Source of the DNA: a virus
IMG/VR virus record: IMGVR_UViG_3300025280_000024
Location: 1-64,000 of that record
Direction: 5' to 3' (one strand)
Length of the DNA: 64,000 bases
Under the pieces are notes generated by a model. The model was not told where the DNA came from, made no database searches, and saw only the letters and a program-made list of their open reading frames with translations. A program made the translations under genes and the position numbers. Numbering within the stretch: the stretch's first letter is position 1; every line of letters starts with the position of its first letter. Shown here in pieces: positions 1 through 64,000 of this stretch.

Positions 1-174
1 GTGTGGTATCTCAACGGGAAACTGCATCGTGAAGATGGACCTGCTTTGATATATGCTGATGGAGCAAAAGCGTGGTGGCTCAACGGGAAACGACATCGTG
101 AAGATGGACCTGCTGTGATATATGCTAATGGAACAAAACGCTGGTTTCTCAACGGAGTACAGCAGCAACAATGA
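1..174 (+). CDS. 3' part of a repeat protein (22-aa WYLNGKxHREDGPA repeats), 5'-truncated by the window
   Basis: Frame 1 is open from base 1 to TGA at 172-174. It has 66-bp repeats encoding W(Y/W/F)LNG..HREDGPA(L/V)IYA(D/N)G. Confidence 0.8.
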   Translation: MWYLNGKLHREDGPALIYADGAKAWWLNGKRHREDGPAVIYANGTKRWFLNGVQQQQ

Positions 175-440
175 AACACAACAAAACCACATATGATGCA
201 GCCGAAAGGATCACAACCTTTCACTTTGAAAATGGTCGCACAATGAGACTGTGGAACGACACAACTCAACAGTGGTTTCTCAACGGAGAACCACATCGTG
301 AAGATGGACCTGCTGTGATATGGGCTGATGGAACAAAATCGTGGTATCTCAACGGGAAACGACATCGTGAAGATGGACCTGCTATAATTTTGGCTGGTGG
401 GTTAGAACTTTGGTATCTCAACGGAGAACTGCAGCAATAA
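171..440 (+). CDS. HREDGPA-repeat phage protein, paralog of the upstream gene
   Basis: Same 22-aa repeat; ATGA overlap with the upstream gene. Confidence 0.8.
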   Translation: MKHNKTTYDAAERITTFHFENGRTMRLWNDTTQQWFLNGEPHREDGPAVIWADGTKSWYLNGKRHREDGPAIILAGGLELWYLNGELQQ

Positions 441-655
441 TGAAAATCGAAGTTGGCGATATGATCCTAGGGGATCGTGATTATGGAATCATAATAAAGA
501 TCGAAGAAGAATGTGCAGAGGTTCAATGGTTCGACAAAGGCGACCATCAACGACAACGCCGACTTGAAACCCAATTTGGAACATGTTCCTACCGCATTGA
601 CGAACTCACAGACGCGATCGATGGCACATACAACAAGTTGATCAAGGCAAAGTAA
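440..655 (+). CDS. small KOW/SH3-like protein (MKIEVGDMI...)
   Basis: TAATG coupling at 438-442. VGD motif followed by GIIIKI..EVQW. Start reassigned from the ORF track (410). Confidence 0.65.
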   Translation: MKIEVGDMILGDRDYGIIIKIEEECAEVQWFDKGDHQRQRRLETQFGTCSYRIDELTDAIDGTYNKLIKAK

Positions 656-867
656 TGATAGGCAAACTAGTAAGAATCACTCGCGCAAGCATCGGCGTAC
701 CAAAGGGAACCTTGGGATTAGTCTTGAAAGCAAAAAAAACCGCCTGGAAACTTGAGGATGAAGCCGGGCCGCTGCCAACATGGATGACTTATACTGTTCT
801 TCTGTGTCAGCCCGAACATCGAGAAAGGCGATATATCGCTGAAGATCTTAAAGTGGTGGAAGTATAA
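655..867 (+). CDS. small KOW/SH3-like hypothetical protein
   Basis: MIGKLVRI...GTLGLV...EDLKVV pattern; coupled at both ends. Confidence 0.65.
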   Translation: MIGKLVRITRASIGVPKGTLGLVLKAKKTAWKLEDEAGPLPTWMTYTVLLCQPEHRERRYIAEDLKVVEV

Positions 868-1097
868 TGTTAGGCGTAGGAACACTTTTCAAATACAAGT
901 ATACTCACGGGAGTTGCGAAACGATGTATGGAGTAATTACGAAAAGGCGCGAACAGGAAAACTTAATAGAAATCCAATGGTTAGGTAAAAACTCGTCCTA
1001 TCCAATTTCAGATCTAGCGTTATTGAATTTATTGAAATCGGGTGACGAGAAAAGCGGAATCATCTACAATACGAACGAAAGAGTGAATCATAACTAG
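867..1097 (+). CDS. small KOW/SH3-like hypothetical protein
   Basis: VGTLFKY...YGVIT...IEIQW pattern; TAATG coupling. Confidence 0.6.
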   Translation: MLGVGTLFKYKYTHGSCETMYGVITKRREQENLIEIQWLGKNSSYPISDLALLNLLKSGDEKSGIIYNTNERVNHN

Positions 1098-1106
1098 TTA
1101 TAACGT

Positions 1107-1361
1107 ATGAGTATTTTCAACAAAATCGTTGGTTTCTTCAAGTGGTTTGGTCGAAAACTGAAACCAAAAGAAAAAACCAGATCACTAAATGAAGAAGAAC
1201 TACTGATGATAGGTCAAATTGTAAATACCAATGAAACCCTTTTTCAATTTGTCCTCGACCTTGCGACAGCGAGAGACGACGACGAAATCTTGGATGTTGT
1301 ACAAAGAGCAAAGCAGTGGACAGGCCTGTCCGAAGAACAACTTAATGACTATCTGCACTAA
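1107..1361 (+). CDS. hypothetical protein
   Basis: 84-aa ORF preceded by the ACTAGTTA motif (1093-1100). Confidence 0.6.
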   Translation: MSIFNKIVGFFKWFGRKLKPKEKTRSLNEEELLMIGQIVNTNETLFQFVLDLATARDDDEILDVVQRAKQWTGLSEEQLNDYLH

Positions 1362-1368
1362 AAAAACC

Positions 1369-1397
1369 TTGACAAAAACCCCCATTCATGAGATAAT
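1369..1397 (+). promoter_or_regulatory. sigma70-type early promoter
   Basis: TTGACA-17 bp-GATAAT with a TG extension and an A-rich upstream tract. Confidence 0.75.
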
Positions 1398-1402
1398 ATA
1401 GT

Positions 1403-1624
1403 ATGAACTTCAAGGAAGACACAATGGATGACCTATTGAAAGAAGCCCTAATTCTCGCAACCGAAAGCGGCGCAAACGCGGTCTTAATGCTTGAGAGAAT
1501 TGTGGACAGCGCCGAGTTCGACGAAGACACTGTAACTCTCGATCCCGAGGTTATGGATGAAGTCCGAAATTTCCTTCATCAATTCAAACCACTAATTGAA
1601 CCGACTTCCAATTACCTTCATTGA
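1403..1624 (+). CDS. hypothetical protein (alternative start ATG 1424 after AAGGAAG)
   Basis: ORF directly downstream of the promoter. Confidence 0.6.
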   Translation: MNFKEDTMDDLLKEALILATESGANAVLMLERIVDSAEFDEDTVTLDPEVMDEVRNFLHQFKPLIEPTSNYLH

Positions 1625-1635
1625 AAAGATTACAC

Positions 1636-1708
1636 GGGACGTTAGCTCAGTTGGTAGAGCATCGGGCTTTTAACCCGAGGGTCGAAGGTTCGAGCCCTTC
1701 ACGTCCTA
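1636..1708 (+). tRNA. tRNA-Lys(UUU)
   Basis: Cloverleaf: GGGACGT/ACGTCCT acceptor, TCGGG-CT-TTT-AA-CCCGA anticodon arm, GGTTCGAGCC T arm. No encoded CCA. Confidence 0.95.
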
Positions 1709-1730
1709 CTAACGAAACGAAAGAGGAACA

Positions 1731-1913
1731 ATGACTTACAGAGAACTATTAAGAGAACTTAGCGAACTTGACGACAATCGTTTAGACGACGATGTAGCGG
1801 CTCACCTGATCGAAACAGACGAGTTCTATCCAGTTCATTCAGTTTGTGTCGCAGTCGAGGACGAGTGTGACGTGTTGGATCAAGGACACTTGATCTTAGC
1901 AGTCGTAGCATAG
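1731..1913 (+). CDS. hypothetical acidic protein
   Basis: SD GAGGA; 60-aa ORF. Confidence 0.65.
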   Translation: MTYRELLRELSELDDNRLDDDVAAHLIETDEFYPVHSVCVAVEDECDVLDQGHLILAVVA

Positions 1914-1922
1914 GGAGAAATA

Positions 1923-2276
1923 ATGGGAATTAGAAGCGACGTAGGCATAGCCATCAAAAACGATGTATATGATCAACTACCAGTCAGAACAAAGTTGTTC
2001 ATTCAGGAACACTTTTCACAAGAAGATCATACTGAAGAAGGTGAAGAAGGTGGAAGGTTGTTTCATACTTCTGGTGTCAAATGGCACACCAGCCATTCAG
2101 ATATCTCGAACATTTACGAAGAACTTGAAAAGATTGACGAATGGGGCAACGGTTACTTGATCCTTGAAGGGTGTTATGAATACCCCGAGCACAGTGACAG
2201 CGATGCTGGTAACTGGTATGACAACCCATGGGGAATGTATAGGAATGTCGAAGTCAGTATAGATTGGAGTAGATAA
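1923..2276 (+). CDS. hypothetical phage protein (MGIRSDV...)
   Basis: SD GGGAG; 117-aa ORF coupled to the next gene. Confidence 0.7.
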   Translation: MGIRSDVGIAIKNDVYDQLPVRTKLFIQEHFSQEDHTEEGEEGGRLFHTSGVKWHTSHSDISNIYEELEKIDEWGNGYLILEGCYEYPEHSDSDAGNWYDNPWGMYRNVEVSIDWSR

Positions 2277-2488
2277 TGAGAACGAACGAAGATAGAGCAG
2301 AAGCAGCTAAAGAAGTGATGGATGTTTATGGCGAAAATGTAGGCTATGATCCTTCACGCGGGTTCGATAGCGATTCCATAACGGATCTACTGGTAGACCT
2401 GATGCATGCATTTGGTTCTGAAGTTGTCTTGAATGGCATCGATGTCGCTACGAGACATTACGAATATGAAATCAACTATGAGAGTTAA
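2276..2488 (+). CDS. hypothetical protein
   Basis: TAATG coupling; SD GGAG. Confidence 0.65.
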   Translation: MRTNEDRAEAAKEVMDVYGENVGYDPSRGFDSDSITDLLVDLMHAFGSEVVLNGIDVATRHYEYEINYES

Positions 2489-2503
2489 ACGAATATGAAC
2501 CGG

Positions 2504-2576
2504 CCGGGGGTAGTTCAACGGTTAGAACGAGTGGCTTATAACCGCTTAATGGCGGGTTCAATTCCCCCTCCCCGGA
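2504..2576 (+). tRNA. tRNA-Ile(UAU)
   Basis: CCGGGGG/TCCCCGG acceptor, GTTC/GAAC D stem, AGTGG-CT-TAT-AA-CCGCT anticodon arm. The T arm has one C-C mismatch. Confidence 0.85.
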
Positions 2577-2621
2577 TTAGAAAATGTTCGACAACACAAA
2601 CCATAAACAGGAGAAAGAACA

Positions 2622-2888
2622 ATGTGTAATGCAGAAGTAGTAGACAGATGGGTACAAGGCAACGAAGGCTTCACCCGTTCATTGCGAACAGATGGAAACA
2701 GCCTATATTCCTACAACCTTCGCATTGGGATCACTGGTCCTAATGAAGAGAAGATTTTATTTGATTTCACAAAGCCCGGCAAGAACTATAAGAGTCAAAC
2801 AACGAGTCAACACGTTGGCTTGGCTCGCGTGTATGCCGACACTATCCACCGAGGCGACAGCCCGATTGCGGAGGCAATGAGCAAGTGA
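2622..2888 (+). CDS. hypothetical phage protein
   Basis: SD AGGAG; contains LYSY and SQTTSQH motifs. Confidence 0.7.
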   Translation: MCNAEVVDRWVQGNEGFTRSLRTDGNSLYSYNLRIGITGPNEEKILFDFTKPGKNYKSQTTSQHVGLARVYADTIHRGDSPIAEAMSK

Positions 2889-3235
2889 AGAAGAAACCAC
2901 AGAAGTTCCGAAACCCTATCGCGTATTGCCTCGCAAAGCGCACTGGCAGCGGTTCGGGCAAACATCGCAATCGCGTTCAGGATCTTCGCAAGGGATCATC
3001 GCGTAAGTTGATGCACAAGGCTTTGATCTTTGCTTCTCTTTTGTTTTGCATGAATAGCTCTTCCGCAAATACTTTCATTGATCAAGTTGATGAAGGTTCA
3101 GCCCTTATCTGTTCTAACGATAGTGGCGAGTGGGTTTGCAAGCCGATTTCAGTAGAAGAAATCCGTGAACTTGGATATACCGACGTTGAAGGTTTGATAA
3201 TGATCGAACCAACTGAACTGGAAATAGAGAAATGA
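2885..3235 (+). CDS. hypothetical protein with a basic ArfA-like N-terminus and a hydrophobic segment
   Basis: RNPIA...KGSSRKLMHK followed by ALIFASLLFCM; GTGA coupling. Confidence 0.55.
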   Translation: MKKKPQKFRNPIAYCLAKRTGSGSGKHRNRVQDLRKGSSRKLMHKALIFASLLFCMNSSSANTFIDQVDEGSALICSNDSGEWVCKPISVEEIRELGYTDVEGLIMIEPTELEIEK

Positions 3236-3408
3236 AAGTCGGTGACTTGATAAGACACAAAGATGATCGACGCGATCAATTCTATGTGGTGATCGAAAAT
3301 AATGGCGGCATGACTAAGATAAAACACATAAAACATAGTTGGGAACACTGGTTGTATACAAGGACCTCAGAGGTCCAACAATGGGAGATAGTCTGTGAAA
3401 GTCGGTGA
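3232..3408 (+). CDS. MKVGDL KOW/SH3-like cassette gene (58 aa, not in ORF track)
   Basis: Hand translation MKVGDLIRHKDD...WEIVCESR*. Confidence 0.8.
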   Translation: MKVGDLIRHKDDRRDQFYVVIENNGGMTKIKHIKHSWEHWLYTRTSEVQQWEIVCESR

Positions 3409-3574
3409 CTTGATAAGAAATCCTCGCGCCGGCGCGCTATGGGTCGTGGTAGAAGTGAGCAAAGGCAAAAAATGGCGAGAGGACGGTTATGATATCCTAG
3501 TGATGAGTACCAAAACAGGTTACAAAATGTGGTCATCATCTGATTACTGTTGGAAGATAGTCAATGGCTCTTGA
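3395..3574 (+). CDS. MKVGDL KOW/SH3-like cassette gene (59 aa, not in ORF track)
   Basis: GTG start; KVGDLIRNPRAG...KMWSSSDYCWKIVNGS*. Close paralog of 3739..3927. Confidence 0.8.
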   Translation: MKVGDLIRNPRAGALWVVVEVSKGKKWREDGYDILVMSTKTGYKMWSSSDYCWKIVNGS

Positions 3575-3752
3575 GACAAAATGCCTGACAAGTGGTGCTT
3601 ACTTTCTCACCGAAGTCAATGAAAACAGCGTTTCAGTAAAAGTGGATCTTCCCTTTACACTGAACATGACCGAAGAAGAAGCAGAGTTGATTGAACGACT
3701 TATGCACAATCAATTGGAACTTATATTGAGGCCATATTTTGAAAGTCGGTGA
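3564..3752 (+). CDS. hypothetical non-KOW gene inside the array
   Basis: 62-aa ORF ending FESR* through the junction overlap. Confidence 0.65.
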   Translation: MALETKCLTSGAYFLTEVNENSVSVKVDLPFTLNMTEEEAELIERLMHNQLELILRPYFESR

Positions 3753-3927
3753 TTTGATAAGAATGGAATATGGCCGCTCACTGTGGGTGGTGACAGAAAT
3801 TTCGCCCGATTCGCCGGGATCTAACGGCATCACAAGTGGTGATATTCTAGTTATGAATACCAAATCAGGTTTGAAAATGTGGTCATCATCTGATTACTGG
3901 TGGGAGATAGTCTGTGAAAGTCGGTGA
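3739..3927 (+). CDS. MKVGDL KOW/SH3-like cassette gene
   Basis: TTG start at the junction; ends CESR*. Confidence 0.8.
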   Translation: MKVGDLIRMEYGRSLWVVTEISPDSPGSNGITSGDILVMNTKSGLKMWSSSDYWWEIVCESR

Positions 3928-4102
3928 TCTTGTGAAACCCAGCGACATGATCTGTTGGAGTGACATCGGTGTTATTATGAAAAGATTGTTATCGCCAACG
4001 TGGGAACTCGGCGGTTATGGCGATGTTGTTGTAATGTGGTCTTGCGGATCATATCGAGTGGCTCTTGAATCTAACTTAGTGGTGATATATGAAAGTCGGT
4101 GA
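3914..4102 (+). CDS. MKVGDL KOW/SH3-like cassette gene
   Basis: GTG start at the junction; ends YESR*. Confidence 0.8.
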   Translation: MKVGDLVKPSDMICWSDIGVIMKRLLSPTWELGGYGDVVVMWSCGSYRVALESNLVVIYESR

Positions 4103-4286
4103 TCTTGTAAGAGACAAAGATAACGACATTGGTATAATCGTCGAACTCGACGACACGGTGTCGGATCGCGTGGTTGTTTATTACGCGGCCTTGGGCGAAC
4201 CAGGTGAGCGGGCGACTCTGAACAACGAAGAGAAGTATCAATTCTTGTATGAAGATCAATTAAAGGTGATTTGTGAAGGTCGGTGA
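4089..4286 (+). CDS. MKVGDL KOW/SH3-like cassette gene
   Basis: MKVGDLVRD..DIGIIVEL; ends CEGR*. Confidence 0.8.
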   Translation: MKVGDLVRDKDNDIGIIVELDDTVSDRVVVYYAALGEPGERATLNNEEKYQFLYEDQLKVICEGR

Positions 4287-4440
4287 TCTTGTGAAACTCA
4301 AAGGGACACAACCGTCACAGCTGTATTTCGTCGGCGTTATTATGAAGGTGGGCGAAACATATTGTGATGTGGCGTGGCCTAATGGAAGAAGGTTAATGTT
4401 CAATCGACACTCCTTGGAGGTAATCTGTGAAGGCAAATGA
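4273..4440 (+). CDS. MKVGDL KOW/SH3-like cassette gene (55 aa, not in ORF track)
   Basis: Hand translation (M)KVGDLVKLKG...VGVIMKV...DVAW...LEVICEGK*. Confidence 0.8.
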   Translation: MKVGDLVKLKGTQPSQLYFVGVIMKVGETYCDVAWPNGRRLMFNRHSLEVICEGK

Positions 4441-4609
4441 TCTACAATCCTTAAACAACTTAATCGAACAGATTGCTATAATGAAAGAACGAAACTACAG
4501 TTTACTTCCTGAAATGTTAAATAACGAAGAAACATTCAAATCGTTAGAGAGAATACGAGATTATTTTCTTGACTCTCGGCGGCTTTTGTTGTATAATGGA
4601 GAAGAATGA
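4427..4609 (+). CDS. hypothetical protein starting at the degenerate junction (MKANDL)
   Basis: 14-nt overlap like the KOW genes; SD GGAGGT. Confidence 0.6.
   Translation: MKANDLQSLNNLIEQIAIMKERNYSLLPEMLNNEETFKSLERIRDYFLDSRRLLLYNGEE
4569..4597 (+). promoter_or_regulatory. sigma70-type promoter embedded in a CDS
   Basis: TTGACT-17 bp-TATAAT. Confidence 0.7.
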
Positions 4610-4839
4610 GTAATTACCTTCGCGAAGACCAAATCAAAGTTGGCATGTTAGCGAAGTCCTGCTCAAAACCGGACCCCAGTAAATTTTGGATATCAGGCGT
4701 TTCTGTGATTTTGTCTGAACCATTTGAAACCGTGTCGGCCGGGGTGAAGGGCTTAACAGTCAAACTCTTCTCACCGCGTGGAAAAATCGAATATCATAAC
4801 GCCAACTACTTAATTCCGGTGAAAGATGAAAGTCGGTGA
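4606..4839 (+). CDS. divergent KOW-like hypothetical protein
   Basis: Internal IKVGML motif; ends DESR* through the junction. Confidence 0.6.
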   Translation: MSNYLREDQIKVGMLAKSCSKPDPSKFWISGVSVILSEPFETVSAGVKGLTVKLFSPRGKIEYHNANYLIPVKDESR

Positions 4840-5002
4840 TCTAGTGAAAATAAACCTTAAAAGTCGCGACGACTGGGGCGTTGGAGTTATCGTGAAATTT
4901 GATAATACCTACTTATCGGATGTGCTCGTCGCGTGGTCGAAACTACAGGAAATGTGTTGGGAAATGTCCACCGTATTAGAGGTTATTTATGAAAGTCGGT
5001 GA
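4826..5002 (+). CDS. MKVGDL KOW/SH3-like cassette gene (58 aa, not in ORF track)
   Basis: MKVGDLVKINL...GVGVIVKF...VLVAW...LEVIYESR*. Confidence 0.8.
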   Translation: MKVGDLVKINLKSRDDWGVGVIVKFDNTYLSDVLVAWSKLQEMCWEMSTVLEVIYESR

Positions 5003-5177
5003 TCTAGTGAAATACAAAAGCTACCTTCGCGGCAGAGCCTACGAAAATACCTGTGGAACGATTGTTAAAATAGAATATTATGCAAAAGTGGCGTGGTGGG
5101 ACAAAGACAACTTTATTCCAAACCCGACATTTGAAAACCCAAGAGACTTAAAAGTCATTTGTAAAGGAGAACAATAG
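4989..5177 (+). CDS. MKVGDL KOW/SH3-like cassette gene
   Basis: MKVGDLVKY...GTIVKI...KVAW...LKVICKGEQ*. Confidence 0.8.
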   Translation: MKVGDLVKYKSYLRGRAYENTCGTIVKIEYYAKVAWWDKDNFIPNPTFENPRDLKVICKGEQ

Positions 5178-5498
5178 ATGTTCGTATTAGCACCAGAAGC
5201 AGACATTGCAGGAACAAGTTTTGGAGGAACAATAGAAATTGCTCCAACACGCTTAAATGAACTGTTCGGAAAACCAGAAGAAGGCGATTCATACAAAATA
5301 AGCGGCTTGTATATCTTCAAGGACTGGGGAGATAATGTAGTCACTCTTTATGATTACAAATGTACCAGTCTTTACGACAGTTACTACCCAGATCCAGAGG
5401 AACTGTGGAGCAGTGATGAACCATATGGCTTTCATATCGGGGCATGTACCAGCGAAATAGCAGAAAGGTTCGCAGCGATCTTGTCAGAGATTGATTAA
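5178..5498 (+). CDS. hypothetical phage protein
   Basis: SD AAGGAG; contains LFGKP...TLYDYK...FHIG. Confidence 0.7.
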   Translation: MFVLAPEADIAGTSFGGTIEIAPTRLNELFGKPEEGDSYKISGLYIFKDWGDNVVTLYDYKCTSLYDSYYPDPEELWSSDEPYGFHIGACTSEIAERFAAILSEID

Positions 5499-5530
5499 AT
5501 GAAAAGATCCTTTTAACACAATGAAAATGC

Positions 5531-5563
5531 GCTCGGGTGGTGGAACTGGAATACACAAGAGAC
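5531..5563 (+). pseudogene. possible 5' remnant of a tRNA-Leu-like gene
   Basis: GCTCGGG-TG-GTGGAACTGGAATACAC-A-AGAGAC resembles a Leu acceptor/D arm, with no T arm or 3' strand. Confidence 0.45.
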
Positions 5564-5595
5564 CATTTTTTCACTATGACTACTTTTATATATAT

Positions 5596-5679
5596 GCGAG
5601 AATGGCGGAATTGGTAGACGCAACGGGCTTAAAACCCGTTGTCCGTAAGGGCGTGGGGGTTCAAGTCCCCCTTCTCGTA
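5596..5679 (+). tRNA. tRNA-Leu(UAA)
   Basis: GCGAGAA/TTCTCGT acceptor, ACGGG-CT-TAA-AA-CCCGT anticodon arm, long variable arm, GGGGG-TTCAAGT-CCCCC T arm. Confidence 0.95.
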
Positions 5680-5721
5680 CTTTATAAGACTGAACGAGCA
5701 AAAATATAAAATATTTTTCTC

Positions 5722-5750
5722 TTGACTTTTTTCACATTTCTTGGTATAAT
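5722..5750 (+). promoter_or_regulatory. sigma70-type promoter
   Basis: TTGACT-17 bp-TATAAT with TG extension; ATG 6 nt downstream. Confidence 0.75.
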
Positions 5751-5756
5751 ACTAAT

Positions 5757-6101
5757 ATGAATAAAACACCTATCAAAATTATAGCCGTTCTTTCTTGTCT
5801 CGCAATCCAAGGTTGCCTGTTGGAGATCGGGCCGGTACGACCACATCCAAGCCCAGATGCCCCGTGTCATAGTGATTGGGATTGCCCATATGACACATAT
5901 TGTGAAATTGATGGATTCTGCTACAAACCCTCTAACAATATCGAATGTTATTCTGATCGAAACTGTCCAATGTTTACTTACTGTGGAATGGATGGTTATT
6001 GTTATCAAGAAGGTTATCGCCATTATGAATGCTATTCTGACTGGGATTGTCCAGTGGGTTATTTCTGTGCCATTAACGATGCATGCTATCTTATCCACTA
6101 A
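5757..6101 (+). CDS. cysteine-rich repeat lipoprotein-like protein
   Basis: Signal peptide with lipobox-like IQGC; three C-x-S-D-x-(D/N)-C-P-x3-C-x4-C repeats. Confidence 0.7.
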   Translation: MNKTPIKIIAVLSCLAIQGCLLEIGPVRPHPSPDAPCHSDWDCPYDTYCEIDGFCYKPSNNIECYSDRNCPMFTYCGMDGYCYQEGYRHYECYSDWDCPVGYFCAINDACYLIH

Positions 6102-6110
6102 AAGACAACT

Positions 6111-6305
6111 ATGAAAATGGGTGATTTAGTAAAAGTTTCTGATCGTCATGTAATTTCTTACTATGGTATTGGCGTAGTGATTAAAATCCTTGAAGATTCT
6201 GATATTCGTCTGAGGTTTGCAGACAGACGACCGTTGGCAAAAATTTATTGGAGCGTTCCACAAGAAGTACGAACGTGTTATATTCACACTCTGGAGACAC
6301 TGTGA
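6111..6305 (+). CDS. MKMGDL KOW/SH3-like protein
   Basis: GDLVKV...GIGVVIKI...KIYW. Confidence 0.75.
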   Translation: MKMGDLVKVSDRHVISYYGIGVVIKILEDSDIRLRFADRRPLAKIYWSVPQEVRTCYIHTLETL

Positions 6306-6511
6306 AAATAGGTGATCTCGTAAGGGTTAAATATCCGCTTCCGACGCACAATAATCTTTTGTATGCATATTGGGTCAAGAAGCTATCACTATCGAGTGTT
6401 CCCGTGCTTCTGTTATATTATGGAGGTATGGGAGGTTATTGTAAGATTTATTACGATGGACACGAGAGGCGTGTTAGCGAAGATATACTGGAGGTAGTCT
6501 ATGAACGATGA
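6302..6511 (+). CDS. (M)KIGDL KOW/SH3-like protein
   Basis: GTG at 6302 after GGAG; ends LEVVYER*. Confidence 0.7.
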   Translation: MKIGDLVRVKYPLPTHNNLLYAYWVKKLSLSSVPVLLLYYGGMGGYCKIYYDGHERRVSEDILEVVYER

Positions 6512-7235
6512 ACACAAGAACGTAACAAAATTTCTTTATCACGACAACATTGGTAGAATATCACTCGTGCAGCATTGGGGAACTGATGAAACCATCGTTC
6601 GTGCTGCACGAGTAAGTTTTGGACAACACAAAGAAATAGACGAATTGAGCGACAAGGACAAGAAACTGATCAAATACTTGATCAAACACAAACATTCATC
6701 AACGCTTGAGCATTGTGGTGCTACTTTCCTTTTTGTTGTTCCTCTTTTTGTTCGCTCTCAACATCATCGTCATCGTACTTGGTCTTACAATGAGATTTCA
6801 AGACGGTATACTGATGTTGATATTAAGTTTTATTCGCCTCAAGCGTTTAGAACACAGCATAAAAGCAATAGGCAAGCGAGCAATACTGGTGAGTTGATCG
6901 ATCCCAAATTGTCGTTTGACGGAACATCTGCCCTGTTTGAACCGCAACCTGCCTCGATTGTTGTGAAGGGTGCTCATAATGGTTGCTTGGAACTTTACAA
7001 TAAACTTATCGAAGCGGGAGTTTGCCGAGAACAAGCAAGAGGAATTCTACCGCAGAATATGTATACAACTTATTATGGCACAGTGAATCTTAACAACCTC
7101 CTAAAATTCATTCACCTCCGCATGCACGAAGGAGCACAATTTGAAATTCAGAAGGTTGCCGAAGCCTGTCTTGAGATTGCGACTGACCTTTGGCCTGTTG
7201 CTGTCAATTCTTATAGGAAAGTAAATAATGAATAA
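6501..7235 (+). CDS. thyX: FAD-dependent thymidylate synthase
   Basis: RAARVS, HSSTLEH and the ThyX signature RSQHHRHRTWSYNEISRRY, plus EQARGILP and AQFEI. Confidence 0.95.
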   Translation: MNDEHKNVTKFLYHDNIGRISLVQHWGTDETIVRAARVSFGQHKEIDELSDKDKKLIKYLIKHKHSSTLEHCGATFLFVVPLFVRSQHHRHRTWSYNEISRRYTDVDIKFYSPQAFRTQHKSNRQASNTGELIDPKLSFDGTSALFEPQPASIVVKGAHNGCLELYNKLIEAGVCREQARGILPQNMYTTYYGTVNLNNLLKFIHLRMHEGAQFEIQKVAEACLEIATDLWPVAVNSYRKVNNE

Positions 7236-7434
7236 AATAGAATTAGATGAAGATTACCAAAAAACCCTTGTGGTACTCCTTTACGAACAGGTTATGTCTC
7301 GTATAAACAAACTCAAAGACGATTTAGAAGAATACGGCGGTGTACACATTGGTTACACCAGAGAATTTTTTGATGACATCGCGAAAATAACTCAAAACAC
7401 TATTAAGGAGGAAAAAGATGAGCGAACCAATTAA
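7228..7434 (+). CDS. hypothetical protein
   Basis: Coupled ORF. Confidence 0.55.
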   Translation: MNKIELDEDYQKTLVVLLYEQVMSRINKLKDDLEEYGGVHIGYTREFFDDIAKITQNTIKEEKDERTN

Positions 7435-7627
7435 AATTTTAGAAATTGTTGAAAACGAAGATGGCACAGCAGAAGTCAGCCTCGATATCTCGGACGAATT
7501 CCAGGCTTGGTTCAAAAAGAGCCAGGATTTGCAGCGTTGGAGCCCAAAACGATTTGAAAAATGGTTTATCGAGGCATTGACAAAAGGGTTAATGTTGGTA
7601 AACGAAGAGAGCGATGAGAACGACTAA
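7418..7627 (+). CDS. hypothetical protein
   Basis: SD AAGGAGG; contains IVENEDGTA. Confidence 0.65.
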   Translation: MSEPIKILEIVENEDGTAEVSLDISDEFQAWFKKSQDLQRWSPKRFEKWFIEALTKGLMLVNEESDEND

Positions 7628-7674
7628 CCTTAGAGCTTATAAGCGTTAAAGAAGAAAAATCTGTTATGAATTAT

Positions 7675-7746
7675 GCTTCCGTGGTGAAAGGGAAATCACA
7701 AGGGCCTTCTAAGCCCTTATTCCAGGTTCGAATCCTGGCGGAAGTG
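7675..7746 (+). tRNA. tRNA-Arg(UCU)
   Basis: GCTTCCG/CGGAAGT acceptor, AGGGC-CT-TCT-AA-GCCCT anticodon arm, CCAGG-TTCGAAT-CCTGG T arm. Confidence 0.93.
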
Positions 7747-7755
7747 CTTTTTTAC

Positions 7756-7784
7756 TTGACAAAATAGATGACATATGATATTAT
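7756..7784 (+). promoter_or_regulatory. sigma70-type promoter
   Basis: TTGACA-17 bp-TATTAT with TG extension. Confidence 0.7.
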
Positions 7785-7814
7785 ATATATACAATCACAA
7801 CAACGGAGGAAATA

Positions 7815-8285
7815 GTGGGACTGATTGAAAAACTACAAGAAGCAAACTTAAGCAGCAGCACCAGAATCAAGTTGCGTTCGGAATATGGCGAAGATGTTGT
7901 CCATGCATGGGATAACTATGAATACGACGTCATTGAACATTCAGATTTAGTGGCTGAATTGACAGCATTGGCCTTACACCCATCCAATAAGAACACTTAT
8001 ATCCTTAATGACTTGCGTCATGACGGGCTCCTGGACGACTACGAGCGAGGCCTGTGGGAATTCGAGGAATACGTTCACGATGTCATATATGAGGAATGCA
8101 GCAACTATGGATGGATCGAGACAGAAACAGAGCAGTATGACCACAAGCGTGGATTCTGCACAGCTTACGTTGAATATGACACAACTGTTGGCAATCTGTT
8201 AAAAAACCTGAGTGATCACGATTGGAATGGTTGGTCTGGACAAGTCGACACCAACCTCGGATCCCTCAAGATCGACAACTACTAA
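7815..8285 (+). CDS. hypothetical acidic protein
   Basis: SD GGAGG; GTG start; 156 aa. Confidence 0.7.
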   Translation: MGLIEKLQEANLSSSTRIKLRSEYGEDVVHAWDNYEYDVIEHSDLVAELTALALHPSNKNTYILNDLRHDGLLDDYERGLWEFEEYVHDVIYEECSNYGWIETETEQYDHKRGFCTAYVEYDTTVGNLLKNLSDHDWNGWSGQVDTNLGSLKIDNY

Positions 8286-8298
8286 ACACGGAGAAACT

Positions 8299-8550
8299 AT
8301 GAGCAACAAATCAACCACAAAAGAACAACGAATCGAAAATCTAATCAAAGCTTTCCATGAAAATGAACTCGCAATGAAACCGTTTAAGGAATTCCGCTCA
8401 GATCTAAAAAAGAGCTACGTCGAAAACAACTGGCTCTCAAAGTCAGAAGTTTCGGCCGCGATTAAAGTATATCGCTTCCTTAAAAGTGATGCTGATTATG
8501 ATCAGTTTCACAGCATCTACATCGAAATGGAAAAGAAGTTTGGACAATAG
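8299..8550 (+). CDS. small helical protein, possibly DsbA/GapR-like dsDNA-binding
   Basis: SD GGAG before ATG 8299. The helix pattern LIKAF..NE..MK.FKE..SDLKK only loosely resembles that family. Confidence 0.45.
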   Translation: MSNKSTTKEQRIENLIKAFHENELAMKPFKEFRSDLKKSYVENNWLSKSEVSAAIKVYRFLKSDADYDQFHSIYIEMEKKFGQ

Positions 8551-8908
8551 AAGAAACATATTTGTTTATGGAACACTGCGTAAAGGCGAATACAACAATT
8601 GTCTTTTAAAAGGTGCTACGTTCAAGGGAACTTTTAACACCTTGCCAAGATACGAATTGAGGAACTTTGGTGTATTTCCAGGCTTAATGCTGAATGGTTC
8701 AACTTCTGTAAAAGGCGAAGTTTACGAAGTCGATGATGAAACGTTGGATTACCTAGACTATCATGAAGGGCATCCAACGTTTTATTGTCGCTCGTCAATT
8801 AAATTAAAGGATCACTCTGACAACGTAGAAGCTTATATAATAAACAAACACTCTAAATATAACAAAGAACTACCGATCATCCACAGTGGAGATTGGAAAG
8901 AGAGATAA
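8486..8908 (+). CDS. gamma-glutamylcyclotransferase (GGCT/AIG2-like); true start probably near 8540
   Basis: IFVYGTLRKG, VKGEVYEV, LDYHEG and HSGDW motifs. Confidence 0.88.
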   Translation: MMLIMISFTASTSKWKRSLDNRRNIFVYGTLRKGEYNNCLLKGATFKGTFNTLPRYELRNFGVFPGLMLNGSTSVKGEVYEVDDETLDYLDYHEGHPTFYCRSSIKLKDHSDNVEAYIINKHSKYNKELPIIHSGDWKER

Positions 8909-8923
8909 TTCATAATAAACTAC

Positions 8924-9142
8924 ATGAAACAAGAAGAATCATCACCATGTGTAATTTGTTATGGAACGGGCCAACAGGCTCTGTTTACATCAGTTGTTTT
9001 GTGTCAATATTGTGATGGTCTGGGTTGGGAACTCTCAACAAGTTATAAGACTTTTTTTGAACATATGAGCAAGCACCAACCCGATTTATTGCTGTCTATT
9101 TCTAAATACTACCTCAACAAGTTAAAAAAGGCAGCAGAATGA
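8924..9142 (+). CDS. small zinc-finger protein (DnaJ-type CxxCxGxG x2)
   Basis: CVICYGTG and CQYCDGLG. Confidence 0.65.
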   Translation: MKQEESSPCVICYGTGQQALFTSVVLCQYCDGLGWELSTSYKTFFEHMSKHQPDLLLSISKYYLNKLKKAAE

Positions 9143-9357
9143 GGGGTTACGTCGTGAGTAAACGAGGCACCTTTGGGGTGGTCCAACGAGAATACCGCAC
9201 AGAGTCGGGGGTCGATATGGTCATAATCCGCTGGGGTCCGCTGGGGTGGATCACGCCGGTTAAGAAAAAAGACTGCAAGCCCCTAGCGTCTCGATATGAG
9301 GCAAAAGCTCTCAAAGAGGCAGAGGAATGGCTTAGGGCATTGGAGGAAGCAGAATGA
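9139..9357 (+). CDS. SH3-like hypothetical protein, elevated GC
   Basis: GTFGVV...VIIRW; ends EEAE*. Confidence 0.6.
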   Translation: MRGYVVSKRGTFGVVQREYRTESGVDMVIIRWGPLGWITPVKKKDCKPLASRYEAKALKEAEEWLRALEEAE

Positions 9358-9794
9358 GTGATCGAACAGAGCCGTACTCCATCTGGGTCCTGCTCAACTG
9401 GGACGAGCGGTCCGGCCAAGCGATGCTGTCCGAGAGCCCGAGCAAGGGGCGGCGGATGGGAGACTACGAACGGTCCGCAATCCACTACGAGGCGCAGGCT
9501 GTAGACGGGCACGGCGATAGCTGCCGGTGCCTACCGTGCAGGAACCAGGGGCACGCCCAGGCCTACCGCAAGCTCATCGAGCTTGAGATGGCGGGCACGC
9601 CCATCCTGCATCCTGCCGCATGGAAGGAGGGAGGCAGCAGACCAGTGAAGGATCTAGTCGCGTACCGGGAGGCACTGACGGCGATTCGAGTCGAGGCGAC
9701 CGGAGCCTGGGATGCCTGTCACCCCGTGCTAGAGAAAATCCGAGACATCTGCACGGCTGCTCTGGCTCACTTGAGCGAGGAGGAAGCAGAATGA
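9342..9794 (+). repeat. exact 16-bp direct repeat GGAGGAAGCAGAATGA flanking a GC-rich gene
   Basis: Copies at 9342-9357 and 9779-9794; partial copy GCAGAATGA at 9134-9142. Confidence 0.9.
9354..9794 (+). CDS. GC-rich hypothetical protein (likely recently acquired)
   Basis: 146 aa with GC3-rich codons and a H..SCRCLPC motif; ends EEEAE*. Confidence 0.65.
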   Translation: MSDRTEPYSIWVLLNWDERSGQAMLSESPSKGRRMGDYERSAIHYEAQAVDGHGDSCRCLPCRNQGHAQAYRKLIELEMAGTPILHPAAWKEGGSRPVKDLVAYREALTAIRVEATGAWDACHPVLEKIRDICTAALAHLSEEEAE

Positions 9795-9997
9795 AAGTAG
9801 GCACACTACTCAAAAGCTTAGACTACGATGATGTAGGGGTCGTATATAAGACCACTCGAAGCCAAATATTTATACATTGGGGTAAATCCAATAAAAAAGA
9901 GTCAATATATATTATGGATCTCAACAAGTGGATTATCGGTGGATATTTAAAAGTGATAGAAACAAGAAGGACGGATCATGAACAAAGCACAGATTAA
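9791..9997 (+). CDS. MKVGTL KOW/SH3-like protein
   Basis: ATGA coupling within the repeat; DVGVVY...FIHW...LKVI. Confidence 0.7.
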   Translation: MKVGTLLKSLDYDDVGVVYKTTRSQIFIHWGKSNKKESIYIMDLNKWIIGGYLKVIETRRTDHEQSTD

Positions 9998-10175
9998 CAA
10001 GCGAGCAAAGAGAAAACTTCTTTCAAAACAAAAAAGAAAGCAGCGAAACATTCAAAACGTCAAAAGGAAAAAAGCAGAATCTCACAGAAGAGAAAAGCTT
10101 ATGCAGTTTTTCACTAATTTGTCCAAGACAAAACAGAAAGAAATGCTAAAAAACATTAACAAAGAAGAAGAATAG
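9978..10175 (+). CDS. highly basic small protein
   Basis: 65 aa, Lys/Arg-rich. Confidence 0.55.
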   Translation: MNKAQINKRAKRKLLSKQKRKQRNIQNVKRKKAESHRREKLMQFFTNLSKTKQKEMLKNINKEEE

Positions 10176-10198
10176 CATATAAAATTCTAATTACTTAT

Positions 10199-10420
10199 AT
10201 GAAGGCACCGATCATAAATACAGGAGATTTAATCCAGTACTCCAAAGGAGGGTTTGGTATAATTACCAGAGTTAATAAAAAAGACAATCTTTATACTATT
10301 ATCTGGACATCTCAAGAACGTGGCGTCGGGCGAAACCTAATCTATGACAAAAATATAGTGGACCACCTTATAAAAAAAGGTGATTGGAAGCATCTTTTAA
10401 ACAAAGGAAAAACACAATGA
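10199..10420 (+). CDS. KOW/SH3-like protein
   Basis: TGDLIQY..GFGIITRV...IIW; preceded by CTAATTA. Confidence 0.65.
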   Translation: MKAPIINTGDLIQYSKGGFGIITRVNKKDNLYTIIWTSQERGVGRNLIYDKNIVDHLIKKGDWKHLLNKGKTQ

Positions 10421-10665
10421 ATAGACCTTCTGGAAGCATTAGTCACGAAACAGATATGGGTTTAATGGATATGATAGATTTGGTCAGCACTCAAAAAGAT
10501 ATCATAACATTGCTACGGCGATACGAAGGGCACCAAATGACAGTGACAGAAGAAATCAGTTTTTTTCAATATCTTGTTGATGCCGGCCTTGTTTGGGCTA
10601 TGCCATCCAAATACGTTTCAGTAGCAAAAGAGATGCTTAAAAAAAGATTTATTTATCTCAATTAA
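10417..10665 (+). CDS. hypothetical protein
   Basis: ATGA coupling after AAGGA; contains FFQYLVDAGLVW. Confidence 0.6.
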   Translation: MNRPSGSISHETDMGLMDMIDLVSTQKDIITLLRRYEGHQMTVTEEISFFQYLVDAGLVWAMPSKYVSVAKEMLKKRFIYLN

Positions 10666-10668
10666 CCC

Positions 10669-10697
10669 TTGACAAGTATAACTACCTGTGATATCAT
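10669..10697 (+). promoter_or_regulatory. sigma70-type promoter
   Basis: TTGACA-17 bp-TATCAT with TG extension; ATG 6 nt downstream. Confidence 0.7.
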
Positions 10698-10703
10698 TAT
10701 AGA

Positions 10704-11291
10704 ATGAAAGAAAAAATCAACCAACTTACAAAAATAGTAAACCACCTGACTGCAGTGGAACTAGCATTTTTCAACTCAGTCAAATGTAAAACTTCCTTTT
10801 CTCCTCCGCAAACAACAACGATCAACCATCTTTACAGCAAATATTGTGAAGATGGGTGGAGAACAAACTATGATGATAGAAAGCGAAGAATTATGAAGAG
10901 TTGTGCTGAGTTTTGGGTAAACAATCCCCCAAAGCTCAGTGAGTTGGCTGCTCAAGTGCTGAATAATCCCGACTTTGTCCCAACCAAAGATCAATACAAA
11001 GAAATGTGCGAGAGCAAAGAAGCTCGCAACTTTCTCAATCCCGAGGGAGCCAAACCGTTGTATCCTGCCGGGAGCTTAGTTAAAGTTTCGCGCATATCTT
11101 CAGGTCCTGGTCAATGGGGCGAGGCCTTCATAGGAAAATTTGGAGTCGTCATTCGAGTACGAAAGAACGAACAGGTTTACCCAAGTCACAATTCCGATTT
11201 TTTATATCATGTCTTATTGCAAGGATCAACGGGAATGATAATGTTCCCAGAAAGAGACATAAAATTAATTGAGGTTCAAAATGAGAGTTAA
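10704..11291 (+). CDS. hypothetical protein with a C-terminal KOW/SH3-like domain
   Basis: YPAGSLVKV...GKFGVVIRV...YHVLL...ERDIKLI. Confidence 0.65.
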   Translation: MKEKINQLTKIVNHLTAVELAFFNSVKCKTSFSPPQTTTINHLYSKYCEDGWRTNYDDRKRRIMKSCAEFWVNNPPKLSELAAQVLNNPDFVPTKDQYKEMCESKEARNFLNPEGAKPLYPAGSLVKVSRISSGPGQWGEAFIGKFGVVIRVRKNEQVYPSHNSDFLYHVLLQGSTGMIMFPERDIKLIEVQNES

Positions 11292-11613
11292 TATTACATA
11301 TTCAGTTGAAATGGACAAAATTCCGGAGAAAGTTTCCGACTTTCTTTTAAATGCTGCCGTTAAATCTTCTGAATTAGTTCGTGATTTAAACGAAATGGTG
11401 GTTGACATGTGCAATGACTTTTCAATTGAAAAACATTTAGAACGTATGGATAAAATACGTCTTGAACTTGCCGGCATAGACCATACAATGTTAGATTGTT
11501 CTGAAATATTACACGGATATCAAAAAGCTTTGGTTCAACTAAGAGAACCACAAATATCAACAGAGGAAAATCACCATGACGAAACAAGAAATGAAAAAGC
11601 TGAAGGGGGGTGA
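11281..11613 (+). CDS. hypothetical coiled-coil protein (MRVNITYSVE...)
   Basis: SD GAGG before ATG 11281. Confidence 0.65.
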   Translation: MRVNITYSVEMDKIPEKVSDFLLNAAVKSSELVRDLNEMVVDMCNDFSIEKHLERMDKIRLELAGIDHTMLDCSEILHGYQKALVQLREPQISTEENHHDETRNEKAEGG

Positions 11614-11815
11614 TTTAATTTATTTGCCATCTGCGGTAACACTGTATAAATTTAACAAGGAAAACCCCTGTGTACATCAGGCAACCACAACACTTAAGCC
11701 AGTGACAACGGCATTTGTCAACCGATATAATAATCTTTGTGGTGTTCTATATAATGGAGAAATTTGGAGTGTTAACTCTCAAAATATATTTTTAGTAGGG
11801 GAACAACATGATTAA
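11576..11815 (+). CDS. SH3-like hypothetical protein
   Basis: GGDLIYLP...VLYNGEIWSV. Confidence 0.55.
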   Translation: MTKQEMKKLKGGDLIYLPSAVTLYKFNKENPCVHQATTTLKPVTTAFVNRYNNLCGVLYNGEIWSVNSQNIFLVGEQHD

Positions 11816-12104
11816 ATTGATTGAAGTATATAGAGAGAAAGGGTTTGGTGGAAGTAGTGGGTTTAAGATGAGAGAAGTATATATAAATCCCAGCCACGTC
11901 ATCTGTATGTATGATGACCTTTCAATGAAAAAGGGTCTTCTTGAGGGGTTGTTACCACAAGACCTCGACAAACGACAACTATTCACCAAGTTGCGTCTTA
12001 ATCAAGGTCAATCCTTGCACCAAATCACTGTTGTCGGCAGCACCAATATCATTAGCGAGAAACTGGGTCGGCGCGCCGACAAACGACAAATACTGCACGA
12101 TTAG
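11808..12104 (+). CDS. hypothetical protein (weakly FlbD-like)
   Basis: MIKL...EVYINPSHV...TKLRL...ITVVGS pattern. Confidence 0.5.
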   Translation: MIKLIEVYREKGFGGSSGFKMREVYINPSHVICMYDDLSMKKGLLEGLLPQDLDKRQLFTKLRLNQGQSLHQITVVGSTNIISEKLGRRADKRQILHD

Positions 12105-12149
12105 AGGCACCAACGAAGGTTTTACCAATCTGCCCGCCTAGTTACTTAT

Positions 12150-12533
12150 GTGAGCGATTCGAAGCATACATATAATGCTCCCAATATAACACAAGATCTA
12201 GAAGCCCAAGAAGACTCTTGGGAACAACACGATAACTTAAGCGAAAATCAAAAGCTTTTTCTAGAAGCCTCAAAAGAAACATCAAATAAAATTACACGCG
12301 TTGTGAGTCAACAAAAAATACACTTTGAACAACAGTTACGTCGACAAAAAAACAACACCAAAGGTTTAGTTATCCCTTATTTAGAACCCCACGTTCCAGA
12401 AATAGAAATTAATAAATTAGACTCTGGCGGCTTTGAAGTTAAAGTCACAATCTCTGGCGATGGAGACACTACATCTTCGGCAATCAGAGATTTGATGTTA
12501 ACAACGTTCAAAGTGTTGGAAAAATTGATATGA
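12150..12533 (+). CDS. hypothetical protein
   Basis: 127 aa; preceded by CTAGTTA. Confidence 0.55.
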   Translation: MSDSKHTYNAPNITQDLEAQEDSWEQHDNLSENQKLFLEASKETSNKITRVVSQQKIHFEQQLRRQKNNTKGLVIPYLEPHVPEIEINKLDSGGFEVKVTISGDGDTTSSAIRDLMLTTFKVLEKLI

Positions 12534-12739
12534 AAGATGATATCACGTTTAGTAAAATATTATTTTTCATCGTGGCAATAACAGCGTTGCTTTTTATTAT
12601 GTTTGGTTTAAAATGTGATAATAAGAATACAGAACAACTCTTAGATATAAAACCAGTGAGTCAACCAACAATAGAAGGAACTGGAACTTCACCACGGTAT
12701 TGTCGCGAACCTGTCTGTGATCCACTAACTGATAACTGA
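12530..12739 (+). CDS. small membrane-anchored protein
   Basis: N-terminal TM segment ILFFIVAITALLFIMF. Confidence 0.55.
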   Translation: MKDDITFSKILFFIVAITALLFIMFGLKCDNKNTEQLLDIKPVSQPTIEGTGTSPRYCREPVCDPLTDN

Positions 12740-12856
12740 AGCAAGAATAATGAAAACATCCAATGTATCTACTGGAACAAAGCGTTCAGGTTCGACAAAA
12801 CCACCATTTAGAATTTCAAAAAAATTAATCAAATACTTTTTAATGATATGAATCAT
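12725..12856 (-). CDS. 43-aa hypothetical protein (not in ORF track)
   Basis: SD GGAGG; MIHIIKKYL...VIS*. CTATTTA motif upstream at 12885-12891. Confidence 0.45.
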   Translation of the reverse strand: MIHIIKKYLINFFEILNGGFVEPERFVPVDTLDVFIILASVIS

Positions 12857-12920
12857 GATTTTCCTCCCTTGGAAAATATCTTAATAAATAGGTAGTTAAA
12901 AGCAATTTGATTAATTTTTA

Positions 12921-13655
12921 TTATAGTCTCCAACCCGCAGGCAAGGGGCTGAATATATTTAGTCCTTCCGTGACTTCTATTCCAAACGGAGTTCTGCCGG
13001 CTAACATACTATGAAAATATCCAACATATTCTCCCGTAGAGAGAAATACTCCCCCGCCCGATGATCCAAACCAAGCATCGGAATCTGTGAAAACACGAGT
13101 CCTTTCATCGTTGGCGAAGCCAGACACAATACCTTCCGTAAGAATGGCCGGCGCACCTGTTGGGCAGCCAACGACAAAAAGTTCTTCTCCGATTCTAAAA
13201 TCATGAGAAGGCAGTACTTCTTCTGCTGGTTGCGCGCCTCTAGGCCAATAGCTTAATGGAACCAAAGCAGCGTCCATTCCTGGATTCACTCGCGGCAGGC
13301 CGTTGAACTTTTCTCCCAAAACAATATTAACACAATCTTCTTGTCTAGTATATACATTAATATGACAAGCGGTTTGTTTACTCGTCCGGTTTTCTTGAAT
13401 CATGCGTGCAACTACATGAAAAGCTGTCATCATATAAGGTACGCCATCAACATCTACAAGAACCCCAGATCCAATAATTGGTCCGCCCTCGTTAAGCCTG
13501 ACTGCCAATAAAGAAAGCATAATTTTTTCTCCAACGGCAATATTGTCTGATGTTTCGCGAACTGTTTCTGGTGTTATAATGACTGAAGTGCTGGTGCAAC
13601 AGAGTGTTGCGAGAACAAGAAATAATAAAAGAACTGTATGTTTTAATTTAGGCAT
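12921..13655 (-). CDS. trypsin-like serine protease with signal/lipoprotein leader
   Basis: GSGVLV, TAFHV (His), DAALV (Asp) and GSSGG (Ser) motifs. Confidence 0.88.
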   Translation of the reverse strand: MPKLKHTVLLLFLVLATLCCTSTSVIITPETVRETSDNIAVGEKIMLSLLAVRLNEGGPIIGSGVLVDVDGVPYMMTAFHVVARMIQENRTSKQTACHINVYTRQEDCVNIVLGEKFNGLPRVNPGMDAALVPLSYWPRGAQPAEEVLPSHDFRIGEELFVVGCPTGAPAILTEGIVSGFANDERTRVFTDSDAWFGSSGGGVFLSTGEYVGYFHSMLAGRTPFGIEVTEGLNIFSPLPAGWRL

Positions 13656-13694
13656 TTGTTTTCTCCCTCTAAGTGTAACTAGAGAGAAAATTAA

Positions 13695-13883
13695 TCAAGG
13701 GCTCTTTTTTAATTTTTCTCCTTTTTGAGAAATTATTAATTCGCCATTTTTTGAAATAGTGTAGTGACAAGCATTATACAACATTGAAGTCACTAAATCA
13801 TGACGACCTTTGTTGCCGGCTAAATATTCAATGATAGCTTCTTCTAGCTCTTCAGAACTTAAACTGTGAAAGATATTATGCAT
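13695..13883 (-). CDS. hypothetical protein
   Basis: SD AGAGGAG; promoter TTAACA-17-TATACT at 13909-13937. Confidence 0.55.
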   Translation of the reverse strand: MHNIFHSLSSEELEEAIIEYLAGNKGRHDLVTSMLYNACHYTISKNGELIISQKGEKLKKSP

Positions 13884-13926
13884 CTAGGCTCTCCTCTTTA
13901 ACTTAACGAGTATAACAAATTTTTTT

Positions 13927-16032
13927 TTATTTGTTAACTTTTTCTCCAAGAGGTGGAGCTGACTTTGATCTTTTATAAGAAGGTTTGTTTTTATAGGAGC
14001 CGGCTGTATGCTTACCTTTTCCTTTTCCAATTAATCTTATCTTCATTCTCTTGTGTTTTGCTTTAACTTTTCTTTGGAAAGGTTCTGTTTGTTCTTCGAT
14101 TTCTTTTGGTTCATCGAGTTGCGGCCGCTGTGGGGTGCGTCGTTGAAGATCATCATATTCTTCTTGGGATACAAGCTCGTAACGGCTTGGTTTCTTCTCT
14201 TCTTCCTCTTCTTCATCATCACCAAATATGCCGGCAGTTGTGAAAGCTGCTATCACATTGTCGCTAGCTTTGATCATATTCGGTAGATCGTGCAGCAAAT
14301 CTTCTCCAAACTCTCTGAATCCATCCGGATCGAGTTTGTATCCTTCGGTCAGAATATCTATCCTTGCTTCTACTGATCCTCCAGCGCGATGGAGGAAATC
14401 GCGATCTGGAACGATTTGTGCAGTCAGTATTTCGATCGCAGAGATATGCTTCTCGAATATATCGTGTATTTCATCATCCAAGTTCCTATAGCCCATTATG
14501 GTCCCGAACAGGTTATCTTCTATTGTTTTCTTTCCCTTCTTTGTCATCGATGAATTAGAAAAGACCATTTTAAAAGTAGCATAAAAATGCAATGGGGTGG
14601 CCTTGTCCCAGTGGCGTGTACTTATCCTTTGATCAACTTGCAAGTAGGCGCCCGGGGGAATCGTCTCCCATGGCGTGGATGGAGTCATCCACCTATGTTG
14701 TGGTGGGATCCTCTTTATAATGTCATCATAAATTTCTTGGCTAGCAGCTTTCCATTCCTTTAATGGGCGACCATACCAAACTGAAGGTTCAATAATCTTT
14801 CCTTGATCATTTTTGTATGCAGCGCGATACTTGTATAACTTTTTCGGATTGAACATGTTGTTGAACAGTTCGCTGTCTGGGCTATCTTCATAAGATCCAC
14901 CCATACGAATAAAGTCAGTTATTTCTGGACGGTTTCTTATCTCATCTTTTCCAAATACAAGTTCTCTCTGTTCTTCGGCGGCCCAGTCAGTTAAAAACCC
15001 CATAAAACCAGGCATACGATCAAAACCATATTCTGTCTTATCTGGAAGAGCCAAGTCATAGTTGTCGACCTTGTTGAAATATCTTCTCAATCTTTTTCTC
15101 GCGACTGGTTGAACTCGGGCACCCTTTAGTCCAGTCGCCGTAGGTCTTTGCTCATCCATAAAAATCTCATCAGCATCTATATCAATCCCTTCCAATTCTT
15201 TTGTCTTTACAACATAAGCAATCATACCAAAGTCCTCTGCTTCGGCTGTAGCACAATGGCCATGAGTGGAATTTAAAGAATGACAAGACGTAATACCTAG
15301 GTGATCACTCATACGGTATATGTCAACTGGATGCCTGGAAATAACTGTAGAATATTTCTCCGTTGCTTTCGCGACCGTGAAAACGTTTTTCTTGTTGTTG
15401 TATTCTCCTGCATTGTTGTTCCAAGCTTCTATGACCTCGGGTCTATCTTTGAATTCTTGGGCAAGAACTTTTCCTAACTTTATCTTGCGAACGCCCCTTT
15501 TTTTGTGTCTCACTAATTGATCGGTAGCTTCGGCATATGCCTTTGCTTCTGGATTGTCTAGGTTTTCTTTGGCCCATGAATCTAACCTGTTTGGCGGGCC
15601 AGAGCCCTTGAAGGACGGAGCAGCTGCGGCCTCTGCATCATCCATGGTTCTTATATATACCTGATACAGTTTAGCATCGCGTTCAATCCAAGAGTCTTTG
15701 TCCTTTTTCTTTATAACCATCCAAGCAGGAGAAACCTGCTTTGCCGACGTGGCATGCCACCCCAAGCCCACGCGCGGTGATGGGGGTATGGGCGACACAT
15801 ATTCCAGTTCGTGCCCCAACTCTTCCATCTTCGCAGCGATATCCCTCAAGTACCCATATTCTTTTGGAGCATATGGGATAACCATTCTCCATTTACCTTT
15901 AAAAATATTATCAAATGGCGCTTCAGATGGTTTTATTCTGGAAAGTCGATCAAGAAAGCGATCAACATCCTCTTGCCGCGCTTCTCCAATCAGAAATTTA
16001 TTCCATTTTCTTGTTGAGAAGTTCATTAACAT
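13927..16032 (-). CDS. large hypothetical protein (possible virion/internal protein)
   Basis: 701 aa; N-terminal WNKFLIGE, an acidic stretch and a basic C-terminal tail. Confidence 0.75.
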   Translation of the reverse strand: MLMNFSTRKWNKFLIGEARQEDVDRFLDRLSRIKPSEAPFDNIFKGKWRMVIPYAPKEYGYLRDIAAKMEELGHELEYVSPIPPSPRVGLGWHATSAKQVSPAWMVIKKKDKDSWIERDAKLYQVYIRTMDDAEAAAAPSFKGSGPPNRLDSWAKENLDNPEAKAYAEATDQLVRHKKRGVRKIKLGKVLAQEFKDRPEVIEAWNNNAGEYNNKKNVFTVAKATEKYSTVISRHPVDIYRMSDHLGITSCHSLNSTHGHCATAEAEDFGMIAYVVKTKELEGIDIDADEIFMDEQRPTATGLKGARVQPVARKRLRRYFNKVDNYDLALPDKTEYGFDRMPGFMGFLTDWAAEEQRELVFGKDEIRNRPEITDFIRMGGSYEDSPDSELFNNMFNPKKLYKYRAAYKNDQGKIIEPSVWYGRPLKEWKAASQEIYDDIIKRIPPQHRWMTPSTPWETIPPGAYLQVDQRISTRHWDKATPLHFYATFKMVFSNSSMTKKGKKTIEDNLFGTIMGYRNLDDEIHDIFEKHISAIEILTAQIVPDRDFLHRAGGSVEARIDILTEGYKLDPDGFREFGEDLLHDLPNMIKASDNVIAAFTTAGIFGDDEEEEEEKKPSRYELVSQEEYDDLQRRTPQRPQLDEPKEIEEQTEPFQRKVKAKHKRMKIRLIGKGKGKHTAGSYKNKPSYKRSKSAPPLGEKVNK

Positions 16033-16271
16033 TTCTCCTTTGGATCATAGTTCCAATATTGATAATCTGTGTCTGGGTCGACGGTGCTCGGTTGGTTATA
16101 GTCGATGTTAGTTGGTTTAGCAGTGTTCTCATATTCATCACCAAAAAATATCATATTTAAGATATCATCGATGTGTTCTACATCCAGGAGTATCTGCATT
16201 TCGTTTAAGTTTTTCCAAGCTTCATTAGCTGTTAGTTTTCCCTCTTGATACTCTACACAAATTATACACAT
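16026..16271 (-). CDS. hypothetical protein (MCIICVE...)
   Basis: SD GGAG before the ATG; CxxC motif. Confidence 0.6.
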   Translation of the reverse strand: MCIICVEYQEGKLTANEAWKNLNEMQILLDVEHIDDILNMIFFGDEYENTAKPTNIDYNQPSTVDPDTDYQYWNYDPKEKC

Positions 16272-16272
16272 A

Positions 16273-16611
16273 TTATTTCTCCAACAGTTTCGGCGTTCCA
16301 ATTATTGAAAAAGACACCAACCCATAAGTTTGAAGCTTACGAAAACTTGTTTCAAGATTCCATATGAAATTTTTAATAGGCGTTCCATATGGAACAAACT
16401 TAATTCTATAAGTTATCTTTTCAAATGTTCCAAATTCTTTTTTAGTTCCTGCTTTGGCACTCACAATTGCAACACCTTTAATTGCGCGTATATCTGTTTT
16501 GATCTGCTCAAAGTTGGCATCTTGTCTAATTTTCATACGATAAAAGACTTCATATATTTGTCGAGTTACCCTTACTTCGTTTAGGTTTCTTTTCCGAATC
16601 ATTATTTTCAT
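16273..16611 (-). CDS. hypothetical protein
   Basis: 112 aa, downstream of the late motif at 16650-16657. Confidence 0.65.
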   Translation of the reverse strand: MKIMIRKRNLNEVRVTRQIYEVFYRMKIRQDANFEQIKTDIRAIKGVAIVSAKAGTKKEFGTFEKITYRIKFVPYGTPIKNFIWNLETSFRKLQTYGLVSFSIIGTPKLLEK

Positions 16612-16668
16612 GCAGGCAGTCCTTGACTCATCTCATACAAGTCCAAATATAAATAGTTTGTTAAAAAC

Positions 16669-16696
16669 AAAAGGGCCGGCAAATGCCGGCCCTTTT
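16669..16696 (-). terminator. intrinsic (possibly bidirectional) terminator after hsp20
   Basis: AAAAGGGCCGGCA-AA-TGCCGGCCCTTTT hairpin. Confidence 0.85.
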
Positions 16697-16715
16697 CAAG
16701 AGAAGAAAAATGAAG

Positions 16716-17141
16716 TTATTTGATGGAAATGATTTTTACGGGGATTTTGACAGGAATAGTCTTATTAACACTAACAGTCAACACACCCGAATCATAACCT
16801 GCATTAATATCCTTTTCGGTTGTCCCTTTGGGAAGAGTCCAAGATTTAATGAAAGATGAATAACTCACTGTGGTGTTTCCATCTTCAGAAGGCGATTCAT
16901 AAGAAATCGTTAGAGTCTGATCGTCTAGAGAAACGCTCAAGTCTTCTTTATTAAGACCTGGGACAATCACATTGATTTCGCAGCGATCATCAAAATTGTT
17001 GACTTTTGTGGTGGGATACTGACTAAATGTTGTGCGGGGAAAAATTGCGAAATCATCAAAAAATGAGTCGAAAAAACTTCGTCGGTTATCTCTAGCTAGA
17101 ATTCCGCGACGTGGTTGTTGAAATAAAGCAAGCGTGTTCAT
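16716..17141 (-). CDS. small heat-shock protein (Hsp20/alpha-crystallin)
   Basis: VPGLNKEDL.V, SFIKSWTLP and AGYDSGVLTVSV motifs; TTGACA...TACATT promoter at 17181-17208. Confidence 0.92.
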   Translation of the reverse strand: MNTLALFQQPRRGILARDNRRSFFDSFFDDFAIFPRTTFSQYPTTKVNNFDDRCEINVIVPGLNKEDLSVSLDDQTLTISYESPSEDGNTTVSYSSFIKSWTLPKGTTEKDINAGYDSGVLTVSVNKTIPVKIPVKIISIK

Positions 17142-17213
17142 ATATATTCCTCCTATGAATGTAGTTTAGCCGGCGTATATAATGTAATCACGAATTATCT
17201 ATTGTCAAGTATT

Positions 17214-17495
17214 TTAAGGAGAAATAATAAGATTCCAGAAACTAGCTGCTGTGAGACCAATCATTGCTGTGACGATAATCCAAATAAGTTTTGTTGAATT
17301 CTTCTTCCAAGCTTCCAATTCTCTGAGGCGGGCATACAACCCTTCATCGGGATTATAAACAGCTTCTTTGATCTTAACAACATCGTGGGCCATCGTGTCC
17401 TGTTTTTCTTTTACGGAATCGATCCCATGCATCAACTTCTCCATTTTTGCATTTAAATCGATAAGGACAGAAGCATCGTTACATTCATCAGGCAT
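17214..17495 (-). CDS. coiled-coil protein with a C-terminal TM helix (XhlA-like, possible holin)
   Basis: Helical N-terminus; LIWIIVTAMIGLTAASFW. Confidence 0.5.
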   Translation of the reverse strand: MPDECNDASVLIDLNAKMEKLMHGIDSVKEKQDTMAHDVVKIKEAVYNPDEGLYARLRELEAWKKNSTKLIWIIVTAMIGLTAASFWNLIISP

Positions 17496-17533
17496 CGAAA
17501 AGTCTCCTCACTTTAATTAGTGAACAATTCTTC

Positions 17534-19102
17534 TTATGTCTCAACGATGGCAAAATTTGATGTAATAATTGCGCCGGCAACAGACGCAGCGTTCTGGAGA
17601 GCACAACGAGTGACCTTTGTTGGATCTATAATACCGTTATCAATCATGTGAGTTGGAGTTCCACTGGTAAAATCCCAACCATATTCATAATTTTCATCAT
17701 AAACAGTTGCAAGAACAAGATCAGCCGATTCTCCAGCATTAATAGCCATTTGTCTTATCGGCTCTTCAACAGATTTTTGAATGATTTTAACTCCCAACTT
17801 TTGATCTTCAGTGTCAACTTCAATTTTAAGATCGTGAGCAGCACGAATTAGAGCAACACCACCACCAGGAACAACACCTTCTTGTTGAGCAGACTTAACT
17901 GCTTCTAAAGCATCATCAATTCTATGTCTCTTTTCAATCATCTCAATCTCGGTTGCAGCGCCAACTCTAATCACTGCAATTCCACTGGCAAGTTTTGTGA
18001 TTCGCTCTTGAATCTTTTCACACTCGTGAATTTCTTCTGTTTGACCGATCTCAACTTTGTATGCTTCAATTCTTTTTTCGATCTCTTCCCAATCACCTTT
18101 GCCGCCGGCAATTGTTGTTCTGTTCTTGAAACTTTCAATTTTGCCGGCGAGACCCAAATGTTCAAGTTTAACTTCGCGAAGTTTTAATCCGGACAATCTT
18201 GAAACAAAGGTTGCTCCAGTTGATAAAGCAAGGTCTTGCAAGATCGCTCGTCGTTCTTCACCATACCTTGGAGCTTTGATTGCTGCGACCTTCATTGTAC
18301 CCCTAACGGCGTTCATGATGAGCGCCGCCAAAGCTTGTCCTTCTATATCCTCTGCGACAATGATGAACGGTTTTGCTTCTCTCGCAGCAACCTCAAGAAT
18401 TGGATAAATATCCTCAACGGTTTCGATCTTATAATCTGTGACAAGAATCAGAGGATCGTCGTATACAACTGCTTGTTTTCTTTCATCAGTAACAAAATGA
18501 CCGGCAACATAACCAGAATCGAAGATGAAACCTTCAATCAACTCCAGACTGGTTTCTAATGATCTTGCCTCTTCGACTGAAATTGCTCCATCTTTGCCGG
18601 CGCTATCGACAGCAGTGGCAATAAGGTTTCCAATGGATTCGTCTCCGTTTGCTGAAATGGTTGCGATATGTGCTACGTCTTGTTCACTGGAAATTGGAAC
18701 AGATAGATCCTCTAACTTCTCGACAATAGCCTTGACTGCCTTGTCGATCCCTCTCTTGAGTTCGATAGGAGATGCGCCGGCCATCAAGTATCGTTGTGCT
18801 TGTTTGAGGATAGCTCTGGCAAGTACAGTTGAAGTTGTCGTGCCATCGCCGGCCTCTATGTTGGTTTGTTCGGCAGCTTGTTTGAGAATTTGTGCTCCAA
18901 CATTTTGGATTGGATCATCAAGTTCAACAAACTTCGCTACAGTTACACCGTCTTTTGTTGTGATTGGGTTTTTTCCTTTTTGATAAAGGATAACGTTGCG
19001 ACCTCTGGGGCCGAGAGTTGATGCGACATTGTCTGTTAGAATATCAACTCCTTCTAGGATCTTTTTGTGTAGTTCTGTTTCACTACAATATTGTCTGGAC
19101 AT
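17534..19102 (-). CDS. groEL: chaperonin GroEL
   Basis: TLGPRGRNV, TKDGVTVA, GDGTTT, GVVPGGG and IIDPTKVTR motifs. No C-terminal GGM tail. Confidence 0.97.
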   Translation of the reverse strand: MSRQYCSETELHKKILEGVDILTDNVASTLGPRGRNVILYQKGKNPITTKDGVTVAKFVELDDPIQNVGAQILKQAAEQTNIEAGDGTTTSTVLARAILKQAQRYLMAGASPIELKRGIDKAVKAIVEKLEDLSVPISSEQDVAHIATISANGDESIGNLIATAVDSAGKDGAISVEEARSLETSLELIEGFIFDSGYVAGHFVTDERKQAVVYDDPLILVTDYKIETVEDIYPILEVAAREAKPFIIVAEDIEGQALAALIMNAVRGTMKVAAIKAPRYGEERRAILQDLALSTGATFVSRLSGLKLREVKLEHLGLAGKIESFKNRTTIAGGKGDWEEIEKRIEAYKVEIGQTEEIHECEKIQERITKLASGIAVIRVGAATEIEMIEKRHRIDDALEAVKSAQQEGVVPGGGVALIRAAHDLKIEVDTEDQKLGVKIIQKSVEEPIRQMAINAGESADLVLATVYDENYEYGWDFTSGTPTHMIDNGIIDPTKVTRCALQNAASVAGAIITSNFAIVET

Positions 19103-20736
19103 TAGCCCTCCTGTTTCCGAACTTCTCTGGTCTTGGCTTCAATATTTTGTGAAGACTCGATAGCTTTATCAGCTAGGGTTGAATCTTCCATGGCATTGGC
19201 AAAGTACGTCTGCAAGCTATCAGACACAACTTTAATATTTTGAAATATCTCAAACACCGATTCGTTAACCGAAGTTATCATCTTGTCTAACATCTTTTGT
19301 ATTGATTCTTGGCCAATTTCTAACTGGCCAATGTGTACACTATTTTGATCTTTTGGAAAAACCTTTAGGCCCCGAGCTTTTTTCTGAATGTTATATATGT
19401 CCGATTTTCTTAATTCGTATTGGATCCCGCCACGTTGATAGCCGAAGGTAAACATGAGAGCCCTTCGCTTTTCCCTCATGGGTAAGCTATTATAGAACGT
19501 TACCGACTCCGAAGCGCTGGCATATGCGGCGCCTTTTCCGCGAATAGATAAAATAGCTCGTCGGGCTGAAATCGCTTCTTCTCTAGCAAGATCGTTGGCG
19601 GCATTAATAATGTTCCATATCTCCCGAGTATCCATACTTTTTTCTTGTTCGTTCAAAAACTCCCACACTTTATCCAAAAGAGGAACCACTGTCGTTCTTG
19701 CAGCCAAGCCTTTCAATTTTCCCAACCCGGCCTTGGGGGGGTCCTTAAATAACTTGTCCTGTGAACCATAGTCGATTATTTTCACAACCTCTTCTGCAAG
19801 GTCGTCGTTCCCGAAGCCGTTACGAATTTCGTCGTCGAACATTTGTTTAACGTCGGAAAAAGCCGGAATTTCCGGAACCTTAAATGACAAACCACCATAC
19901 CCGTACACACGATCAATCACCCTGCGAGGCAACCTAATCAACCAGTCATTTTGGTCGGATGCACTCCAATATAATATATTAAAAATGTTATCAATGGTCA
20001 AATTGTATCGATAAAAGTCAATTGTCCCCGCTCTTTGTGTGGCCTTGCCTGAAAGGTTTTTTGCAACAACAATATATTGCATATAGTGGGGAGAACGAAT
20101 CAAATCGCCTATCAAATCAGCATAACTACCCCCAGCCTTAAGGCCCTTCTCTGCATACAATTTGAGACTAATCGGACGTCTGTTTTCATCAGTAATATCT
20201 GCAATCGTTTTGGCGCCGGCCGCTGGTATCTGTTCTCCACCAAGAAGAACAGCCAAAAATGCTTCGAAATTAAAGCCGGCCGATGCTGCATTAAAGTTTG
20301 TAATAACCGAAGTCAAAGTTTTGAAAAAGATTAAGTACGAAAGAGTGGCTGCTATTTTAGACGCATATGTATCCCCAAACAGCGAAATTAGCCCCATTGC
20401 GTGTTCTGGGTCGTTGAGCACTTTCGATAAGTTTTTAATTTTAATTCGAAGATCCTGTTCTGGAGCAATGCGACTTATAAATTGTTCCAATTGTTCTCTC
20501 GTACCTTGCGCTGCTTTATCGTTACTCTCCAAAGAAGCCCACGCTAATTCAGAAACAGGCATGAACGGGATTGCTGTCCAATCAAACTTGACTGTCTGCT
20601 TTTTTCCCGTACCTACTTCTTGTAAGATATTTGCATGCTTGAATTCATCAATCTGCTTCTCAACCATCTCCATTAACACCTGCAGTGGTCCTGCCTGTGG
20701 AAAATGTTTTTCTACTAGTTTATCAAACGCATCCAT
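19102..20736 (-). CDS. hypothetical protein with a possible PD-(D/E)XK-like segment
   Basis: AGFNFEAFL...IADI...ISLK. Confidence 0.6.
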   Translation of the reverse strand: MDAFDKLVEKHFPQAGPLQVLMEMVEKQIDEFKHANILQEVGTGKKQTVKFDWTAIPFMPVSELAWASLESNDKAAQGTREQLEQFISRIAPEQDLRIKIKNLSKVLNDPEHAMGLISLFGDTYASKIAATLSYLIFFKTLTSVITNFNAASAGFNFEAFLAVLLGGEQIPAAGAKTIADITDENRRPISLKLYAEKGLKAGGSYADLIGDLIRSPHYMQYIVVAKNLSGKATQRAGTIDFYRYNLTIDNIFNILYWSASDQNDWLIRLPRRVIDRVYGYGGLSFKVPEIPAFSDVKQMFDDEIRNGFGNDDLAEEVVKIIDYGSQDKLFKDPPKAGLGKLKGLAARTTVVPLLDKVWEFLNEQEKSMDTREIWNIINAANDLAREEAISARRAILSIRGKGAAYASASESVTFYNSLPMREKRRALMFTFGYQRGGIQYELRKSDIYNIQKKARGLKVFPKDQNSVHIGQLEIGQESIQKMLDKMITSVNESVFEIFQNIKVVSDSLQTYFANAMEDSTLADKAIESSQNIEAKTREVRKQEG

Positions 20737-21616
20737 CGTCGTGATTCCTTATGTCTTCTAGGATTTTATCTAGTTCAAGACCAGCAGTGTCTTTCTTACG
20801 CCTCGTCAGATGATAGTGACAAACCACACCTTCAAAGTCGCCGGCAGTTGCTGTGTCATCGACTGTACTAAGTAGTTCGCCATCTTCATCAAGAGGACAT
20901 TCAAGTTTAATTCCATAGTGATTACTTAAGCCTTTGACCAGTGCCTTGTATGCTTCAAGTTGAATTGGATAATAACCCAAGAAAGGATCTAGAGTCCTGC
21001 CGTGCATCTTTACATCTTCAAGTATAGGTCTTTCTCCGAAACCTCTTCGCACATACCAGTTCTGATACTTGGTATAATAAGCATTGGAAAAGTCGACACC
21101 AATACTGTTTGTGTTAACACTTCGAATCCCTGCGTGCCATCCAACGTGTTGTGTGTCAACCATCTGATAAATGGTTCCATCATTGTCGATAATAAAATGA
21201 GAGGAGATTCCTCGTTTCTTTAAAATTCTATAACAAGAATCCGCAGACAAAGCAGCGTCCCAATGAGTCACAATCATCGTCGGCCAACGAACCTTGCGAT
21301 AGTCTGCATAACAATCATCAGAGAGAGGTTTACCATCTTTGTGATGAAGATTAATTGTCTTGTCCCAATCAATCCAAACCTTTTCGCCATTACAAATAAT
21401 ATGGTTTGTATCTTCGTTTGCCTCTCTCTCTGTTAACTTTCGAGCAAAGGTCATTGGACCACAGAGGCCATCGGGAGTTAAATCGTGTTCTTCTTGAAAC
21501 TCTATAATCTTTTCAATTAGCTCTTCATCGAATTCGTCAGCATCAAACCACGTCGGCTCCCATCCATGCTGATGTGCTGATCTTACATTGTATTCTATTT
21601 TATCGTCCAAGTGCAT
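20723..21616 (-). CDS. endolysin: peptidoglycan-binding domain plus N-acetylmuramoyl-L-alanine amidase (Amidase_2)
   Basis: FQ.EH.LTPDGLCGPMT binding motif; IVTHW, SSHFIIDNDG, WHAG and CHYH...D motifs. Confidence 0.9.
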   Translation of the reverse strand: MHLDDKIEYNVRSAHQHGWEPTWFDADEFDEELIEKIIEFQEEHDLTPDGLCGPMTFARKLTEREANEDTNHIICNGEKVWIDWDKTINLHHKDGKPLSDDCYADYRKVRWPTMIVTHWDAALSADSCYRILKKRGISSHFIIDNDGTIYQMVDTQHVGWHAGIRSVNTNSIGVDFSNAYYTKYQNWYVRRGFGERPILEDVKMHGRTLDPFLGYYPIQLEAYKALVKGLSNHYGIKLECPLDEDGELLSTVDDTATAGDFEGVVCHYHLTRRKKDTAGLELDKILEDIRNHDDGCV

Positions 21617-21666
21617 ATAGTAATTAGTCTCCTGCTATAAGATTATAATGGTTCTTATCGATTTTG

Positions 21667-22305
21667 TTAATTACTTTCTAGTATATTTAGAACTTCATGA
21701 ATCTCTGGAACAGTTCTTCTTCTGGCGTGATAAAGGTAAAACTTTTTGATTAAGTATTGTTTGAATGGAAACATCCAATAATATCCTGGGCCGGCAAAGT
21801 TTCTATTAACTGTTGCACAGATATGACTATCGATGTCTATATTGTCTTTAAAAAAATGAGCCCAAACTGCAAAGGTCATTCGATATCCACGAAACTCTAA
21901 CCAAGCTCTCGTTGGGCTGGGTATTGGAAGCAAGAATAAAACACACAGAAACCACCATGGATTAATAAATCCAAACAGAGAAAACAAAGAAAGGTTTTGA
22001 GGAAACAAATAGAGAAAGTTAAAGAACAACCACATTCTCTTTCGATCTTTTAAATGAACATATTCGTGCGCAAGAGTGGCCATGGCGTTGATGTGATCGT
22101 TTTCTCGCCATGGCCACTCAGGCACATAGACTTTGGGATATAAAGTGGTCACATAACCGGTTAGAAACGTTTTGTTAAAAAAGAGAAACTTAGAGATAAC
22201 TTTTATGAGGAAACTTTCTTTTTTACTTAAAATTTCAAAACCAGGTATCTGCTTTTTGAAATGTTTTGTTAGTCTTTCTCTTTTCGCGACTAACGAACTA
22301 GCCAT
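21667..22305 (-). CDS. putative zincin metallopeptidase with a membrane segment
   Basis: LAHEYVH, downstream LEFRGY and a hydrophobic hairpin. Confidence 0.7.
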   Translation of the reverse strand: MASSLVAKRERLTKHFKKQIPGFEILSKKESFLIKVISKFLFFNKTFLTGYVTTLYPKVYVPEWPWRENDHINAMATLAHEYVHLKDRKRMWLFFNFLYLFPQNLSLFSLFGFINPWWFLCVLFLLPIPSPTRAWLEFRGYRMTFAVWAHFFKDNIDIDSHICATVNRNFAGPGYYWMFPFKQYLIKKFYLYHARRRTVPEIHEVLNILESN

Positions 22306-22891
22306 TCTTCAGCCGGCGAACAATTCTTTCAGCCAATCTAGAGGCCATTTTATCCGATCGACTTTCTTTTACTAGCCGTGAGGCAACGCGGCGCGCCAGG
22401 CGCTCTTCGAGGTCTTTGGAGCCTTTTTCATCTTCATCTTCCTGAAGTTCGATGTCTTCTTTCTCAAGATCTTCATACATCTCATTTCCCGGGGGCAACT
22501 CTTCCTCTTCACCTCCCTCTTCCGGAAACTCATCAATTGGCTCGTCAAGAGGCATATCTTCCTCTCCTTCGGCCTCGCCGCCAACATCGATGTCAACACC
22601 AGTCATTCTACTGACGACGCCCATCAGGGTCTCAACTGCGTCAGTTAATTCAACAACATCACTTTCGGCGCCGCCTTCTGGCTCTTCATCTGGTTCTGGA
22701 GGAAGCTCGGGCTCTTCTTCCATTTCCGCGCCCAGTTCAGCTGGCTCAAAGGGCTCTTCGTCTTGTTCATTAATTGCAAACTTGCCCGGATGATCACTAA
22801 TAAAAGTTTCACTAAGTGAATCAATCTCTGCTAGTTTCATGAAACGACGAATCGTATTTTCATTCAATAATTTCTTTCTGTTCTTGCTCAT
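22298..22891 (-). CDS. acidic low-complexity protein (possible prohead core/internal protein)
   Basis: LLNENTIRRFMKLA resembles the scaffold C-terminus RMRKLAG; late motif upstream. Confidence 0.65.
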   Translation of the reverse strand: MSKNRKKLLNENTIRRFMKLAEIDSLSETFISDHPGKFAINEQDEEPFEPAELGAEMEEEPELPPEPDEEPEGGAESDVVELTDAVETLMGVVSRMTGVDIDVGGEAEGEEDMPLDEPIDEFPEEGGEEEELPPGNEMYEDLEKEDIELQEDEDEKGSKDLEERLARRVASRLVKESRSDKMASRLAERIVRRLKNG

Positions 22892-22965
22892 TATCTCTAA
22901 GCCTCCTCGTATAAAAGAACTTTCTCTTATAAATAGTGTTAAATTCTATAAAACGCTTTTTTAAA

Positions 22966-23202
22966 TCACTTGATGCTTTTCATCCTTTTAAGCATTTTTT
23001 TGAATGCAACATCCTGTATCTGTTTCACTCTTACAAAACTTATTCCTAATCTATCAGAGACCTCTCTCAAGGTCATAGTTTTTTGTTTCTGCACGGCAAT
23101 TAACGTACAGTTCGAATCTTCTTTGTAGTCAATCCACAAACGACATTCTTTACATGGACAACTTACATCATATTCCATTAAACTTTTAGCACATTCTCTC
23201 AT
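22966..23202 (-). CDS. stand-alone sigma70 region-4-like HTH protein with a Cys-rich N-terminus
   Basis: MTLREVSDRLGISFVRVKQIQDVAFKKM; C..C.C..C...C. Confidence 0.8.
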   Translation of the reverse strand: MRECAKSLMEYDVSCPCKECRLWIDYKEDSNCTLIAVQKQKTMTLREVSDRLGISFVRVKQIQDVAFKKMLKRMKSIK

Positions 23203-23540
23203 AAATCTGGATGTTCCTCCTCCAACATATCAAAAATACTCTCGACTTCCTTGTTTCCCAAGGCAAATTTTGTTTTTGCCTCCTTTTCTTTCTTTCTTAT
23301 CTTTGCTTGTGTTCTCAACTTTGTTTTATGTAGCACTTCGTTGTCTTTTTTATATGCTTCTAAAAACTTCATAAAGTTCTCTTCTTTCTCTAAATAGGCT
23401 GTCAAAACCGCTCTGTAGAATTCGCTTTGTTTTAAATTGTCATATTGCAACCTAATTTTTAAATCTGCATGTCTTTTGTCTGTATCATAAAAAACAATCT
23501 TCTTGTAATCTTCACCATATTTTGGAAGTTTCTTTGGCAT
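23199..23540 (-). CDS. hypothetical protein, possible ribbon-helix-helix DNA binder
   Basis: KKIVFY...HADLK...SEFYRAVLTAYL. Confidence 0.55.
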   Translation of the reverse strand: MPKKLPKYGEDYKKIVFYDTDKRHADLKIRLQYDNLKQSEFYRAVLTAYLEKEENFMKFLEAYKKDNEVLHKTKLRTQAKIRKKEKEAKTKFALGNKEVESIFDMLEEEHPDL

Positions 23541-23543
23541 AAT

Positions 23544-23663
23544 TCACCTCCTCAAGATATTATTTAAATACAATATCGCCTTCAGGGTCATCAACATTCC
23601 AATATACGATGTAATGGAAAAAACCATTAGTTGTTCAATAATTTTCGAAATGAAATCTTTCAT
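23544..23663 (-). CDS. 39-aa hypothetical protein (not in ORF track)
   Basis: SD AAGGAGGT; MKDFISKI...NNILRR*. Confidence 0.5.
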   Translation of the reverse strand: MKDFISKIIEQLMVFSITSYIGMLMTLKAILYLNNILRR

Positions 23664-23667
23664 TATT

Positions 23668-24666
23668 TTACCTCCTTAAAATATGAGTTGAGCTTTCAAC
23701 CTGCCCCGCTGGTGTCTGCTTTATAAACTGTGCTTTAAATTGTAATGCATAAATGGTCCTGGCACCGGAATAAGAAAGACCACTGCGAATACCATTTTCT
23801 AATTCTTCTAAAACGCCGGCGACTGAACCTTTACATGCAACCGTTGTTGAGATACCTTCATTTGAAGAATAAGTTCCTCTCCAATCTTTCTGTGCTGCTT
23901 TGGATGCCATCCCGCGATATACTTTATACTTCTTTCCTCTTTTGTTCACGAACGATTCTCCCGGTGTTTCAGCTGTGCCGGCGAGGAGAGAACCAAGCAT
24001 TACGAAATCTGCGCCAGCAGCCAGGGCTTTCACGATATCACCCGCTGTTCTTATGCCTCCATCAGCAATAATGGTTGTGTTGAGATCTGCTCGGGCACAA
24101 TCCAAAATAGATTGAAACACAGGCATGCCGTGACCGGTGTGAATTCGAGTAGAACATATAGAACCACCTCCAAGGCCGACACGAACACTGTCTGCTCCCC
24201 AATCGGATAAACGCTCATATGCATTACGACACGCAACGTTGCCGGCCATAAGGTGGATCTCTGCCCCATATTCTTTTTTGAGATTTTCAATCGCATCTCG
24301 CATTAGAAAATGATCTCCGTGAGCAATATCCAAACAAAAGATACGAATGCCGGCACCATATAACGCTGACGCACGTTCAAGGTAGTCACCTGTTACACCA
24401 ATTGCTGCAGCACGAACATTTTCATAGCTAACAAACCCAATTTGTTCTGCGATGGAACAATAGCGATGAATGATTCCCAAACCGCCGGCATCATTCATAG
24501 CCAAAGCCATTTCAGTTTCAGTAATTGTATCCATTGGGCTAGAGATAACAGGCAGTGGAAACGAAGTATTTCCCAGCCTGTTTTCTAGATTTACTTCTGA
24601 TCTGCTTTTAATGTCCGAATACTGTGGAACTAGCAGTACGTCATCGTAAGATAAACATTTTCTCAT
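23668..24666 (-). CDS. GMP reductase / IMPDH-family protein without CBS domains
   Basis: YDDVLLVP, SSPMDT, GGGSICSTR, IIADGGI and YRGMAS motifs. The flap lacks the IMPDH Arg-Tyr dyad, which favours GMP reductase. Confidence 0.88.
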   Translation of the reverse strand: MRKCLSYDDVLLVPQYSDIKSRSEVNLENRLGNTSFPLPVISSPMDTITETEMALAMNDAGGLGIIHRYCSIAEQIGFVSYENVRAAAIGVTGDYLERASALYGAGIRIFCLDIAHGDHFLMRDAIENLKKEYGAEIHLMAGNVACRNAYERLSDWGADSVRVGLGGGSICSTRIHTGHGMPVFQSILDCARADLNTTIIADGGIRTAGDIVKALAAGADFVMLGSLLAGTAETPGESFVNKRGKKYKVYRGMASKAAQKDWRGTYSSNEGISTTVACKGSVAGVLEELENGIRSGLSYSGARTIYALQFKAQFIKQTPAGQVESSTHILRR

Positions 24667-24950
24667 TCTTCCTGCGCCTCATATGCTTTGACCATCCCAT
24701 AAATTGATTGAAACTTTTGTTCTTCATAGGTTTCAATCAACCTGTCTATGTACCATCGAGCTTTTTTTAGATCGTCCATTGGTTCATCTTTAAATTTATG
24801 ACGGGCAACATATTTTATAATATTGCCAGTAGCAAAATCAAAATCCCAAGACTCAATGAAATCAATTACTTCTATTCCCTTGTTATAGTGGTCCGGATGA
24901 TTAACTGTTTCTTTAGTCTTTTTCTTCGACATTTTCTTCTGGTTCCTCAA
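24663..24950 (-). CDS. DUF3310 / T7 gp1.7-like nucleotide kinase family
   Basis: VNHPDHY..GIEVID, GNIIKYVAR and DLKKARWY motifs. Confidence 0.85.
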   Translation of the reverse strand: MRNQKKMSKKKTKETVNHPDHYNKGIEVIDFIESWDFDFATGNIIKYVARHKFKDEPMDDLKKARWYIDRLIETYEEQKFQSIYGMVKAYEAQEE

Positions 24951-25212
24951 AGTGCTTAGTCAAGTCATCACTTCCTCCAACAAGCATTGGATGTGGAACT
25001 GGTGTATCCTGCCATGGAACCTCTTTGTGAACAATATATTGAACAATTGGCACAGTGGTCATTTCGTTCTGTTTCTTGACTTCATCCAGAAGTTCTGGAT
25101 TGTGAGTAAGATTCCCAATCATAAATAGCTGTTCGTGTTCTCTCAATGTCCCAATTGCCTTGTCACAATGTGAACACCCGTCTGTTGTGTATACGATATA
25201 ATAGTCTTTCAT
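24913..25212 (-). CDS. glutaredoxin
   Basis: CSHC, TTVP and VGGSDD motifs. Confidence 0.85.
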   Translation of the reverse strand: MKDYYIVYTTDGCSHCDKAIGTLREHEQLFMIGNLTHNPELLDEVKKQNEMTTVPIVQYIVHKEVPWQDTPVPHPMLVGGSDDLTKHFEEPEENVEEKD

Positions 25213-25685
25213 CTTGCCTCCATTGTTTTGATGATAGTTTGTGGTTCTGATTCAAATATAATAACTGCCGATGGGAATGGTGCGCAATTTTCGCTATTTC
25301 CAAACTTCAGTCTTCCTTTTACGAAGTGTATTTCTTTTGCTCTCATACAATATTCGTGCCAATACTTAGTATCTGTTCTGGCCGGAATAAGGCAGACAAC
25401 TTTTGTATTCGGCTTTAATGATTCTCTATATGCTTTCTCGATCCAAGCAGAGATTTCACGGCCATAAGGAGGGTTCATAAATACTGTCTGCTTCTCCCAA
25501 GACTGAGACAGTCCATTGTCCAATGGTGTGAAATAACATTCAGAAACTTTGGTTGTCTCTTCTGTTGCGCAAGGGTCAAGCGTAAATGGCCCGAACTCTT
25601 CATTTAGTTTTTCATAAAAATCTTGTGGTGTTTCCCAGTCCTTAGATTTAGAACTGAACATCACTTCTTGTGTTTGTTTATCCAT
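25209..25685 (-). CDS. phage Dam-family DNA amino-methyltransferase
   Basis: WETPQ, LDPCA, MNPPY, PARTDT and GRLKF motifs. Confidence 0.9.
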   Translation of the reverse strand: MDKQTQEVMFSSKSKDWETPQDFYEKLNEEFGPFTLDPCATEETTKVSECYFTPLDNGLSQSWEKQTVFMNPPYGREISAWIEKAYRESLKPNTKVVCLIPARTDTKYWHEYCMRAKEIHFVKGRLKFGNSENCAPFPSAVIIFESEPQTIIKTMEAR

Positions 25686-26031
25686 TTGTCCTCCAAAACG
25701 CTTGAATACTTACGATAGTTAATGATAACATAATACAGATCATTGTTTTAGGTGAAAACATGCTTTCTTTAAGTAGAATCCAAGTTAACGCTGGGAATAT
25801 CATATATGATGCTCCGAATGCCGATAAACGTATCGACCAAAGTTCTTTGATTTCCCCATATCCTATTTTTGTTGCCCACCAGAAACAGATTAAAGCCGGC
25901 ACCCCAAAGCACCCAACAGCCAATACCATTTTATTTTCCCAGAATCTCCAGACTAGCTGCGAATTGTTCGCAAACCAAGTGAATGTGTGACCCAAAGCGA
26001 ACAGACAAAACATTAATCCAAAATTACTCAT
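25678..26031 (-). CDS. small 4-TM membrane protein (SMR/DMT-like)
   Basis: Four hydrophobic segments; LLKESM motif before the last helix. Confidence 0.6.
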   Translation of the reverse strand: MSNFGLMFCLFALGHTFTWFANNSQLVWRFWENKMVLAVGCFGVPALICFWWATKIGYGEIKELWSIRLSAFGASYMIFPALTWILLKESMFSPKTMICIMLSLTIVSIQAFWRTNG

Positions 26032-26479
26032 CCGTACTCCCTAGTGCCCCATCCCCTCGGCTACTATGAACTTTAACCCGTGAATACAAATTATCTTGAT
26101 CGAATTCAACTGGAGTGGCGTGAATTACTGGAATAAGCACTGCTTGTGCAATACGTTCACCAGGTTCAATTATCTGTGTCTGTTGTCCAATGTTGTGAAG
26201 GTTGATAAACACTTCACCATCATATCCAGCATCCACAACGTGAGCGCCGACAATCAATGAACGCTTTGCTGCAACACTGGAACGATTCATAATTTGGAGC
26301 ATGTATCCATGTGGAACCCCAAACTTCAAACCAGTGGGGCAAATTGCACCTTCCCGGGGATGAATTGTAACAGGTTCTCCTGAACTTGGCGCAAACGCTA
26401 AATCCATGCCGGCATCCGATGGGTTGGCACGACGTGGTGCCTTCGCTGTTTCTCTGATTTTAAAATATTCAATATTCAT
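26024..26479 (-). CDS. dut: trimeric dUTPase
   Basis: AGMDL, RSS, VVDAGYDGE, RIAQ and RGDGALGST motifs. Confidence 0.95.
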   Translation of the reverse strand: MNIEYFKIRETAKAPRRANPSDAGMDLAFAPSSGEPVTIHPREGAICPTGLKFGVPHGYMLQIMNRSSVAAKRSLIVGAHVVDAGYDGEVFINLHNIGQQTQIIEPGERIAQAVLIPVIHATPVEFDQDNLYSRVKVHSSRGDGALGSTDE

Positions 26480-26488
26480 TTTCCTCCT

Positions 26489-29400
26489 TTAGTTTGGCAA
26501 CATCTTAAAGTTTCTTCCTAACTTTCCATATGAACTAAATCCCCAGTTTTCACTGTATTTCAATTTAGCCATATATGGTCGATTAAGCTCGATATGATCT
26601 TTATTCGTAATTCCCCAGCACCATATTGTTGATGTCGCTGAAGTATCGTCTATTGCTTTAACAAGGAAGTATTCTCTTCCATTGCTGGCAACTCTTCTTG
26701 TAACTTCTCTCGGAATAAACCAGCATACCTGCAAATCAACATCATAATGGCTGATCGATGGGATATACAGCTCTTCCAGCTTTTCTCTTGATTTCTCGGA
26801 TAAAACTAGATCCATCGGGAACATTCCAGTCAAATCTGAAAGATATTCGACCTTCTCTTGTAGGAGAAGATCTCCCTCTATGGCATATTCCTCGATATTC
26901 TTATCCAGCGCTTTCTTGGTCTTTGGCCGATCATTTGCCACAGCCATCCAAAAATGCCGCATTCCAGTAAACCTTTCATCCATCAAACAGTTCAAAGTTT
27001 GACTGCGAACGAGAACATCCAATGCCTTTTTGTTCAACTTCGAATAAACGATGTTTTCGTCAAACAACAAGTCTTCAATCGTCTCAAATGGTCGATTGTC
27101 GATGATCTGCTCAATTGCTTTGTCTCCCAATCCCTTGATTGAGGACAGCGGTTGAATGAGAGTCTTGCCGTCTTCGGAAATCTCCCATGTTTCACCGGAT
27201 GTGTTGATATTCAATGTTTCGATGTTGAAACCAAATGACTTTGCAGTGTTGATTGCGCGTTCTTTCTTTTTCTCCGATTCGTGTGAAAGCACGCTCGCCA
27301 TCCACTCTGCCGGATAATAGTTGAGCAACCAAGCACACTGAAAGGAAATTATAGTATAACAGACGGCATGACTCTTGTTGAAGCCATACTTACTGAAATA
27401 AGCCATCTTCTCCCAAAAGTCGCTAGCTTGATCTGTGGTTAGTCCCTTGTCCACGCAGCCTTTTACGAACTTCTCATAAAGTCGCCCATTTCCGGCCTCG
27501 GATCCCTTTTTGATCAAAAGCTTTCGCAGCTTGTTGCCCTCATCGAGCGTAATGTTATCACCAAGTTTGTGAGCGAGTTCTGCAATATCCTCTTGAAAGA
27601 TGATGAACCCATAATTGTCACCAAGTACTTCCTCAATAATCGGATGTTCATATGTGACCATATCTGGGTGTCTTTTGGCCTCCAAATAGCTTCTATCGAC
27701 TTTTGCCCCCAGTGGACCCGGTCGATAAACACTAGTAACCATTGCGAGATCTGACAAGGAGACTGGTACAACGTTCTTGCAGAAGTTCTGCGCTCCCGAC
27801 TCGCTAAACTGAAAAACACCGCCAAATTTCCCTTTCTGGAAGATATTCTCACAAACCTCTTGATCGTCAAAATCAATAACGTCTGGATGGAGGTGTTTAT
27901 CGTAATACTCTCTTATGTCTTTAAATGCCGGCTTTTCTATATTGTGGTGGCGTTTAAGGATGTGAGTGATTGCTCCATTAATCATTTCCAACGTCGTGAG
28001 GCCGAGAATGTCAAACTTAATGAAACCCATTGGTTCCAAGTGTCTTACGTTCTGCCCCTCCGACCATGGCGTCTGCGTGACTCCTCCAGTCTTGATTAGG
28101 GGCATATGCTCATTTAGATTCTCGGCAATCACAACGCCGCCGGCATGTCTAGACGAAGATCTGATTTGACCGTGCAAAACATCAATATGATCGGAAATCT
28201 GGGAATTCCTTTGAAGAAAATTTTTCAGGCTTTCGCTATATTTCTTTAACTCTTCAAACGTGGGAGAATAGACCCCTGCTGTGATGCCGTGGTCCTTCTT
28301 GGCTTGTGGTGTAGCCTCTCTGATCATTTTGCTGGTAACTTTGTTGACTTCAGCAAAAGGAATGTCAAAGAACTTTGATATGTCTTTAATAAGAGACCGG
28401 AGCTTAAGCGTGTTCCAATTAGTGATGGGAACAACGGTGTTCGCTCCCCACTCCTCAATCAGCTTCTCCTTGAACTCTTGTGGCCTCTCTACGTCGTAGT
28501 CGATATCAGGCATACCAATCTTGGCTTGATTAGCCGACATAAACCTCTCAAATAGCAGACCGAACCTAATCGGATCAACCTGAGTAATGCCGAGCACATA
28601 AGAAGTCAAAGCACCAGCGGCGCTGCCCCTGCCGGCGCCAACCAGCCTATCCATCCTGGCTCTGTCTGCAATCGCTTTCATGGTAAGAAAGTATTTCGCA
28701 AATCCCTGATCGTTGATGATTTTCAACTCATGTGCTAGCCTATCAATGTATTCTTTCTTTTTGTGAAGATCACGCCGGCGTAACCCTGTTTGACAGAAAA
28801 ACTTCAATGCTTGCTCTGGAGTTTTACCCTTTGGAACAACAAAATCAGGTAATCTTATTTTGGTTTCTGGCGTATAGTCTTCAATAAGAGTGTGTGCGAT
28901 GTAGTGAGTTCTTTCTATTGATTGACGCACTAAGTCATCATCATAGTTAACTTCCATCTTTTCACAACATGTTTTGTAGGAATCAAAAACCTGATCGCCA
29001 TTCTTGACAAACAGTTCACACTGTGTTTCTTCGATGGACTCTGGCAAAGGATCGATGTCACTGGCTTTCTTCTTTCCTAACCAGGCCAAACGCTTGTATA
29101 GTTCTCTATCGATCCACTTCTCTTTCACTGAATAATGACAGTCAGCCGCAGTGACCAAAGGTACATCAAATTCTTTTGCGATTTTAATGACAAGCTTATT
29201 TAATTCATGCTGTTCTGGTATTATATTCCATTGGATCTCGGCATGCCAGCGATCACCAAAGATTGCCAGCATCCTGCGAGTTGTCTCCCTCATAGCGTCT
29301 AACACAGCCTCTTCGCCCTCTTCGCGGAGTTCCCAGTAGCTGCCGGCATAAATGCCACCTAGGCACGCAGAGGTCGCGACGATGCCTTCATTGTGTTTCT

Positions 29401-29896
29401 CCAGCATAGCATAGTCAATTCGCGGAAAACGATAAAAGTTGGGCGACTGATAAGACTTCGAGACCATTTTGAAGAGATTGTTTAAACCAGTCTGGTTTTG
29501 TGCCAGCAGTACAAGGTGCCTTCTCTTGTTGAGAGGGTTTCTCTTATTGTTTGGCCTCTCACCCTCTTCTACAAGAGTGGTTGCAACCTTCTCTTTCTTC
29601 TTTTGTTTTTTCTCGTTGTATAGCTCTTCCCATTCTTCAATAGAGGGATGAAAATATGCTTCAACACCATAAATTGCTTTAAATTCTTTTCCCTGCTCCT
29701 TCATCTCTTTTTCGTGGAGAAGCATATAAGGAAGTGAACTCATGTTTCCATGATTTGTGATTGCGTGAGCATCTAATCCTAGATCATACGCTGTGTCAAA
29801 ATGTTCTTGTGGATATCCTAAACCATCACCAACTGAATAGACATCGTGTGCGTGTAGATTTACAAATGGAATTGTTGGTCGATATCGTTCAGTCAC
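26489..29896 (-). CDS. dnaE: DNA polymerase III alpha subunit (family C)
   Basis: PHP domain (HAH, TNHG, DCH), GRGSAAG, MPDIDYD, HAGG, KFDILG, FNKSH, HhH and OB fold. Confidence 0.96.
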   Translation of the reverse strand: MTERYRPTIPFVNLHAHDVYSVGDGLGYPQEHFDTAYDLGLDAHAITNHGNMSSLPYMLLHEKEMKEQGKEFKAIYGVEAYFHPSIEEWEELYNEKKQKKKEKVATTLVEEGERPNNKRNPLNKRRHLVLLAQNQTGLNNLFKMVSKSYQSPNFYRFPRIDYAMLEKHNEGIVATSACLGGIYAGSYWELREEGEEAVLDAMRETTRRMLAIFGDRWHAEIQWNIIPEQHELNKLVIKIAKEFDVPLVTAADCHYSVKEKWIDRELYKRLAWLGKKKASDIDPLPESIEETQCELFVKNGDQVFDSYKTCCEKMEVNYDDDLVRQSIERTHYIAHTLIEDYTPETKIRLPDFVVPKGKTPEQALKFFCQTGLRRRDLHKKKEYIDRLAHELKIINDQGFAKYFLTMKAIADRARMDRLVGAGRGSAAGALTSYVLGITQVDPIRFGLLFERFMSANQAKIGMPDIDYDVERPQEFKEKLIEEWGANTVVPITNWNTLKLRSLIKDISKFFDIPFAEVNKVTSKMIREATPQAKKDHGITAGVYSPTFEELKKYSESLKNFLQRNSQISDHIDVLHGQIRSSSRHAGGVVIAENLNEHMPLIKTGGVTQTPWSEGQNVRHLEPMGFIKFDILGLTTLEMINGAITHILKRHHNIEKPAFKDIREYYDKHLHPDVIDFDDQEVCENIFQKGKFGGVFQFSESGAQNFCKNVVPVSLSDLAMVTSVYRPGPLGAKVDRSYLEAKRHPDMVTYEHPIIEEVLGDNYGFIIFQEDIAELAHKLGDNITLDEGNKLRKLLIKKGSEAGNGRLYEKFVKGCVDKGLTTDQASDFWEKMAYFSKYGFNKSHAVCYTIISFQCAWLLNYYPAEWMASVLSHESEKKKERAINTAKSFGFNIETLNINTSGETWEISEDGKTLIQPLSSIKGLGDKAIEQIIDNRPFETIEDLLFDENIVYSKLNKKALDVLVRSQTLNCLMDERFTGMRHFWMAVANDRPKTKKALDKNIEEYAIEGDLLLQEKVEYLSDLTGMFPMDLVLSEKSREKLEELYIPSISHYDVDLQVCWFIPREVTRRVASNGREYFLVKAIDDTSATSTIWCWGITNKDHIELNRPYMAKLKYSENWGFSSYGKLGRNFKMLPN

Positions 29897-30149
29897 GCCG
29901 GCCCTCTAATTCATATATTTCTTTCTTCAATTTTCTGCATTCTATCTCTGCCACTGCCAAGTCTCTTTCTAGATCTGAAACTGTCAGTTCAAGATCAGTG
30001 ATTACGTTTTCAATACTGTCTTCATAGTTCTCAGCAAAAGAATCAACAAAATATTTCTGCTCAACTGATAATTCATCATAATAAAAAGGAAACCCTATAT
30101 CATCTTTAATGTAATATACAATTGAGTTGTAGTTTTCTTCATTCGTCAT
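29889..30149 (-). CDS. hypothetical coiled-coil protein
   Basis: Coupled ORF. Confidence 0.55.
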   Translation of the reverse strand: MTNEENYNSIVYYIKDDIGFPFYYDELSVEQKYFVDSFAENYEDSIENVITDLELTVSDLERDLAVAEIECRKLKKEIYELEGRRD

Positions 30150-31059
30150 CGAGTGGTTCTCCTAGTTTGTTCCATTCTCTATAGTGAAGCATCCTTTTCG
30201 AAGGTCTCTTCATTGTCTTACGTTCATCTGATGCTATATAATAACAGTATTTCTCCCATTTGTCAACATTAAAATACCATGGAATCTCTAAAATCGTATC
30301 TTTTTCTGTATTTATCTCTATAATATCAAAAACATCCTCCAAAGTGAAAAACCGGCCTGAATATCTTTCTTCTTTTGGCAATCTTTTCTTTTTTTCTCCG
30401 AATGGAGTAGGTTTTACCCAATTAGTTGTAGCTTTTTTTCTAAAATTCTTTGTGAACTTTTTGATGTCGGCCGTTTTAAATGTAAAGCCTAAATATTCCC
30501 CATCTTTGATTGTCTTTCCTTGATAAGAAAGAAAAAACCCTTTCTTGTTTGAAATTTTGTTCTTTTCTCTCTGATTTCTCACGATCCATGGTTGATATAT
30601 GCCATAAGGGAATGCTACGTAACACCGGCCAGGCACTACCCATCTGCTGATCAAACTGCTAATCTTGCAGGCAGCTATAGCACCATATAACACACTCCAA
30701 GAAAGACAATCTCTCTTCTCTACATCTTTAGATGGTACTGGAACATAAAATATTGGTATTGCTTTCTTGGATTTACCTGGTTTTGGATCCATATATCGAT
30801 AATTCCAGACAGGATCTTCTACCATATCTCCGAGCCTATACCTTATCAAAGGTTGTATATCATCGTTGCAAATGATCCAAATTGTTTTACAGCCGGCATA
30901 GGCACATTCAACAACTGCCCTCTCGACTGCAAGATAATTTTGTGCAATTGGCATCATTGCATCGTGCCATGGCATATTAAAATCTAAGTCTTGCCCGGAA
31001 ACGGGTATAATACCGGCCAAATGAAAAAATTTGTCTTCATTTATTTCTTCTATATTCAT
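30139..31059 (-). CDS. divergent nucleotidyltransferase-like (NTP_transferase fold) protein
   Basis: AGIIPVSG...MMPIA...AGCKTIWII. The canonical GGxGTRL...PK motif is eroded. Confidence 0.55.
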   Translation of the reverse strand: MNIEEINEDKFFHLAGIIPVSGQDLDFNMPWHDAMMPIAQNYLAVERAVVECAYAGCKTIWIICNDDIQPLIRYRLGDMVEDPVWNYRYMDPKPGKSKKAIPIFYVPVPSKDVEKRDCLSWSVLYGAIAACKISSLISRWVVPGRCYVAFPYGIYQPWIVRNQREKNKISNKKGFFLSYQGKTIKDGEYLGFTFKTADIKKFTKNFRKKATTNWVKPTPFGEKKKRLPKEERYSGRFFTLEDVFDIIEINTEKDTILEIPWYFNVDKWEKYCYYIASDERKTMKRPSKRMLHYREWNKLGEPLDDE

Positions 31060-31972
31060 TCCAATCCATTTTTCGATTAACTTTGTATGAATAACTCTGA
31101 TTATCGATGAAATATTTATTAATTATGTCTTCTTCGCTGTCGTGTACAAATTCAATAGACTTAGTATCTTCATATAAATTTATCTGCAGAGGTATTGTCT
31201 CCCTTCTTTCAGATTCAATCTTTAAAGCATAATATTTATACTTTGTTTTATCCAGCATATCACGACCATTGCGGGCGCCCCTTATGCCGGCAGCTTTCAT
31301 AATATCCAACACTTTAAACTTCACATATGTGTCTGAATAGTTACTATCTTGAAGTTGCTTTTCAGTTAAATAAGAAACAGCTACAGCATCCTTTCTTTCT
31401 GGATGATAACCATCATACCTTTCTGTGCAATAGAGAAAAACTTCATTCACGAAATCATCTGATGTCTCAAAGTATTCATAAGAATGAGTTGTGCAACTTT
31501 TCATTTTGATCCAATCAAGGACTTTGTATAAACCTTCGTTAATATTGTCTATTTTGTCAGGTAAACCATGAATATTGGCATCATCGAAAATAAACAACTG
31601 TTCATACTTAAAACCAATCTGTGATCTTTCTGTTATGACACGTAGTATATTGTTGTCATCCAGTCTAATAGAAACAACTTTATCTGATAGCGGGTTCAAG
31701 CCGGCGAGTGATAAGACAAAAAGAAGATGTTTATAAGTATCTACCTTGGAAACTCCAAAGTTTATTTTTCCTTCTTTTCCCTGCAGTGATATTTTTTCTT
31801 CAGGAATAATCAAAGACGACAGGTTGTCAGTGTGGGCAAAAAAATCAAACCTAAAAGGTATCCTAAGTTCATTGTTTATAAGCGTATAGTTGTTTAAATA
31901 AGCAAACAGTACTGCGTTTAAACCATTACCAATAACAAGATTATCAACATCATAAACGATCTTGTTCAACAT
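31037..31972 (-). CDS. divergent FAD/NAD Rossmann-like protein
   Basis: DNLVIGNGLNAVLFAY N-terminal dinucleotide-binding-like motif. Confidence 0.5.
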   Translation of the reverse strand: MLNKIVYDVDNLVIGNGLNAVLFAYLNNYTLINNELRIPFRFDFFAHTDNLSSLIIPEEKISLQGKEGKINFGVSKVDTYKHLLFVLSLAGLNPLSDKVVSIRLDDNNILRVITERSQIGFKYEQLFIFDDANIHGLPDKIDNINEGLYKVLDWIKMKSCTTHSYEYFETSDDFVNEVFLYCTERYDGYHPERKDAVAVSYLTEKQLQDSNYSDTYVKFKVLDIMKAAGIRGARNGRDMLDKTKYKYYALKIESERRETIPLQINLYEDTKSIEFVHDSEEDIINKYFIDNQSYSYKVNRKMDWNEYRRNK

Positions 31973-32156
31973 TTCTCTTTTTTAATTCTTCTTCTAGCCT
32001 TGACAGTTTGTTTCTTTCAATTACGCGCTGCAGCTTCTTTGGTTTCTCTTTTTTAATTTTTTCTTTTTGTGCATCGATGAGTAGTTGTAAACTGTAATCG
32101 GTTAATTGACTAAGCGTTTTTCTTACAACTTTCTTCTCGGGTATTGTGGGATTCAT
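31950..32156 (-). CDS. basic hypothetical protein
   Basis: Coupled ORF. Confidence 0.5.
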   Translation of the reverse strand: MNPTIPEKKVVRKTLSQLTDYSLQLLIDAQKEKIKKEKPKKLQRVIERNKLSRLEEELKKRNVEQDRL

Positions 32157-32440
32157 TCAAAAACTCCCACTATATAATTCTCCAATATCAAATAAAAAGT
32201 TGATTCATTCAAAACAACCTCTTGAATCATAGAAGAATCAACCATTACTGACATTCCATTTAGAGAACGAAATTCCGTTTTACAATCTTGTGCAACTTTA
32301 ATTATTTTAACCGCTACATAGGGCTCTGTCGCTGCCATTTTATAACCTTCTGGCAACAAAACGGATACTTGTTCTTTTTCTTTAACCTCGGCCTTAATTG
32401 GCTTTATCAATAAGTGTCTATTTACTGGTCTTAAGCTCAT
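32153..32440 (-). CDS. groES: co-chaperonin GroES-like protein
   Basis: LRPVNRHLLIKP...VLLPE...FYLILENYIVGV matches the Cpn10 layout. Confidence 0.75.
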   Translation of the reverse strand: MSLRPVNRHLLIKPIKAEVKEKEQVSVLLPEGYKMAATEPYVAVKIIKVAQDCKTEFRSLNGMSVMVDSSMIQEVVLNESTFYLILENYIVGVFE

Positions 32441-32448
32441 TTTTCCTC

Positions 32449-35400
32449 CTATAGCTCACAGTAGTCGCCGTCACAGAACTTTGTTCCATTGCCGGCATTG
32501 TTTGTCTTAATTCTCTGAATTGGTATGACATCTTTAATCATTTCCTTATATTGTTCTCTTGTGATCGGTTCGTATGGTGCCTGCACATAGCCAGTCTCCT
32601 TGTATTTTAGAAATGAGACCGCCTTCAGTCTTGTTTCATACATTTCCAAAGCAGATTTAATGTCTTTTGCTTCTTCGGGTTGAAACGTGCAAGTGATACT
32701 CACAGAATTGTCTGCCCAATAATGTTGATATTGCGCAGCAATCTCAAGCTGTTCCCAAATGCTAACATCTTTCTTTCCTTTCTCGAAAAACGGTTCGTGA
32801 ATGGGAAACTCCACAACCTTTGTGTTTGGCGAGTATTCATCATCTTCGATCTTGAAGCCGTGCTCTCCAATAGTCTTAAGAAGATCAGAATCAGCTGAGA
32901 AGCGAATGCGACGAATATAGAACTCTGATTCGGGAAAATGAATCCCAGGTGTTGAGCCGTTGAGCAGTGATACTGTTCCCGATGGTTTGATGCTCGTTGT
33001 GCGCACAGAGCGAGGGACGCACAGCCAATCTGAATAACCCTTATCTAGTTTTCTCACTTCTTCGTAAGCATTATCACACCAGTTATATAGCTCTCTTCGG
33101 CCGTGCTTGTTGAAAGCTTGAACAACGCCCGACTGTGAAAGTCCGATGCGGCGATTCTTCAACATAATGCCGTTTGTCTCTGGCCAATGCGTATTAACCA
33201 GTGTGACTGTTTTCCCGTACATATAAGCAATCTTCAATGTCTTCAAGTAATCTTCATAGTCGTCGTGCTTGGCCGGAAACGTCTCTACTAAGCAGCATAA
33301 TTCTGCATCTTCCAACTGTTGTTCGACACAATTGTGAGCATACAACCCGTTTGCATCAAAAGCGTGTACTTCTGCAACCGTAATATCATATACAGGTTCT
33401 TCTCCCAAGCCAGTAATCGAACTAACTGTTGCCAAGAATTTAGTCTTATTGGGTTTACGCTTATATTCCGAAAGCAAAGTCTTTAACTTAAGACGCTTTG
33501 AGTCGTGAGAAAAGCCAATTCTTTCTTCATAATAAAATAAGTCTTCACCAGAAATCACAAGCTCATGTGATGCCTTTGTATCATACCAAGCATTTCCACC
33601 CTTTCCATCGGGTAGATATGATTTGCCGGCAACTCTTCTGTTTTGATAAATTCGACTGGAAATCCCCATTCTCAATAACATTCTTTGAACAGCTTGTAAC
33701 CTTTCTGTGTTAGACTGAGATAATCTTATCGATACACCGTTGGCTTGTGTACCTTGAACACTACCATCAGCATCAAAAAACCCACGAAGATAGCCGGAAT
33801 AGAACTCACAAGATGTTTGTTCAATATTCTCAGTAACTCGCTTAGTTCTGTCAATATTATAAGAGGAGGCTAACTTGTTCAATTCACCTAAACGCAGCCT
33901 GCTCTCGTTCCTTGAAGTTATATGAGACCAACCCTTGAAATCTTTACGCTTTTTCATTGGGGCAATTGAATTTAACACTTCTGTCATAATGCCAGTGTGA
34001 GATTCATCGTCTTCATGCCAAACGGATAAAATCGCCTGCTCTTTCGCAAACGTTCCGTCTCCCGTCAAAAGCCCAAGAAGATATCCCTCACCAAAAATCC
34101 CTTCACCTTTCCACTGATAGCCGCGATGATCGTTCAACACGATTTTATCATCGACGGAAATCTCCGACAATGGAAGCCACCCTTTCGAAGTCATAAGTTT
34201 GTGATTATCGGTTAGTTTAAGAGTGTGACCTTCAGCAGTCTCAATCTCAAAAACTTTCTTAATTCCTGTTTTCCAAAACCCATTACTGGTTGACTCGTAC
34301 TCTTTGCCGTCGACAATGATTTTCCCAAAATCAACATTCTGAATCATATCGCGAACTTGCCTGGGTCCAGTCGAAGTGTGTATCCAAGTATCGACTGTAA
34401 CACATGGATTGAAACCTGCGACATTAATGTCATCATCTCTATATCCGTCCTTCATCCTGCCACGAGTTTTGGCATTATCTAGCCAGATGTATCCTGGTTC
34501 TCCGTTCTTTTGTGATTGTTCTGAATGCCAAGTATAATCCATCCCAACATAGGCATTAAAAGAGTTGTTTGATCCCCATCGATGTGAATACAACTTCTTC
34601 TCATCATTCTTCATTGAAAGATAATCCATGTCGTTGTATTCACCCAGAGCTAACGCAGCAGATCGTCGAACGTTGCCGGCAACAACACATTTGCCAATGA
34701 GGTTTTCTGTGTCAACGATTGTTGTTGAGCGGATTTCTTTTCCTATCCGTTCGTCATAAAGCTCTTTGAGATCATCGTGAAGTTGCTTCAAAGGTTTGTA
34801 TCCAGAAGAGGTACCGCCGAATCCCTTGATTGGGGCACCATATTCTCGGATCTTGCTGTAATCAAACCTTGGAACTCTTTGACCGAAGAAATACCCATCC
34901 AACAAAATCTGAACTGATTCACACCAGCCTTCGCGGTCGTCTGGAACATAATGTACTTCGTCTATCCATTCGGGTTGCTTTACCGTGAGCTTTCTGGACC
35001 CGAGAGTATCAAAACCAACGCCCACGCCAAGCATAAGAGCGTCCATAATCCAACGGAATAGATAACCACCTTTGGTGTCGATTTCGCGTGTTGATCTAAA
35101 AGAACAGTTAAATAGTCCTGCACCGGTGCGTTCCTCCACGAATTTTGTGCCCATCATCCACAGCCCTCGGCCGGGTGGAGTCCATTTGAGGTTAAATAGT
35201 CGATCATAAGCTTCTTTTGCTGTCTTCTGTGCTTTTGTATCGTTCCATTCCAATCCAAGACTGGCAACGTGTTTCTTCTGAATCGTGAACATCCCTTCGA
35301 TGACTCTGCGACAGGTTTGAAACCACTCTTCCGTGCCTTCTGTTCCTGGATCAAATTCATCTAGCCGACGCGCATAAGTCCTCTTGTATGTAATATAGCC

Positions 35401-35499
35401 AACAGGACCCCATGGGACTTCTTCATGTCTATATTGATCAATGAAAACCTCCGATAAGCGAAACCTTCTTACTGTCTGTTGGTATGGATCATATTTCAT
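32449..35499 (-). CDS. nrdJ: class II (B12-dependent) ribonucleotide reductase containing an intein
   Basis: TPPGRGLW, FNC, GNVRRSA, NP|CVEQ, KPSGTVS motifs and a C-terminal CDGDYC. Confidence 0.95.
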   Translation of the reverse strand: MKYDPYQQTVRRFRLSEVFIDQYRHEEVPWGPVGYITYKRTYARRLDEFDPGTEGTEEWFQTCRRVIEGMFTIQKKHVASLGLEWNDTKAQKTAKEAYDRLFNLKWTPPGRGLWMMGTKFVEERTGAGLFNCSFRSTREIDTKGGYLFRWIMDALMLGVGVGFDTLGSRKLTVKQPEWIDEVHYVPDDREGWCESVQILLDGYFFGQRVPRFDYSKIREYGAPIKGFGGTSSGYKPLKQLHDDLKELYDERIGKEIRSTTIVDTENLIGKCVVAGNVRRSAALALGEYNDMDYLSMKNDEKKLYSHRWGSNNSFNAYVGMDYTWHSEQSQKNGEPGYIWLDNAKTRGRMKDGYRDDDINVAGFNPCVTVDTWIHTSTGPRQVRDMIQNVDFGKIIVDGKEYESTSNGFWKTGIKKVFEIETAEGHTLKLTDNHKLMTSKGWLPLSEISVDDKIVLNDHRGYQWKGEGIFGEGYLLGLLTGDGTFAKEQAILSVWHEDDESHTGIMTEVLNSIAPMKKRKDFKGWSHITSRNESRLRLGELNKLASSYNIDRTKRVTENIEQTSCEFYSGYLRGFFDADGSVQGTQANGVSIRLSQSNTERLQAVQRMLLRMGISSRIYQNRRVAGKSYLPDGKGGNAWYDTKASHELVISGEDLFYYEERIGFSHDSKRLKLKTLLSEYKRKPNKTKFLATVSSITGLGEEPVYDITVAEVHAFDANGLYAHNCVEQQLEDAELCCLVETFPAKHDDYEDYLKTLKIAYMYGKTVTLVNTHWPETNGIMLKNRRIGLSQSGVVQAFNKHGRRELYNWCDNAYEEVRKLDKGYSDWLCVPRSVRTTSIKPSGTVSLLNGSTPGIHFPESEFYIRRIRFSADSDLLKTIGEHGFKIEDDEYSPNTKVVEFPIHEPFFEKGKKDVSIWEQLEIAAQYQHYWADNSVSITCTFQPEEAKDIKSALEMYETRLKAVSFLKYKETGYVQAPYEPITREQYKEMIKDVIPIQRIKTNNAGNGTKFCDGDYCEL
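33331..34404 (-). mobile_element. intein (358 aa) with a LAGLIDADG homing endonuclease
   Basis: Begins CVTVDTWI, has block B TDNHKL, LGLLTGDG and LRGFFDADG, and ends VYDITV...AHN|C. Confidence 0.95.
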
Positions 35500-36902
35500 T
35501 CTTCTTCCTCTTCCTTGTTTAATTTGTATTTTACTGTATTGTCGGATTTTAGTTTGCTCCCGACGTATTCTTTGTATTTCTCTCTCAACATGTCTTTTCT
35601 CTGCGATTGCGACAGGCTTTCGCGAAACTCTTCCTGTCCTAAAACATCAATACTTACATTAGCGGGATCCATAGACACAGAATAGACCAACCCATCTGGG
35701 CCAAATCGATTCTTGGCTATAAAGAATCTTCCTTTGTTTTTGGCTTTATCAGCCATTGTTCTGGAGAGTGAAAAGATGAAATCCGCAACAAAACACTTGG
35801 CGAACGCCTCCGAGATAGAATTCATTGTAATAATTTCTTGATTCAATCCTTGCCTGTTCGTTTGAGACACCGACCAAAGAGGGCAGACAAAATTTTGTGC
35901 TAGTCCTCTAAGCTCTTCATAAATAGACTCCAGTTCTCTTCTTTTCTCATTATATCTCGACATTGGGGCAAGTAAATCTGCATAGTCAACAATAATCATA
36001 TCGACATTGTTACCTTTCTTGATTATTCTCTCTAGATGATTTTTTATTGTTTTCGTTGTGGCCTTTTTTGTAGGATATTCCTTGATAATCAAGTTGCCGG
36101 GAACATTTTTAATGATTTGATAGACATCATCTTTTCTCTCTCTCAAATCGTTGATTGGGATACCAGAAATGCAACTATCATATCGAGATCCAATGACCGT
36201 ATCGGCAAGTTCTAGTGTATAATGAACCACGTTTTTGCCGGCCTGGAGAGCTTTAGCCCCTAGATGAACCAGCAACATACTTTTGCCCGTGCCGGATGGC
36301 GCAATACCTATCCCAAGTTCTCCTTGACCCAAACCGCCATCACAAATATCATCAATGTCTGACCACCCAGTTGAAATTGCGTTTCTTGTTTTGATCTCAA
36401 ATCTTTTTTCAAAGTCGTTGATCCAGTCGTATCCAAAGTTGGTGTCAGTGCCGAGCTTCAGAGCTTCATTGATGACATGACTGATTTCATCGAACGATGA
36501 TTTTTGAAGAAGAGAAATAGATTTGATCATTGCTTCTTTAAGTTTCTGTCTTTTCGCAAAGTCCAACGCTGTCTCTTTAACAAAATCAGCATCCTCTACA
36601 TGCGACTTATATATTCTAACAAGAAACGTATGCACTTGTTTAATTAAAACTTCGTTTTCGTCCTGAAAGCTTGTTCGAAAAATGGTTGTGATTGCATCGT
36701 GAGTAGGATGTAGTTTATACTTCTCTTTATATTTAAAAATCTCTTCAACAATCAAACGAAGATATTGCACATCAAAATATGTTTCATCCAAAACCTCTTC
36801 AATTCGATCAGCAAATGATCGATCTTCCAAAATTATCTGGACCAACTTTTGTTGAAAGGTAATACCAAAATTTTTAAATGTGGTTTTATTCTCCGTGGTC
36901 AC
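35496..36902 (-). CDS. replicative DnaB/gp41-like helicase
   Basis: APSGTGKS, YTLEL, IIVDYADLL, SQTNR and KNRFG motifs. Confidence 0.93.
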   Translation of the reverse strand: MTTENKTTFKNFGITFQQKLVQIILEDRSFADRIEEVLDETYFDVQYLRLIVEEIFKYKEKYKLHPTHDAITTIFRTSFQDENEVLIKQVHTFLVRIYKSHVEDADFVKETALDFAKRQKLKEAMIKSISLLQKSSFDEISHVINEALKLGTDTNFGYDWINDFEKRFEIKTRNAISTGWSDIDDICDGGLGQGELGIGIAPSGTGKSMLLVHLGAKALQAGKNVVHYTLELADTVIGSRYDSCISGIPINDLRERKDDVYQIIKNVPGNLIIKEYPTKKATTKTIKNHLERIIKKGNNVDMIIVDYADLLAPMSRYNEKRRELESIYEELRGLAQNFVCPLWSVSQTNRQGLNQEIITMNSISEAFAKCFVADFIFSLSRTMADKAKNKGRFFIAKNRFGPDGLVYSVSMDPANVSIDVLGQEEFRESLSQSQRKDMLREKYKEYVGSKLKSDNTVKYKLNKEEEEE

Positions 36903-37848
36903 TTATGATCCTGTTGAAGTTTTGAAAAAGATTTTCAAAGTTATACTCTCCGAACCCGTCTTTCGTGGACATTCTCAGGAATTCTGTTTTGTTGAACTCT
37001 GGAATGAATCCTCCAACTGTCTCTTTGACATATCGTCTGCTTTGAGGAGAAATCGTTGATGTATATAACTGCATCAGCTTATAATTTTCCTCCAAAAGAT
37101 CTATATTGTCTAACACGCGATCGTAAACCTTTAGTTTGGCTTCTTGTTGCTTGCAGTACTTTATCAGATCATCAATCAGATATGATTTTTCTTCTTTCAA
37201 AAACGGAAACCGTTTTGCTACTGTTGGCAAACCAATTGTTGGAATACCAGAAATATTGTCACTGCGATCTCCGACCATCGCTCTGGCCAAGGTAAAATTG
37301 TTTGGATGAATGCCAAACTTCTCGACAATATTGTTCTTGTTTAAAGTTTCTTTCTGAATTGGTCGATGTAACACGGTGTCTTCACTGAGAAGCTGAAAGA
37401 AGTCCTTATCACTGGACACTATCACTTTCTGAAGACCCGAATAAACATTCGACATACACAAGTATCCAATAATATCGTCTGCTTCTACATTGTCGATCAT
37501 CAATTGAATCACAGGCATCTGATTGAAGAATTCTGAAACTCTGGTCAATTGCCAAATCTTGTTTTGAAGTTCTTCGTTCTCTGAAAGATTGCGAATACTT
37601 CGATTAAGCCGAATAGGTTTTCGGCCGGCCTTGTAGTCTTTTTTTAATGTTTTTCTTTTCTTGGATCCTCCGATTCCATCCCAACAAATAACAATTTCAT
37701 GTGGTCTGGATTCTCGAACCAACTTTTGTAATGACTTGATGCTTCCCTTTAAACCTCCAATGGGTTGACCATTGGAAGAAAGAGAGGGATCGACAATATA
37801 GTTTCTCAAAAACAAATTGAGATAGTCAATGATTAATACTCTTTTCAT
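36886..37848 (-). CDS. 5'-3' exonuclease / flap endonuclease (T4 RNase H-like)
   Basis: LIID, WDG, YKAGR, EADD, SSDKD and GDRSDNISG motifs; start at MKRVLIID. Confidence 0.93.
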   Translation of the reverse strand: MKRVLIIDYLNLFLRNYIVDPSLSSNGQPIGGLKGSIKSLQKLVRESRPHEIVICWDGIGGSKKRKTLKKDYKAGRKPIRLNRSIRNLSENEELQNKIWQLTRVSEFFNQMPVIQLMIDNVEADDIIGYLCMSNVYSGLQKVIVSSDKDFFQLLSEDTVLHRPIQKETLNKNNIVEKFGIHPNNFTLARAMVGDRSDNISGIPTIGLPTVAKRFPFLKEEKSYLIDDLIKYCKQQEAKLKVYDRVLDNIDLLEENYKLMQLYTSTISPQSRRYVKETVGGFIPEFNKTEFLRMSTKDGFGEYNFENLFQNFNRIISDHGE

Positions 37849-37861
37849 GTTTACCTTTGAT

Positions 37862-37906
37862 AAAAAAGCCCTCATCTAGTATACCAGATGAGGGCCTATA
37901 AGTCAA
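37862..37906 (-). terminator. intrinsic terminator after recA, overlapping a sigma70 promoter
   Basis: 10-bp stem GCCCTCATCT/AGATGAGGGC plus a T6 tail; TTGACT(37906-37901)-17-TATACT(37883-37878). Confidence 0.75.
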
Positions 37907-37920
37907 TAGTTATTTATTAA

Positions 37921-39042
37921 TTATTCACTGTCATAAAATTGAGAAGCATCACCCTCTCTTTTGTCGAACTTATGAATAATCTCTTCATCAATAATTTGAA
38001 GAACTTGTTTCTTGAATTCCGGTTCAATAATCTTCTCTGGCCATCTGCTAGGTTGAAACTTTACAGCCTCACCATTATCATATTCCAGAGTATACCAAGA
38101 ACCAGCAGTCGTCACTCGATCAGAGTTTTTGATTGCATCAAGTAAACTTTCATCATCCATAATGCCAACGTCGGTACCACCCCACAAAATTTTGAAGTTA
38201 CATGTACGCCCCTGTGAGCCAAACCTTGACTTCTCAAGTTTTGCTTTGACTTCCGAACCAACACGGAATCCGTTATCATCAGTTACAAAAGATGATTTTG
38301 CCTTTCTGCCTGTGAGCCAGATACGCAGGGAATATGCATATGCTACTGCTTTTCCGCCAGGAGTTACATAAGGTGTCGTCATCGCCACAACATGAGCATT
38401 GATACCAGTCGGAATGTTGGTCTTCAACTGGTTCAAGATCAAAAGCGCTGATCTTGAGTTTGCAATCGGGACTGTCAGTTTCGACATTCCCTTTGCCAAG
38501 ATTCTTGCTTTCAACGCTACGCTTGATTGAGGATTGAAATCTCCTTCAAGATCCGAGATAGCAGGGGTGTTTGCCAAGCTGTCCCAAATAAACAACATTT
38601 TGTTTTCATTGGATTCAAGCAGTGTTTCAATTGTCTCTAAAACAAATTCCACACTAGTTGCCTGAATATATAACAGTTTTGACAAATCACACCCTGCTGC
38701 CTCGATGAAGGTAGGATCCATGGCTGACTCTGAATCAAAGTAGACAACATCAATACCCATTTTTTGAGCATTGCTAGCAATTTGTACAGCCATGTACGAT
38801 TTACCAGTTGACTCTAAACCAGCGATCTCCGTGATCTTTCCGACAGGTATGCCGGCGAGCCGGCCTTTGGCTATGATACTATCAAGCCATCTTGAGCCGG
38901 TAGGAATCCATTCCTTAACTAAGGTGGGACAATCTTCATCCTTGAGATCGTGGGCTACTTCCATACCTGCCTTTTTGTTGATGATCGAGCGTAGATCTTC
39001 TATCGATAGTTTGCCAACTTTGGTGCTCTTTCGTTTGGCCAT
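37921..39042 (-). CDS. recA: RecA/UvsX recombinase
   Basis: IPTGS, GLESTGKS, DSE, IWDS, NQL and TPGG motifs. Confidence 0.93.
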   Translation of the reverse strand: MAKRKSTKVGKLSIEDLRSIINKKAGMEVAHDLKDEDCPTLVKEWIPTGSRWLDSIIAKGRLAGIPVGKITEIAGLESTGKSYMAVQIASNAQKMGIDVVYFDSESAMDPTFIEAAGCDLSKLLYIQATSVEFVLETIETLLESNENKMLFIWDSLANTPAISDLEGDFNPQSSVALKARILAKGMSKLTVPIANSRSALLILNQLKTNIPTGINAHVVAMTTPYVTPGGKAVAYAYSLRIWLTGRKAKSSFVTDDNGFRVGSEVKAKLEKSRFGSQGRTCNFKILWGGTDVGIMDDESLLDAIKNSDRVTTAGSWYTLEYDNGEAVKFQPSRWPEKIIEPEFKKQVLQIIDEEIIHKFDKREGDASQFYDSE

Positions 39043-39062
39043 TGGATCCTCCTACAAGTGTG

Positions 39063-39797
39063 TTAAGCGTTAAGCAGTTCGTTGAATGAACTTTCGATTG
39101 AAGAATCTCCAGAATTCGAATCTGCAGCAGAATTAGCAGGATTGTCGACAATGAGGAATTGGTCGAGAGTTTCCTGAACTTCCGCAGAAGACTTGCGCTC
39201 AAAAAGCGCACCAAAGTCTGGAATGTTATCAATTGCAGCCTTGATCTGGTCTTTATCATCGAAGAGTGCTGTCTTATGCGGACGGACTCGAATTTCTGTC
39301 ATGGGGAATCGACGACCAGCAGGCTTGCTATAAATAAGTCGAATGTCGTTTCCTTCCATAACATCAGTGATATCACCATAATCTGGATCAAACACCAGGT
39401 TGAGCAACTGTTCATACACAGTTTTGCTATAACCCCAAACCTTCGGGGTATCATGTTGTTCACGGATAATTACAGGTGAGAAGAATCGTTGCTTTGCGAA
39501 AAGCTTTTTGGCTTCTTCGCCGGCATCTGCGTCTCCGTTGGTATGAGAATTCCACAGTTGTGAAGCAAAAGAACAAACAGGGCATTCATCCCCAAAGTTA
39601 CGCTTCGGACAGAGAAATCCCCGAGCCTCTCCCACGCCATAGTGAAACCAGTAATCCTTAAAAGGATCACCGTCTTCCATGGGAACAATACGAATGACTT
39701 GTTCACCCTCTTCGGGTTTCCAAAAGTCATTGCCATTCCCGCCTCTGCCCTGTAGAGAAGCTTGTCGTTGTTTCATTTTTTCTAGGTCTAGTGCCAT
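39063..39797 (-). CDS. single-stranded DNA-binding protein (gp32-like)
   Basis: IRIVP, H..., C...CPVC Zn motif, DYGDITD and an acidic C-terminal tail; adjacent to recA. Confidence 0.82.
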   Translation of the reverse strand: MALDLEKMKQRQASLQGRGGNGNDFWKPEEGEQVIRIVPMEDGDPFKDYWFHYGVGEARGFLCPKRNFGDECPVCSFASQLWNSHTNGDADAGEEAKKLFAKQRFFSPVIIREQHDTPKVWGYSKTVYEQLLNLVFDPDYGDITDVMEGNDIRLIYSKPAGRRFPMTEIRVRPHKTALFDDKDQIKAAIDNIPDFGALFERKSSAEVQETLDQFLIVDNPANSAADSNSGDSSIESSFNELLNA

Positions 39798-39823
39798 TGA
39801 TTCCTCCTTAATTGGTAGTCACT

Positions 39824-39852
39824 ATTATAACAGTTCTCTTCACAATTGTAAA
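39824..39852 (-). promoter_or_regulatory. sigma70-type promoter for ssb
   Basis: TTTACA-17-TATAAT. A second promoter, TTGACA-17-TATTAT, lies at 40063-40035 inside the upstream gene. Confidence 0.7.
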
Positions 39853-40685
39853 GCCTTTTTTTCTGTTTCTCGAAGTTGGATCAAAGAGGAATGCGCAACA
39901 CAATACACATAATCTTCATCATATTTGGTCGAATATATACCATATGACGTTTTGATATCGTGATTTTCGATGTTGTCAGTTATCATCTTGAACAATGCCG
40001 TATCTGTCTTGAGCCTTTCATCATTGATACCATAATAATACACCATTTCACGCACGTTGTCAAGTAAAAAAAACATTTTTTGTTCGTTTTTTAGAGAAGA
40101 AATTCCAAAGGTCGATATTCTTGCTATTTCGTGCGGTTCAGAGAAATTTCCTACAATAAAATCAGAATGATTGAAAACATTAATCATATGAATAGTGGAA
40201 ACAATCAGTTCATTCAATTTATCATAGTATCCCATGACGGCGACACCACCTAAAATTTCTTCAAGACAAGGGTTTGAAACCAAATACAATCGCTTAATCA
40301 GACCAGACCTAGCATATTCCTGCAATACATAATAAACCAGTCTTTCTTGCTGCCTCTTTTTCTCTCCCAAAAGCGCGATATTCGGCTGAATATACAGCAC
40401 ATTAGCCTGATGAGACCCGAGTTGCTCAAGCAGTCGTAAAGCCCCTCCACTGACGTTTCCTGACCCTCCCAGGATAAACAGTATATCAGTATCTATCTTA
40501 TTGAAAACGTTTGTATAGTCGCTTAGATGGTCCTCGTACTCTTCCGGTGTTTCAAAACGAGGCAGAAAATAACAATTCTCTCCATAGATGTCGACGTCGA
40601 ATTTTATGATTTTATACTGAGGGTGCTTTGCGAATCTGTCTGCTATGTTGCAGCCGGCAGATCCCAGACCAATTATAGTTTCCAT
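39840..40685 (-). CDS. tubulin/FtsZ-like (PhuZ-like) protein, divergent
   Basis: IIGLGSAGCNIA (T1 loop) and ILGGSGNVSGG (variant T4 loop); also QP...E and LVSN. Confidence 0.75.
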   Translation of the reverse strand: METIIGLGSAGCNIADRFAKHPQYKIIKFDVDIYGENCYFLPRFETPEEYEDHLSDYTNVFNKIDTDILFILGGSGNVSGGALRLLEQLGSHQANVLYIQPNIALLGEKKRQQERLVYYVLQEYARSGLIKRLYLVSNPCLEEILGGVAVMGYYDKLNELIVSTIHMINVFNHSDFIVGNFSEPHEIARISTFGISSLKNEQKMFFLLDNVREMVYYYGINDERLKTDTALFKMITDNIENHDIKTSYGIYSTKYDEDYVYCVAHSSLIQLRETEKKALQL

Positions 40686-41710
40686 TCTTTCATCTCTCCA
40701 TAGTTTTTGCCGATCTTCACTAAGATCGGAAAATCTCCAAAAATTGTCTGAGAAAAATTTTCGCGAATCTCGTTTATTTGATTTAGATCTCGTTTGTCGA
40801 AATCAATGACCAAACTGTCATGTATTAAGAATGCTATATTTGATCTCTCAAGAAACTTATGAAGTTTGACTGCTTGTTGCATAAACAGGTCGCTGGCAGT
40901 GCTCTGTACGATATAATTGAAGGCATGGTAATCATCTGATTCTATCTTTCTGTTGAAGATCGTCTTGACTTCGCCATTGGAATAAAAGCGTTCCTTTATT
41001 TTGCCTCGATCATAATAACGGTTCGTTAATTTGTCTTCTGAGTTGGGGTTATAGAGCCACGCAAACACTCTCTTCTTGGCCTCTTCTCTTGTCCCTAGGC
41101 CTCGGTATATATTCTCGACGTTCCACTCGTGTAGGTCCATTGAGGGCTGCTCCTGGCCCATTAGAGCCAGCAAAACCCGAAGCTCAAAAGCATTGAAATC
41201 CATTTCCAAGAAGCAGTCCTTTTGGGGCTGAATAATTGAACGATATTCTTTGTTCAAAGTCAATATAGGAAAGCTGCCTGGTTTGGTCGTGAGTCTCCCT
41301 GTTTTGGTTCCGAACATATTATAATTGACAATTGGACTGGTTTTTCTAATCTTCTGCAAAAACTCACGATTGCTTGGTGTAAATTTTACGCGTGTTGCGT
41401 CAATTTGAAGCTCTTGCTGTTTTATATCACCGATAAGTCTGTCGAGATCACATAAAAAATCATAATTCTTTGGTTTTTCACAGTTTTTCAAAACGTGATC
41501 CTGAATTTGATCCTTTACTTCTTGATATTTAATGTATAACTTCTCTGGAAGGATATCTTGAATAGAAAATTCATTTAGAGACAGCTTTGCCTCTATGAAT
41601 GCTCTCTGATGGGCAGAAATTTCATCAGAGAGGCTCTGCCATTTGTTTTTCAGTTCTTCCGGACAAAATTCCGTAGGTTGCCTGCCCCGACAATATAGAT
41701 TAAGCTGCAT
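40673..41710 (-). CDS. family A DNA polymerase, polymerase domain only
   Basis: TKTGRLT, motif A DFNAFELR, motif B REEAK..F..LY, NYIVQSTASD and motif C IHDS. Confidence 0.85.
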   Translation of the reverse strand: MQLNLYCRGRQPTEFCPEELKNKWQSLSDEISAHQRAFIEAKLSLNEFSIQDILPEKLYIKYQEVKDQIQDHVLKNCEKPKNYDFLCDLDRLIGDIKQQELQIDATRVKFTPSNREFLQKIRKTSPIVNYNMFGTKTGRLTTKPGSFPILTLNKEYRSIIQPQKDCFLEMDFNAFELRVLLALMGQEQPSMDLHEWNVENIYRGLGTREEAKKRVFAWLYNPNSEDKLTNRYYDRGKIKERFYSNGEVKTIFNRKIESDDYHAFNYIVQSTASDLFMQQAVKLHKFLERSNIAFLIHDSLVIDFDKRDLNQINEIRENFSQTIFGDFPILVKIGKNYGEMKEWKL

Positions 41711-41718
41711 TCACCCTC

Positions 41719-42879
41719 TTACACAGTTGGAACCAGTTGTCCCAAAAACTTACTATTAATATACACTATTGCTCTGCGAATGTCAAGGTATTTCCGAATA
41801 TTTTTTGCTCTTTCTACAACTCTGTCAAAATCCAGCTTATTTAGCTTGTCAACCACCTCACTTTGTCTAATTTTGGCATACAACCAGATCCAATAATCAG
41901 TATTGTATCTTCTTTCATATTCTGCATCAGTTAACACAGATCGATTCAACGTTGTATCATCTTGAAACCTGATTGTAGGCCGAGAAGAAATAAAAGAATT
42001 ATAAAACTGCCTAAAATAAATCCTCAAAGCTGGAATGTCGTATAAATAAGATTTAATATAATATTGTCTATGTAAATTGTCTGGTGAGGCTCCATATCTA
42101 CTCATATACTGTTGCATATATTGAGAATCCAAGTCTGCAACCAGTCGCCATGGCGCATTTTTATCAACAAAAAAACCATTCTTTTCTGCTGCATCTAAAT
42201 AACCATAATAAAACTTACTTTTAAAAATATCGTTGTGCTTATTAAAATCAACAGAATAATCTTCAAGTGCAAACTCAACACAAAGCCCAGAAATATTTGG
42301 CGTACACCATAAGTTGGATATAATGCCGGTTCTAGTCATTGGAGACATGGTACCAACCAGATCAAAAAATTCTAAAAACTTTTCTACAAAATCACCAAAA
42401 GACACCACTTGTTCCGATCGAGTTGAATTATTTCGAAGATACTGATCAACAAACGCTTTATATGTGTTTGAAACTTGGTTGTGAAACATTACATTAACGC
42501 TGGTCCAACCTTTCTTTGGTATAAGCTCTGTAGGAGAAAGGTATTTTTCTTTCAAAAACTCAGGATCGTTTCGATATTTCAAAGTAAATGTATCAATAAA
42601 ATTATCATATGCATCAACAACAAAATTTAATGCATAAACTCCTTCACTACCTCTAAATTCTTTAAAGTTGGTTTCTGTGGGATATATAGAATTTCCCCGA
42701 GAATCAATTCTTCCATATAAAGTTTGTTTATACCAGAAATCAATTGTGTTCTTTTTCTCACTATGTGAAAGTTTATATAGACTTCGTTGTTTATATAGAT
42801 CTTTAGATTTTAATTCATTTGTTCCTAATGGAATCTGCTGCCGTTTAAGCATTTGTAATATTGAATTTCGACTTGCCAT
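41719..42879 (-). CDS. hypothetical protein (possible baseplate-associated)
   Basis: 386 aa, at the end of the tail/baseplate operon. Confidence 0.7.
   Translation of the reverse strand: MASRNSILQMLKRQQIPLGTNELKSKDLYKQRSLYKLSHSEKKNTIDFWYKQTLYGRIDSRGNSIYPTETNFKEFRGSEGVYALNFVVDAYDNFIDTFTLKYRNDPEFLKEKYLSPTELIPKKGWTSVNVMFHNQVSNTYKAFVDQYLRNNSTRSEQVVSFGDFVEKFLEFFDLVGTMSPMTRTGIISNLWCTPNISGLCVEFALEDYSVDFNKHNDIFKSKFYYGYLDAAEKNGFFVDKNAPWRLVADLDSQYMQQYMSRYGASPDNLHRQYYIKSYLYDIPALRIYFRQFYNSFISSRPTIRFQDDTTLNRSVLTDAEYERRYNTDYWIWLYAKIRQSEVVDKLNKLDFDRVVERAKNIRKYLDIRRAIVYINSKFLGQLVPTV
41758..41786 (-). promoter_or_regulatory. sigma70-type promoter for the polA-tubulin operon
   Basis: TTGACA-17-TATATT within the 3' end of the upstream CDS. 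Confidence 0.65.
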
Positions 42880-42898
42880 ATTAATGTATCATGGTTCC

Positions 42899-45634
42899 CT
42901 AACGATCGGTGCAGGGATTCGCTTGGTCATCAAAACAACCTGGCTCGCCGGCACCAACCCACAAAGTATTTAGTATTGTTTCATAAGTATTATCACTTAT
43001 TGCACTATCAACAGTAATAATTTGATGATATCCACCTATTCCCAAGACAGATGACAAATGTGTTGCAAAGCCCGGAGATTGTAGTCCAACAACAGTGGGA
43101 TTAAGATAAATTAATTGGCCGGGTTGAAAAAGGCCGTTTCCAAACAGTGTTATGTCGGCATTATATTTATCTCGCAATTGTCCCAATCCAATCGATCCCT
43201 CTCTTTCCATTCTTGCTTCGCGCATTCCAGGTTGATCATCTTTTTTGAATTTGATACTTTTTACTATGCCCCGGGGGTTTCCGATGTTTAACCAATATAT
43301 TCCTTCTTGTGCGTCCCATGTGGGGGATTCTGGATCCATAGCATTACGACCAGCAGAATTAAAATTGTTCGCTTGTAGAATGAGATAGTGAAACAGTTTA
43401 CGATCAGAAAGACGACCGTTATAAGTCGCTATTGGTACGATGTCTTGATCAAATACTCTCGGCATTCGGTTATCCCACCGACCCTGATCATCCCGGTCGA
43501 CGTCGGGGCCCGATCCAGGACGAACACGATTTTCATTGTTTTCATCTCCATAAGCACTAACGTGTAATATATCAATATTTGGTCGAACAACTCTAGAACG
43601 TTCAGCACATTCCGTGCCCATGGATGGGTATATCAAATAAGAAAAAAGTTCTTGTAAAAATGTTCTAAAGGTCCACTCAGTTCTATTTCTGGCAATAACC
43701 CTGTCAGTAAAAAACTGAAAAAATAAATTCAAAGATATTGGTAAATCAGCCATATTCATCAACGCTGTTGGGGCTGCTAAGGCGAAGGCTTCTCGATCAG
43801 CCTCTCGGACTTCGGCGCCGAACCGCCATGGCCGTTCGGGTGCGGCCCGAAACTTTGGCAAGTGCAAAAAAATAGTACCAAGCAGCATATTAATATCTCC
43901 AAATTCTTGAGGATTGCCATCTCTTTTGAGAATATTTAAAGCAACATCTAACAAATCTCCCAAATAAAAATAATAAATTCTTTTTTGATCGTCACCAATT
44001 GTCGGCGTCTCGAAACCGGCGGGCTCTCCGGCGTCGTCATCAGCTAACGCCTCAGCCATGGCCGCGTTATAGGTAGCGGTGCGTTCGAACCCGGCAGCTG
44101 CGCCGCGCCCTCTTTGAATCTGGAATGTCTGATTATCTAAACCTCTTTGGTACCTAGAAAATGCGCTGCGGACGGTGCCGGGCTCGTCGGAGAAAATAGC
44201 GTCCGGTACATCAACATAAAAAATTCCGGTGCCGCCTCTCAGATTAATCAATCCCCTAAGAAATCTGGAGTATGTCTCAGACACTATTCTATTTCTTAAG
44301 CTGTTGACCGCGACTAGATCTGCTTCTACTAATTGTTCGATATCGAGCCCAATTCCGAACCAACCCCCAATACCGGTTTCTTCACTTACGCGTACGCGTT
44401 CGGGGTCTTCTTCACAGTCGGATTCTGTTGACATATCGGGCGTGGGGCCCGATTCGCCTGCAGCTGCAGCGTCTTCGTCGTCGATTCGAACGGCTTGTAG
44501 TTCGTTTTGTAAATTTATCAATTCGCTATCCAACAAAGCCAACAAATCATTTGCGCTAAGTCTGGGAATATCGGTGGAGTCGAGACCGGCGTCGACGAGT
44601 ATTCTGAAGACTGGGTGGGCCGGGTTCAGTATGCGGACGCCTCCGGAATATTCATCGGTGTCGGCTTGCAACAAATTACTGGCCGGCCCTGTTAACATAC
44701 TTTCAACTGCAGCATGATATTCTAAATCTAATTCAATTGTTCCGTCTTCTCTAAAATCAATAGAATGACTCAACAAACTCAAAAGCAAAGTTGTGCCAAC
44801 AGAATTAATTTTATCAGCCAACCGAGCAGTAAATAATTTACCAGGGCCTATTATGTTTTTATCAACAGTCCACCCAAGAACAACTTTGATTCGATAGTAT
44901 CTCTCGTTAAAATCGCCGGTCTCGCCACCAAACTTTTGAGAACGAAAAATTAAATCTAAATAGTTTGCCTCATCATAAGGCAACGCGGCATCTAGATTCT
45001 GATTTCTTTGACACAGAGTAAAAGTTTCCAAAGATTCAGCACTAATCAAATCTTTGAAATTTTGAAAATATAATTTTAAATTTGCTTTAATATTGTTATC
45101 AACTTCTGCAGTGTTTGTACCCAATAATTCCCACTCAAAACTTTTTAATGCGACACCGCTGCCGCGGCCGGCGCGATTCTGCGTCATCTCTTTAATATTC
45201 TCTGGATCATAAGATCCATCAAAAATAAATTCAACATCTTTAGATGGACCGTCTTCACCTTCAAGGTATACCATTTTAAAAATTCTAATTTTTGGCATTA
45301 CAGCCGACATTTGATCTGGTCGAAGATTAAAAAACTCGGCCAATCCCTCATCTGTAACCAACCGACCAATCAACGAACTTGGATTCGATGTCATGACACA
45401 AGTAAAATTCTCATACATTTTTGATCCGCTAGCAAGATTAAAATCCTCGATTTCGATATTCCGCACACGGCGGAATTCCTCGCGAATTCGCTTTAACATC
45501 ACTTCTTCGGAATCAGGTTGATTCCACTCGCTTCCCGCTTCTTTGTTAGCTTCTGCAAAAAGATCGACAAACGAAGACAAAAAACACTGTTCCCGAGATC
45601 TTGCGTCGTTTCCACTTATAAAACTCCGAGCCAT
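42899..45634 (-). CDS. putative baseplate hub protein
   Basis: Follows the LysM-type wedge gene; C-terminal ITLFGN.LFQPGQLIY...GGYH.I..V hub-like motif. Confidence 0.65.
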   Translation of the reverse strand: MARSFISGNDARSREQCFLSSFVDLFAEANKEAGSEWNQPDSEEVMLKRIREEFRRVRNIEIEDFNLASGSKMYENFTCVMTSNPSSLIGRLVTDEGLAEFFNLRPDQMSAVMPKIRIFKMVYLEGEDGPSKDVEFIFDGSYDPENIKEMTQNRAGRGSGVALKSFEWELLGTNTAEVDNNIKANLKLYFQNFKDLISAESLETFTLCQRNQNLDAALPYDEANYLDLIFRSQKFGGETGDFNERYYRIKVVLGWTVDKNIIGPGKLFTARLADKINSVGTTLLLSLLSHSIDFREDGTIELDLEYHAAVESMLTGPASNLLQADTDEYSGGVRILNPAHPVFRILVDAGLDSTDIPRLSANDLLALLDSELINLQNELQAVRIDDEDAAAAGESGPTPDMSTESDCEEDPERVRVSEETGIGGWFGIGLDIEQLVEADLVAVNSLRNRIVSETYSRFLRGLINLRGGTGIFYVDVPDAIFSDEPGTVRSAFSRYQRGLDNQTFQIQRGRGAAAGFERTATYNAAMAEALADDDAGEPAGFETPTIGDDQKRIYYFYLGDLLDVALNILKRDGNPQEFGDINMLLGTIFLHLPKFRAAPERPWRFGAEVREADREAFALAAPTALMNMADLPISLNLFFQFFTDRVIARNRTEWTFRTFLQELFSYLIYPSMGTECAERSRVVRPNIDILHVSAYGDENNENRVRPGSGPDVDRDDQGRWDNRMPRVFDQDIVPIATYNGRLSDRKLFHYLILQANNFNSAGRNAMDPESPTWDAQEGIYWLNIGNPRGIVKSIKFKKDDQPGMREARMEREGSIGLGQLRDKYNADITLFGNGLFQPGQLIYLNPTVVGLQSPGFATHLSSVLGIGGYHQIITVDSAISDNTYETILNTLWVGAGEPGCFDDQANPCTDR

Positions 45635-45635
45635 A

Positions 45636-45968
45636 TTAAATTCCTAAATATCTCAGCATCATTTCTAAAGGTTGAGGAATGAAGATGATGTCTCCCAACA
45701 AAACATGAGATTCGGTTGGTCTTTTATTGTACCAAGCTATTGCCCACCAATATTTCGAATCACCATAGTGTTCATGTGCTAATTTATAAAATCGATCTCC
45801 AATCTTCCAAACATGAGGAATTCTGCTTAACTTGCGAATTTGAGCAGGGTTAATGTGTTTTAGCCTAGGAGTACTGTATTGTTCTATTTTGTTTAAATCT
45901 CTTTTCTCCAAAACCTCTTTGTAGGTTTCAGAAGTATTAGTAAAAACTGATCGTATTGAATATCTCAT
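45636..45968 (-). CDS. baseplate wedge LysM/tail-X-like protein (gp53-like)
   Basis: HVWKIGDRFYKLAHEHYGDSKYWWAIA..N...GDIIFIP. Confidence 0.85.
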   Translation of the reverse strand: MRYSIRSVFTNTSETYKEVLEKRDLNKIEQYSTPRLKHINPAQIRKLSRIPHVWKIGDRFYKLAHEHYGDSKYWWAIAWYNKRPTESHVLLGDIIFIPQPLEMMLRYLGI

Positions 45969-46008
45969 TTAAATTTCTTCCTTGTGTTATCAAGCACAAC
46001 TGGTAGTC

Positions 46009-46887
46009 TTAATCCCCCCCGTATCCCTGCGCCGGCGAGTAGTATCCATCCCCAAGAATTTCTGCGCTTTCAGCAAAGACTTCCTGTTGCACGTTTGGCG
46101 GGAGCTGCAGCAACAGATCCATCGACTGGCTATAAGCCACGTCTGCCGCTCGTTGGGCGGCCGGCGTGCCGTCGTCTGCGCTGACGATATCGACGAGGGG
46201 CAGAAGTTGGCGGTTTATGTAGGTCCCCAGTTGTGCATCCGTCATAGTATTTTTATACGGATAATCACTCTCACTTAACCAAACCCCATGTTGATCCCAT
46301 CCTATATCATGCGTATGCAAAACGGTAAAAGTACAAGACATTTGCATTGCTTTGGGAAATATGCTTGAACTAGTTTCTATAAAACCTTCATCCAATATTG
46401 GAGCGTGTGTAAACCCATCAACGTATCCCAATAACCCACTATCACTGACACTCGATCCCACGCCTCCACCACCTTTTGCATCCCTTATCAAATTCATGAA
46501 CTTCAACTTTAACAATGGAGGACCAGATATATGAGTAGTGCTGGGACGGGCTGGACCACTGGCGCGGGCACCGCCAGTATTATAAGAAGGATAAAGCATT
46601 CGAATCAACTTTGAAATATCCTCCAAATTTTTTGCAGCGCTAGTTGAATCTTCAGCTATGATTTCCCATCCCAAACTAATATTACGAGTTGTTCTTTTAA
46701 AAGTAGATATTGGATCCATTCGACCAAAAGCTTCTTCTGTGTTCCAATCAGAACTAAACTTGTCTTCAAATTGAGTAACGAAAGCACGAAACGCTACACT
46801 GGTTCCACTTACCAAATGAAAAAACTCAATATATTGGCCATTGTTCGATAAACCACTGGGTATTGAACCGTCGTTCCAAAAAGGCAT
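46009..46887 (-). CDS. tail tube initiator / baseplate tube-like protein
   Basis: F.D...SDW.....GRMDP...F..TTR.ISL motif; lies between the tape measure and the LysM wedge gene. Confidence 0.7.
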   Translation of the reverse strand: MPFWNDGSIPSGLSNNGQYIEFFHLVSGTSVAFRAFVTQFEDKFSSDWNTEEAFGRMDPISTFKRTTRNISLGWEIIAEDSTSAAKNLEDISKLIRMLYPSYNTGGARASGPARPSTTHISGPPLLKLKFMNLIRDAKGGGGVGSSVSDSGLLGYVDGFTHAPILDEGFIETSSSIFPKAMQMSCTFTVLHTHDIGWDQHGVWLSESDYPYKNTMTDAQLGTYINRQLLPLVDIVSADDGTPAAQRAADVAYSQSMDLLLQLPPNVQQEVFAESAEILGDGYYSPAQGYGGD

Positions 46888-46902
46888 CTTTATTTTCTCC
46901 TA

Positions 46903-49893
46903 TTATGAGGCATTTAAATTATATCTCTCATTAACTAGATCAACAACCGTTCTTCCCAATTGTCTTCTGTCTAATTCTAGTACTACGGTTGTGCCACCGC
47001 CGCCGGCTGCAGCGCCGGCAGTTGGGGCGGTGGCGCCCTTTAAGACTCTTATCAAATTATCAATAGCTTTGTCCCACATTAACACACTAGCAAAACCTAT
47101 TTTAATAGAAGCAACTTCTTTGATTACATCTGTCATTTTCTTTGCTGATTCTACTGCGGCTGGTGTGGCAATCGTTGCGACCTCTGCCATTTTTTCCATT
47201 GTGTGAGCCAGGGCAAGACTTTTAAATACAGGCACATCGTCTATTGAGCCGGCAATTTCTTCTATTCCTTCTCCGACCATCCACAAATTAACGCCCACGT
47301 TTTTATCCATATCTTTCATTTGACTTGTGAATCTTTCAAATGCAGCAATTTTTTCCAAAGACATATCTTTGAAAGCCGCACCAATAGCATAGAGGCCGGC
47401 AGCGAACACAGCCAAACCAACGCTGACAAAAGGCAGCATCATAATAAAACCAATAGCTGCGAAAGCCAAAGCCAAGGCCACCAACGCTATAGCTAATGCA
47501 AACAATTGTGCCGGTTCAACTGATACCAAGCTATCAAGCATCGCTGCAATGCCCTGGGCGGCTATCCAAACTCCAAGACCCATCAGAGCTACGGCGGCAC
47601 CAACCATAAGAGCGGCAAGACCAAATATTAACATTGGTGGGCCGGCCCCACTAGATGCAGCTGCAAGAGCCCACATACCAGCTGCAAGAATAAAAATACC
47701 AATATAGAGGGGCGGCGAATGCATGGATGCCATGATTGCTGCGCCTATGGCCAACAATATCGAAACTATTAATATGGCTTTACCCAGTGCCATCTTTTGG
47801 GCCATGGCATATAAGAGCCAAGCAGCGGCTAGGGTAGCAATTATTGCGGCGAGTTCTGGGCCCAATTTTTTAAACACCATAAAAACAGCAATTAGAACAC
47901 CAGCAACTAATAAAGTTCTAGCCATGACTATCTGCAAGCGCGCGTGAGCGAATGTTAATTTAGTTGTTGACAACACCAGCTGAATATTTTGTAGGTTCCA
48001 GATCGCCAACGCAAAAGCCTGCAGCTTACTTAAAAATAAAGATATTTTTGCTATCTTGGTGAAAGCATAGAAGACACCAATTAAACCAAACATAGTCGGT
48101 ATAAGCATATTGCCTAAAACACCATTAACTTTTAAAAGACCCTTCATTATTAAATTAAACCCATCGACAATCGGGCCAATCACAATTGCCAGTGATTCGA
48201 ACATGATCTTCAAAGATTCTTGTGCTGAAGCATTGAGCAGAGCCCTTTCTTCCATATCTTCTTGACTCATTGCGCTGGCTTCAGCAGCGGCTTGTTGTTG
48301 ATCATAAGCAGACAAACTTTGGCTAAACAATTGATTTGCTGCTGTCATATCTGTAATGCCGGCAGCACTGGCCACAGCTTGACGCTCAAACCTTCCCATA
48401 GCTTCCCAACTTCTACCAGAAAGTTCTATGGATTGGATCAACATTCGAATTCTTTCATCATCAGAAGCATTCAGAAGATCCACAGAGTTTAACAAATCCC
48501 CACCCAATATGGCATTTAAGCGACCAGCAGCTTCAGCAGCACCTTGGAATGTATCAAACTGACCAGTAATACCAAGCAGTTGACTAATTTCTAAACCAGT
48601 TACTTTGGCGGCCGCGGCGAGACCCTTGAAAACATCAATTGCTTGATTGCCAAACTTGGCCAGTTGTGGCATTGCTTCATTAAACCCAGCCACCAACTCT
48701 TCGATCGGTCGACCCAAAGCTGCAGCCGTGGCAACTAGTTCTCTTTGTGCTGTCATGGCGCCGGCGGTGGTCATATTCAATGATTTTGTTGCAAGGTTCA
48801 TGAACGTGGCCGTTGTTTGCGAAGCAACTCCCAAGCGACCCATGGAAGCTGAAAATCCGGCCAGTTCTGTTTGTGCTTCTTCACTCATGCCGGCAAAGTC
48901 GCGCATGCCGACATACAATTCTTGTGTTGCTTCCACAGCTTCAGCAAAAGAAACTCCCAACCCTGCTGTGTTGGTGCGAACATCTAACATGACATCATCC
49001 ATCGTGCCCATGGCGCCGGTTGTTCGATTAAAAGAAGCAAAAGCAGAATCTGCAGCGAGAACCATGGCTATTGTTGATTCTTTAACTTTTAATAATGTCC
49101 CCTGAAACACATTGGCAGGATGAAACGATTTAGCAAATTGAGAAGCAATATCTCCCAAATAATTTGTAAAGCTGCCGGCTTCTTTAATGTTTTGCTGCAT
49201 CTGACCGATCCAGCCCTCACTGAATTCACTGGCAAGACCGGTTAATTTCGTTATTTTGGATGCTGTCTGTTCTTGAACCCTGTTAAACGCACGCTGGCGC
49301 TTAACTTTTTTTGCGTGAAGTTTTTCTGCGTCTCTTGCATACCCGTCGGCGCCCATGGCGACTATCTGGGCCTGGTTGTCAACGTTTTTAAGTGCATCAA
49401 TTTCGGCCTCTAATTCAGCGCTGGGACCGGCGCCGTCAGGTGCTGATAATTTTTTTTGTAATTTTTCTAATTTCTCCAGCGCTGCTTCTTTTTCTTTAGC
49501 TATAGCTAATGCTTCATCGGCAATTTTTCTCGCGGCAGAAGCTAGTGCTTCCTGTTCAACGACTTCATTAGCAATCGCCCTTGCTCTATCATCTAGGTTG
49601 GCAAGTAGTTTTTCGCCGGCAAGAGCGCGTCGATGTTCTTCATCAGCAATCGCTTTGGTTTTAATTGCTGTCGCCGCTACAAGATCCCCTATATCCTTTT
49701 GAAGACGTACTTCTTTTTCTTTTAGATCGTTTAAACGTTCCAGGGCCTTTTCTTGGGTGCGCGCAGCCGCAGCAGCGCGGGCGTCGGCGGCGGCGGCCTT
49801 CTCGGCGGGGGTCAGGGTCTTCGGCGCGCTTGCAAACGCAGGTATACCCAGAAGTGTCGCGAGAATTATAATTATAAGGACGGCTGCTAGCAT
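46903..49893 (-). CDS. tail tape measure protein
   Basis: 996 aa, Ala-rich helical, with many hydrophobic segments; canonical position. Confidence 0.8.
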   Translation of the reverse strand: MLAAVLIIIILATLLGIPAFASAPKTLTPAEKAAAADARAAAAARTQEKALERLNDLKEKEVRLQKDIGDLVAATAIKTKAIADEEHRRALAGEKLLANLDDRARAIANEVVEQEALASAARKIADEALAIAKEKEAALEKLEKLQKKLSAPDGAGPSAELEAEIDALKNVDNQAQIVAMGADGYARDAEKLHAKKVKRQRAFNRVQEQTASKITKLTGLASEFSEGWIGQMQQNIKEAGSFTNYLGDIASQFAKSFHPANVFQGTLLKVKESTIAMVLAADSAFASFNRTTGAMGTMDDVMLDVRTNTAGLGVSFAEAVEATQELYVGMRDFAGMSEEAQTELAGFSASMGRLGVASQTTATFMNLATKSLNMTTAGAMTAQRELVATAAALGRPIEELVAGFNEAMPQLAKFGNQAIDVFKGLAAAAKVTGLEISQLLGITGQFDTFQGAAEAAGRLNAILGGDLLNSVDLLNASDDERIRMLIQSIELSGRSWEAMGRFERQAVASAAGITDMTAANQLFSQSLSAYDQQQAAAEASAMSQEDMEERALLNASAQESLKIMFESLAIVIGPIVDGFNLIMKGLLKVNGVLGNMLIPTMFGLIGVFYAFTKIAKISLFLSKLQAFALAIWNLQNIQLVLSTTKLTFAHARLQIVMARTLLVAGVLIAVFMVFKKLGPELAAIIATLAAAWLLYAMAQKMALGKAILIVSILLAIGAAIMASMHSPPLYIGIFILAAGMWALAAASSGAGPPMLIFGLAALMVGAAVALMGLGVWIAAQGIAAMLDSLVSVEPAQLFALAIALVALALAFAAIGFIMMLPFVSVGLAVFAAGLYAIGAAFKDMSLEKIAAFERFTSQMKDMDKNVGVNLWMVGEGIEEIAGSIDDVPVFKSLALAHTMEKMAEVATIATPAAVESAKKMTDVIKEVASIKIGFASVLMWDKAIDNLIRVLKGATAPTAGAAAGGGGTTVVLELDRRQLGRTVVDLVNERYNLNAS

Positions 49894-49905
49894 TCTTTAG
49901 ATTCC

Positions 49906-50241
49906 TTATTTAAAAGGCCATTTGATTCCTGTATCTCTTTCAAACTGAGAAGTCGCTTTTGTCAATTCAGACTTGGAACGAAAAGTTCTGGGGTTGTCTA
50001 AACCATATTTCTCAAGAGCTGAGATATAGTTCCTTTCTCCTCCCAAAGCACGCGTAAAAGATCGAACATCAGACGAAGTGCCCTTTACTTGAACTGGAAA
50101 TGAAACATTCCCAAACATTGCTTTGAGAATCCCTTTAATATTTTCTCCAAACATTCTCAACCAACTTTCATCAATGTTATTTTTCTGCGTTAAGTCAATA
50201 ACGATTGGAGCTAACTTATCTTCTTGTATGGTGTTTTCCAC
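49906..50241 (-). CDS. hypothetical late protein (GTG start at 50241)
   Basis: SD GGAGG and late motif at 50273; ends FERDTGIKWPFK. Confidence 0.7.
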   Translation of the reverse strand: MENTIQEDKLAPIVIDLTQKNNIDESWLRMFGENIKGILKAMFGNVSFPVQVKGTSSDVRSFTRALGGERNYISALEKYGLDNPRTFRSKSELTKATSQFERDTGIKWPFK

Positions 50242-50290
50242 AATCTTCCCTCCAGAACATACAGTTCTTTTATAATTAGTCGAATGACAC

Positions 50291-50318
50291 AAAAAAAGGC
50301 CGGGAATACTCCCAGCCT
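50291..50318 (-). terminator. intrinsic terminator
   Basis: AGGCTGGGA-GTAT-TCCCGGCCT followed by a T-run on the - strand. Confidence 0.7.
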
Positions 50319-50348
50319 AATTTTGTGAATCAAGTGATTTACTAGTCT

Positions 50349-50538
50349 TTACTTTTTGTTTGCTTTTTTCATTTGTTCGTTTTCATCTTCGATCTGTTTT
50401 ACCAATCGTTCAGTAAACCATGTTCTCAATCCAATCGGGAGATTGTATGCTTCTGTGAAACTCCAGCCGCCGTGATATTTTAAGAAGAAGAATTGTTCAT
50501 AAACATTCTTCATATAGTCATTGCCTAGGCCAAAAAAA
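50349..50538 (-). CDS. gp51-like baseplate hub assembly/tail chaperone C-terminal ORF (possible frameshift product; own ATG near 50513)
   Basis: EQFFFLKYHGGWSFTEAYNLPIGLRTWF; overlaps the upstream ORF at a T7 run. Confidence 0.7.
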
Positions 50539-51375
50539 CTCCGCTGAAAGCGGGACCTCCATTGCTGCTTCATAGTCGCAGCTGTTACAATAAAATTTCT
50601 GACTCATATCAACGTTTGGAACAACACTTTCGTAAACTGTTCTCAAATATCGAGAATCGCTTGCCGGCATATTGTTTACAAAGTCGTTAATCGCTTGTTT
50701 TTCTGTGTGTCCATTCAACGAAACAATAAAAATTCTAAACTGATCAGTCAAAGAAGAATCTGGTAAATTGTTTTTACGCTTCATTGATGTAGCGTCTGCA
50801 AGAAACTTTTCATCTTGGCCGTTTAACAATCGAACCTCAACGTGAACTTTGGTTTTGGGAAGAGTGATAATAAAATTATTTCCTTCTTCCCTAATTCCCT
50901 CTTCGATGTCTTCAGCGTATTTAACTCCAAGCTCTTCGAGATTAAAACCATATTTAGAATTATTCATACAAGCAGGGCAAGTAACCTGAGTTTCATAATC
51001 CGCTCCATAAGCAGAAATACGCGCTGCAATAATGATTGCGTTTTTATCTCCAATAAGAAGTGTGTCTACATTAACACTATTATCAACAATAATGTTCTGT
51101 AACATTCTGTTGATTGCTAGACCTTTCTTGAGAAGACTCCTAGAAGTAAGAATATCTTCTTCTTTTGCAGTCATGTGTCTAATTTCAATTGTTTCTTGGC
51201 CACACAAAGGGTGGCCCTTGTCGTAATATTTCCCTTTGGAGGGAAGCTCAACAAACTCTGTTGGTACTACATATGAAAAAATGGAAGTTGAAGTGTCCTG
51301 TTGGACTTGCGGGATAGGCGAAGAAACATCTGGGTTTGTTGCCCCCAAACGTTCTTCGTTATTTCGAATCGACAT
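50518..51375 (-). CDS. baseplate hub assembly protein (T4 gp26/gp51-like)
   Basis: VELPSKG.YY, MTAKEEDIL, CPAC and CNSC motifs; ends EFFWPRQ. Confidence 0.8.
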   Translation of the reverse strand: MSIRNNEERLGATNPDVSSPIPQVQQDTSTSIFSYVVPTEFVELPSKGKYYDKGHPLCGQETIEIRHMTAKEEDILTSRSLLKKGLAINRMLQNIIVDNSVNVDTLLIGDKNAIIIAARISAYGADYETQVTCPACMNNSKYGFNLEELGVKYAEDIEEGIREEGNNFIITLPKTKVHVEVRLLNGQDEKFLADATSMKRKNNLPDSSLTDQFRIFIVSLNGHTEKQAINDFVNNMPASDSRYLRTVYESVVPNVDMSQKFYCNSCDYEAAMEVPLSAEFFWPRQ

Positions 51376-51399
51376 TATTCCTCCGTGTCGTGTTGTGGT

Positions 51400-51996
51400 T
51401 TACCCTTCGGTTGAGAATACCGAACGTCCATCTGTAATGCGGCCTGGGCCCGTAGTGGTTTCGCCAACATAAGGCGTAGGATCGAAACCGCCGCGACCAC
51501 CCTTAATTGGCATGGTAACGAAATCATATCTGATTTCTATAGATATATCTAATAGATTATCGCTTTCATAATCAAGCTCACCAAAATCTGCTTTAGAGAG
51601 CCAAGCGTTCACAAATGTAAACTGATCTACTATATCTCCTTCAGCACCAATTTGCGAAATTAAAACATTTCCCAAGGCTGCAGTGGCATTCTTCTTAGAA
51701 ATAGTTTGCCTTGAATTAGCATCGGTAGGAATCATATATCCTGCACCCTGTAAAATCCCCATCATGATAGCAGTAGCATCCGGATCAATAGGATCAACAA
51801 GAGTAATAGAACTCTTCTCATATTCTACCCTACCTGGATAATAGAAAGTGTGATTTAAATATTTATGAGTTGCTTCCGTAATATTATATCCGGGTTTCTT
51901 CACTTTTTTGATGAGCCATTGCGGAACACCACCCATGTTCATAACCCATCGATATTGTCTCTTAGGAGATACTCCTGGTGACGACCAAAATGCCAT
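51400..51996 (-). CDS. tail tube protein (gp19-like)
   Basis: PKRQYRW, YYPGR, ITLVDP, NAW...FGELDY...I.IRYD; follows the sheath gene. Confidence 0.88.
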   Translation of the reverse strand: MAFWSSPGVSPKRQYRWVMNMGGVPQWLIKKVKKPGYNITEATHKYLNHTFYYPGRVEYEKSSITLVDPIDPDATAIMMGILQGAGYMIPTDANSRQTISKKNATAALGNVLISQIGAEGDIVDQFTFVNAWLSKADFGELDYESDNLLDISIEIRYDFVTMPIKGGRGGFDPTPYVGETTTGPGRITDGRSVFSTEG

Positions 51997-52054
51997 GTTT
52001 TCTTTTCCTCCGTATTCTAATTAGTTATTACTTTAAAAAAAACTATTAAACTTA

Positions 52055-54997
52055 TCAATCTTCAAACGATGCACCGGAATTTGTAATCGTGAAATCCAAT
52101 GCGATAAACTCAATTGCTCTAGCTGGTTTCAAGAAAATTTTAGCATACAAGATATTCCGATCAATCAGGTCTGGAGTTGTCGTTGTTTCATCCAACACAA
52201 CCTTGAAGGCAGTTAAACCAAACCTAATTTTGATATCTCTCAAAAATGGTTTAACCATACCCAAGAAACGATTCCAGGTAGCCTGAACGTTTTGGTCAAA
52301 AAGGACCCGGGTAGCCATTCTGGAAATTTCCTTCTTAACATGAATCATCAATCGACGAACGTTGATTCTGTCAAGAGCAGACGGCGTTACCTGCAGTGTC
52401 TTCTGTCCAAAGATTACAATACCTTCTGCCGGAAATGTAGCAATAGGATTAATATTGACTGCATATAGCGTATCTCTATTATCTGCAGTCAATCTGTCAG
52501 CCACATTAACAACCGGAAGTCCCGCAGAACCTTCAGTTAAGCCACCCCGATTAAAACCAGCCGGAGCAAACCACAATTCCGCTTTCTTCTCAGAACTCGC
52601 CATGGTTCCCAAGGCAACAACCGAGGGCGGCACCCAAACATAGTTGCCGGCCTGTGGATCACGTACCTGAACCCAAGGATAATAGCAACAACCATAACTT
52701 GTGTTGAGCGCTCTATTTTCGAGATTAGTAACTACATCGAGTACGGTTCCTTTTCTGTTTTCTGCAGTATTACTATTCTCTGTAAATGGTTTGTAATCAC
52801 CTTTTAAATCAATAATAGCCATGGCATCGCCGCGATCTTCACAAACGTTTATCATGTGTGATGTAAGACCTTCGTGGGTAATACCAGGTGCTAGCATTAA
52901 ATTGTATTCTGCCACTTCCGGATCGGACACTGTATCGATAGCTCTTTTAATAGAGTTGTATGCATAGTTATTGTGTTCAACCGGTGTCAAACCACTCGAT
53001 AAATCCAAAAACCTATTACTAAATGGCTCTTTCTCTCTAATGTCCAACCCATCAAATCCACCGTGTAAACTCATCGTAAATCTATCGACGCCGGTTTTTA
53101 ACAATACGTCGAGTGAAGCAGATGTTGCACCAGTGGGAATACCATCTCCTGTCGCAGTGCCTCTAAAAGAGGTTCCTAGGGCGCGAGAACCAGAAATGTA
53201 GTGCAAAACTCCACCGCCGGCGCTTGTAGGTAAACTAGCACTAACATTATCCAATGTAAACACATAAGAATCTTCAATTCCAGTTCCGCTTCTATCGCCA
53301 CTACTAGGGGCGGCACCGCCTAAAATGCGAGTCATGTCGTAGTAACTTGGATCAAAGGCCGAAGAGCCCGATCTGAAAGTTGCAATACCCCAATAACAAT
53401 TCTTCAAACTTGGCGGGGTGCCCTCTGAAGAATCAACTCTTAACTGCGGAGCGGGAAACACATATTTATCAATAGTTCCAGATCCGGCACAAACTTCATA
53501 ATTCGCGTGTAAGATTGAAGCCGATAAGGGAGCCGACGAGGCCGAAAGAACGAAGGTTGCATCGCTCGTTGGAGACACGTTTGTTTGCGTACTATAAACA
53601 CTAACTTGCGCTTGACCAAATGTACCCGCAGCTGAACCGGTAGATACAACTGCAAATCTCTTAAATCTTGGCGCGCCAAAGAATCCAAACGGTACCCAGG
53701 ATGAATTTCCTGCGCCATTATCTAGATCAACATTCATATCCATGCGAATGTATTTTGAAACACTAGGAAATTTACCATACCATCGGTGTCGACGATCGGT
53801 ATCACTCCAAACAGAATATGTATCACCAATTCTTTTCGAAATATAATCTGTAGAATTTGGATTCAAATTAACGTTTGAATATCTCTCAACTATTGCTGGA
53901 GCATTGTCACTATCATTAGCCATACGAATAACAACTGTAAACGTGCCATAGGGATTGTCTACAGAAGTTGATTTCTTGATATCCATAATTGAAATCTTAA
54001 GATTTTGCTGTTCCCATTCGCCATTCTCAAGAGCAATGAATCTAAAAAGTTTAGACATCGCCTCGGGATTATAGCTGGAAGTATCCTCTGTAGTTAAGTG
54101 TTGATGAATTACCCATCCAGTTCGAGAGGGATTCGCGCTGAATCTTTTGTTCGCAGCATTGACCGTTGATAATTGCAACGCTGCTATCCAAGCGTGCTGC
54201 GAAGAGGCGGCTGTACTAGTGACATACCTTTTTACGGCGCCCTCATAACTTTCGCCAAGCCAATATGTTTCTGCTGTTCCCGCAGTAATATTGCTATTAG
54301 TCTTAGTCGGATTTGTATTCAAGACTTTTCTGATATAGAAAGGAGAAGTATCAGTAAAGTTAATACGATGATTTTTTGCACCAGAAGAATCTGAAACAAC
54401 CAGGATAAACTCTTTATCTGCAACATTTTTAACATATGTTCCAGCTGCGGGAGTAGTGGCAGAACCACTTGCTCTCGTACCAGAAAGAGCAAAAGCGGTG
54501 CCCTGTACAGCATAAAGAATAGCCGCTAGAGTACCAGTTTGAGCGGACGTGCCGCTGTTGGCCATAAACAGGCCGTAAGCGCCACCGTTTGCAGCAACAG
54601 TCGCGGCTGCAGCAGTAGCTACACCGGTGTTCCAGCCGGCTTGTCCATAAAGGGTTGTAGATGTAGTCTTATTTGTATGTTCGTATCCCATAAGACGAAC
54701 AATTGTTGCGGCATTATTGTTTTTCAACCACGCTTGTGCTGCATATGCAGCATATGTTGGTGCAAGATAGTTACCATTTCTCCAAACATCAGTAGAATCT
54801 CCACCAGGAACGGGATTCCCAAAAACTTCAACAAATTCTGAAAACGAATTAACCTTCACGGCTTGCATCGCTGGGCCGCGTTGTGTTCTACCTATAATAA
54901 CCGGCCCAATATCTCCAGGAACTTTTGGTAATTGTGAATTGTCTATCTCATCAATAAAAACTCCAGGTGAGACAAATTTAAACTTTCTTTCTGACAT
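52055..54997 (-). CDS. contractile tail sheath protein (gp18-like)
   Basis: VSPGVFIDEID, WFAPAGFNRG, INPI, GQKTLQ, RINVRRL and PARAIEFI motifs. Confidence 0.96.
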   Translation of the reverse strand: MSERKFKFVSPGVFIDEIDNSQLPKVPGDIGPVIIGRTQRGPAMQAVKVNSFSEFVEVFGNPVPGGDSTDVWRNGNYLAPTYAAYAAQAWLKNNNAATIVRLMGYEHTNKTTSTTLYGQAGWNTGVATAAAATVAANGGAYGLFMANSGTSAQTGTLAAILYAVQGTAFALSGTRASGSATTPAAGTYVKNVADKEFILVVSDSSGAKNHRINFTDTSPFYIRKVLNTNPTKTNSNITAGTAETYWLGESYEGAVKRYVTSTAASSQHAWIAALQLSTVNAANKRFSANPSRTGWVIHQHLTTEDTSSYNPEAMSKLFRFIALENGEWEQQNLKISIMDIKKSTSVDNPYGTFTVVIRMANDSDNAPAIVERYSNVNLNPNSTDYISKRIGDTYSVWSDTDRRHRWYGKFPSVSKYIRMDMNVDLDNGAGNSSWVPFGFFGAPRFKRFAVVSTGSAAGTFGQAQVSVYSTQTNVSPTSDATFVLSASSAPLSASILHANYEVCAGSGTIDKYVFPAPQLRVDSSEGTPPSLKNCYWGIATFRSGSSAFDPSYYDMTRILGGAAPSSGDRSGTGIEDSYVFTLDNVSASLPTSAGGGVLHYISGSRALGTSFRGTATGDGIPTGATSASLDVLLKTGVDRFTMSLHGGFDGLDIREKEPFSNRFLDLSSGLTPVEHNNYAYNSIKRAIDTVSDPEVAEYNLMLAPGITHEGLTSHMINVCEDRGDAMAIIDLKGDYKPFTENSNTAENRKGTVLDVVTNLENRALNTSYGCCYYPWVQVRDPQAGNYVWVPPSVVALGTMASSEKKAELWFAPAGFNRGGLTEGSAGLPVVNVADRLTADNRDTLYAVNINPIATFPAEGIVIFGQKTLQVTPSALDRINVRRLMIHVKKEISRMATRVLFDQNVQATWNRFLGMVKPFLRDIKIRFGLTAFKVVLDETTTTPDLIDRNILYAKIFLKPARAIEFIALDFTITNSGASFED

Positions 54998-55069
54998 TAG
55001 TTATTTCTCCTTGTAACAAAGAACTATTTTCTCTTATAAATAGTGTATTAAACACCCAAAGGGAAAAAA

Positions 55070-55945
55070 TCATTCTTTATAAAAACCTCGTTTATCGATA
55101 TGTTCTGGGATATCTCCAAATACAACTCTTTCACGGGGAAATTTCACTTCTACAGCGTTTTCTCTTATAACAATTTTTGGTTGTTCTGCGTTCTTGTCCT
55201 CGCCATTAATATATCCGAGAACTTTTACATCAATTTTTGATTCATATTTTCTATATTCAGTTTCCATAGAAGCAATGTTATTATCCAAGCCAACATCTCC
55301 TTGAATAAACGCTTCATACATATGATTTTCATTTTTCATAACAAAATAATTTAATCCATCTGTTTTTGTCATAAAAGGTGTAACCAAATCATTCATTTGT
55401 TGCTGATATTCCGTTTTAATAATAATGCTATATGTAATATCCAAATAAACTGGCAGGGGCATTGTTATCGTTTCATAAACAATCTTTTTATTCTCAATGA
55501 GACGCCCAAGAGAATCACGTTTTGGATAAGTTGATTGTTTGTTGCCGGCAACCCCTCCTCTTAACCTTCTGGAATCAGCATTGGCAAAATTTGAGGTTTT
55601 ATCTTGTTTTATTCTTCTCGCAATTGTTATCGAGCCGCCTTTTTCGTCGTTGATCCTTTGTATGTTGCCCCAAACAGAGCCTTTTTTGGCCAGATCTTTC
55701 ACCACACTGGTCCTATCTATTATAATACGTGGAAAAATAAGCGTACCATCTTGATCTCTCAAGGTATTATCTTCTTTTGATTGAATAGCGCGTTCAGCTG
55801 TTGCCCAAATAATCGGAACCTTCTTCCAGCCTTTATTTGTTGTAGTGTGAATATCTAATTCTTCATTCAACCAATTATGTACAGCATAATCAATCGTCTC
55901 AAGTGTTGAAGGCATGAATGGTATTTCTCTTAGTTTAGCTACCAT
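55070..55945 (-). CDS. putative tail terminator / sheath stabiliser (gp15-like)
   Basis: Between the neck and sheath genes; KVPIIW...ER and P.PVYLDITY motifs. Start reassigned to MVAK. Confidence 0.65.
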   Translation of the reverse strand: MVAKLREIPFMPSTLETIDYAVHNWLNEELDIHTTTNKGWKKVPIIWATAERAIQSKEDNTLRDQDGTLIFPRIIIDRTSVVKDLAKKGSVWGNIQRINDEKGGSITIARRIKQDKTSNFANADSRRLRGGVAGNKQSTYPKRDSLGRLIENKKIVYETITMPLPVYLDITYSIIIKTEYQQQMNDLVTPFMTKTDGLNYFVMKNENHMYEAFIQGDVGLDNNIASMETEYRKYESKIDVKVLGYINGEDKNAEQPKIVIRENAVEVKFPRERVVFGDIPEHIDKRGFYKE

Positions 55946-56423
55946 CAAATAGTCCCTTACGTGCTCTAATACATTTTGCGGAAATTTCCATTTTGTGATC
56001 AACTTGGCCAAAAATCTGTTTTGTCTCGTTCAATGTCACGATTTCATAATAATGAGATCCATATAACACAAAATCACCCTCTCTGACGAACAAATCTTGA
56101 TCTTCGGTCAATCTTCTTTTGTGAAAATGAACAGTGATGCTTGACCTTCGATCAATTCCAGCACTAGTGTTCGTTGTTTCATGGCCTTCCCACTCAACTA
56201 GAGCATATACCCTAACCGGTGGCAGAAAGGTCTTCTCTATTGCCTCTCTATAAAGAGAATGAAAATCTGTATGATCTTTGCTTATTGGATAATACAGCAC
56301 TTGTTGGCCAACAACTCGCTCAATGAGTTCATCATTGACCTGTTTAACTAGATTTCTCTCCTTCTCTCCTAAAAACAGAGGAGGTGGAGGATTTGCTGGT
56401 TGTGACCATTTGTTGTCAGCCAT
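55935..56423 (-). CDS. neck / head-closure protein (gp14-like)
   Basis: GQQVLYY, LYREA and EGDFV.Y..HYYEI motifs; gene position. Confidence 0.7.
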   Translation of the reverse strand: MADNKWSQPANPPPPLFLGEKERNLVKQVNDELIERVVGQQVLYYPISKDHTDFHSLYREAIEKTFLPPVRVYALVEWEGHETTNTSAGIDRRSSITVHFHKRRLTEDQDLFVREGDFVLYGSHYYEIVTLNETKQIFGQVDHKMEISAKCIRARKGLFDGS

Positions 56424-56429
56424 TGTCTA

Positions 56430-57710
56430 TTACCCCACAAATATTCCACCCGGAATTGAAGAGTTGACCTTATTGACATTTTCTGTTATTGTTGCCTCTT
56501 GTTCAGCTAGCTTGGCATAAACCATTTCATCGAGAACTGTTTTAAGTTCTTCCCTGAGTTTTTCTTGCTCTTCTTTTGCCTGCGAAAGCAGTTCAGAATG
56601 GTTTAATGTAACTGATTCTCCCGGTATTGGTATAGTGGAAAACTTTCCTCTAACTTGTCCCAACGTTTCCTTTGAAAGTGCCAGAGCAAACCTTCGAACC
56701 CACTGCTTACCAATAGAGTTGATATTCTTATATGGAAGATTCTCGAATGGAAGAGTGTTCATATTGTTGATGCCTTTGACACTATCACGATATGCTGCAT
56801 TAGGCTCCCAAGGATCTTCATCAATTGTAAAATTTATCCACATCTTCTTTGGATGAGATATAGTAACATCTGGAAACAATCTTAGTTTATTGTTTTTGAT
56901 CTCGAAAGAGTAATGTGAAGTCCTAGTCCACAAGTTTGATTCAAAAGCCATGGCTTGAAGTTTGTTCTGCCAAGCCGGCACCAGTTCAAAATTGGCATCA
57001 TCGGCAAACTGACCATATTGGTGAAGATTTCCTACGGTATTTAAACCTCCGTAATATCCATAAAACCTCCACATAGCGTGCGGAGTCTTATAAAATACTT
57101 TTCGAATTGTTATTCTTCGATCTGTCACATTTCCAAAATAAGGAACGGCGCTGTCAGTAGCTGCAGAAGATGAAACTATTGACTGCAAATCATAATCCTG
57201 TGTACCAACCGAAGTATTAAAAGACGCCGAATATATAGTTTGTTGTCCACCAATACCGACTTCAGTAGAAGTAGCATCTCCTACGCGTTTGGCAAAACCA
57301 AATTGAAATTTAGGAAATGCAAGAGCAATGTTACTTCCGGATAATCCATCTCCTGAGAGAAGTTGACCTTGGTGATCAAACGAACCAGTGGTTCTACCCA
57401 ACAAAGTATCCAATACATTTTTAGATTGATGAGAATTGACTAGGTAACTATATTCCAACACTGACTCTTCATAAGAAGCATAAACGTTTTGTGTTGTTAT
57501 CTCTATATCTAAAATGTCTCCACCAAGTTTCCTATATGTATAGGATACTTGCTCAACTGCTCCAGAGACAAAGTTTGTGTCTGCTAGCGCACCATCGGTA
57601 GCATAATAACCAAATGGTAAATTTGCTAATGTAACGTCACCATGCGTACCTGTAGATGGCAACTTGATAGCGCTAGTTGTGCTTGATGGTGTTAAGGTTG
57701 GAACCGCCAT
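56430..57710 (-). CDS. neck / adaptor protein (gp13-like)
   Basis: LGGDILDIEIT, WVRRFALAL.KE.LG.VRGKF and VTLN..ELL..A.EE motifs. Confidence 0.8.
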   Translation of the reverse strand: MAVPTLTPSSTTSAIKLPSTGTHGDVTLANLPFGYYATDGALADTNFVSGAVEQVSYTYRKLGGDILDIEITTQNVYASYEESVLEYSYLVNSHQSKNVLDTLLGRTTGSFDHQGQLLSGDGLSGSNIALAFPKFQFGFAKRVGDATSTEVGIGGQQTIYSASFNTSVGTQDYDLQSIVSSSAATDSAVPYFGNVTDRRITIRKVFYKTPHAMWRFYGYYGGLNTVGNLHQYGQFADDANFELVPAWQNKLQAMAFESNLWTRTSHYSFEIKNNKLRLFPDVTISHPKKMWINFTIDEDPWEPNAAYRDSVKGINNMNTLPFENLPYKNINSIGKQWVRRFALALSKETLGQVRGKFSTIPIPGESVTLNHSELLSQAKEEQEKLREELKTVLDEMVYAKLAEQEATITENVNKVNSSIPGGIFVG

Positions 57711-57755
57711 TAAACTATATCTCCTCGGGTATAATTAGTTGCCGGCGTTACAAAA

Positions 57756-58058
57756 CTACTTATCTTTCTTTATAGTAGTTCGTTTGGATCTTTTTCTGGT
57801 TTTACGAGTTGTGGATGTTTTCTTTGCGATCTTAGGAACGGGTTTTTCTGCCACTGGTTTTGACTCGACAATCGAAGCCTTTTCAACAATTGTGGATGTT
57901 TTCTTTGTGATCTTAGGAACGGGTTTTTCTGCCACTGGTTTTGACTCGACAATTGATTCTACTTTTTCGTGGCTTTTCAACCTCGCAATTGTTGCTCTCA
58001 AACCGGCATACTTCTTAGCATACTTGGGGCTTGTCAGTTTTCTTCTTCTCTTTCCCAT
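57756..58058 (-). CDS. basic Lys-rich protein with an internal repeat
   Basis: SD AGGAGG; duplicated SIVESKPVAEKPVPKI.KKTST. Confidence 0.65.
   Translation of the reverse strand: MGKRRRKLTSPKYAKKYAGLRATIARLKSHEKVESIVESKPVAEKPVPKITKKTSTIVEKASIVESKPVAEKPVPKIAKKTSTTRKTRKRSKRTTIKKDK
57809..57953. repeat. near-identical 64-bp direct repeat, 81-bp period
   Basis: 57809-57872 vs 57890-57953, one mismatch. Confidence 0.85.
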
Positions 58059-58098
58059 AATACCTCCTGGGTTGTATAATAAATAGTTGATTTTCAAT

Positions 58099-58130
58099 AA
58101 AAAACCCCACGCCGTTGAAAACGTGGGGTT
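58099..58130 (-). terminator. intrinsic terminator
   Basis: AAACCCCACG/CGTGGGGTTT stem with a T-run. Confidence 0.8.
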
Positions 58131-58157
58131 TGATATTAACAAGGTTTTTAATTATTA

Positions 58158-58601
58158 TTAAGCATTAGTGGCGGCGTCTGCAAATAATGTATCAGACGCA
58201 TCGATTATGAAGCCGTGGGCAACATATCTGTCCCCCAGACAAACGATTCTCACCAATTCACCAGAAGTACCGGCGGTCTTCCATCCAATAAAATTATTGC
58301 TCGTTCCATTGCCGATAGAGCCGCCCCCGCCGTCAGCAGCACAGAGAATTCCAGTAAAAAAAGTTCCATCTCCTACGGTTACATTAATATTATTGTCCAT
58401 AGTATCGCCATCTTCTTCGTCTGCCATCACTTCGCACCACCAGCCTTTGCCAGCATCGGCGGCAGCTGGTAGTGTCAAAGTCACATCAGCTGCAGGATTC
58501 ACGTTAAAAAGCGTTCCACAATCAGCTATTGTGATAGTCTTAGACGCGGTTAATTCTTCAATCTTAATCCGGTTAGCTGCATATCTTCCTGATTTACTCA
58601 T
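58158..58601 (-). CDS. putative capsid decoration protein, paralog 2
   Basis: MSKSGRYAA.R.KI...DCGTLF...LP...AGKG.W; downstream of the MCP gene. Confidence 0.6.
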   Translation of the reverse strand: MSKSGRYAANRIKIEELTASKTITIADCGTLFNVNPAADVTLTLPAAADAGKGWWCEVMADEEDGDTMDNNINVTVGDGTFFTGILCAADGGGGSIGNGTSNNFIGWKTAGTSGELVRIVCLGDRYVAHGFIIDASDTLFADAATNA

Positions 58602-58652
58602 CTTTTTTAAATCTCCTTTTGATTTAGGCTATTCGCCTTAATTTGTTTCATA

Positions 58653-59117
58653 TTAACCGTCCGAACCAGTTATAGCTCCACTACCACTCACAACACCATT
58701 AGCGATCCACCCATCGAGGCCGCCATACTGGGAGTTTGGAATTGCCACCAATTCTAATGTATCCCCTAGGGCCCCTTTGGCAACAACAAACGAAGCAGTC
58801 GCGTTCCCCGGGAAGTTCTGTCCAGCCGGATTGCCTTCGAGAGCGGAGGCGGCAACCGAACCCAAAATATAATTAGTAGTAGCCTCCGGCGCAACGCGGA
58901 TATTCACGTTCCCATAGGCGCTCTCAAAGGCCGTCAGGATAAATTTATACCAACAACCTTTTCCAGCAGTGTCGATGTCTGGCAAAATAACACTATATGC
59001 TGTAGAGGATGCTGAAAGTTCAAATATTGTTCCACATTCTGAAACCTTAACAGTCTTTGCTGCGGAAATAGTTTTTATCTTTTTTCTATCTGCTGAATAT
59101 CTTCCTAACTTGCTCAT
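58653..59117 (-). CDS. putative capsid decoration protein, paralog 1
   Basis: MSKLGRYSADR.KI...ECGTIF...LP...AGKG.W. Confidence 0.6.
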   Translation of the reverse strand: MSKLGRYSADRKKIKTISAAKTVKVSECGTIFELSASSTAYSVILPDIDTAGKGCWYKFILTAFESAYGNVNIRVAPEATTNYILGSVAASALEGNPAGQNFPGNATASFVVAKGALGDTLELVAIPNSQYGGLDGWIANGVVSGSGAITGSDG

Positions 59118-59196
59118 CCTTTTAATTCCCCTTTTGATTTAGTTATTCGTTTCATATTAAATAGTCGTGACTTGTTTAAACTTCCAAAAGAAATAC

Positions 59197-59226
59197 AAAA
59201 AAAGCCCGCCCTGACGGGCGGGCTTT
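59197..59226 (-). terminator. intrinsic terminator after the major capsid gene
   Basis: AAAGCCCGCCC-TGAC-GGGCGGGCTTT plus an A7/T7 tail. Confidence 0.9.
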
Positions 59227-59246
59227 AATTGTTAGTTAGCTATTGT

Positions 59247-61064
59247 TTAGCTAGCTCCACTCTCTCCGAGCAAGCCGCGAACAACAACCAGACCATACAT
59301 ATCAGGTCTGACCATCTTCTTAGCATAACGAGTCATCACGCCCTTGCGAGGCACGAAGTCTTCGATACCGAAGATCGTCGGAGTAACCTGCAGCGGTACA
59401 TAAGGAGCATAAACATAGCCGCTCTCAAGGAACGAACCACCCTTACGACCAACCAAGACGAGGTTACGAGGGAAATAGGGGTCAACATAGACGTCCCACT
59501 TCTTACTCATAGCGCCAACCTTGACAGTTCCGACAGTGCCACGATCGTCATCAGCAGTCACACTAGCTCGAAAGCCAGAGGTAAACTCAAGGACGTTCGC
59601 AACTTCAGGAGAAGTAACAATAAAGTTAGCTCCACCACGAAGTGTCTTACGATGAATCTGTGCAGACACATCATTAATGGTCTCAGCAAGAGTCTCATAC
59701 CACTCACTAACTGTACCCGTGAAATCGGGAGCAGCTGCTGTAGCACCAAGCTCGGTGCCGGTTGCTCGATTAACGAACAGACCAGGCGAGCGCGACCAGT
59801 AATACGTTCCAGCAGTAGCCAGTCGTACAAGATCATTAAGAATCTCCCGGTCAATCTCAAGAGCAATCTGCTCAGAGAGAATACTCGTAAGTTCAACCTC
59901 TGCATCCAAGTTGTGATAAGCGTTGAGATCCTGGCCAAGTTCCGGAGTCCACTTCGCTTTCAGCTTCTTAGTTACAGCAGTGACACTCACCGAATCGACC
60001 TTGATGTCGATCTCGGGAATTTCTGTGTTATTCTCTAGACCCCACGTAGTGGTTCCAGCAATAGCACCAATAGCATTGGCGTCACCAGCAGCTGCAGTAC
60101 CATCAAAAGCATCCTTTTCCGGATAATGAACTGTAATTGCCACTGCTGTATCCGCAGCTGCAGCTGTTGAATCACCGTGCATAGTAAACTCAACGGTAGC
60201 TACATCAACACGTCTAGTCAATCGACGAACTGGGCGAATATCTTCATTTGCATCCAGACCAAATGCAACGCCAGATCCGCTAGCCTGTGGGCGAATATCA
60301 AGGAGAATCATGTTTTCCATATTGATATTCGCCTGTTGAGCGGCAGTAAGAGTAACATGTACCTGTTGAACTTTATCAGTACTCTCGGCGTTCAAAAGAT
60401 CCGGATCAAAACGCAAGTCTTTCTTCTGAGCTTCCGACAGCGCGCTGATTGCAGTAAAAGCTGCCAAGTTAGCGGTTGCACCCGGGAAGCCGTTTGCAGC
60501 AGTAACTGCGGCGGCAGGGGCAATTGCGCTAGCTGCAAGAGGAAGCGTTCCAGATGGCGAAGAATAACCTTGGTTAAGGTTGTAAAACCCCTTATCAGCA
60601 TTATCTCCAGTAGAGGTAACACCCGCATCACGAGCTTCTTGACTAAGGTCCACACCACCAGTGATCTCCTGGCCAACCCTTCCACCACCGTATAATGAAT
60701 CATTTGCACGATAATCATATCTCGCAGCCGTATACTGAAAATCAAGGAAGAAGATCAGTCCAGAGGGCAAACTCATGGGCTGAACACTTACAAGATCATT
60801 TGCAATAAGTCCACCGAACACTCGACGGACGATCGGAAACGCGACGGCCGCGAAACCCTCGACGTCACCACCAGCCATAGACGAAGCTTCCTTCAGAAGC
60901 TGCTTGGCCTGGTTTTCAAGAAGGCGTGCCATAGTAGACTTCTTTCGATCTCCTCCGAGACCTTCAAGAAGGCCAGTTGCCTCCCACTTATTAAGAAGGG
61001 CATCGCCCTCCTTTTGAAGATCTCGATCAACGATACCTTCAGTTAATTTTTCTAAAATACTCAT
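59247..61064 (-). CDS. major capsid protein (T4 gp23-like)
   Basis: PIVRRVF..LIA.DLVSVQPM..P.GLIF, KLKAKWTPELGQDL, EIDREI, YAPYVPL and GVMTRY motifs. Confidence 0.96.
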   Translation of the reverse strand: MSILEKLTEGIVDRDLQKEGDALLNKWEATGLLEGLGGDRKKSTMARLLENQAKQLLKEASSMAGGDVEGFAAVAFPIVRRVFGGLIANDLVSVQPMSLPSGLIFFLDFQYTAARYDYRANDSLYGGGRVGQEITGGVDLSQEARDAGVTSTGDNADKGFYNLNQGYSSPSGTLPLAASAIAPAAAVTAANGFPGATANLAAFTAISALSEAQKKDLRFDPDLLNAESTDKVQQVHVTLTAAQQANINMENMILLDIRPQASGSGVAFGLDANEDIRPVRRLTRRVDVATVEFTMHGDSTAAAADTAVAITVHYPEKDAFDGTAAAGDANAIGAIAGTTTWGLENNTEIPEIDIKVDSVSVTAVTKKLKAKWTPELGQDLNAYHNLDAEVELTSILSEQIALEIDREILNDLVRLATAGTYYWSRSPGLFVNRATGTELGATAAAPDFTGTVSEWYETLAETINDVSAQIHRKTLRGGANFIVTSPEVANVLEFTSGFRASVTADDDRGTVGTVKVGAMSKKWDVYVDPYFPRNLVLVGRKGGSFLESGYVYAPYVPLQVTPTIFGIEDFVPRKGVMTRYAKKMVRPDMYGLVVVRGLLGESGAS

Positions 61065-61097
61065 TTCTTTTAAACCTCCTATTGTTTTAAAAATAAA

Positions 61098-62096
61098 CTA
61101 TTTAATTCCCGCAAGCTTTCGCATGCGATCTCGGACCGGATTTGGTAAGCCGGAATCACGCGTCTTTTGACGATTAACCCTAAGCACAGAATTCCTTCTT
61201 TCCAAAGCTTCGTTCAGTGATTTTGGTTCTTTTTTTCTTGAAAAGTTGGAACCCACTGCACTTTGAAGCGTTTCGTAAAGAACTCTAGCTTCTTCTACCG
61301 TATCCGCTTTTGAAATAGCTTCGACAATTTTTCTTTTTTGTCGCTCATTCAGGGAGGTGCTACTTAAAATCTTGTTTGAATAAAGCAATCTAGCGTTTGA
61401 TGATACCATTTCTTCGAGCTTTTCTTTAAGCATCATCACTGCTTTCTTGTGTTGCTTCGTGTTACTAACTAGTTGTTTGTTTGTCTTAATTACTTTTTTA
61501 AGACTTTCTTTTAATTCTTCGTTTTCTTCTTTGTATTCAGAACTTTGCATTCGGGCGAGATCTAAATCTTTCTCAAACTCCAATTCTGCTTCGGGCCTGC
61601 CTGCCCACCCACTCATTTGAGGAGACATATCAACAAGAAGCTTTTCAATCAATTCTTCATCGATCTCGATATCTTCTTCTAATGCAAAAAGTTCTTCGTC
61701 TTCTTCTGGCATCTGCAACCCGGCAGTCACTTCAGCAGCTGCTTCTTCCTCTGTCTCTTCTGGTACACCCTCTTCTTCACTTATAGCTTTCTGAAGAGCG
61801 CTCAAATCCATGGTCACGATGGCTTCATCATCTGGACAAGGACAAAGATCTTCGCCGGCGGTGGCTGCATCGGCAACATCTACATCATCAAATGTTTCTC
61901 CTCCACCTTCTAATGGTGCTAATGGTGCTGCTTCTCCTCCCAACAACTCTTCCTCTTCGGGTTGTTCTAGAAGAGATTCGACTGCCTCTTTAATATCGGC
62001 AGAATACTTTTCAATAATTGTTTGTTCTGCGTTTTTGACAGCGGCTTCTTTTAATGCACTAGCATCGACAATCGCCTGTTCTAACATTGATGACAT
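61098..62096 (-). CDS. prohead core / scaffolding protein
   Basis: Acidic coiled-coil with many L-x-E sites, immediately upstream of the MCP gene. Confidence 0.75.
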   Translation of the reverse strand: MSSMLEQAIVDASALKEAAVKNAEQTIIEKYSADIKEAVESLLEQPEEEELLGGEAAPLAPLEGGGETFDDVDVADAATAGEDLCPCPDDEAIVTMDLSALQKAISEEEGVPEETEEEAAAEVTAGLQMPEEDEELFALEEDIEIDEELIEKLLVDMSPQMSGWAGRPEAELEFEKDLDLARMQSSEYKEENEELKESLKKVIKTNKQLVSNTKQHKKAVMMLKEKLEEMVSSNARLLYSNKILSSTSLNERQKRKIVEAISKADTVEEARVLYETLQSAVGSNFSRKKEPKSLNEALERRNSVLRVNRQKTRDSGLPNPVRDRMRKLAGIK

Positions 62097-62223
62097 ATAT
62101 AACTCCTTGAATACATTATTAATAAATAGATGTTCACAAATAAATAGTATTTAGTTCTTTAAAATGACTATATGTGTTGATTTTCTGTTATCTCCGACTT
62201 TCATATAGTTACTCTACTTTATC

Positions 62224-63432
62224 CTATAGCTCAATAAAATCTGGTGAAGGACTGAAAAATATCAAATCTACATCAATTGAATGTCCTATAACTCTGACAA
62301 CTTCTCCAGAACCCGATGGTATTACAGTTGTATATTGACCGGCAACAAAGCTGGCATATACTTGTCCTCCAATATCAAAGGCGCCTGGGCCAGCAGATCC
62401 AGTAATAAGAGAGCTTGTTAGTTGACACAACCCACGAGTAAGAACTCCTTTGGAATGTGGTGGAGCAGTGTCACCGACAATTGCAATAAAAGCTGCATCG
62501 CCGGAACCAGTTGCAGCTGCATTAACTAAGCTCCATTGTTTTGTTGAATCTAAATAAACCAAATGGCCGGCGGCTACTCCAGCTGCGGAACCAGTGCCTG
62601 CAAATAGTATATCACCAGATTGATCGTATGCGCTAGTGAACGATGAAGAGTGAGTCTTAAGACCAACCCCGAAACCAGGCGAGAATATAGCTGCATTACC
62701 TATGGTCACATTGCCGCCACTCATTTCAACACTGCCAGTAAATTGATAATTGGCACTTTCTCTAAAGATTATGCTTCCAGTTGCTCCAGTGCCGTCTCCG
62801 ACACCGCCGATTAACACAATGTCTCCACCATCATCATTTGTTACACTGGCTTCCGACCCTTGAATCTTAAATTCGCCAGTGGTCATGCCAAATAAAGCGG
62901 CAGGCTGAATTTTAGTCTCAGTGGGTCCAGCCTTAAGCTTGAGAAGATTCAGGCCTCCAGCAGTATTCCTCCCGCCTATTGCGATCTCGACTCGGTGATC
63001 AGCAGCAGGAAGTATTGAATTGTTTCCGAAAATATATATTTCTTCTGGATTGGCCGAAGAGGTCATTCTAAAATGAGCCCCTTCAAAGTCGGCATCGTAT
63101 TCCAAACTGGTCTTGACTCCAGCTTTATCTATAGACAAAGTTGAAGCACTTATTTCAACACTGCCAGTAAATTGGTGAGTGTCGCCGGTGTCATTACCAA
63201 ATTTTGTATCACCTAAATAAGTGGTTGTAGTGATCGTTTCGAACGCATATGATGTAATTGTTCCAGAAACATCTAAACCTCCAGAAAGTACAAGTTTATC
63301 GTTGGTATAATCATATGTAAAGTTGCTAGATCCACTAAGAGTAGATCCTGAATTGAATTGAACGTGTGTGTCGGCGCCACCCACAGTTGCAGCCGCGGCA
63401 CCCGATATATATGCCCATCCTAAATTTGGCAT
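62224..63432 (-). CDS. virion fibre/structural protein
   Basis: Gly/Ser/Thr-rich; VQFN.G..LSGS and FGND..DTHQFTGS motifs; late motif upstream. Confidence 0.7.
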   Translation of the reverse strand: MPNLGWAYISGAAAATVGGADTHVQFNSGSTLSGSSNFTYDYTNDKLVLSGGLDVSGTITSYAFETITTTTYLGDTKFGNDTGDTHQFTGSVEISASTLSIDKAGVKTSLEYDADFEGAHFRMTSSANPEEIYIFGNNSILPAADHRVEIAIGGRNTAGGLNLLKLKAGPTETKIQPAALFGMTTGEFKIQGSEASVTNDDGGDIVLIGGVGDGTGATGSIIFRESANYQFTGSVEMSGGNVTIGNAAIFSPGFGVGLKTHSSSFTSAYDQSGDILFAGTGSAAGVAAGHLVYLDSTKQWSLVNAAATGSGDAAFIAIVGDTAPPHSKGVLTRGLCQLTSSLITGSAGPGAFDIGGQVYASFVAGQYTTVIPSGSGEVVRVIGHSIDVDLIFFSPSPDFIEL

Positions 63433-63585
63433 TAGATATTATTCTCCTATAATAACATAATTAGTTCGTAATCAGTTATAAGCTATATCGATTGTCTAAA
63501 ATTAGTTCCAAGTTGAAGATTGATGATTGGCAGAGTTCACAGAGGATAGTGAATATCTGATTTGAATTATTGTTCATTCGTCATG

Positions 63586-64000
63586 TTAAAAAGTGGAGCA
63601 TGCGGCAAAGATATTAACTTCACCAGAATCTTCGTGAACAAAAGCAACCCTATCTATTCCCACTATATGATAAACTCGATATTCTCTGGCGCTTGGAACT
63701 TGACTCGCCACAGCGACTTCGGAATCAGCCACTGTTATAGAAGCAGCTGTTGGATTGGTGTTGTCACCAACTGGAAAAGGAGCTGACTCTGGTATCTCAA
63801 ACCACCTTAAAAAAGCATGACAATATCCAAATATAGTCAACGCAGCTGGCGTGGTATCATGCGCATCTTCAACAAGGACATGCAAATATCTTTGATTTTC
63901 TGTAGCATAACCCTCAGTTGATGCAGTAATACCTTGTAAGTTGTTTGTATTCGCCAAAGGTGTAACCGTCCCACCTTGACTGCCGGCTAAATTCTTGGGG
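63586..64000 (-). CDS. hypothetical (probably structural) protein, 5'-truncated by the window
   Basis: The frame stays open past TTG 63957 to the window edge (..PKNLAGSQGGTVTPLANT..). Confidence 0.65.
   Translation of the reverse strand, partial: PKNLAGSQGGTVTPLANTNNLQGITASTEGYATENQRYLHVLVEDAHDTTPAALTIFGYCHAFLRWFEIPESAPFPVGDNTNPTAASITVADSEVAVASQVPSAREYRVYHIVGIDRVAFVHEDSGEVNIFAACSTF

Follow-up and report, generated by a model that had tools for sequence, protein, structure and literature searches.

The window analyzed here, 64,000 nucleotides of a virus genome (positions 1 to 64,000 of IMG/VR record IMGVR_UViG_3300025280_000024), carries eight genes of one family, each encoding 55-65 amino acids, which are chained within positions 3232-5177. 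Neighboring units are joined by a 14-nt overlap, the repeat spacing is ~175 nt, and the pairwise identity of the units is 30-59%. Because four tRNA genes and thyX lie in this region of the phage and sigma-70-like promoter matches are in excess (45 observed versus 26.6 ± 5.1 expected), the context is that of an early region, and expression early in infection is presumed. The chained genes are best explained as a tandem array of paralogous mini-genes in the early region of an uncultured marine T4-like myovirus, a reading that we consider likely as one with the mechanism proposed below. An Rfam search over positions 1-12500 returned nothing beyond the four tRNAs, and an RNA element at the array was discarded on this result. 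A search for tyrosine integrases, with PF00589 only, found none in the 102-kb contig, whose completeness is 56% by CheckV, in keeping with the integrase-free array envisaged in the preliminary description. Among family relatives, GTG serves as the start codon in ~42%, and gene callers are likely to overlook genes with 14-nt overlaps and GTG or TTG starts. The features of the locus are as follows.

2885..3235: gene upstream of unit 1; its stop falls inside ATGA
3232..3408, plus strand: unit 1, 58 aa, ATG start; HMM E 1e-11; junction 14-mer at 3232-3245
3395..3574, plus strand: unit 2, 59 aa, GTG start; HMM E 4e-8; C-terminus WKIVNGS, with an 11-nt overlap with the following non-family gene 3564..3752
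3564..3752, plus strand: non-family gene, 62 aa; its final E-S-R-stop codons are the unit 3 junction
3739..3927, plus strand: unit 3, 62 aa, TTG start; HMM match
3914..4102, plus strand: unit 4, 62 aa, GTG start; HMM match
4089..4286, plus strand: unit 5, 65 aa, ATG start; HMM match
4273..4440, plus strand: unit 6, 55 aa, GTG start; junction in the AAG variant; HMM match; tail VICEGK-stop, within the degenerate junction at 4427
4427..4609, plus strand: gene of 60 aa that opens with the degenerate junction GTGAAGGCAAATGA (M-K-A-N-D-L)
4569..4597, plus strand: sigma-70-like promoter match, TTGACT-17-TATAAT, located within the array directly before gene 4606; a consensus match only
4606..4839, plus strand: gene of 77 aa; its KDESR-stop end lies in the unit 7 junction
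4826..5002, plus strand: unit 7, 58 aa, ATG start; HMM E 9e-17; the unit chosen for the structure model
4989..5177, plus strand: unit 8, the final unit, 62 aa, ATG start; tail KGEQ instead of ESR; HMM match
5178: start of the gene after unit 8
6111..6305, plus strand: outlying member, 64 aa, M-K-M-G-D start; HMM E 2e-9
6299..6511, plus strand: remote member, V-K-I-G-D start; E 5e-4; GTGA 4-nt overlap with the 6111 gene; tail Y-E-R-stop, overlapping the thyX start
9134..9794, plus strand: region of another joint, an indel with two GC-rich genes (9143-9780)
37921..39042, minus strand: UvsX/RecA-type recombinase (PF00154, E 1e-36)

The sequence NTGAARGTCGGTGA was found exactly at all eight positions (3232, 3395, 3739, 3914, 4089, 4273, 4826, and 4989), the junction pattern in full being [AGT]TGAA[AG]GTCGGTGA, and when up to 2 mismatches were allowed, 15 junction matches were counted versus 2.95 ± 1.52 in shuffles. 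In the degenerate copy at 4427 (GTGAAGGCAAATGA), both the 14-nt overlap and the position of the stop are retained. The eight sites and the degenerate copy listed in the preliminary description were thus confirmed. Translation also bore out its two-frame reading, in which the junction is the end of one gene and the start of the next: the downstream gene opens with M-K-V-G-D in its frame, and in the other the upstream gene closes with [Y/C]-E-[S/G]-R-TGA. The 14-mer and its flanks are non-palindromic by direct reading.

A Shine-Dalgarno (SD)-like GGGAG, GAGG, AAGGTG, GGAGGT, or GAGGT lies 8-13 nt ahead of each start in the window, and these sites sit within codons of the last strand of the preceding gene, as had been proposed; where this strand is LEVI, its codons contain the SD. 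Across the family, an SD-like 4-mer was present at −16 to −4 of 321 of the 351 junctions versus 21% at random positions. Consecutive family members overlap by 14 nt (n = 351), by 4 nt (n = 29), or by 1 nt (n = 6). The ESR tail occurs in 243 of the 351 members that precede a family start, the tails of other members being diverse, and is a by-product of the start of the next gene, without conservation as protein in its own right. Identity runs across the junctions in two tracts noticed earlier, 3382-3408 being equal to 3901-3927 (27 nt) and 4826-4849 to 4989-5012 (24 nt). Units 2 (3395) and 3 (3739) are 59% identical in amino acids, and a 73-nt stretch of their 3′ halves agrees at 89% before the ends differ, in line with the common body and unlike 3′ ends originally described; on this comparison, unit 3 is a paralogue of unit 2 of recent origin.

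Most, though not all, of the nucleotide conservation at the junction is accounted for by dual coding. The T of GGT forms the upstream stop codon, and GTC or GTA preserves the upstream Arg. Among members that were not selected by the search motif, the Val codon was GTC in 109, GTA in 30, GTG in 7, and GTT in 3 cases with an overlapping upstream family gene, versus 31, 13, 5, and 7, respectively, where no upstream gene overlapped (Fisher p 0.0045), and the share of GGT dropped to 61% in the latter situation. Without upstream overlap, GTC and GGT nevertheless remain in excess by a factor of about two (p 1e-6 to 1e-8), and for this residual excess dual coding gives no account. Solitary family members numbered nine.

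The AF2 model of unit 7 (pLDDT 92.4) is a five-strand barrel with strands at residues 6-9, 19-26, 32-37, 43-47, and 51-55 (LEVIY), and with the ESR tail as coil. Foldseek matched this model to PWWP, Tudor, Spt5/NusG KOW, and L14e structures at TM 0.68-0.76, and the family profile gave weak matches to PDB sequences (Spt5 KOW, E 3e-4; NusG KOW, E 0.016). Since model, Foldseek, and profile matches agree with the SH3/KOW/Tudor fold initially suggested, the units are predicted to be stand-alone five-stranded barrels of this kind. They resemble KOW domains (NusG/Spt5, L24, L14e) and Tudor/PWWP domains in the five-stranded SH3-like barrel and in a first strand of the K-x-G-D-x-V type, and B. subtilis SPbeta YorP (PDB 2HEQ) offers a comparison among small stand-alone SH3-like phage proteins. 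They depart from KOW domains in sequence, with no PF00467 match among 119 members and nothing at E<=1 when the genome was searched in six frames, and in setting, each unit being an ORF of its own (55-65 aa) rather than a domain of a transcription or translation factor. A role of the leader as a targeting peptide was rejected because M-K-V-G-D runs into strand 1 of a confidently modeled barrel, as a KOW-type start.

No family in Pfam or PHROG was matched by the units, nor was any DNA or protein match to them found in a cultured-phage collection. A search of 5.8 billion proteins returned unnamed marine proteins only, and the ESM Atlas gave only "hypothetical protein" clusters plus a 0.90 match to DsrB. 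The family comprises 735 members at 80 IMG/VR loci from uncultured marine myoviruses, with up to ~20 copies per array, and at least 119 stretches in IMG/VR show the tandem junction pattern. The pI of the members ranges from 4.2 to 10, and their net charge lies anywhere between strongly acidic and strongly basic, suggesting a variety of partners and not a single nucleic-acid ligand. This large family of small barrels, absent from Pfam and PHROG and with widely differing surfaces, offers plausible binders of host or phage targets. The pN/pS of orthologous unit bodies was 0.19-0.27, indicating that the bodies are real genes under purifying selection; the idea of a diversified library is not supported on this point, as orthologous bodies are under purifying and not diversifying selection.

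Within the array, the gene at 3564..3752 is not detectably similar to the family profile (hhalign probability 0.4%), and that at 4606..4839 reached an hhalign probability of 2% and a single-sequence AF2 pLDDT of 40; both end in ESR, as was first pointed out. The gene at 4427..4609 gave no family HMM match and has a helical look from sequence alone, so that it carries a family-like leader on a different body. The leader, sometimes together with the ESR tail, was also found on non-family bodies elsewhere, for example a membrane protein in loci L111/L138 and genes in L109, L154, and L105, in all a handful among ~700. A second leader family occurs in the genome of the window's own phage, on 14 unrelated genes. 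As for the eight or more additional relatives claimed outside the array, the gene at 6111 stood out as strong (E 2e-9), and the rest were marginal (6299, 10199, 655, and 9791; E 5e-4 to 1.3e-3) or weak (440, 867, and the C-terminus of 10704; E 0.015-0.11).

We then compared the window's own array with close relatives. A 98.8%-identical Tara contig has the same units in the same order, and contigs from other samples at 96-99.5% identity equal the window in unit content and order. Identical order and content in relatives is what the preliminary description had itself named as evidence against a gene accordion; it is what these relatives display, all at shallow divergence, and they contain no turnover of this array. 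The 98.8% relative lacks two GC-rich genes (9143-9780). This indel is flanked by a 9-nt repeat, G[C/T]AGAATGA, and stops on the right where the remote member 9791 starts; the indel at 9143-9780 follows the principle of the array at another joint. Comparison anchored on thyX (relatives with 57-74% ThyX identity) was uninformative on array turnover because these relatives mostly have no family members near thyX. Reads were likewise discarded as evidence of junction skipping, since every joint listed has only 20-26 nt on one side; such partially matching reads are junction copies of other phages and have no bearing on turnover. The depth peaks and the many 20-26-nt partial matches indicated that these samples are very rich in copies of the junction plus ~10 nt.

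Relatives in other lineages do differ by whole units. Loci L089 and L091 are 99.5-100% identical and differ by one 176-bp unit, with only the 20-nt junction in common at the breakpoint; each form is represented by one contig, and only those two contigs carry the flank. L175 and L178 also differ by a single unit, L121 and L128 by one swapped unit body between flanks of 98.5-100% identity, and L121 and L175 have the same units in a changed order. Homology blocks (≥88% identity and ≥120 bp) were compared in 74 locus pairs, all from metagenome assemblies: 138 internal block ends fell at −20 to +29 nt of a junction start and 10 fell mid-unit, corresponding to 95 and 7 unique positions, respectively (p ~1e-43 versus the uniform expectation). 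The expectation that unit differences between related loci would break at the junction was thereby upheld. With block ends at the junctions and the one-unit L089/L091 indel, the cassette idea holds across the family, with no event documented in the window's array, and the gene accordion originally proposed stands for the junction-bounded gain, loss, replacement, and reordering of units in relatives, not for the window's unchanged array. In 80 loci, flanks of neighboring junctions were no more similar to each other than those of distant ones (0.52 versus 0.51), which argues against pervasive local gene conversion; the neighbor effect in the window was weak (p 0.027).

Taken together, these data are probably best explained by a dual-coded joint that passively channels the exchange of whole, coupled barrel genes. 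The overlap bases encode the start of the barrel (M-K-V-G-D, a KOW-type lead-in to strand 1) and, in the other frame, the short unstructured tail of the preceding gene with its TGA stop. The joint, constrained at once by two reading frames and a stop, stays nearly invariant while the bodies have diverged to 30-40% identity. The 14-nt stop/start overlap and the SD inside the preceding L-E-V-I codons suggest that the chain is translated by termination-reinitiation coupling. The short invariant direct repeat could then passively channel slippage, unequal crossing-over, or gene conversion, performed by the phage's own recombination system, for which the UvsX/RecA homologue is a candidate enzyme, and whole, correctly coupled genes would be added, removed, replaced, or moved.

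A selection-only account, in which the junction is conserved for two-frame reading and coupling and recombination is no commoner there than elsewhere, appears unlikely. It would ascribe the block ends to the survival of in-register recombinants and to conserved bases that extend alignments to the gene border; with no intergenic space, a viable exchange has to land at the overlap. Dual coding covers most of the codon bias, junction flanks have no adjacency effect, and the array has not changed in the 98.8% relative, all as this account would have it. However, the L089/L091 indel is in exact register with the 20-nt junction as the sole shared sequence, the mark of slippage or of an exchange guided by homology; of the 102 unique block ends inside arrays, only 7 lie mid-unit, despite other short matches between neighboring paralogues; and T4 experimentally recombines at still shorter microhomologies (PMC9391042).

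A further possibility, that selection preserves the very nucleotides of the junction because they make genes exchangeable, as an integrase-free, integron-like cassette adaptor, is very unlikely. By this logic, TGA in both alternative frames together with the adjoining SD and start would ensure that a captured ORF is terminated, coupled, and expressed. The GTC/GGT enrichment without an overlapping upstream gene, the leader on non-family bodies (4427 in the window and the five loci named above), the second leader family, and the other short joints that bound gene-scale indels in the lineage are all in its favor. On the other hand, second-order selection is difficult to demonstrate, the residual bias may reflect ancestry, given that the first units of arrays descend from inner ones, few foreign bodies bear the leader, and the window's own array is without turnover. 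That marine phages use such an adaptor to build and reshuffle libraries of small binders in the manner of integrons seems quite unlikely; if true, its principle would also be at work in the second leader family and in the short joints that bound other indels.

It is hardly credible that the unit indels, swaps, and reorderings are chimeric assembler joins at the repeated junction, as all relatives being metagenome assemblies, the abundance of the junction plus ~10 nt, and the single contig behind each L089/L091 form might suggest, since identity shared at the joints is 14-40 nt, shorter than final assembly k-mers usually are, independent assemblies repeat arrays exactly (the window versus L218, the X5 contigs, and L204/L205), and the junction-bounded pattern extends across 74 locus pairs.

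Returning to the passively channeling joint, we compared it with known systems. Integron cassettes differ in having an integrase, for which PF00589 gave no match in the 102-kb contig (56% complete), and an attC-like inverted repeat, as the directly read 14-mer and flanks are non-palindromic. In the module theory of Susskind and Botstein, and for HK620 and its relatives, boundary or "linker" sequences have reportedly been proposed to serve module exchange in lambdoid phages. The likeness lies in short conserved sequences at gene borders that guide homologous exchange of whole genes; the lambdoid linkers are sporadic, intergenic, and between unrelated modules, whereas here a dual-coded overlap is present in hundreds of copies within one family. 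Because a single defined joint recurs hundreds of times in ocean phages that are abundant, the old question of conserved-linker exchange versus random exchange with later selection becomes testable, and long-read viromes allow a direct count of break points.

Gene accordions (T4 tifA, poxvirus K3L) have near-identical copies, whereas the units here are 30-59% identical and equal in copy number to the 98.8% relative; the bordering repeat of accordions has its counterpart in the 20-nt junction at the L089/L091 indel. The T4 tifA "accordion" undergoes segmental amplification and deletion at 6-10 bp microhomologies (Srikant et al. 2022, PMC9391042), resembling the family in that recombination at very short direct repeats adds or removes gene-sized segments in tandem in a T4-type genome. 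The tifA copies are recent, identical, and selected, with arbitrary microhomologies; in contrast, the window's units are old paralogues with one standard, selected joint.

Among known systems, the shuffling mediated by promoter-early stem-loops (PeSLs) in T4-type phages comes closest, with the joint placed here inside coding sequence. PeSL cassettes populate the hyperplastic regions of these phages (Arbiol et al. 2010, PMC2839356; Comeau et al. 2014, PMC4122927), and, as here, short repeated motifs border small, mostly unknown early genes of T4-like myoviruses without an integrase. Indels and replacements break inside the motif in both, here in the family relatives and not in the window's array. 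Excised PeSL mini-circles, with one chimeric motif, have been demonstrated (PMC2839356; PMC4122927). Unlike PeSLs, the joints of the array have no stem-loop, a scan of the array found one promoter-like site only and no terminator-like site at the joints, and the junction joins members of one protein family. A PeSL is an intergenic terminator with an early promoter and an SD, whereas the joint described here is a 14-nt coding stop/start overlap that is read twice.

We examined the tandem array of eight barrel genes in the window and found exact copies of the motif [AGT]TGAA[AG]GTCGGTGA at 3232, 3395, 3739, 3914, 4089, 4273, 4826 and 4989, together with a degenerate copy at 4427 that retained the overlap geometry, all as listed in a preliminary description of the sequence. 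Every copy forms the start of a 55-65 aa ORF reading M-K-V-G-D..., and its +2 frame forms the end of the previous ORF, [Y/C]-E-[S/G]-R-TGA, with an SD-like sequence lying 8-13 nt 5' of the starts, within the last-strand codons of the preceding gene. Sequence comparison also reproduced the 27-nt and 24-nt identities spanning junctions, and the 3' half common to units 3395 and 3739. Three further genes lie in the array:

3564..3752, gene for which comparison with the family profile detected no similarity
4427..4609, gene without a family-model match, helical-looking by sequence, with a family-like leader and a different body
4606..4839, gene modeled at low confidence from its single sequence (AF2 pLDDT 40), with an hhalign probability of 2% to the family

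GTG was the start codon in 216 of 509 K-V-G-D family starts (~42%) in loci L081-L160, and unit 3 of the window starts with TTG; given such starts and the 14-nt overlaps, gene callers are likely to miss units.

Searching with a profile of the window's units retrieved 735 family members in 80 IMG/VR loci and, in this genome, nine clear members plus a few marginal ones, every one inside the first 12 kb. The family had no matches in Pfam, PHROG or cultured-phage collections, and large protein searches returned unnamed marine proteins only. As modeled by AlphaFold2 from a 119-sequence alignment, the unit is confidently predicted to be a five-stranded barrel (pLDDT 92.4) with PWWP, Tudor, the KOW domains of Spt5 and NusG, and ribosomal L14e as structural neighbours (TM 0.68-0.76), which bore out the SH3/KOW-type fold proposed earlier; the family profile also weakly matched the KOW of Spt5 (E 3e-4) and of NusG (E 0.016). 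These neighbours and profile matches indicated that M-K-V-G-D-L-V is the predicted KOW-type opening of the barrel. M-K-V-G-D as a detachable signal was rejected, since it leads a KOW-type fold in the model and the profile matches. Orthologous unit bodies gave pN/pS values of 0.19-0.27, and thus the units are real genes under purifying selection. Their net charge ranges from -8 to +5 and their pI from 4.2 to 10, a spread that speaks for varied partners and against one nucleic-acid ligand shared by all units.

Consecutive family members overlap by 14 nt (n=351), 4 nt (n=29) or 1 nt (n=6). At the joint, the T of GGT opens the upstream TGA stop, and the wobble base of the Val codon doubles as position one of the upstream Arg codon, where C (CGG) or A (AGG) retains Arg. 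With an upstream family overlap, Val codons were GTC 109, GTA 30, GTG 7 and GTT 3 (counted in members outside the search-motif selection), versus GTC 31, GTA 13, GTG 5 and GTT 7 without one (Fisher p 0.0045); GGT was used in 100% and 61%, respectively. The ESR tail occurred in 243 of the 351 members preceding a family start, with diverse tails elsewhere, and it is coil in the predicted model; thus, the tail is a by-product of the following gene's start. The last-strand consensus L-E-V-I-[S/N] encodes GAGGT, an SD-like 4-mer being present at 321/351 joints versus 21% of random sites, and the residue after the strand dictates the start codon (S/C gives GTG, N/Y gives ATG). M-K-V-G-D codon preference, which by the preliminary description would count against its reading if it fully explained junction conservation, proved insufficient alone; dual coding plus the SD accounts for most of that conservation. 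GTC and GGT are about twofold in excess even where no gene overlaps (p 1e-6 to 1e-8). Most simply, this excess may reflect descent from inner units; solitary family members are few (9).

Comparison of relatives, all of them metagenome assemblies, indicated that exchange does take place at the joint. Loci L089 and L091 are 99.5-100% identical across 11 kb and differ by exactly one 176-bp unit, a 20-nt junction being the sole sequence common to both ends of the indel, each form of which is known from one contig. L175 and L178 likewise differ by one unit, and L111 and L138 by two swapped units. Between L121 and L128 one unit body is swapped within flanks of 98.5-100% identity, the substitute resembling another unit of its own array, and L121 and L175 have common units (88-97% identity) in changed order. 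Among homology blocks between different loci (>=88% identity, >=120 bp), 138 internal ends fell at -20 to +29 nt of a junction start, 10 mid-unit and 71 outside arrays; as unique positions, 95 were at junctions versus 7 mid-unit (74 locus pairs). The leader also precedes a few non-family bodies, some with the ESR tail too, e.g. a two-helix membrane protein in L111/L138. Block ends at junctions and the one-unit indel bear out, for the family as a whole, the earlier notion of gene cassettes linked by a junction with several coding roles. In marine metagenome runs X4-X7, contig depth peaks at each junction of window 3232-5177 and many contigs align there over just 20-26 nt, indicating that the joint is common to many co-occurring phages in these samples.

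For the window's own array, the term "accordion" was overstated. The closest relative, Tara contig L218, matches window 1266-5688 at 98.8% identity with all eight units in unchanged order, and contigs of another sample cover 2929-5688 at 97-99.5% free of rearrangement; neither comparison revealed unit turnover, and junction flanks of neighbouring units showed no general homogenisation. L218 carries an extra ~600 bp (L218:4421-5018) directly after tRNA-Leu (window 5688), encoding an HNH-type homing endonuclease that the window lacks. Window 9143-9780, holding two GC-rich genes (9139..9357 and 9354..9794), is missing in L218; it is bordered by the 9-nt repeat G[C/T]AGAATGA (SD, ATG, stop), and on the right it ends where a remote family member starts, at 9791. 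Thus, gene-scale indels at short joints do happen in this lineage, though at this degree of divergence none fell within the array.

The window is the 5'-most 64 kb of a 102,045-bp virus contig (56% complete by CheckV). The source virus is a myovirus, encoding a tail sheath, T4-type major head protein, large DNA polymerase, ribonucleotide reductase and the following chaperonin:

17534-19102, minus strand, phage-encoded GroEL-like chaperonin (phrog_5725, E 1e-133)

Among cultured phages, those closest to it are the immuto-group phages of Flavobacterium (capsid identity about 48%); marine IMG/VR contigs, several from ~185-190 kb genomes, reach 60-79%. The first 12 kb looks like an early, plastic region, with small plus-strand genes, four tRNA genes, thyX and an excess of sigma-70-like promoter matches (45 versus 26.6 +/- 5.1). 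Two ORFs at 1-440 consist of W-[YF]-L-N-G-K-x-H-R-E-D-G-P-A repeats that resemble the MORN type by eye. The phage encodes a UvsX/RecA homologue, and a PF00589 search of the 102-kb, 56%-complete contig found no tyrosine integrase.

A second shared-leader family lies beyond the window at 72825-86429 of the whole contig (minus strand), where 14 genes of unequal length begin with M-K-L-[LI]-F-E-N-W-R-K-[FY]-L and then diverge. At L082:3990-4370, L136 (reverse strand) has differing non-family genes in the same place, with flanks 99.4% identical to the left and 95.9% to the right. The sequence GGAGAATAAAGAATGAAA (SD, spacer, ATGAAA) forms the right swap border in one locus and the left in the other, and thus other standard joints may serve as exchange points.

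A passive mechanism is most likely for junction exchange: frozen by dual coding, the joint would be the short homology at which slippage and recombination preferentially occur, and products kept in register would be viable by construction. In T4, recombination occurs at microhomologies of 6-10 bp (PMC9391042). The nearest known precedent is the shuffling of modules by PeSLs in T4-type phages (PMC2839356, PMC4122927), from which the present array differs in that its joint lies within coding sequence and belongs to a single protein family.

Follow-up and report, generated by a model that had tools for sequence, protein, structure and literature searches.

A HIP-like, highly iterated GCCGGC palindrome acting at the DNA level in an uncultured marine T4-like phage

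Phage genomics treats short palindromes as avoided, yet GCCGGC is multiplied here in a phage from which six other palindromes have been purged down to a single copy each at most. The DNA analyzed here (the window) is a stretch of 64,000 nt, positions 1–64,000 of IMG/VR record IMGVR_UViG_3300025280_000024, within a 102-kb contig. The results support the view that the palindrome is real in this uncultured marine T4-like phage, that it is highly iterated and HIP-like, and that it acts at the DNA level. This points to an undescribed interaction of phage DNA with a sequence-specific host or phage system.

The exact number of GCCGGC sites in the window is 72, where the initial annotation had counted about 70, and all 23 sites that it named individually were recovered. 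Base composition predicts 4.7 sites (order 0; the earlier estimate was about 4), and Markov models of orders 1, 2 and 3 predict 5.0, 8.3 and 28.5, respectively. The sites continue as far as position 102,045, where the contig ends, giving 116 in total versus 6.8 expected (17-fold), and no other hexamer is as over-represented as GCCGGC at any order from 0 to 3, in either the window or the whole contig. Sites occur in coding and intergenic DNA, as had been described: on the whole contig, 111 are coding (89 of these as GCC-GGC) and five are intergenic. Nearly all sites of the window belong to one tract.

10582..63987, no strand: dispersed GCCGGC, 71 sites at exact positions, about 1.3 per kb, with unique flanks and Poisson-like spacing

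The statement that phages avoid hexamer palindromes is borne out in the same genome. GAGCTC, CTCGAG, CACGTG and GTGCAC have zero copies each versus about 15 expected, and together with CGTACG and TACGTA they form a set of six strongly avoided palindromes, each with zero or one copy. Compared with this restriction-site avoidance, the sign is reversed for GCCGGC with its 17-fold excess, although some relatives purge GCCGGC itself, as in avoidance.

As 80% of the coding sites are in phase 0, reading Ala-Gly, the excess might simply follow from protein composition, from codon usage or from a codon-pair (translational) preference for Ala-Gly as GCC-GGC; also, across the clade, GSCGSC words exceed the raw compositional expectation 3- to 5-fold. 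However, 89 of the 197 Ala-Gly pairs of the contig are coded GCC-GGC versus 11.4 expected, and a within-gene synonymous shuffle, which preserves protein sequences and per-gene codon use, yields 17.6 sites versus 111 observed (z=25), leaving a 6.3-fold excess. The initial annotation had pointed to amino-acid pairs and synonymous codons as a possible source of the excess; it persists when both are controlled. The enrichment is 6- to 7-fold in all three reading phases (observed/shuffled, 89/14.2 in phase 0, 7/1.0 in phase 1 and 15/2.4 in phase 2) and in intergenic DNA. Outside the motif, GCC and GGC are non-preferred codons (19% and 22%), and the codon pairs GCC-GCC and GGC-GGC are close to their expected counts. 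The non-palindromic siblings GCCGCC (1.3-fold) and GGCGGC (1.2-fold) are likewise near expectation, and equal enrichment of non-palindromic GC hexamers, also considered at the outset, was not seen. Since the excess survives the shuffle, phase, intergenic and sibling controls, whatever causes it operates on the DNA word rather than on translation, and an origin in protein composition or codon usage is very improbable. Codon-pair bias was rejected as a candidate because the enrichment is not confined to one frame: seven sites versus 1.0 in phase 1, 15 versus 2.4 in phase 2, and five in intergenic DNA.

The excess is specific to the word. In a table of NCCGGN hexamers, GCCGGC alone is elevated, and the suggestion that RCCGGY might be the unit does not hold: ACCGGT stands at 14 versus 14.7, and ACCGGC and GCCGGT are up by merely 1.5- to 2-fold. 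Around the sites, conservation ends at position ±1, where Y precedes the site in 74% of cases versus 53% under the null (p=4e-5) and R follows it in 79% versus 64% (p=0.004). This weak symmetric preference, YGCCGGCR, suggests a symmetric reader. The same unique flanks, with no repeat family around the sites, argue against the idea that the sites belong to dispersed repeats or to a mobile element, or were brought with DNA from a GC-rich host. The presence of phage tRNAs for AAA, ATA, TTA and AGA, codons ending in A/T, may mean that the host is GC-richer than the phage and would suit that idea, but local GC is flat (38–43%) and the sites are densest in genes common to relatives, not in accessory genes, making it extremely improbable.

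The sites originated in situ and turn over, as is also reflected in their unique flanks and in the depletion of one-off wobble forms. In the complete 185-kb relative (G001), 64% of the motif Ala-Gly pairs align to another dipeptide. GCCGGC positions are not common to relatives, the sister contig included: between the study contig (G000) and relatives at deep divergence, shared positions number 2/50, 0/34, 1/11 and 0/15. Among closer relative pairs, of which the study contig is not a member, 57% of GCCGGC sites are kept versus 44–75% for control hexamers.

Site density is graded by gene class, at 1.46 per kb in shared genes, 0.86 in unshared genes and 0.25 in the early block (p=0.0007 for the early block versus the rest). 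Features with many, few or no sites are listed below.

1..12870, plus strand: motif-poor early region with about 45 small ORFs and four tRNA genes; three sites, 0.23–0.25 per kb
3428..3433, no strand: sole GCCGGC of the first 10.5 kb, in phase 0 within a small ORF on the plus strand (3395–3574)
16669..16696, minus strand: intrinsic terminator with two GCCGGC (16675 and 16685) in a 12-bp stem
17534..19102, minus strand: GroEL-like chaperonin gene (PF00118); six of eight Ala-Gly pairs are GCC-GGC
23668..24666, minus strand: GMP reductase/IMPDH-family gene (PF00478); five sites in 1 kb, five of eight Ala-Gly pairs
46903..49893, minus strand: gene for a 996-aa protein without a Pfam family; 10 sites, coding 10 of the 17 Ala-Gly pairs
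59247..61064, minus strand: gp23-type major capsid gene (PF07068, E=9e-77); zero sites

The gradient is a real trend, but only a trend, with alanine content and gene length as confounders. The earlier proposal that the motif dates gene acquisition agrees with the order of the densities (shared, unshared, early block) and goes no further than this confounded trend. Similarly, the motif had been described as nearly absent from the early region, with a single site, at 3428, in the first 10.5 kb; the site is confirmed and the low density stands, but the drive extends to the early block as well, where three of the 12 Ala-Gly pairs carry the motif, about 5-fold the codon expectation. Alanine makes up 4.5% of early-block residues versus 6.2–8.4% in the other four regions; the few Pfam matches of the block include ThyX and a GGACT-family protein. 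The capsid gene, as noted before, lacks GCCGGC despite five Ala-Gly pairs, which are coded GCT-GGT, GCT-GGA or GCG-GGT; at the genome-wide rate of 45%, the chance of zero in five is about 0.05. In this highly expressed gene, unlike in the early block, the absence looks like the result of a GCT/GGT codon preference. The two sites previously assigned to one terminator form its stem (16696–16669; 12 pairs, eight of them G-C, a loop of four and a T-run on the minus strand).

The closest known parallel to the phage motif is provided by the alternative HIPs of cyanobacteria, namely rCCGGy/GCCGGC (Oscillatoria PCC 10802) and GGCGCC (Calothrix PCC 7103), which are tied to m5C methyltransferases and reach densities near 1 per kb (Elhai, 2015; PMC4390886). 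As in the phage, the same words are in large excess over composition, dispersed in coding DNA about once per kb and sporadic among related genomes, most of which are depleted and a few hugely enriched. Unlike the phage, these are cellular genomes with an m5C methyltransferase that matches the word (DmtD or GrCGyC type), whereas on the phage side there is a virus fragment in which a cytosine methyltransferase was not found in 102 kb (56% complete). Also, three of four rCCGGy forms are enriched in Oscillatoria, but GCCGGC alone in the phage.

HIP1 (GCGATCGC) is similarly a hyper-abundant palindrome that forms in situ and is not explained by codons (PMC5861425; PMC3025956). It is scarce in acquired and highly expressed genes (Delaye et al., 2011; PMC3025956), a pattern matched by the density gradient and by the capsid gene of the phage. 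In contrast to the phage sites, which are kept no better than controls, HIP1 sites are conserved above control words (Xu et al., 2018; PMC5861425). HIP1 also shows kilobase-scale periodicity, whereas phage spacing is random at short range, 102 kb being too short for periods of 18–94 kb. Finally, HIP1 is an 8-mer with GATC/CGATCG methyltransferases, whereas the phage word is a hexamer.

By this analogy, the HIP-like GCCGGC might result from a host-supplied process tied to cytosine methylation at an NaeI/NgoMIV-type site, a reading that we hold tentatively and at somewhat less than even confidence; both the link to methylation and repair and the supply by the host are inferred. Sites would arise in place, singly, by point substitutions, both synonymous and from X-Gly to Ala-Gly, under a drive that would read a symmetric DNA word, weakly extended to YGCCGGCR. 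Its source could be either a ratchet driven by biased repair or selection on how dense the sites are, as Elhai proposed for the alternative cyanobacterial HIPs; the model requires a MutH analogue, which is hypothetical. Single sites would be expendable and turn over quickly, with density alone being maintained, and density would be lower in young or variable genes and under strong codon selection against GCC and GGC. Relatives differ in that GCCGGC is enriched, replaced by GGCGCC or purged, and a purge can stand beside an enriched sister (zero sites in L018, seven in L021); such lineage differences fit a restriction or methylation target.

Gene searches covered the 102-kb, 56%-complete contig. 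The proposed search for a C5 or N4-C methyltransferase or a GCCGGC-binding protein yielded no cytosine methyltransferase in this contig (PF00145, PF01555 and a regular expression for C5 motifs), and Vsr (PF03852) had no match in it. The C5 methyltransferase family is absent from the complete 185-kb relative, and homologues of MutH, NaeI and NgoMIV are absent from the contig, this relative and the sister contig. One DNA methyltransferase was found.

25209..25685, minus strand: 158-aa Dam-family enzyme with an NPPY motif (PF05869, E=1.4e-29), the only DNA methyltransferase found

Its product also matches TIGR01712 (phage N6A methyltransferase); because it is of the N6-adenine type and GCCGGC has no adenine, it is not a candidate for the word. 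Of the idea of a self-marking motif, the HIP-like iterated palindrome at the DNA level stands, but a cytosine methyltransferase is not seen in the contig.

Several results weigh against methylation. In E. coli, very-short-patch (VSP) repair by Dcm/Vsr is linked to a methyltransferase site and makes that site more frequent. The depletion expected from VSP repair is limited to the T:G-derived neighbors GCTGGC/GCCAGC or GTCGGC/GCCGAC, and a methylated C should raise C-to-T loss. In the phage, one-off wobble forms are depleted whichever the base, T, A and G alike (GCTGGC 0.56, GCAGGC 0.66, GCGGGC 0.35), and GCCAGC is not depleted (0.94). Vsr-driven enrichment was rejected as a candidate on this basis, GCTGGC being no lower than GCAGGC and GCGGGC, and on the lack of a PF03852 match in the contig. 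In addition, no single position stands out as hot among the variant forms in relatives, and site conservation in the closer relative pairs is no higher than that of control hexamers.

A drive of similar outcome might involve a YGCCGGCR reader, from the host or from the remaining 44% of the phage, that biases repair or recombination so as to convert near-sites to GCCGGC; this is conceivable but rather unlikely. Word density would then measure, like a clock, how long genes have been resident, lineages would alternate between writing and purging the word with host change, and the same process might lie behind excesses of GCCGGC, GGCGCC or CCCGGG in many unrelated phages.

Alternatively, GCCGGC might be a selected binding or processing site of a phage or host protein, with selection on genome-wide density rather than on single sites; candidates are a nucleoid or packaging protein and a palindromic Chi-like signal taming a host exonuclease or recombination. 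The symmetric flanks would suit a dimeric DNA reader, enrichment spans all phases and intergenic DNA at a density near 1 per kb, HIP1 has been argued to be under selection, not neutral drift (PMC5861425), and among the phage's own products are RecA/UvsX, gp32 and SbcCD-like (Rad50/Mre11-type) domains. Yet the spacing is Poisson-like, not regular, sites are not conserved above controls, and known Chi, DUS and USS signals are asymmetric and oriented. The GGCGCC swap or purge in sister lineages would demand a reader with frequent changes of specificity, and a candidate reader protein was not found. Such a binding site is a doubtful, though not negligible, prospect.

Under the codon-aware null, enrichment is seen for five of the eight palindromes made of G and C only (GCCGGC 6.3-fold, CCCGGG 3.3-fold, GCGCGC 2.6-fold, GGCGCC 2.3-fold and CGGCCG 1.9-fold) versus a median of 1.18-fold for non-palindromic GC hexamers. 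As the others are up 2- to 3-fold, part of the effect is not word-specific. This would suit a general mutational process that perfects GC-rich near-palindromes, for example by template switching or quasi-palindrome correction in replication, with coding favoring GCC-GGC and GGC-GCC, as would the GGCGCC, GCGCGC or ACCGGT seen instead in some relatives and the dispersed CCCGGG of Microcystis phage Mel-JY01. However, such a process leaves unexplained both the zero-copy lineages and the roughly 3-fold greater enrichment of GCCGGC over GGCGCC here, a ratio that is flipped in sister lineages. CGCGCG and CCGCGG are not enriched, and a loop-less 6-bp palindrome is a poor substrate for hairpin-templated correction. 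This process is an unlikely source of the motif.

If the drive is real and directional, GCCGGC would provide a host-linked sequence signature for uncultured viruses and a rough clock for the time that a gene has spent in its lineage. The cyanobacterial HIP problem would also move beyond that phylum into small, fast-evolving genomes, where rates of gain and loss are measurable from metagenomes. The phage is present in at least nine public marine runs.

The hexamer GCCGGC occurs 72 times in the window and 116 times in the whole contig (G000) by exact count, a density of 1.14 per kb across the contig, and the coordinates at which the initial annotation had placed individual copies all agree with the exact site list. 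The window would be expected to hold 4.7, 5.0, 8.3 and 28.5 copies under Markov models of order 0, 1, 2 and 3, respectively, and at each of these orders GCCGGC is the top-ranking hexamer. An order-4 model absorbs the signal through the word's own pentamers, and the hexamer then loses its prominence. The enriched unit is the full palindrome: RCCGGY was rejected as the unit, as ACCGGT is at expectation (14 observed vs 14.7 expected) and the remaining NCCGGN forms show no comparable rise. Copies of CCGG that lie outside the GCCGGC hexamer are likewise at expectation (175 vs 166).

Most copies lie in coding DNA. In a set of 142 called ORFs covering 96% of the contig, 111 sites are coding (89 in phase 0, read as GCC-GGC, 7 in phase 1 and 15 in phase 2) and 5 are intergenic. 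GCC-GGC encodes 89 of the 197 Ala-Gly pairs, vs 11.4 predicted by independent codon choice, and GCA-GGC, GCT-GGC, GCG-GGC and GCA-GGT are each depleted 3–6 fold among these pairs. Outside the motif, GCC makes up 19% of Ala codons and GGC 22% of Gly codons; therefore, neither codon is preferred. Loss of the excess under control for amino-acid pairs and synonymous codons had been set beforehand as a refutation test, and the excess persists: shuffling synonymous codons within each gene (200 rounds) gives a mean of 17.6 sites and a maximum of 28, vs 111 observed (z = 25). Since the shuffle retains the GCC and GGC codons contributed by the motif, it is a conservative null. The enrichment is 6–7 fold in every phase (observed/expected 89/14.2, 7/1.0 and 15/2.4 for phases 0, 1 and 2). 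Equal enrichment of non-palindromic GC hexamers, the second such test, is also not seen, with GCCGCC at 1.33-fold and GGCGGC at 1.2-fold under the same null; the palindrome GGCGCC is at 2.3-fold. Therefore, whatever causes the GCCGGC excess works at the level of the DNA (or RNA) word, not of translation. A dispersed repeat was rejected as the source, since site flanks are unique and conservation ends at position ±1. Codon or repeat artefacts are thus effectively excluded.

At position ±1, a symmetric preference above codon-position composition is seen: a pyrimidine precedes 74% of in-frame sites vs 53% of other Ala codons (p = 4e-5), and a purine follows 79% of them vs 64% of other Gly codons (p = 0.004). 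The commonest 8-mer around sites is TGCCGGCA (24 of 116). Regular spacing was rejected, as the spacing is Poisson-like (CV 0.87–0.93 vs 0.97 ± 0.13) with close pairs at their expected number. One structure is itself built from the word:

16669–16696: terminator with a stem built from two GCCGGC copies

In raw composition, no single-substitution neighbour of GCCGGC is depleted. Under the codon-aware null, wobble neighbours are reduced whatever the base (GCAGGC 0.66, GCGGGC 0.35, GCTGGC 0.56, GCCGGA 0.47) and GCCAGC stands at 0.94, and a T:G-only signature of Vsr-type very-short-patch repair was rejected on these values. The neighbour depletion fits any selective or repair process that favours formation of the full word, whichever way it is reached.

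Individual sites turn over rapidly. Orthologues were aligned with those of a complete 185-kb relative (G001), two partial relatives (G002 and G003) and a sister contig (G004; capsid 79% identical), in which 2 of 50, 0 of 34, 1 of 11 and 0 of 15 in-frame G000 sites, respectively, are also the motif. In the complete relative, 64% of the G000 in-frame sites align to a different dipeptide, mostly X-Gly; therefore, many sites were made by a change to alanine at a variable position beside glycine. Conversely, at the G000 positions aligned with 11 motif sites in the sister, the motif is missing. Between closer relatives (pairs with 80–98.5% nucleotide identity), GCCGGC is kept at 30 of 53 sites (57%) and GGCGCC at 15 of 26; 16 control hexamers are kept at 46–75% and two non-palindromic siblings at 44–46%. 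The variant forms at sites lost between these relatives reveal no single methylation hot position. As GCCGGC is retained like the control hexamers, individual sites are under no detectable purifying selection, and it is the density that persists. G000 is in this respect unlike HIP1, the highly iterated palindrome of cyanobacteria, in that it has no excess site conservation (Xu et al., PMC5861425). That GCCGGC is a selected protein-binding site is judged unlikely. Overall, the excess is a DNA-level, word-specific property that arises in situ and turns over fast. In reads from four marine runs mapped on G000, none of the 40 variants listed, of ~1,520, falls within a site. Two loci that are 99.8% identical (L029 and L034) differ at 2 of 21 GCCGGC and 1 of 23 GGCGCC sites, with ~1% expected; these small numbers hint at raised turnover at both words.

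G000 is an IMG/VR virus contig of 102,045 bp, classed as linear and with a CheckV completeness of 56%, the window being its initial 64 kb. It encodes a gp23-type capsid protein, T4-type portal, prohead protease, sheath, baseplate protein and large terminase, as well as replication proteins (DnaE-type polymerase, DnaB, primase, RecA/UvsX and gp32), a class II ribonucleotide reductase with an intein, GroEL, a GMP-reductase-like enzyme, dUTPase and ThyX. The closest isolates by capsid protein are Flavobacterium phage immuto (48%), Microcystis phage Mel-JY01 (44%) and Rhodothermus phage RM378 (42%), and these affinities identify a 'far-T4' marine myovirus. At least nine public marine metagenome runs each cover over half of a 10-kb test stretch. 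Positions 1–12,870 (early block) are plus-strand with ~45 small ORFs and four tRNA genes, and the remainder is minus-strand. Features of this layout include:

1636–7747, plus strand: four tRNA genes (Lys-TTT, Ile-TAT, Leu-TAA, Arg-TCT), all for A/T-ending codons
26489–29896, minus strand: DnaE replicase, bacterial-type (Pol III alpha, PHP domain)
32449–35499, minus strand: class II (B12-dependent) ribonucleotide reductase, split by an intein with a LAGLIDADG homing-endonuclease domain

A T4-type virion module is thus paired with a DnaE replicase instead of a family B polymerase, and the best phage matches of this DnaE are only ~30% identical. The tRNAs for A/T-ending codons may indicate a host richer in GC than the phage. 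In scans of genome contigs, the capsid protein had no relative and GroEL matched solely a Bacilli MAG (32% identity). Among named proteins, the GMP reductase best matches MAH60534.1 (P0028), a 'Flavobacteriaceae bacterium' MAG protein (65% identity). Its metagenome relatives (L103–L182) lie on 185–192 kb contigs, the size of phage genomes, with the same palindrome excesses; MAH60534.1, which may be on a mis-binned phage contig, was therefore not used as host evidence. An 887-aa protein near the right contig end, scanned to extend G000, had no relatives.

The density of GCCGGC differs among gene classes. On the minus strand, genes for which one or more of the four relatives has an orthologue carry 1.46 sites/kb, with the motif in 51% of Ala-Gly pairs; those without an orthologue have 0.86 sites/kb and 35% (density p = 0.02), and the early block 0.25 sites/kb and 25% (density p = 0.0007). 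Alanine is lower in the early block (4.5%), which has only 12 Ala-Gly pairs; 3 of these are the motif vs ~0.5 expected, and therefore the word is poorer there but the block is not exempt from the drive. Individual genes vary in the share of Ala-Gly pairs that are the motif:

59247–61064, minus strand: capsid gene, 0 of 5
62224–63432: gene adjoining the capsid gene, 1 of 8
Sheath gene: 3 of 10
GroEL gene: 6 of 8
GMP reductase gene: 5 of 8
96197–97327: protein gene, 5 of 6

Both genes that are probably young and those with high expression are poor in HIP1 (Delaye et al., PMC3025956), and GCCGGC in G000 is likewise scarce in both. The initial annotation had proposed that the motif dates gene acquisition. 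The gradient across gene classes is real and consistent with such a residence clock, but it is confounded.

Related lineages differ in the word that is multiplied. In 80 capsid-linked loci pooled (824 kb), raw enrichment is 4.4-fold for GCCGGC, 4.7-fold for GGCGCC and 3.3-fold for non-palindromic siblings; therefore, part of the raw excess is a family-wide Ala/Gly codon effect. G000 is the extreme of the clade, its GCC-GGC codon pair being enriched 7.8-fold, vs 2.9-fold in G001, 3.6-fold in the sister, 1.35-fold in G002 and 2.4-fold in G003. Lineages L001, L002, L062, L064, L122 and L131 are GCCGGC-specific like G000, and L046, L029, L073, G002 and G003 favour GGCGCC or both words. Enriched instead are GCGCGC in L147, L148, L179 and L181 (10–12 copies vs ~1 expected) and ACCGGT in L015 and L019 (7–8 vs ~1). 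A general mutational process forming GC palindromes is considered improbable as the cause of the excess. L018, L023, L041 and L066 have zero GCCGGC with sibling words present. On a capsid tree (quick search only, small loci), word states are scattered, with 19 changes vs 19.4 for shuffled labels, and L018 (0 sites) is sister to L021 (7 sites). With some lineages multiplying the word and close relatives purging it, GCCGGC behaves like a sequence targeted by restriction or methylation systems that vary with the host. GGCC is at zero or near zero in several relatives (L023, L039, L044, L063, L066 and L075), and L075 lacks GCGC and CGCG as well; this purging of different 4-mers in different lineages suggests different host restriction systems.

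Six-frame family searches of G000 (102 kb, ~44% of the genome missing) gave no C5 methyltransferase, N4/N6 enzyme (PF01555) or Vsr. No homologue of NgoMIV, NaeI or MutH was found in G000, G001 or the sister contig by family searches, nor was the C5 family found in G001, in the sister or in three further partial relatives. The families without a match were PF00145, PF03852, PF01555, PF09015, PF09126 and PF02976, the PF09126 negative being weak as control genomes gave no match either. Regular expressions for C5 motifs IV and VI matched none of the loci retrieved. Screened against Pfam, 127 ORFs included a single methyltransferase:

25209–25685, minus strand: Dam-family protein of 158 aa with an NPPY motif, matching a phage N6-adenine model

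As GCCGGC is without adenine, this enzyme cannot act on it. GATC is mildly over-represented in G000 (493 vs 365). GAGCTC, CTCGAG, CACGTG and GTGCAC have 0 copies each vs ~15 expected, CGTACG has 1 vs 14.7 and TACGTA 1 vs 32; this avoidance of six palindromes is of the classic restriction type, and the phage DNA is therefore not generally protected by base modification.

Cyanobacteria provide the nearest parallel. Alternative HIPs include rCCGGy/GCCGGC in Oscillatoria PCC 10802 and GGCGCC in Calothrix PCC 7103, each coinciding with a matching m5C methyltransferase, and the word is depleted in most genomes carrying such an enzyme (Elhai, 2015; PMC4390886). The proposed basis is a ratchet in which G-mC-directed mismatch repair preserves site-creating mutations, saturating at ~1 site/kb (Elhai, 2015; PMC4390886). 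G000 resembles these systems in its word, density (1.14 per kb), in-situ origin and enrich-or-purge dichotomy; unlike them, it is viral, has no cognate enzyme in the available sequence and enriches only the fully palindromic form. By this analogy and the lineage behaviour, a host-supplied process, either biased repair linked to methylation or selection for density, could produce the GCCGGC excess, and this mechanism is tentatively preferred. No paper on an iterated palindrome in a phage came up in a library search. Another multiplied GC-rich palindrome occurs in a cultured relative whose host is known, Microcystis phage Mel-JY01 (L102, positions 1–50000), where CCCGGG has 44 copies vs 1.5 expected at 35.6% GC, ~20 of them in a tandem-repeat gene (739–2298) and ~24 dispersed in unique contexts.
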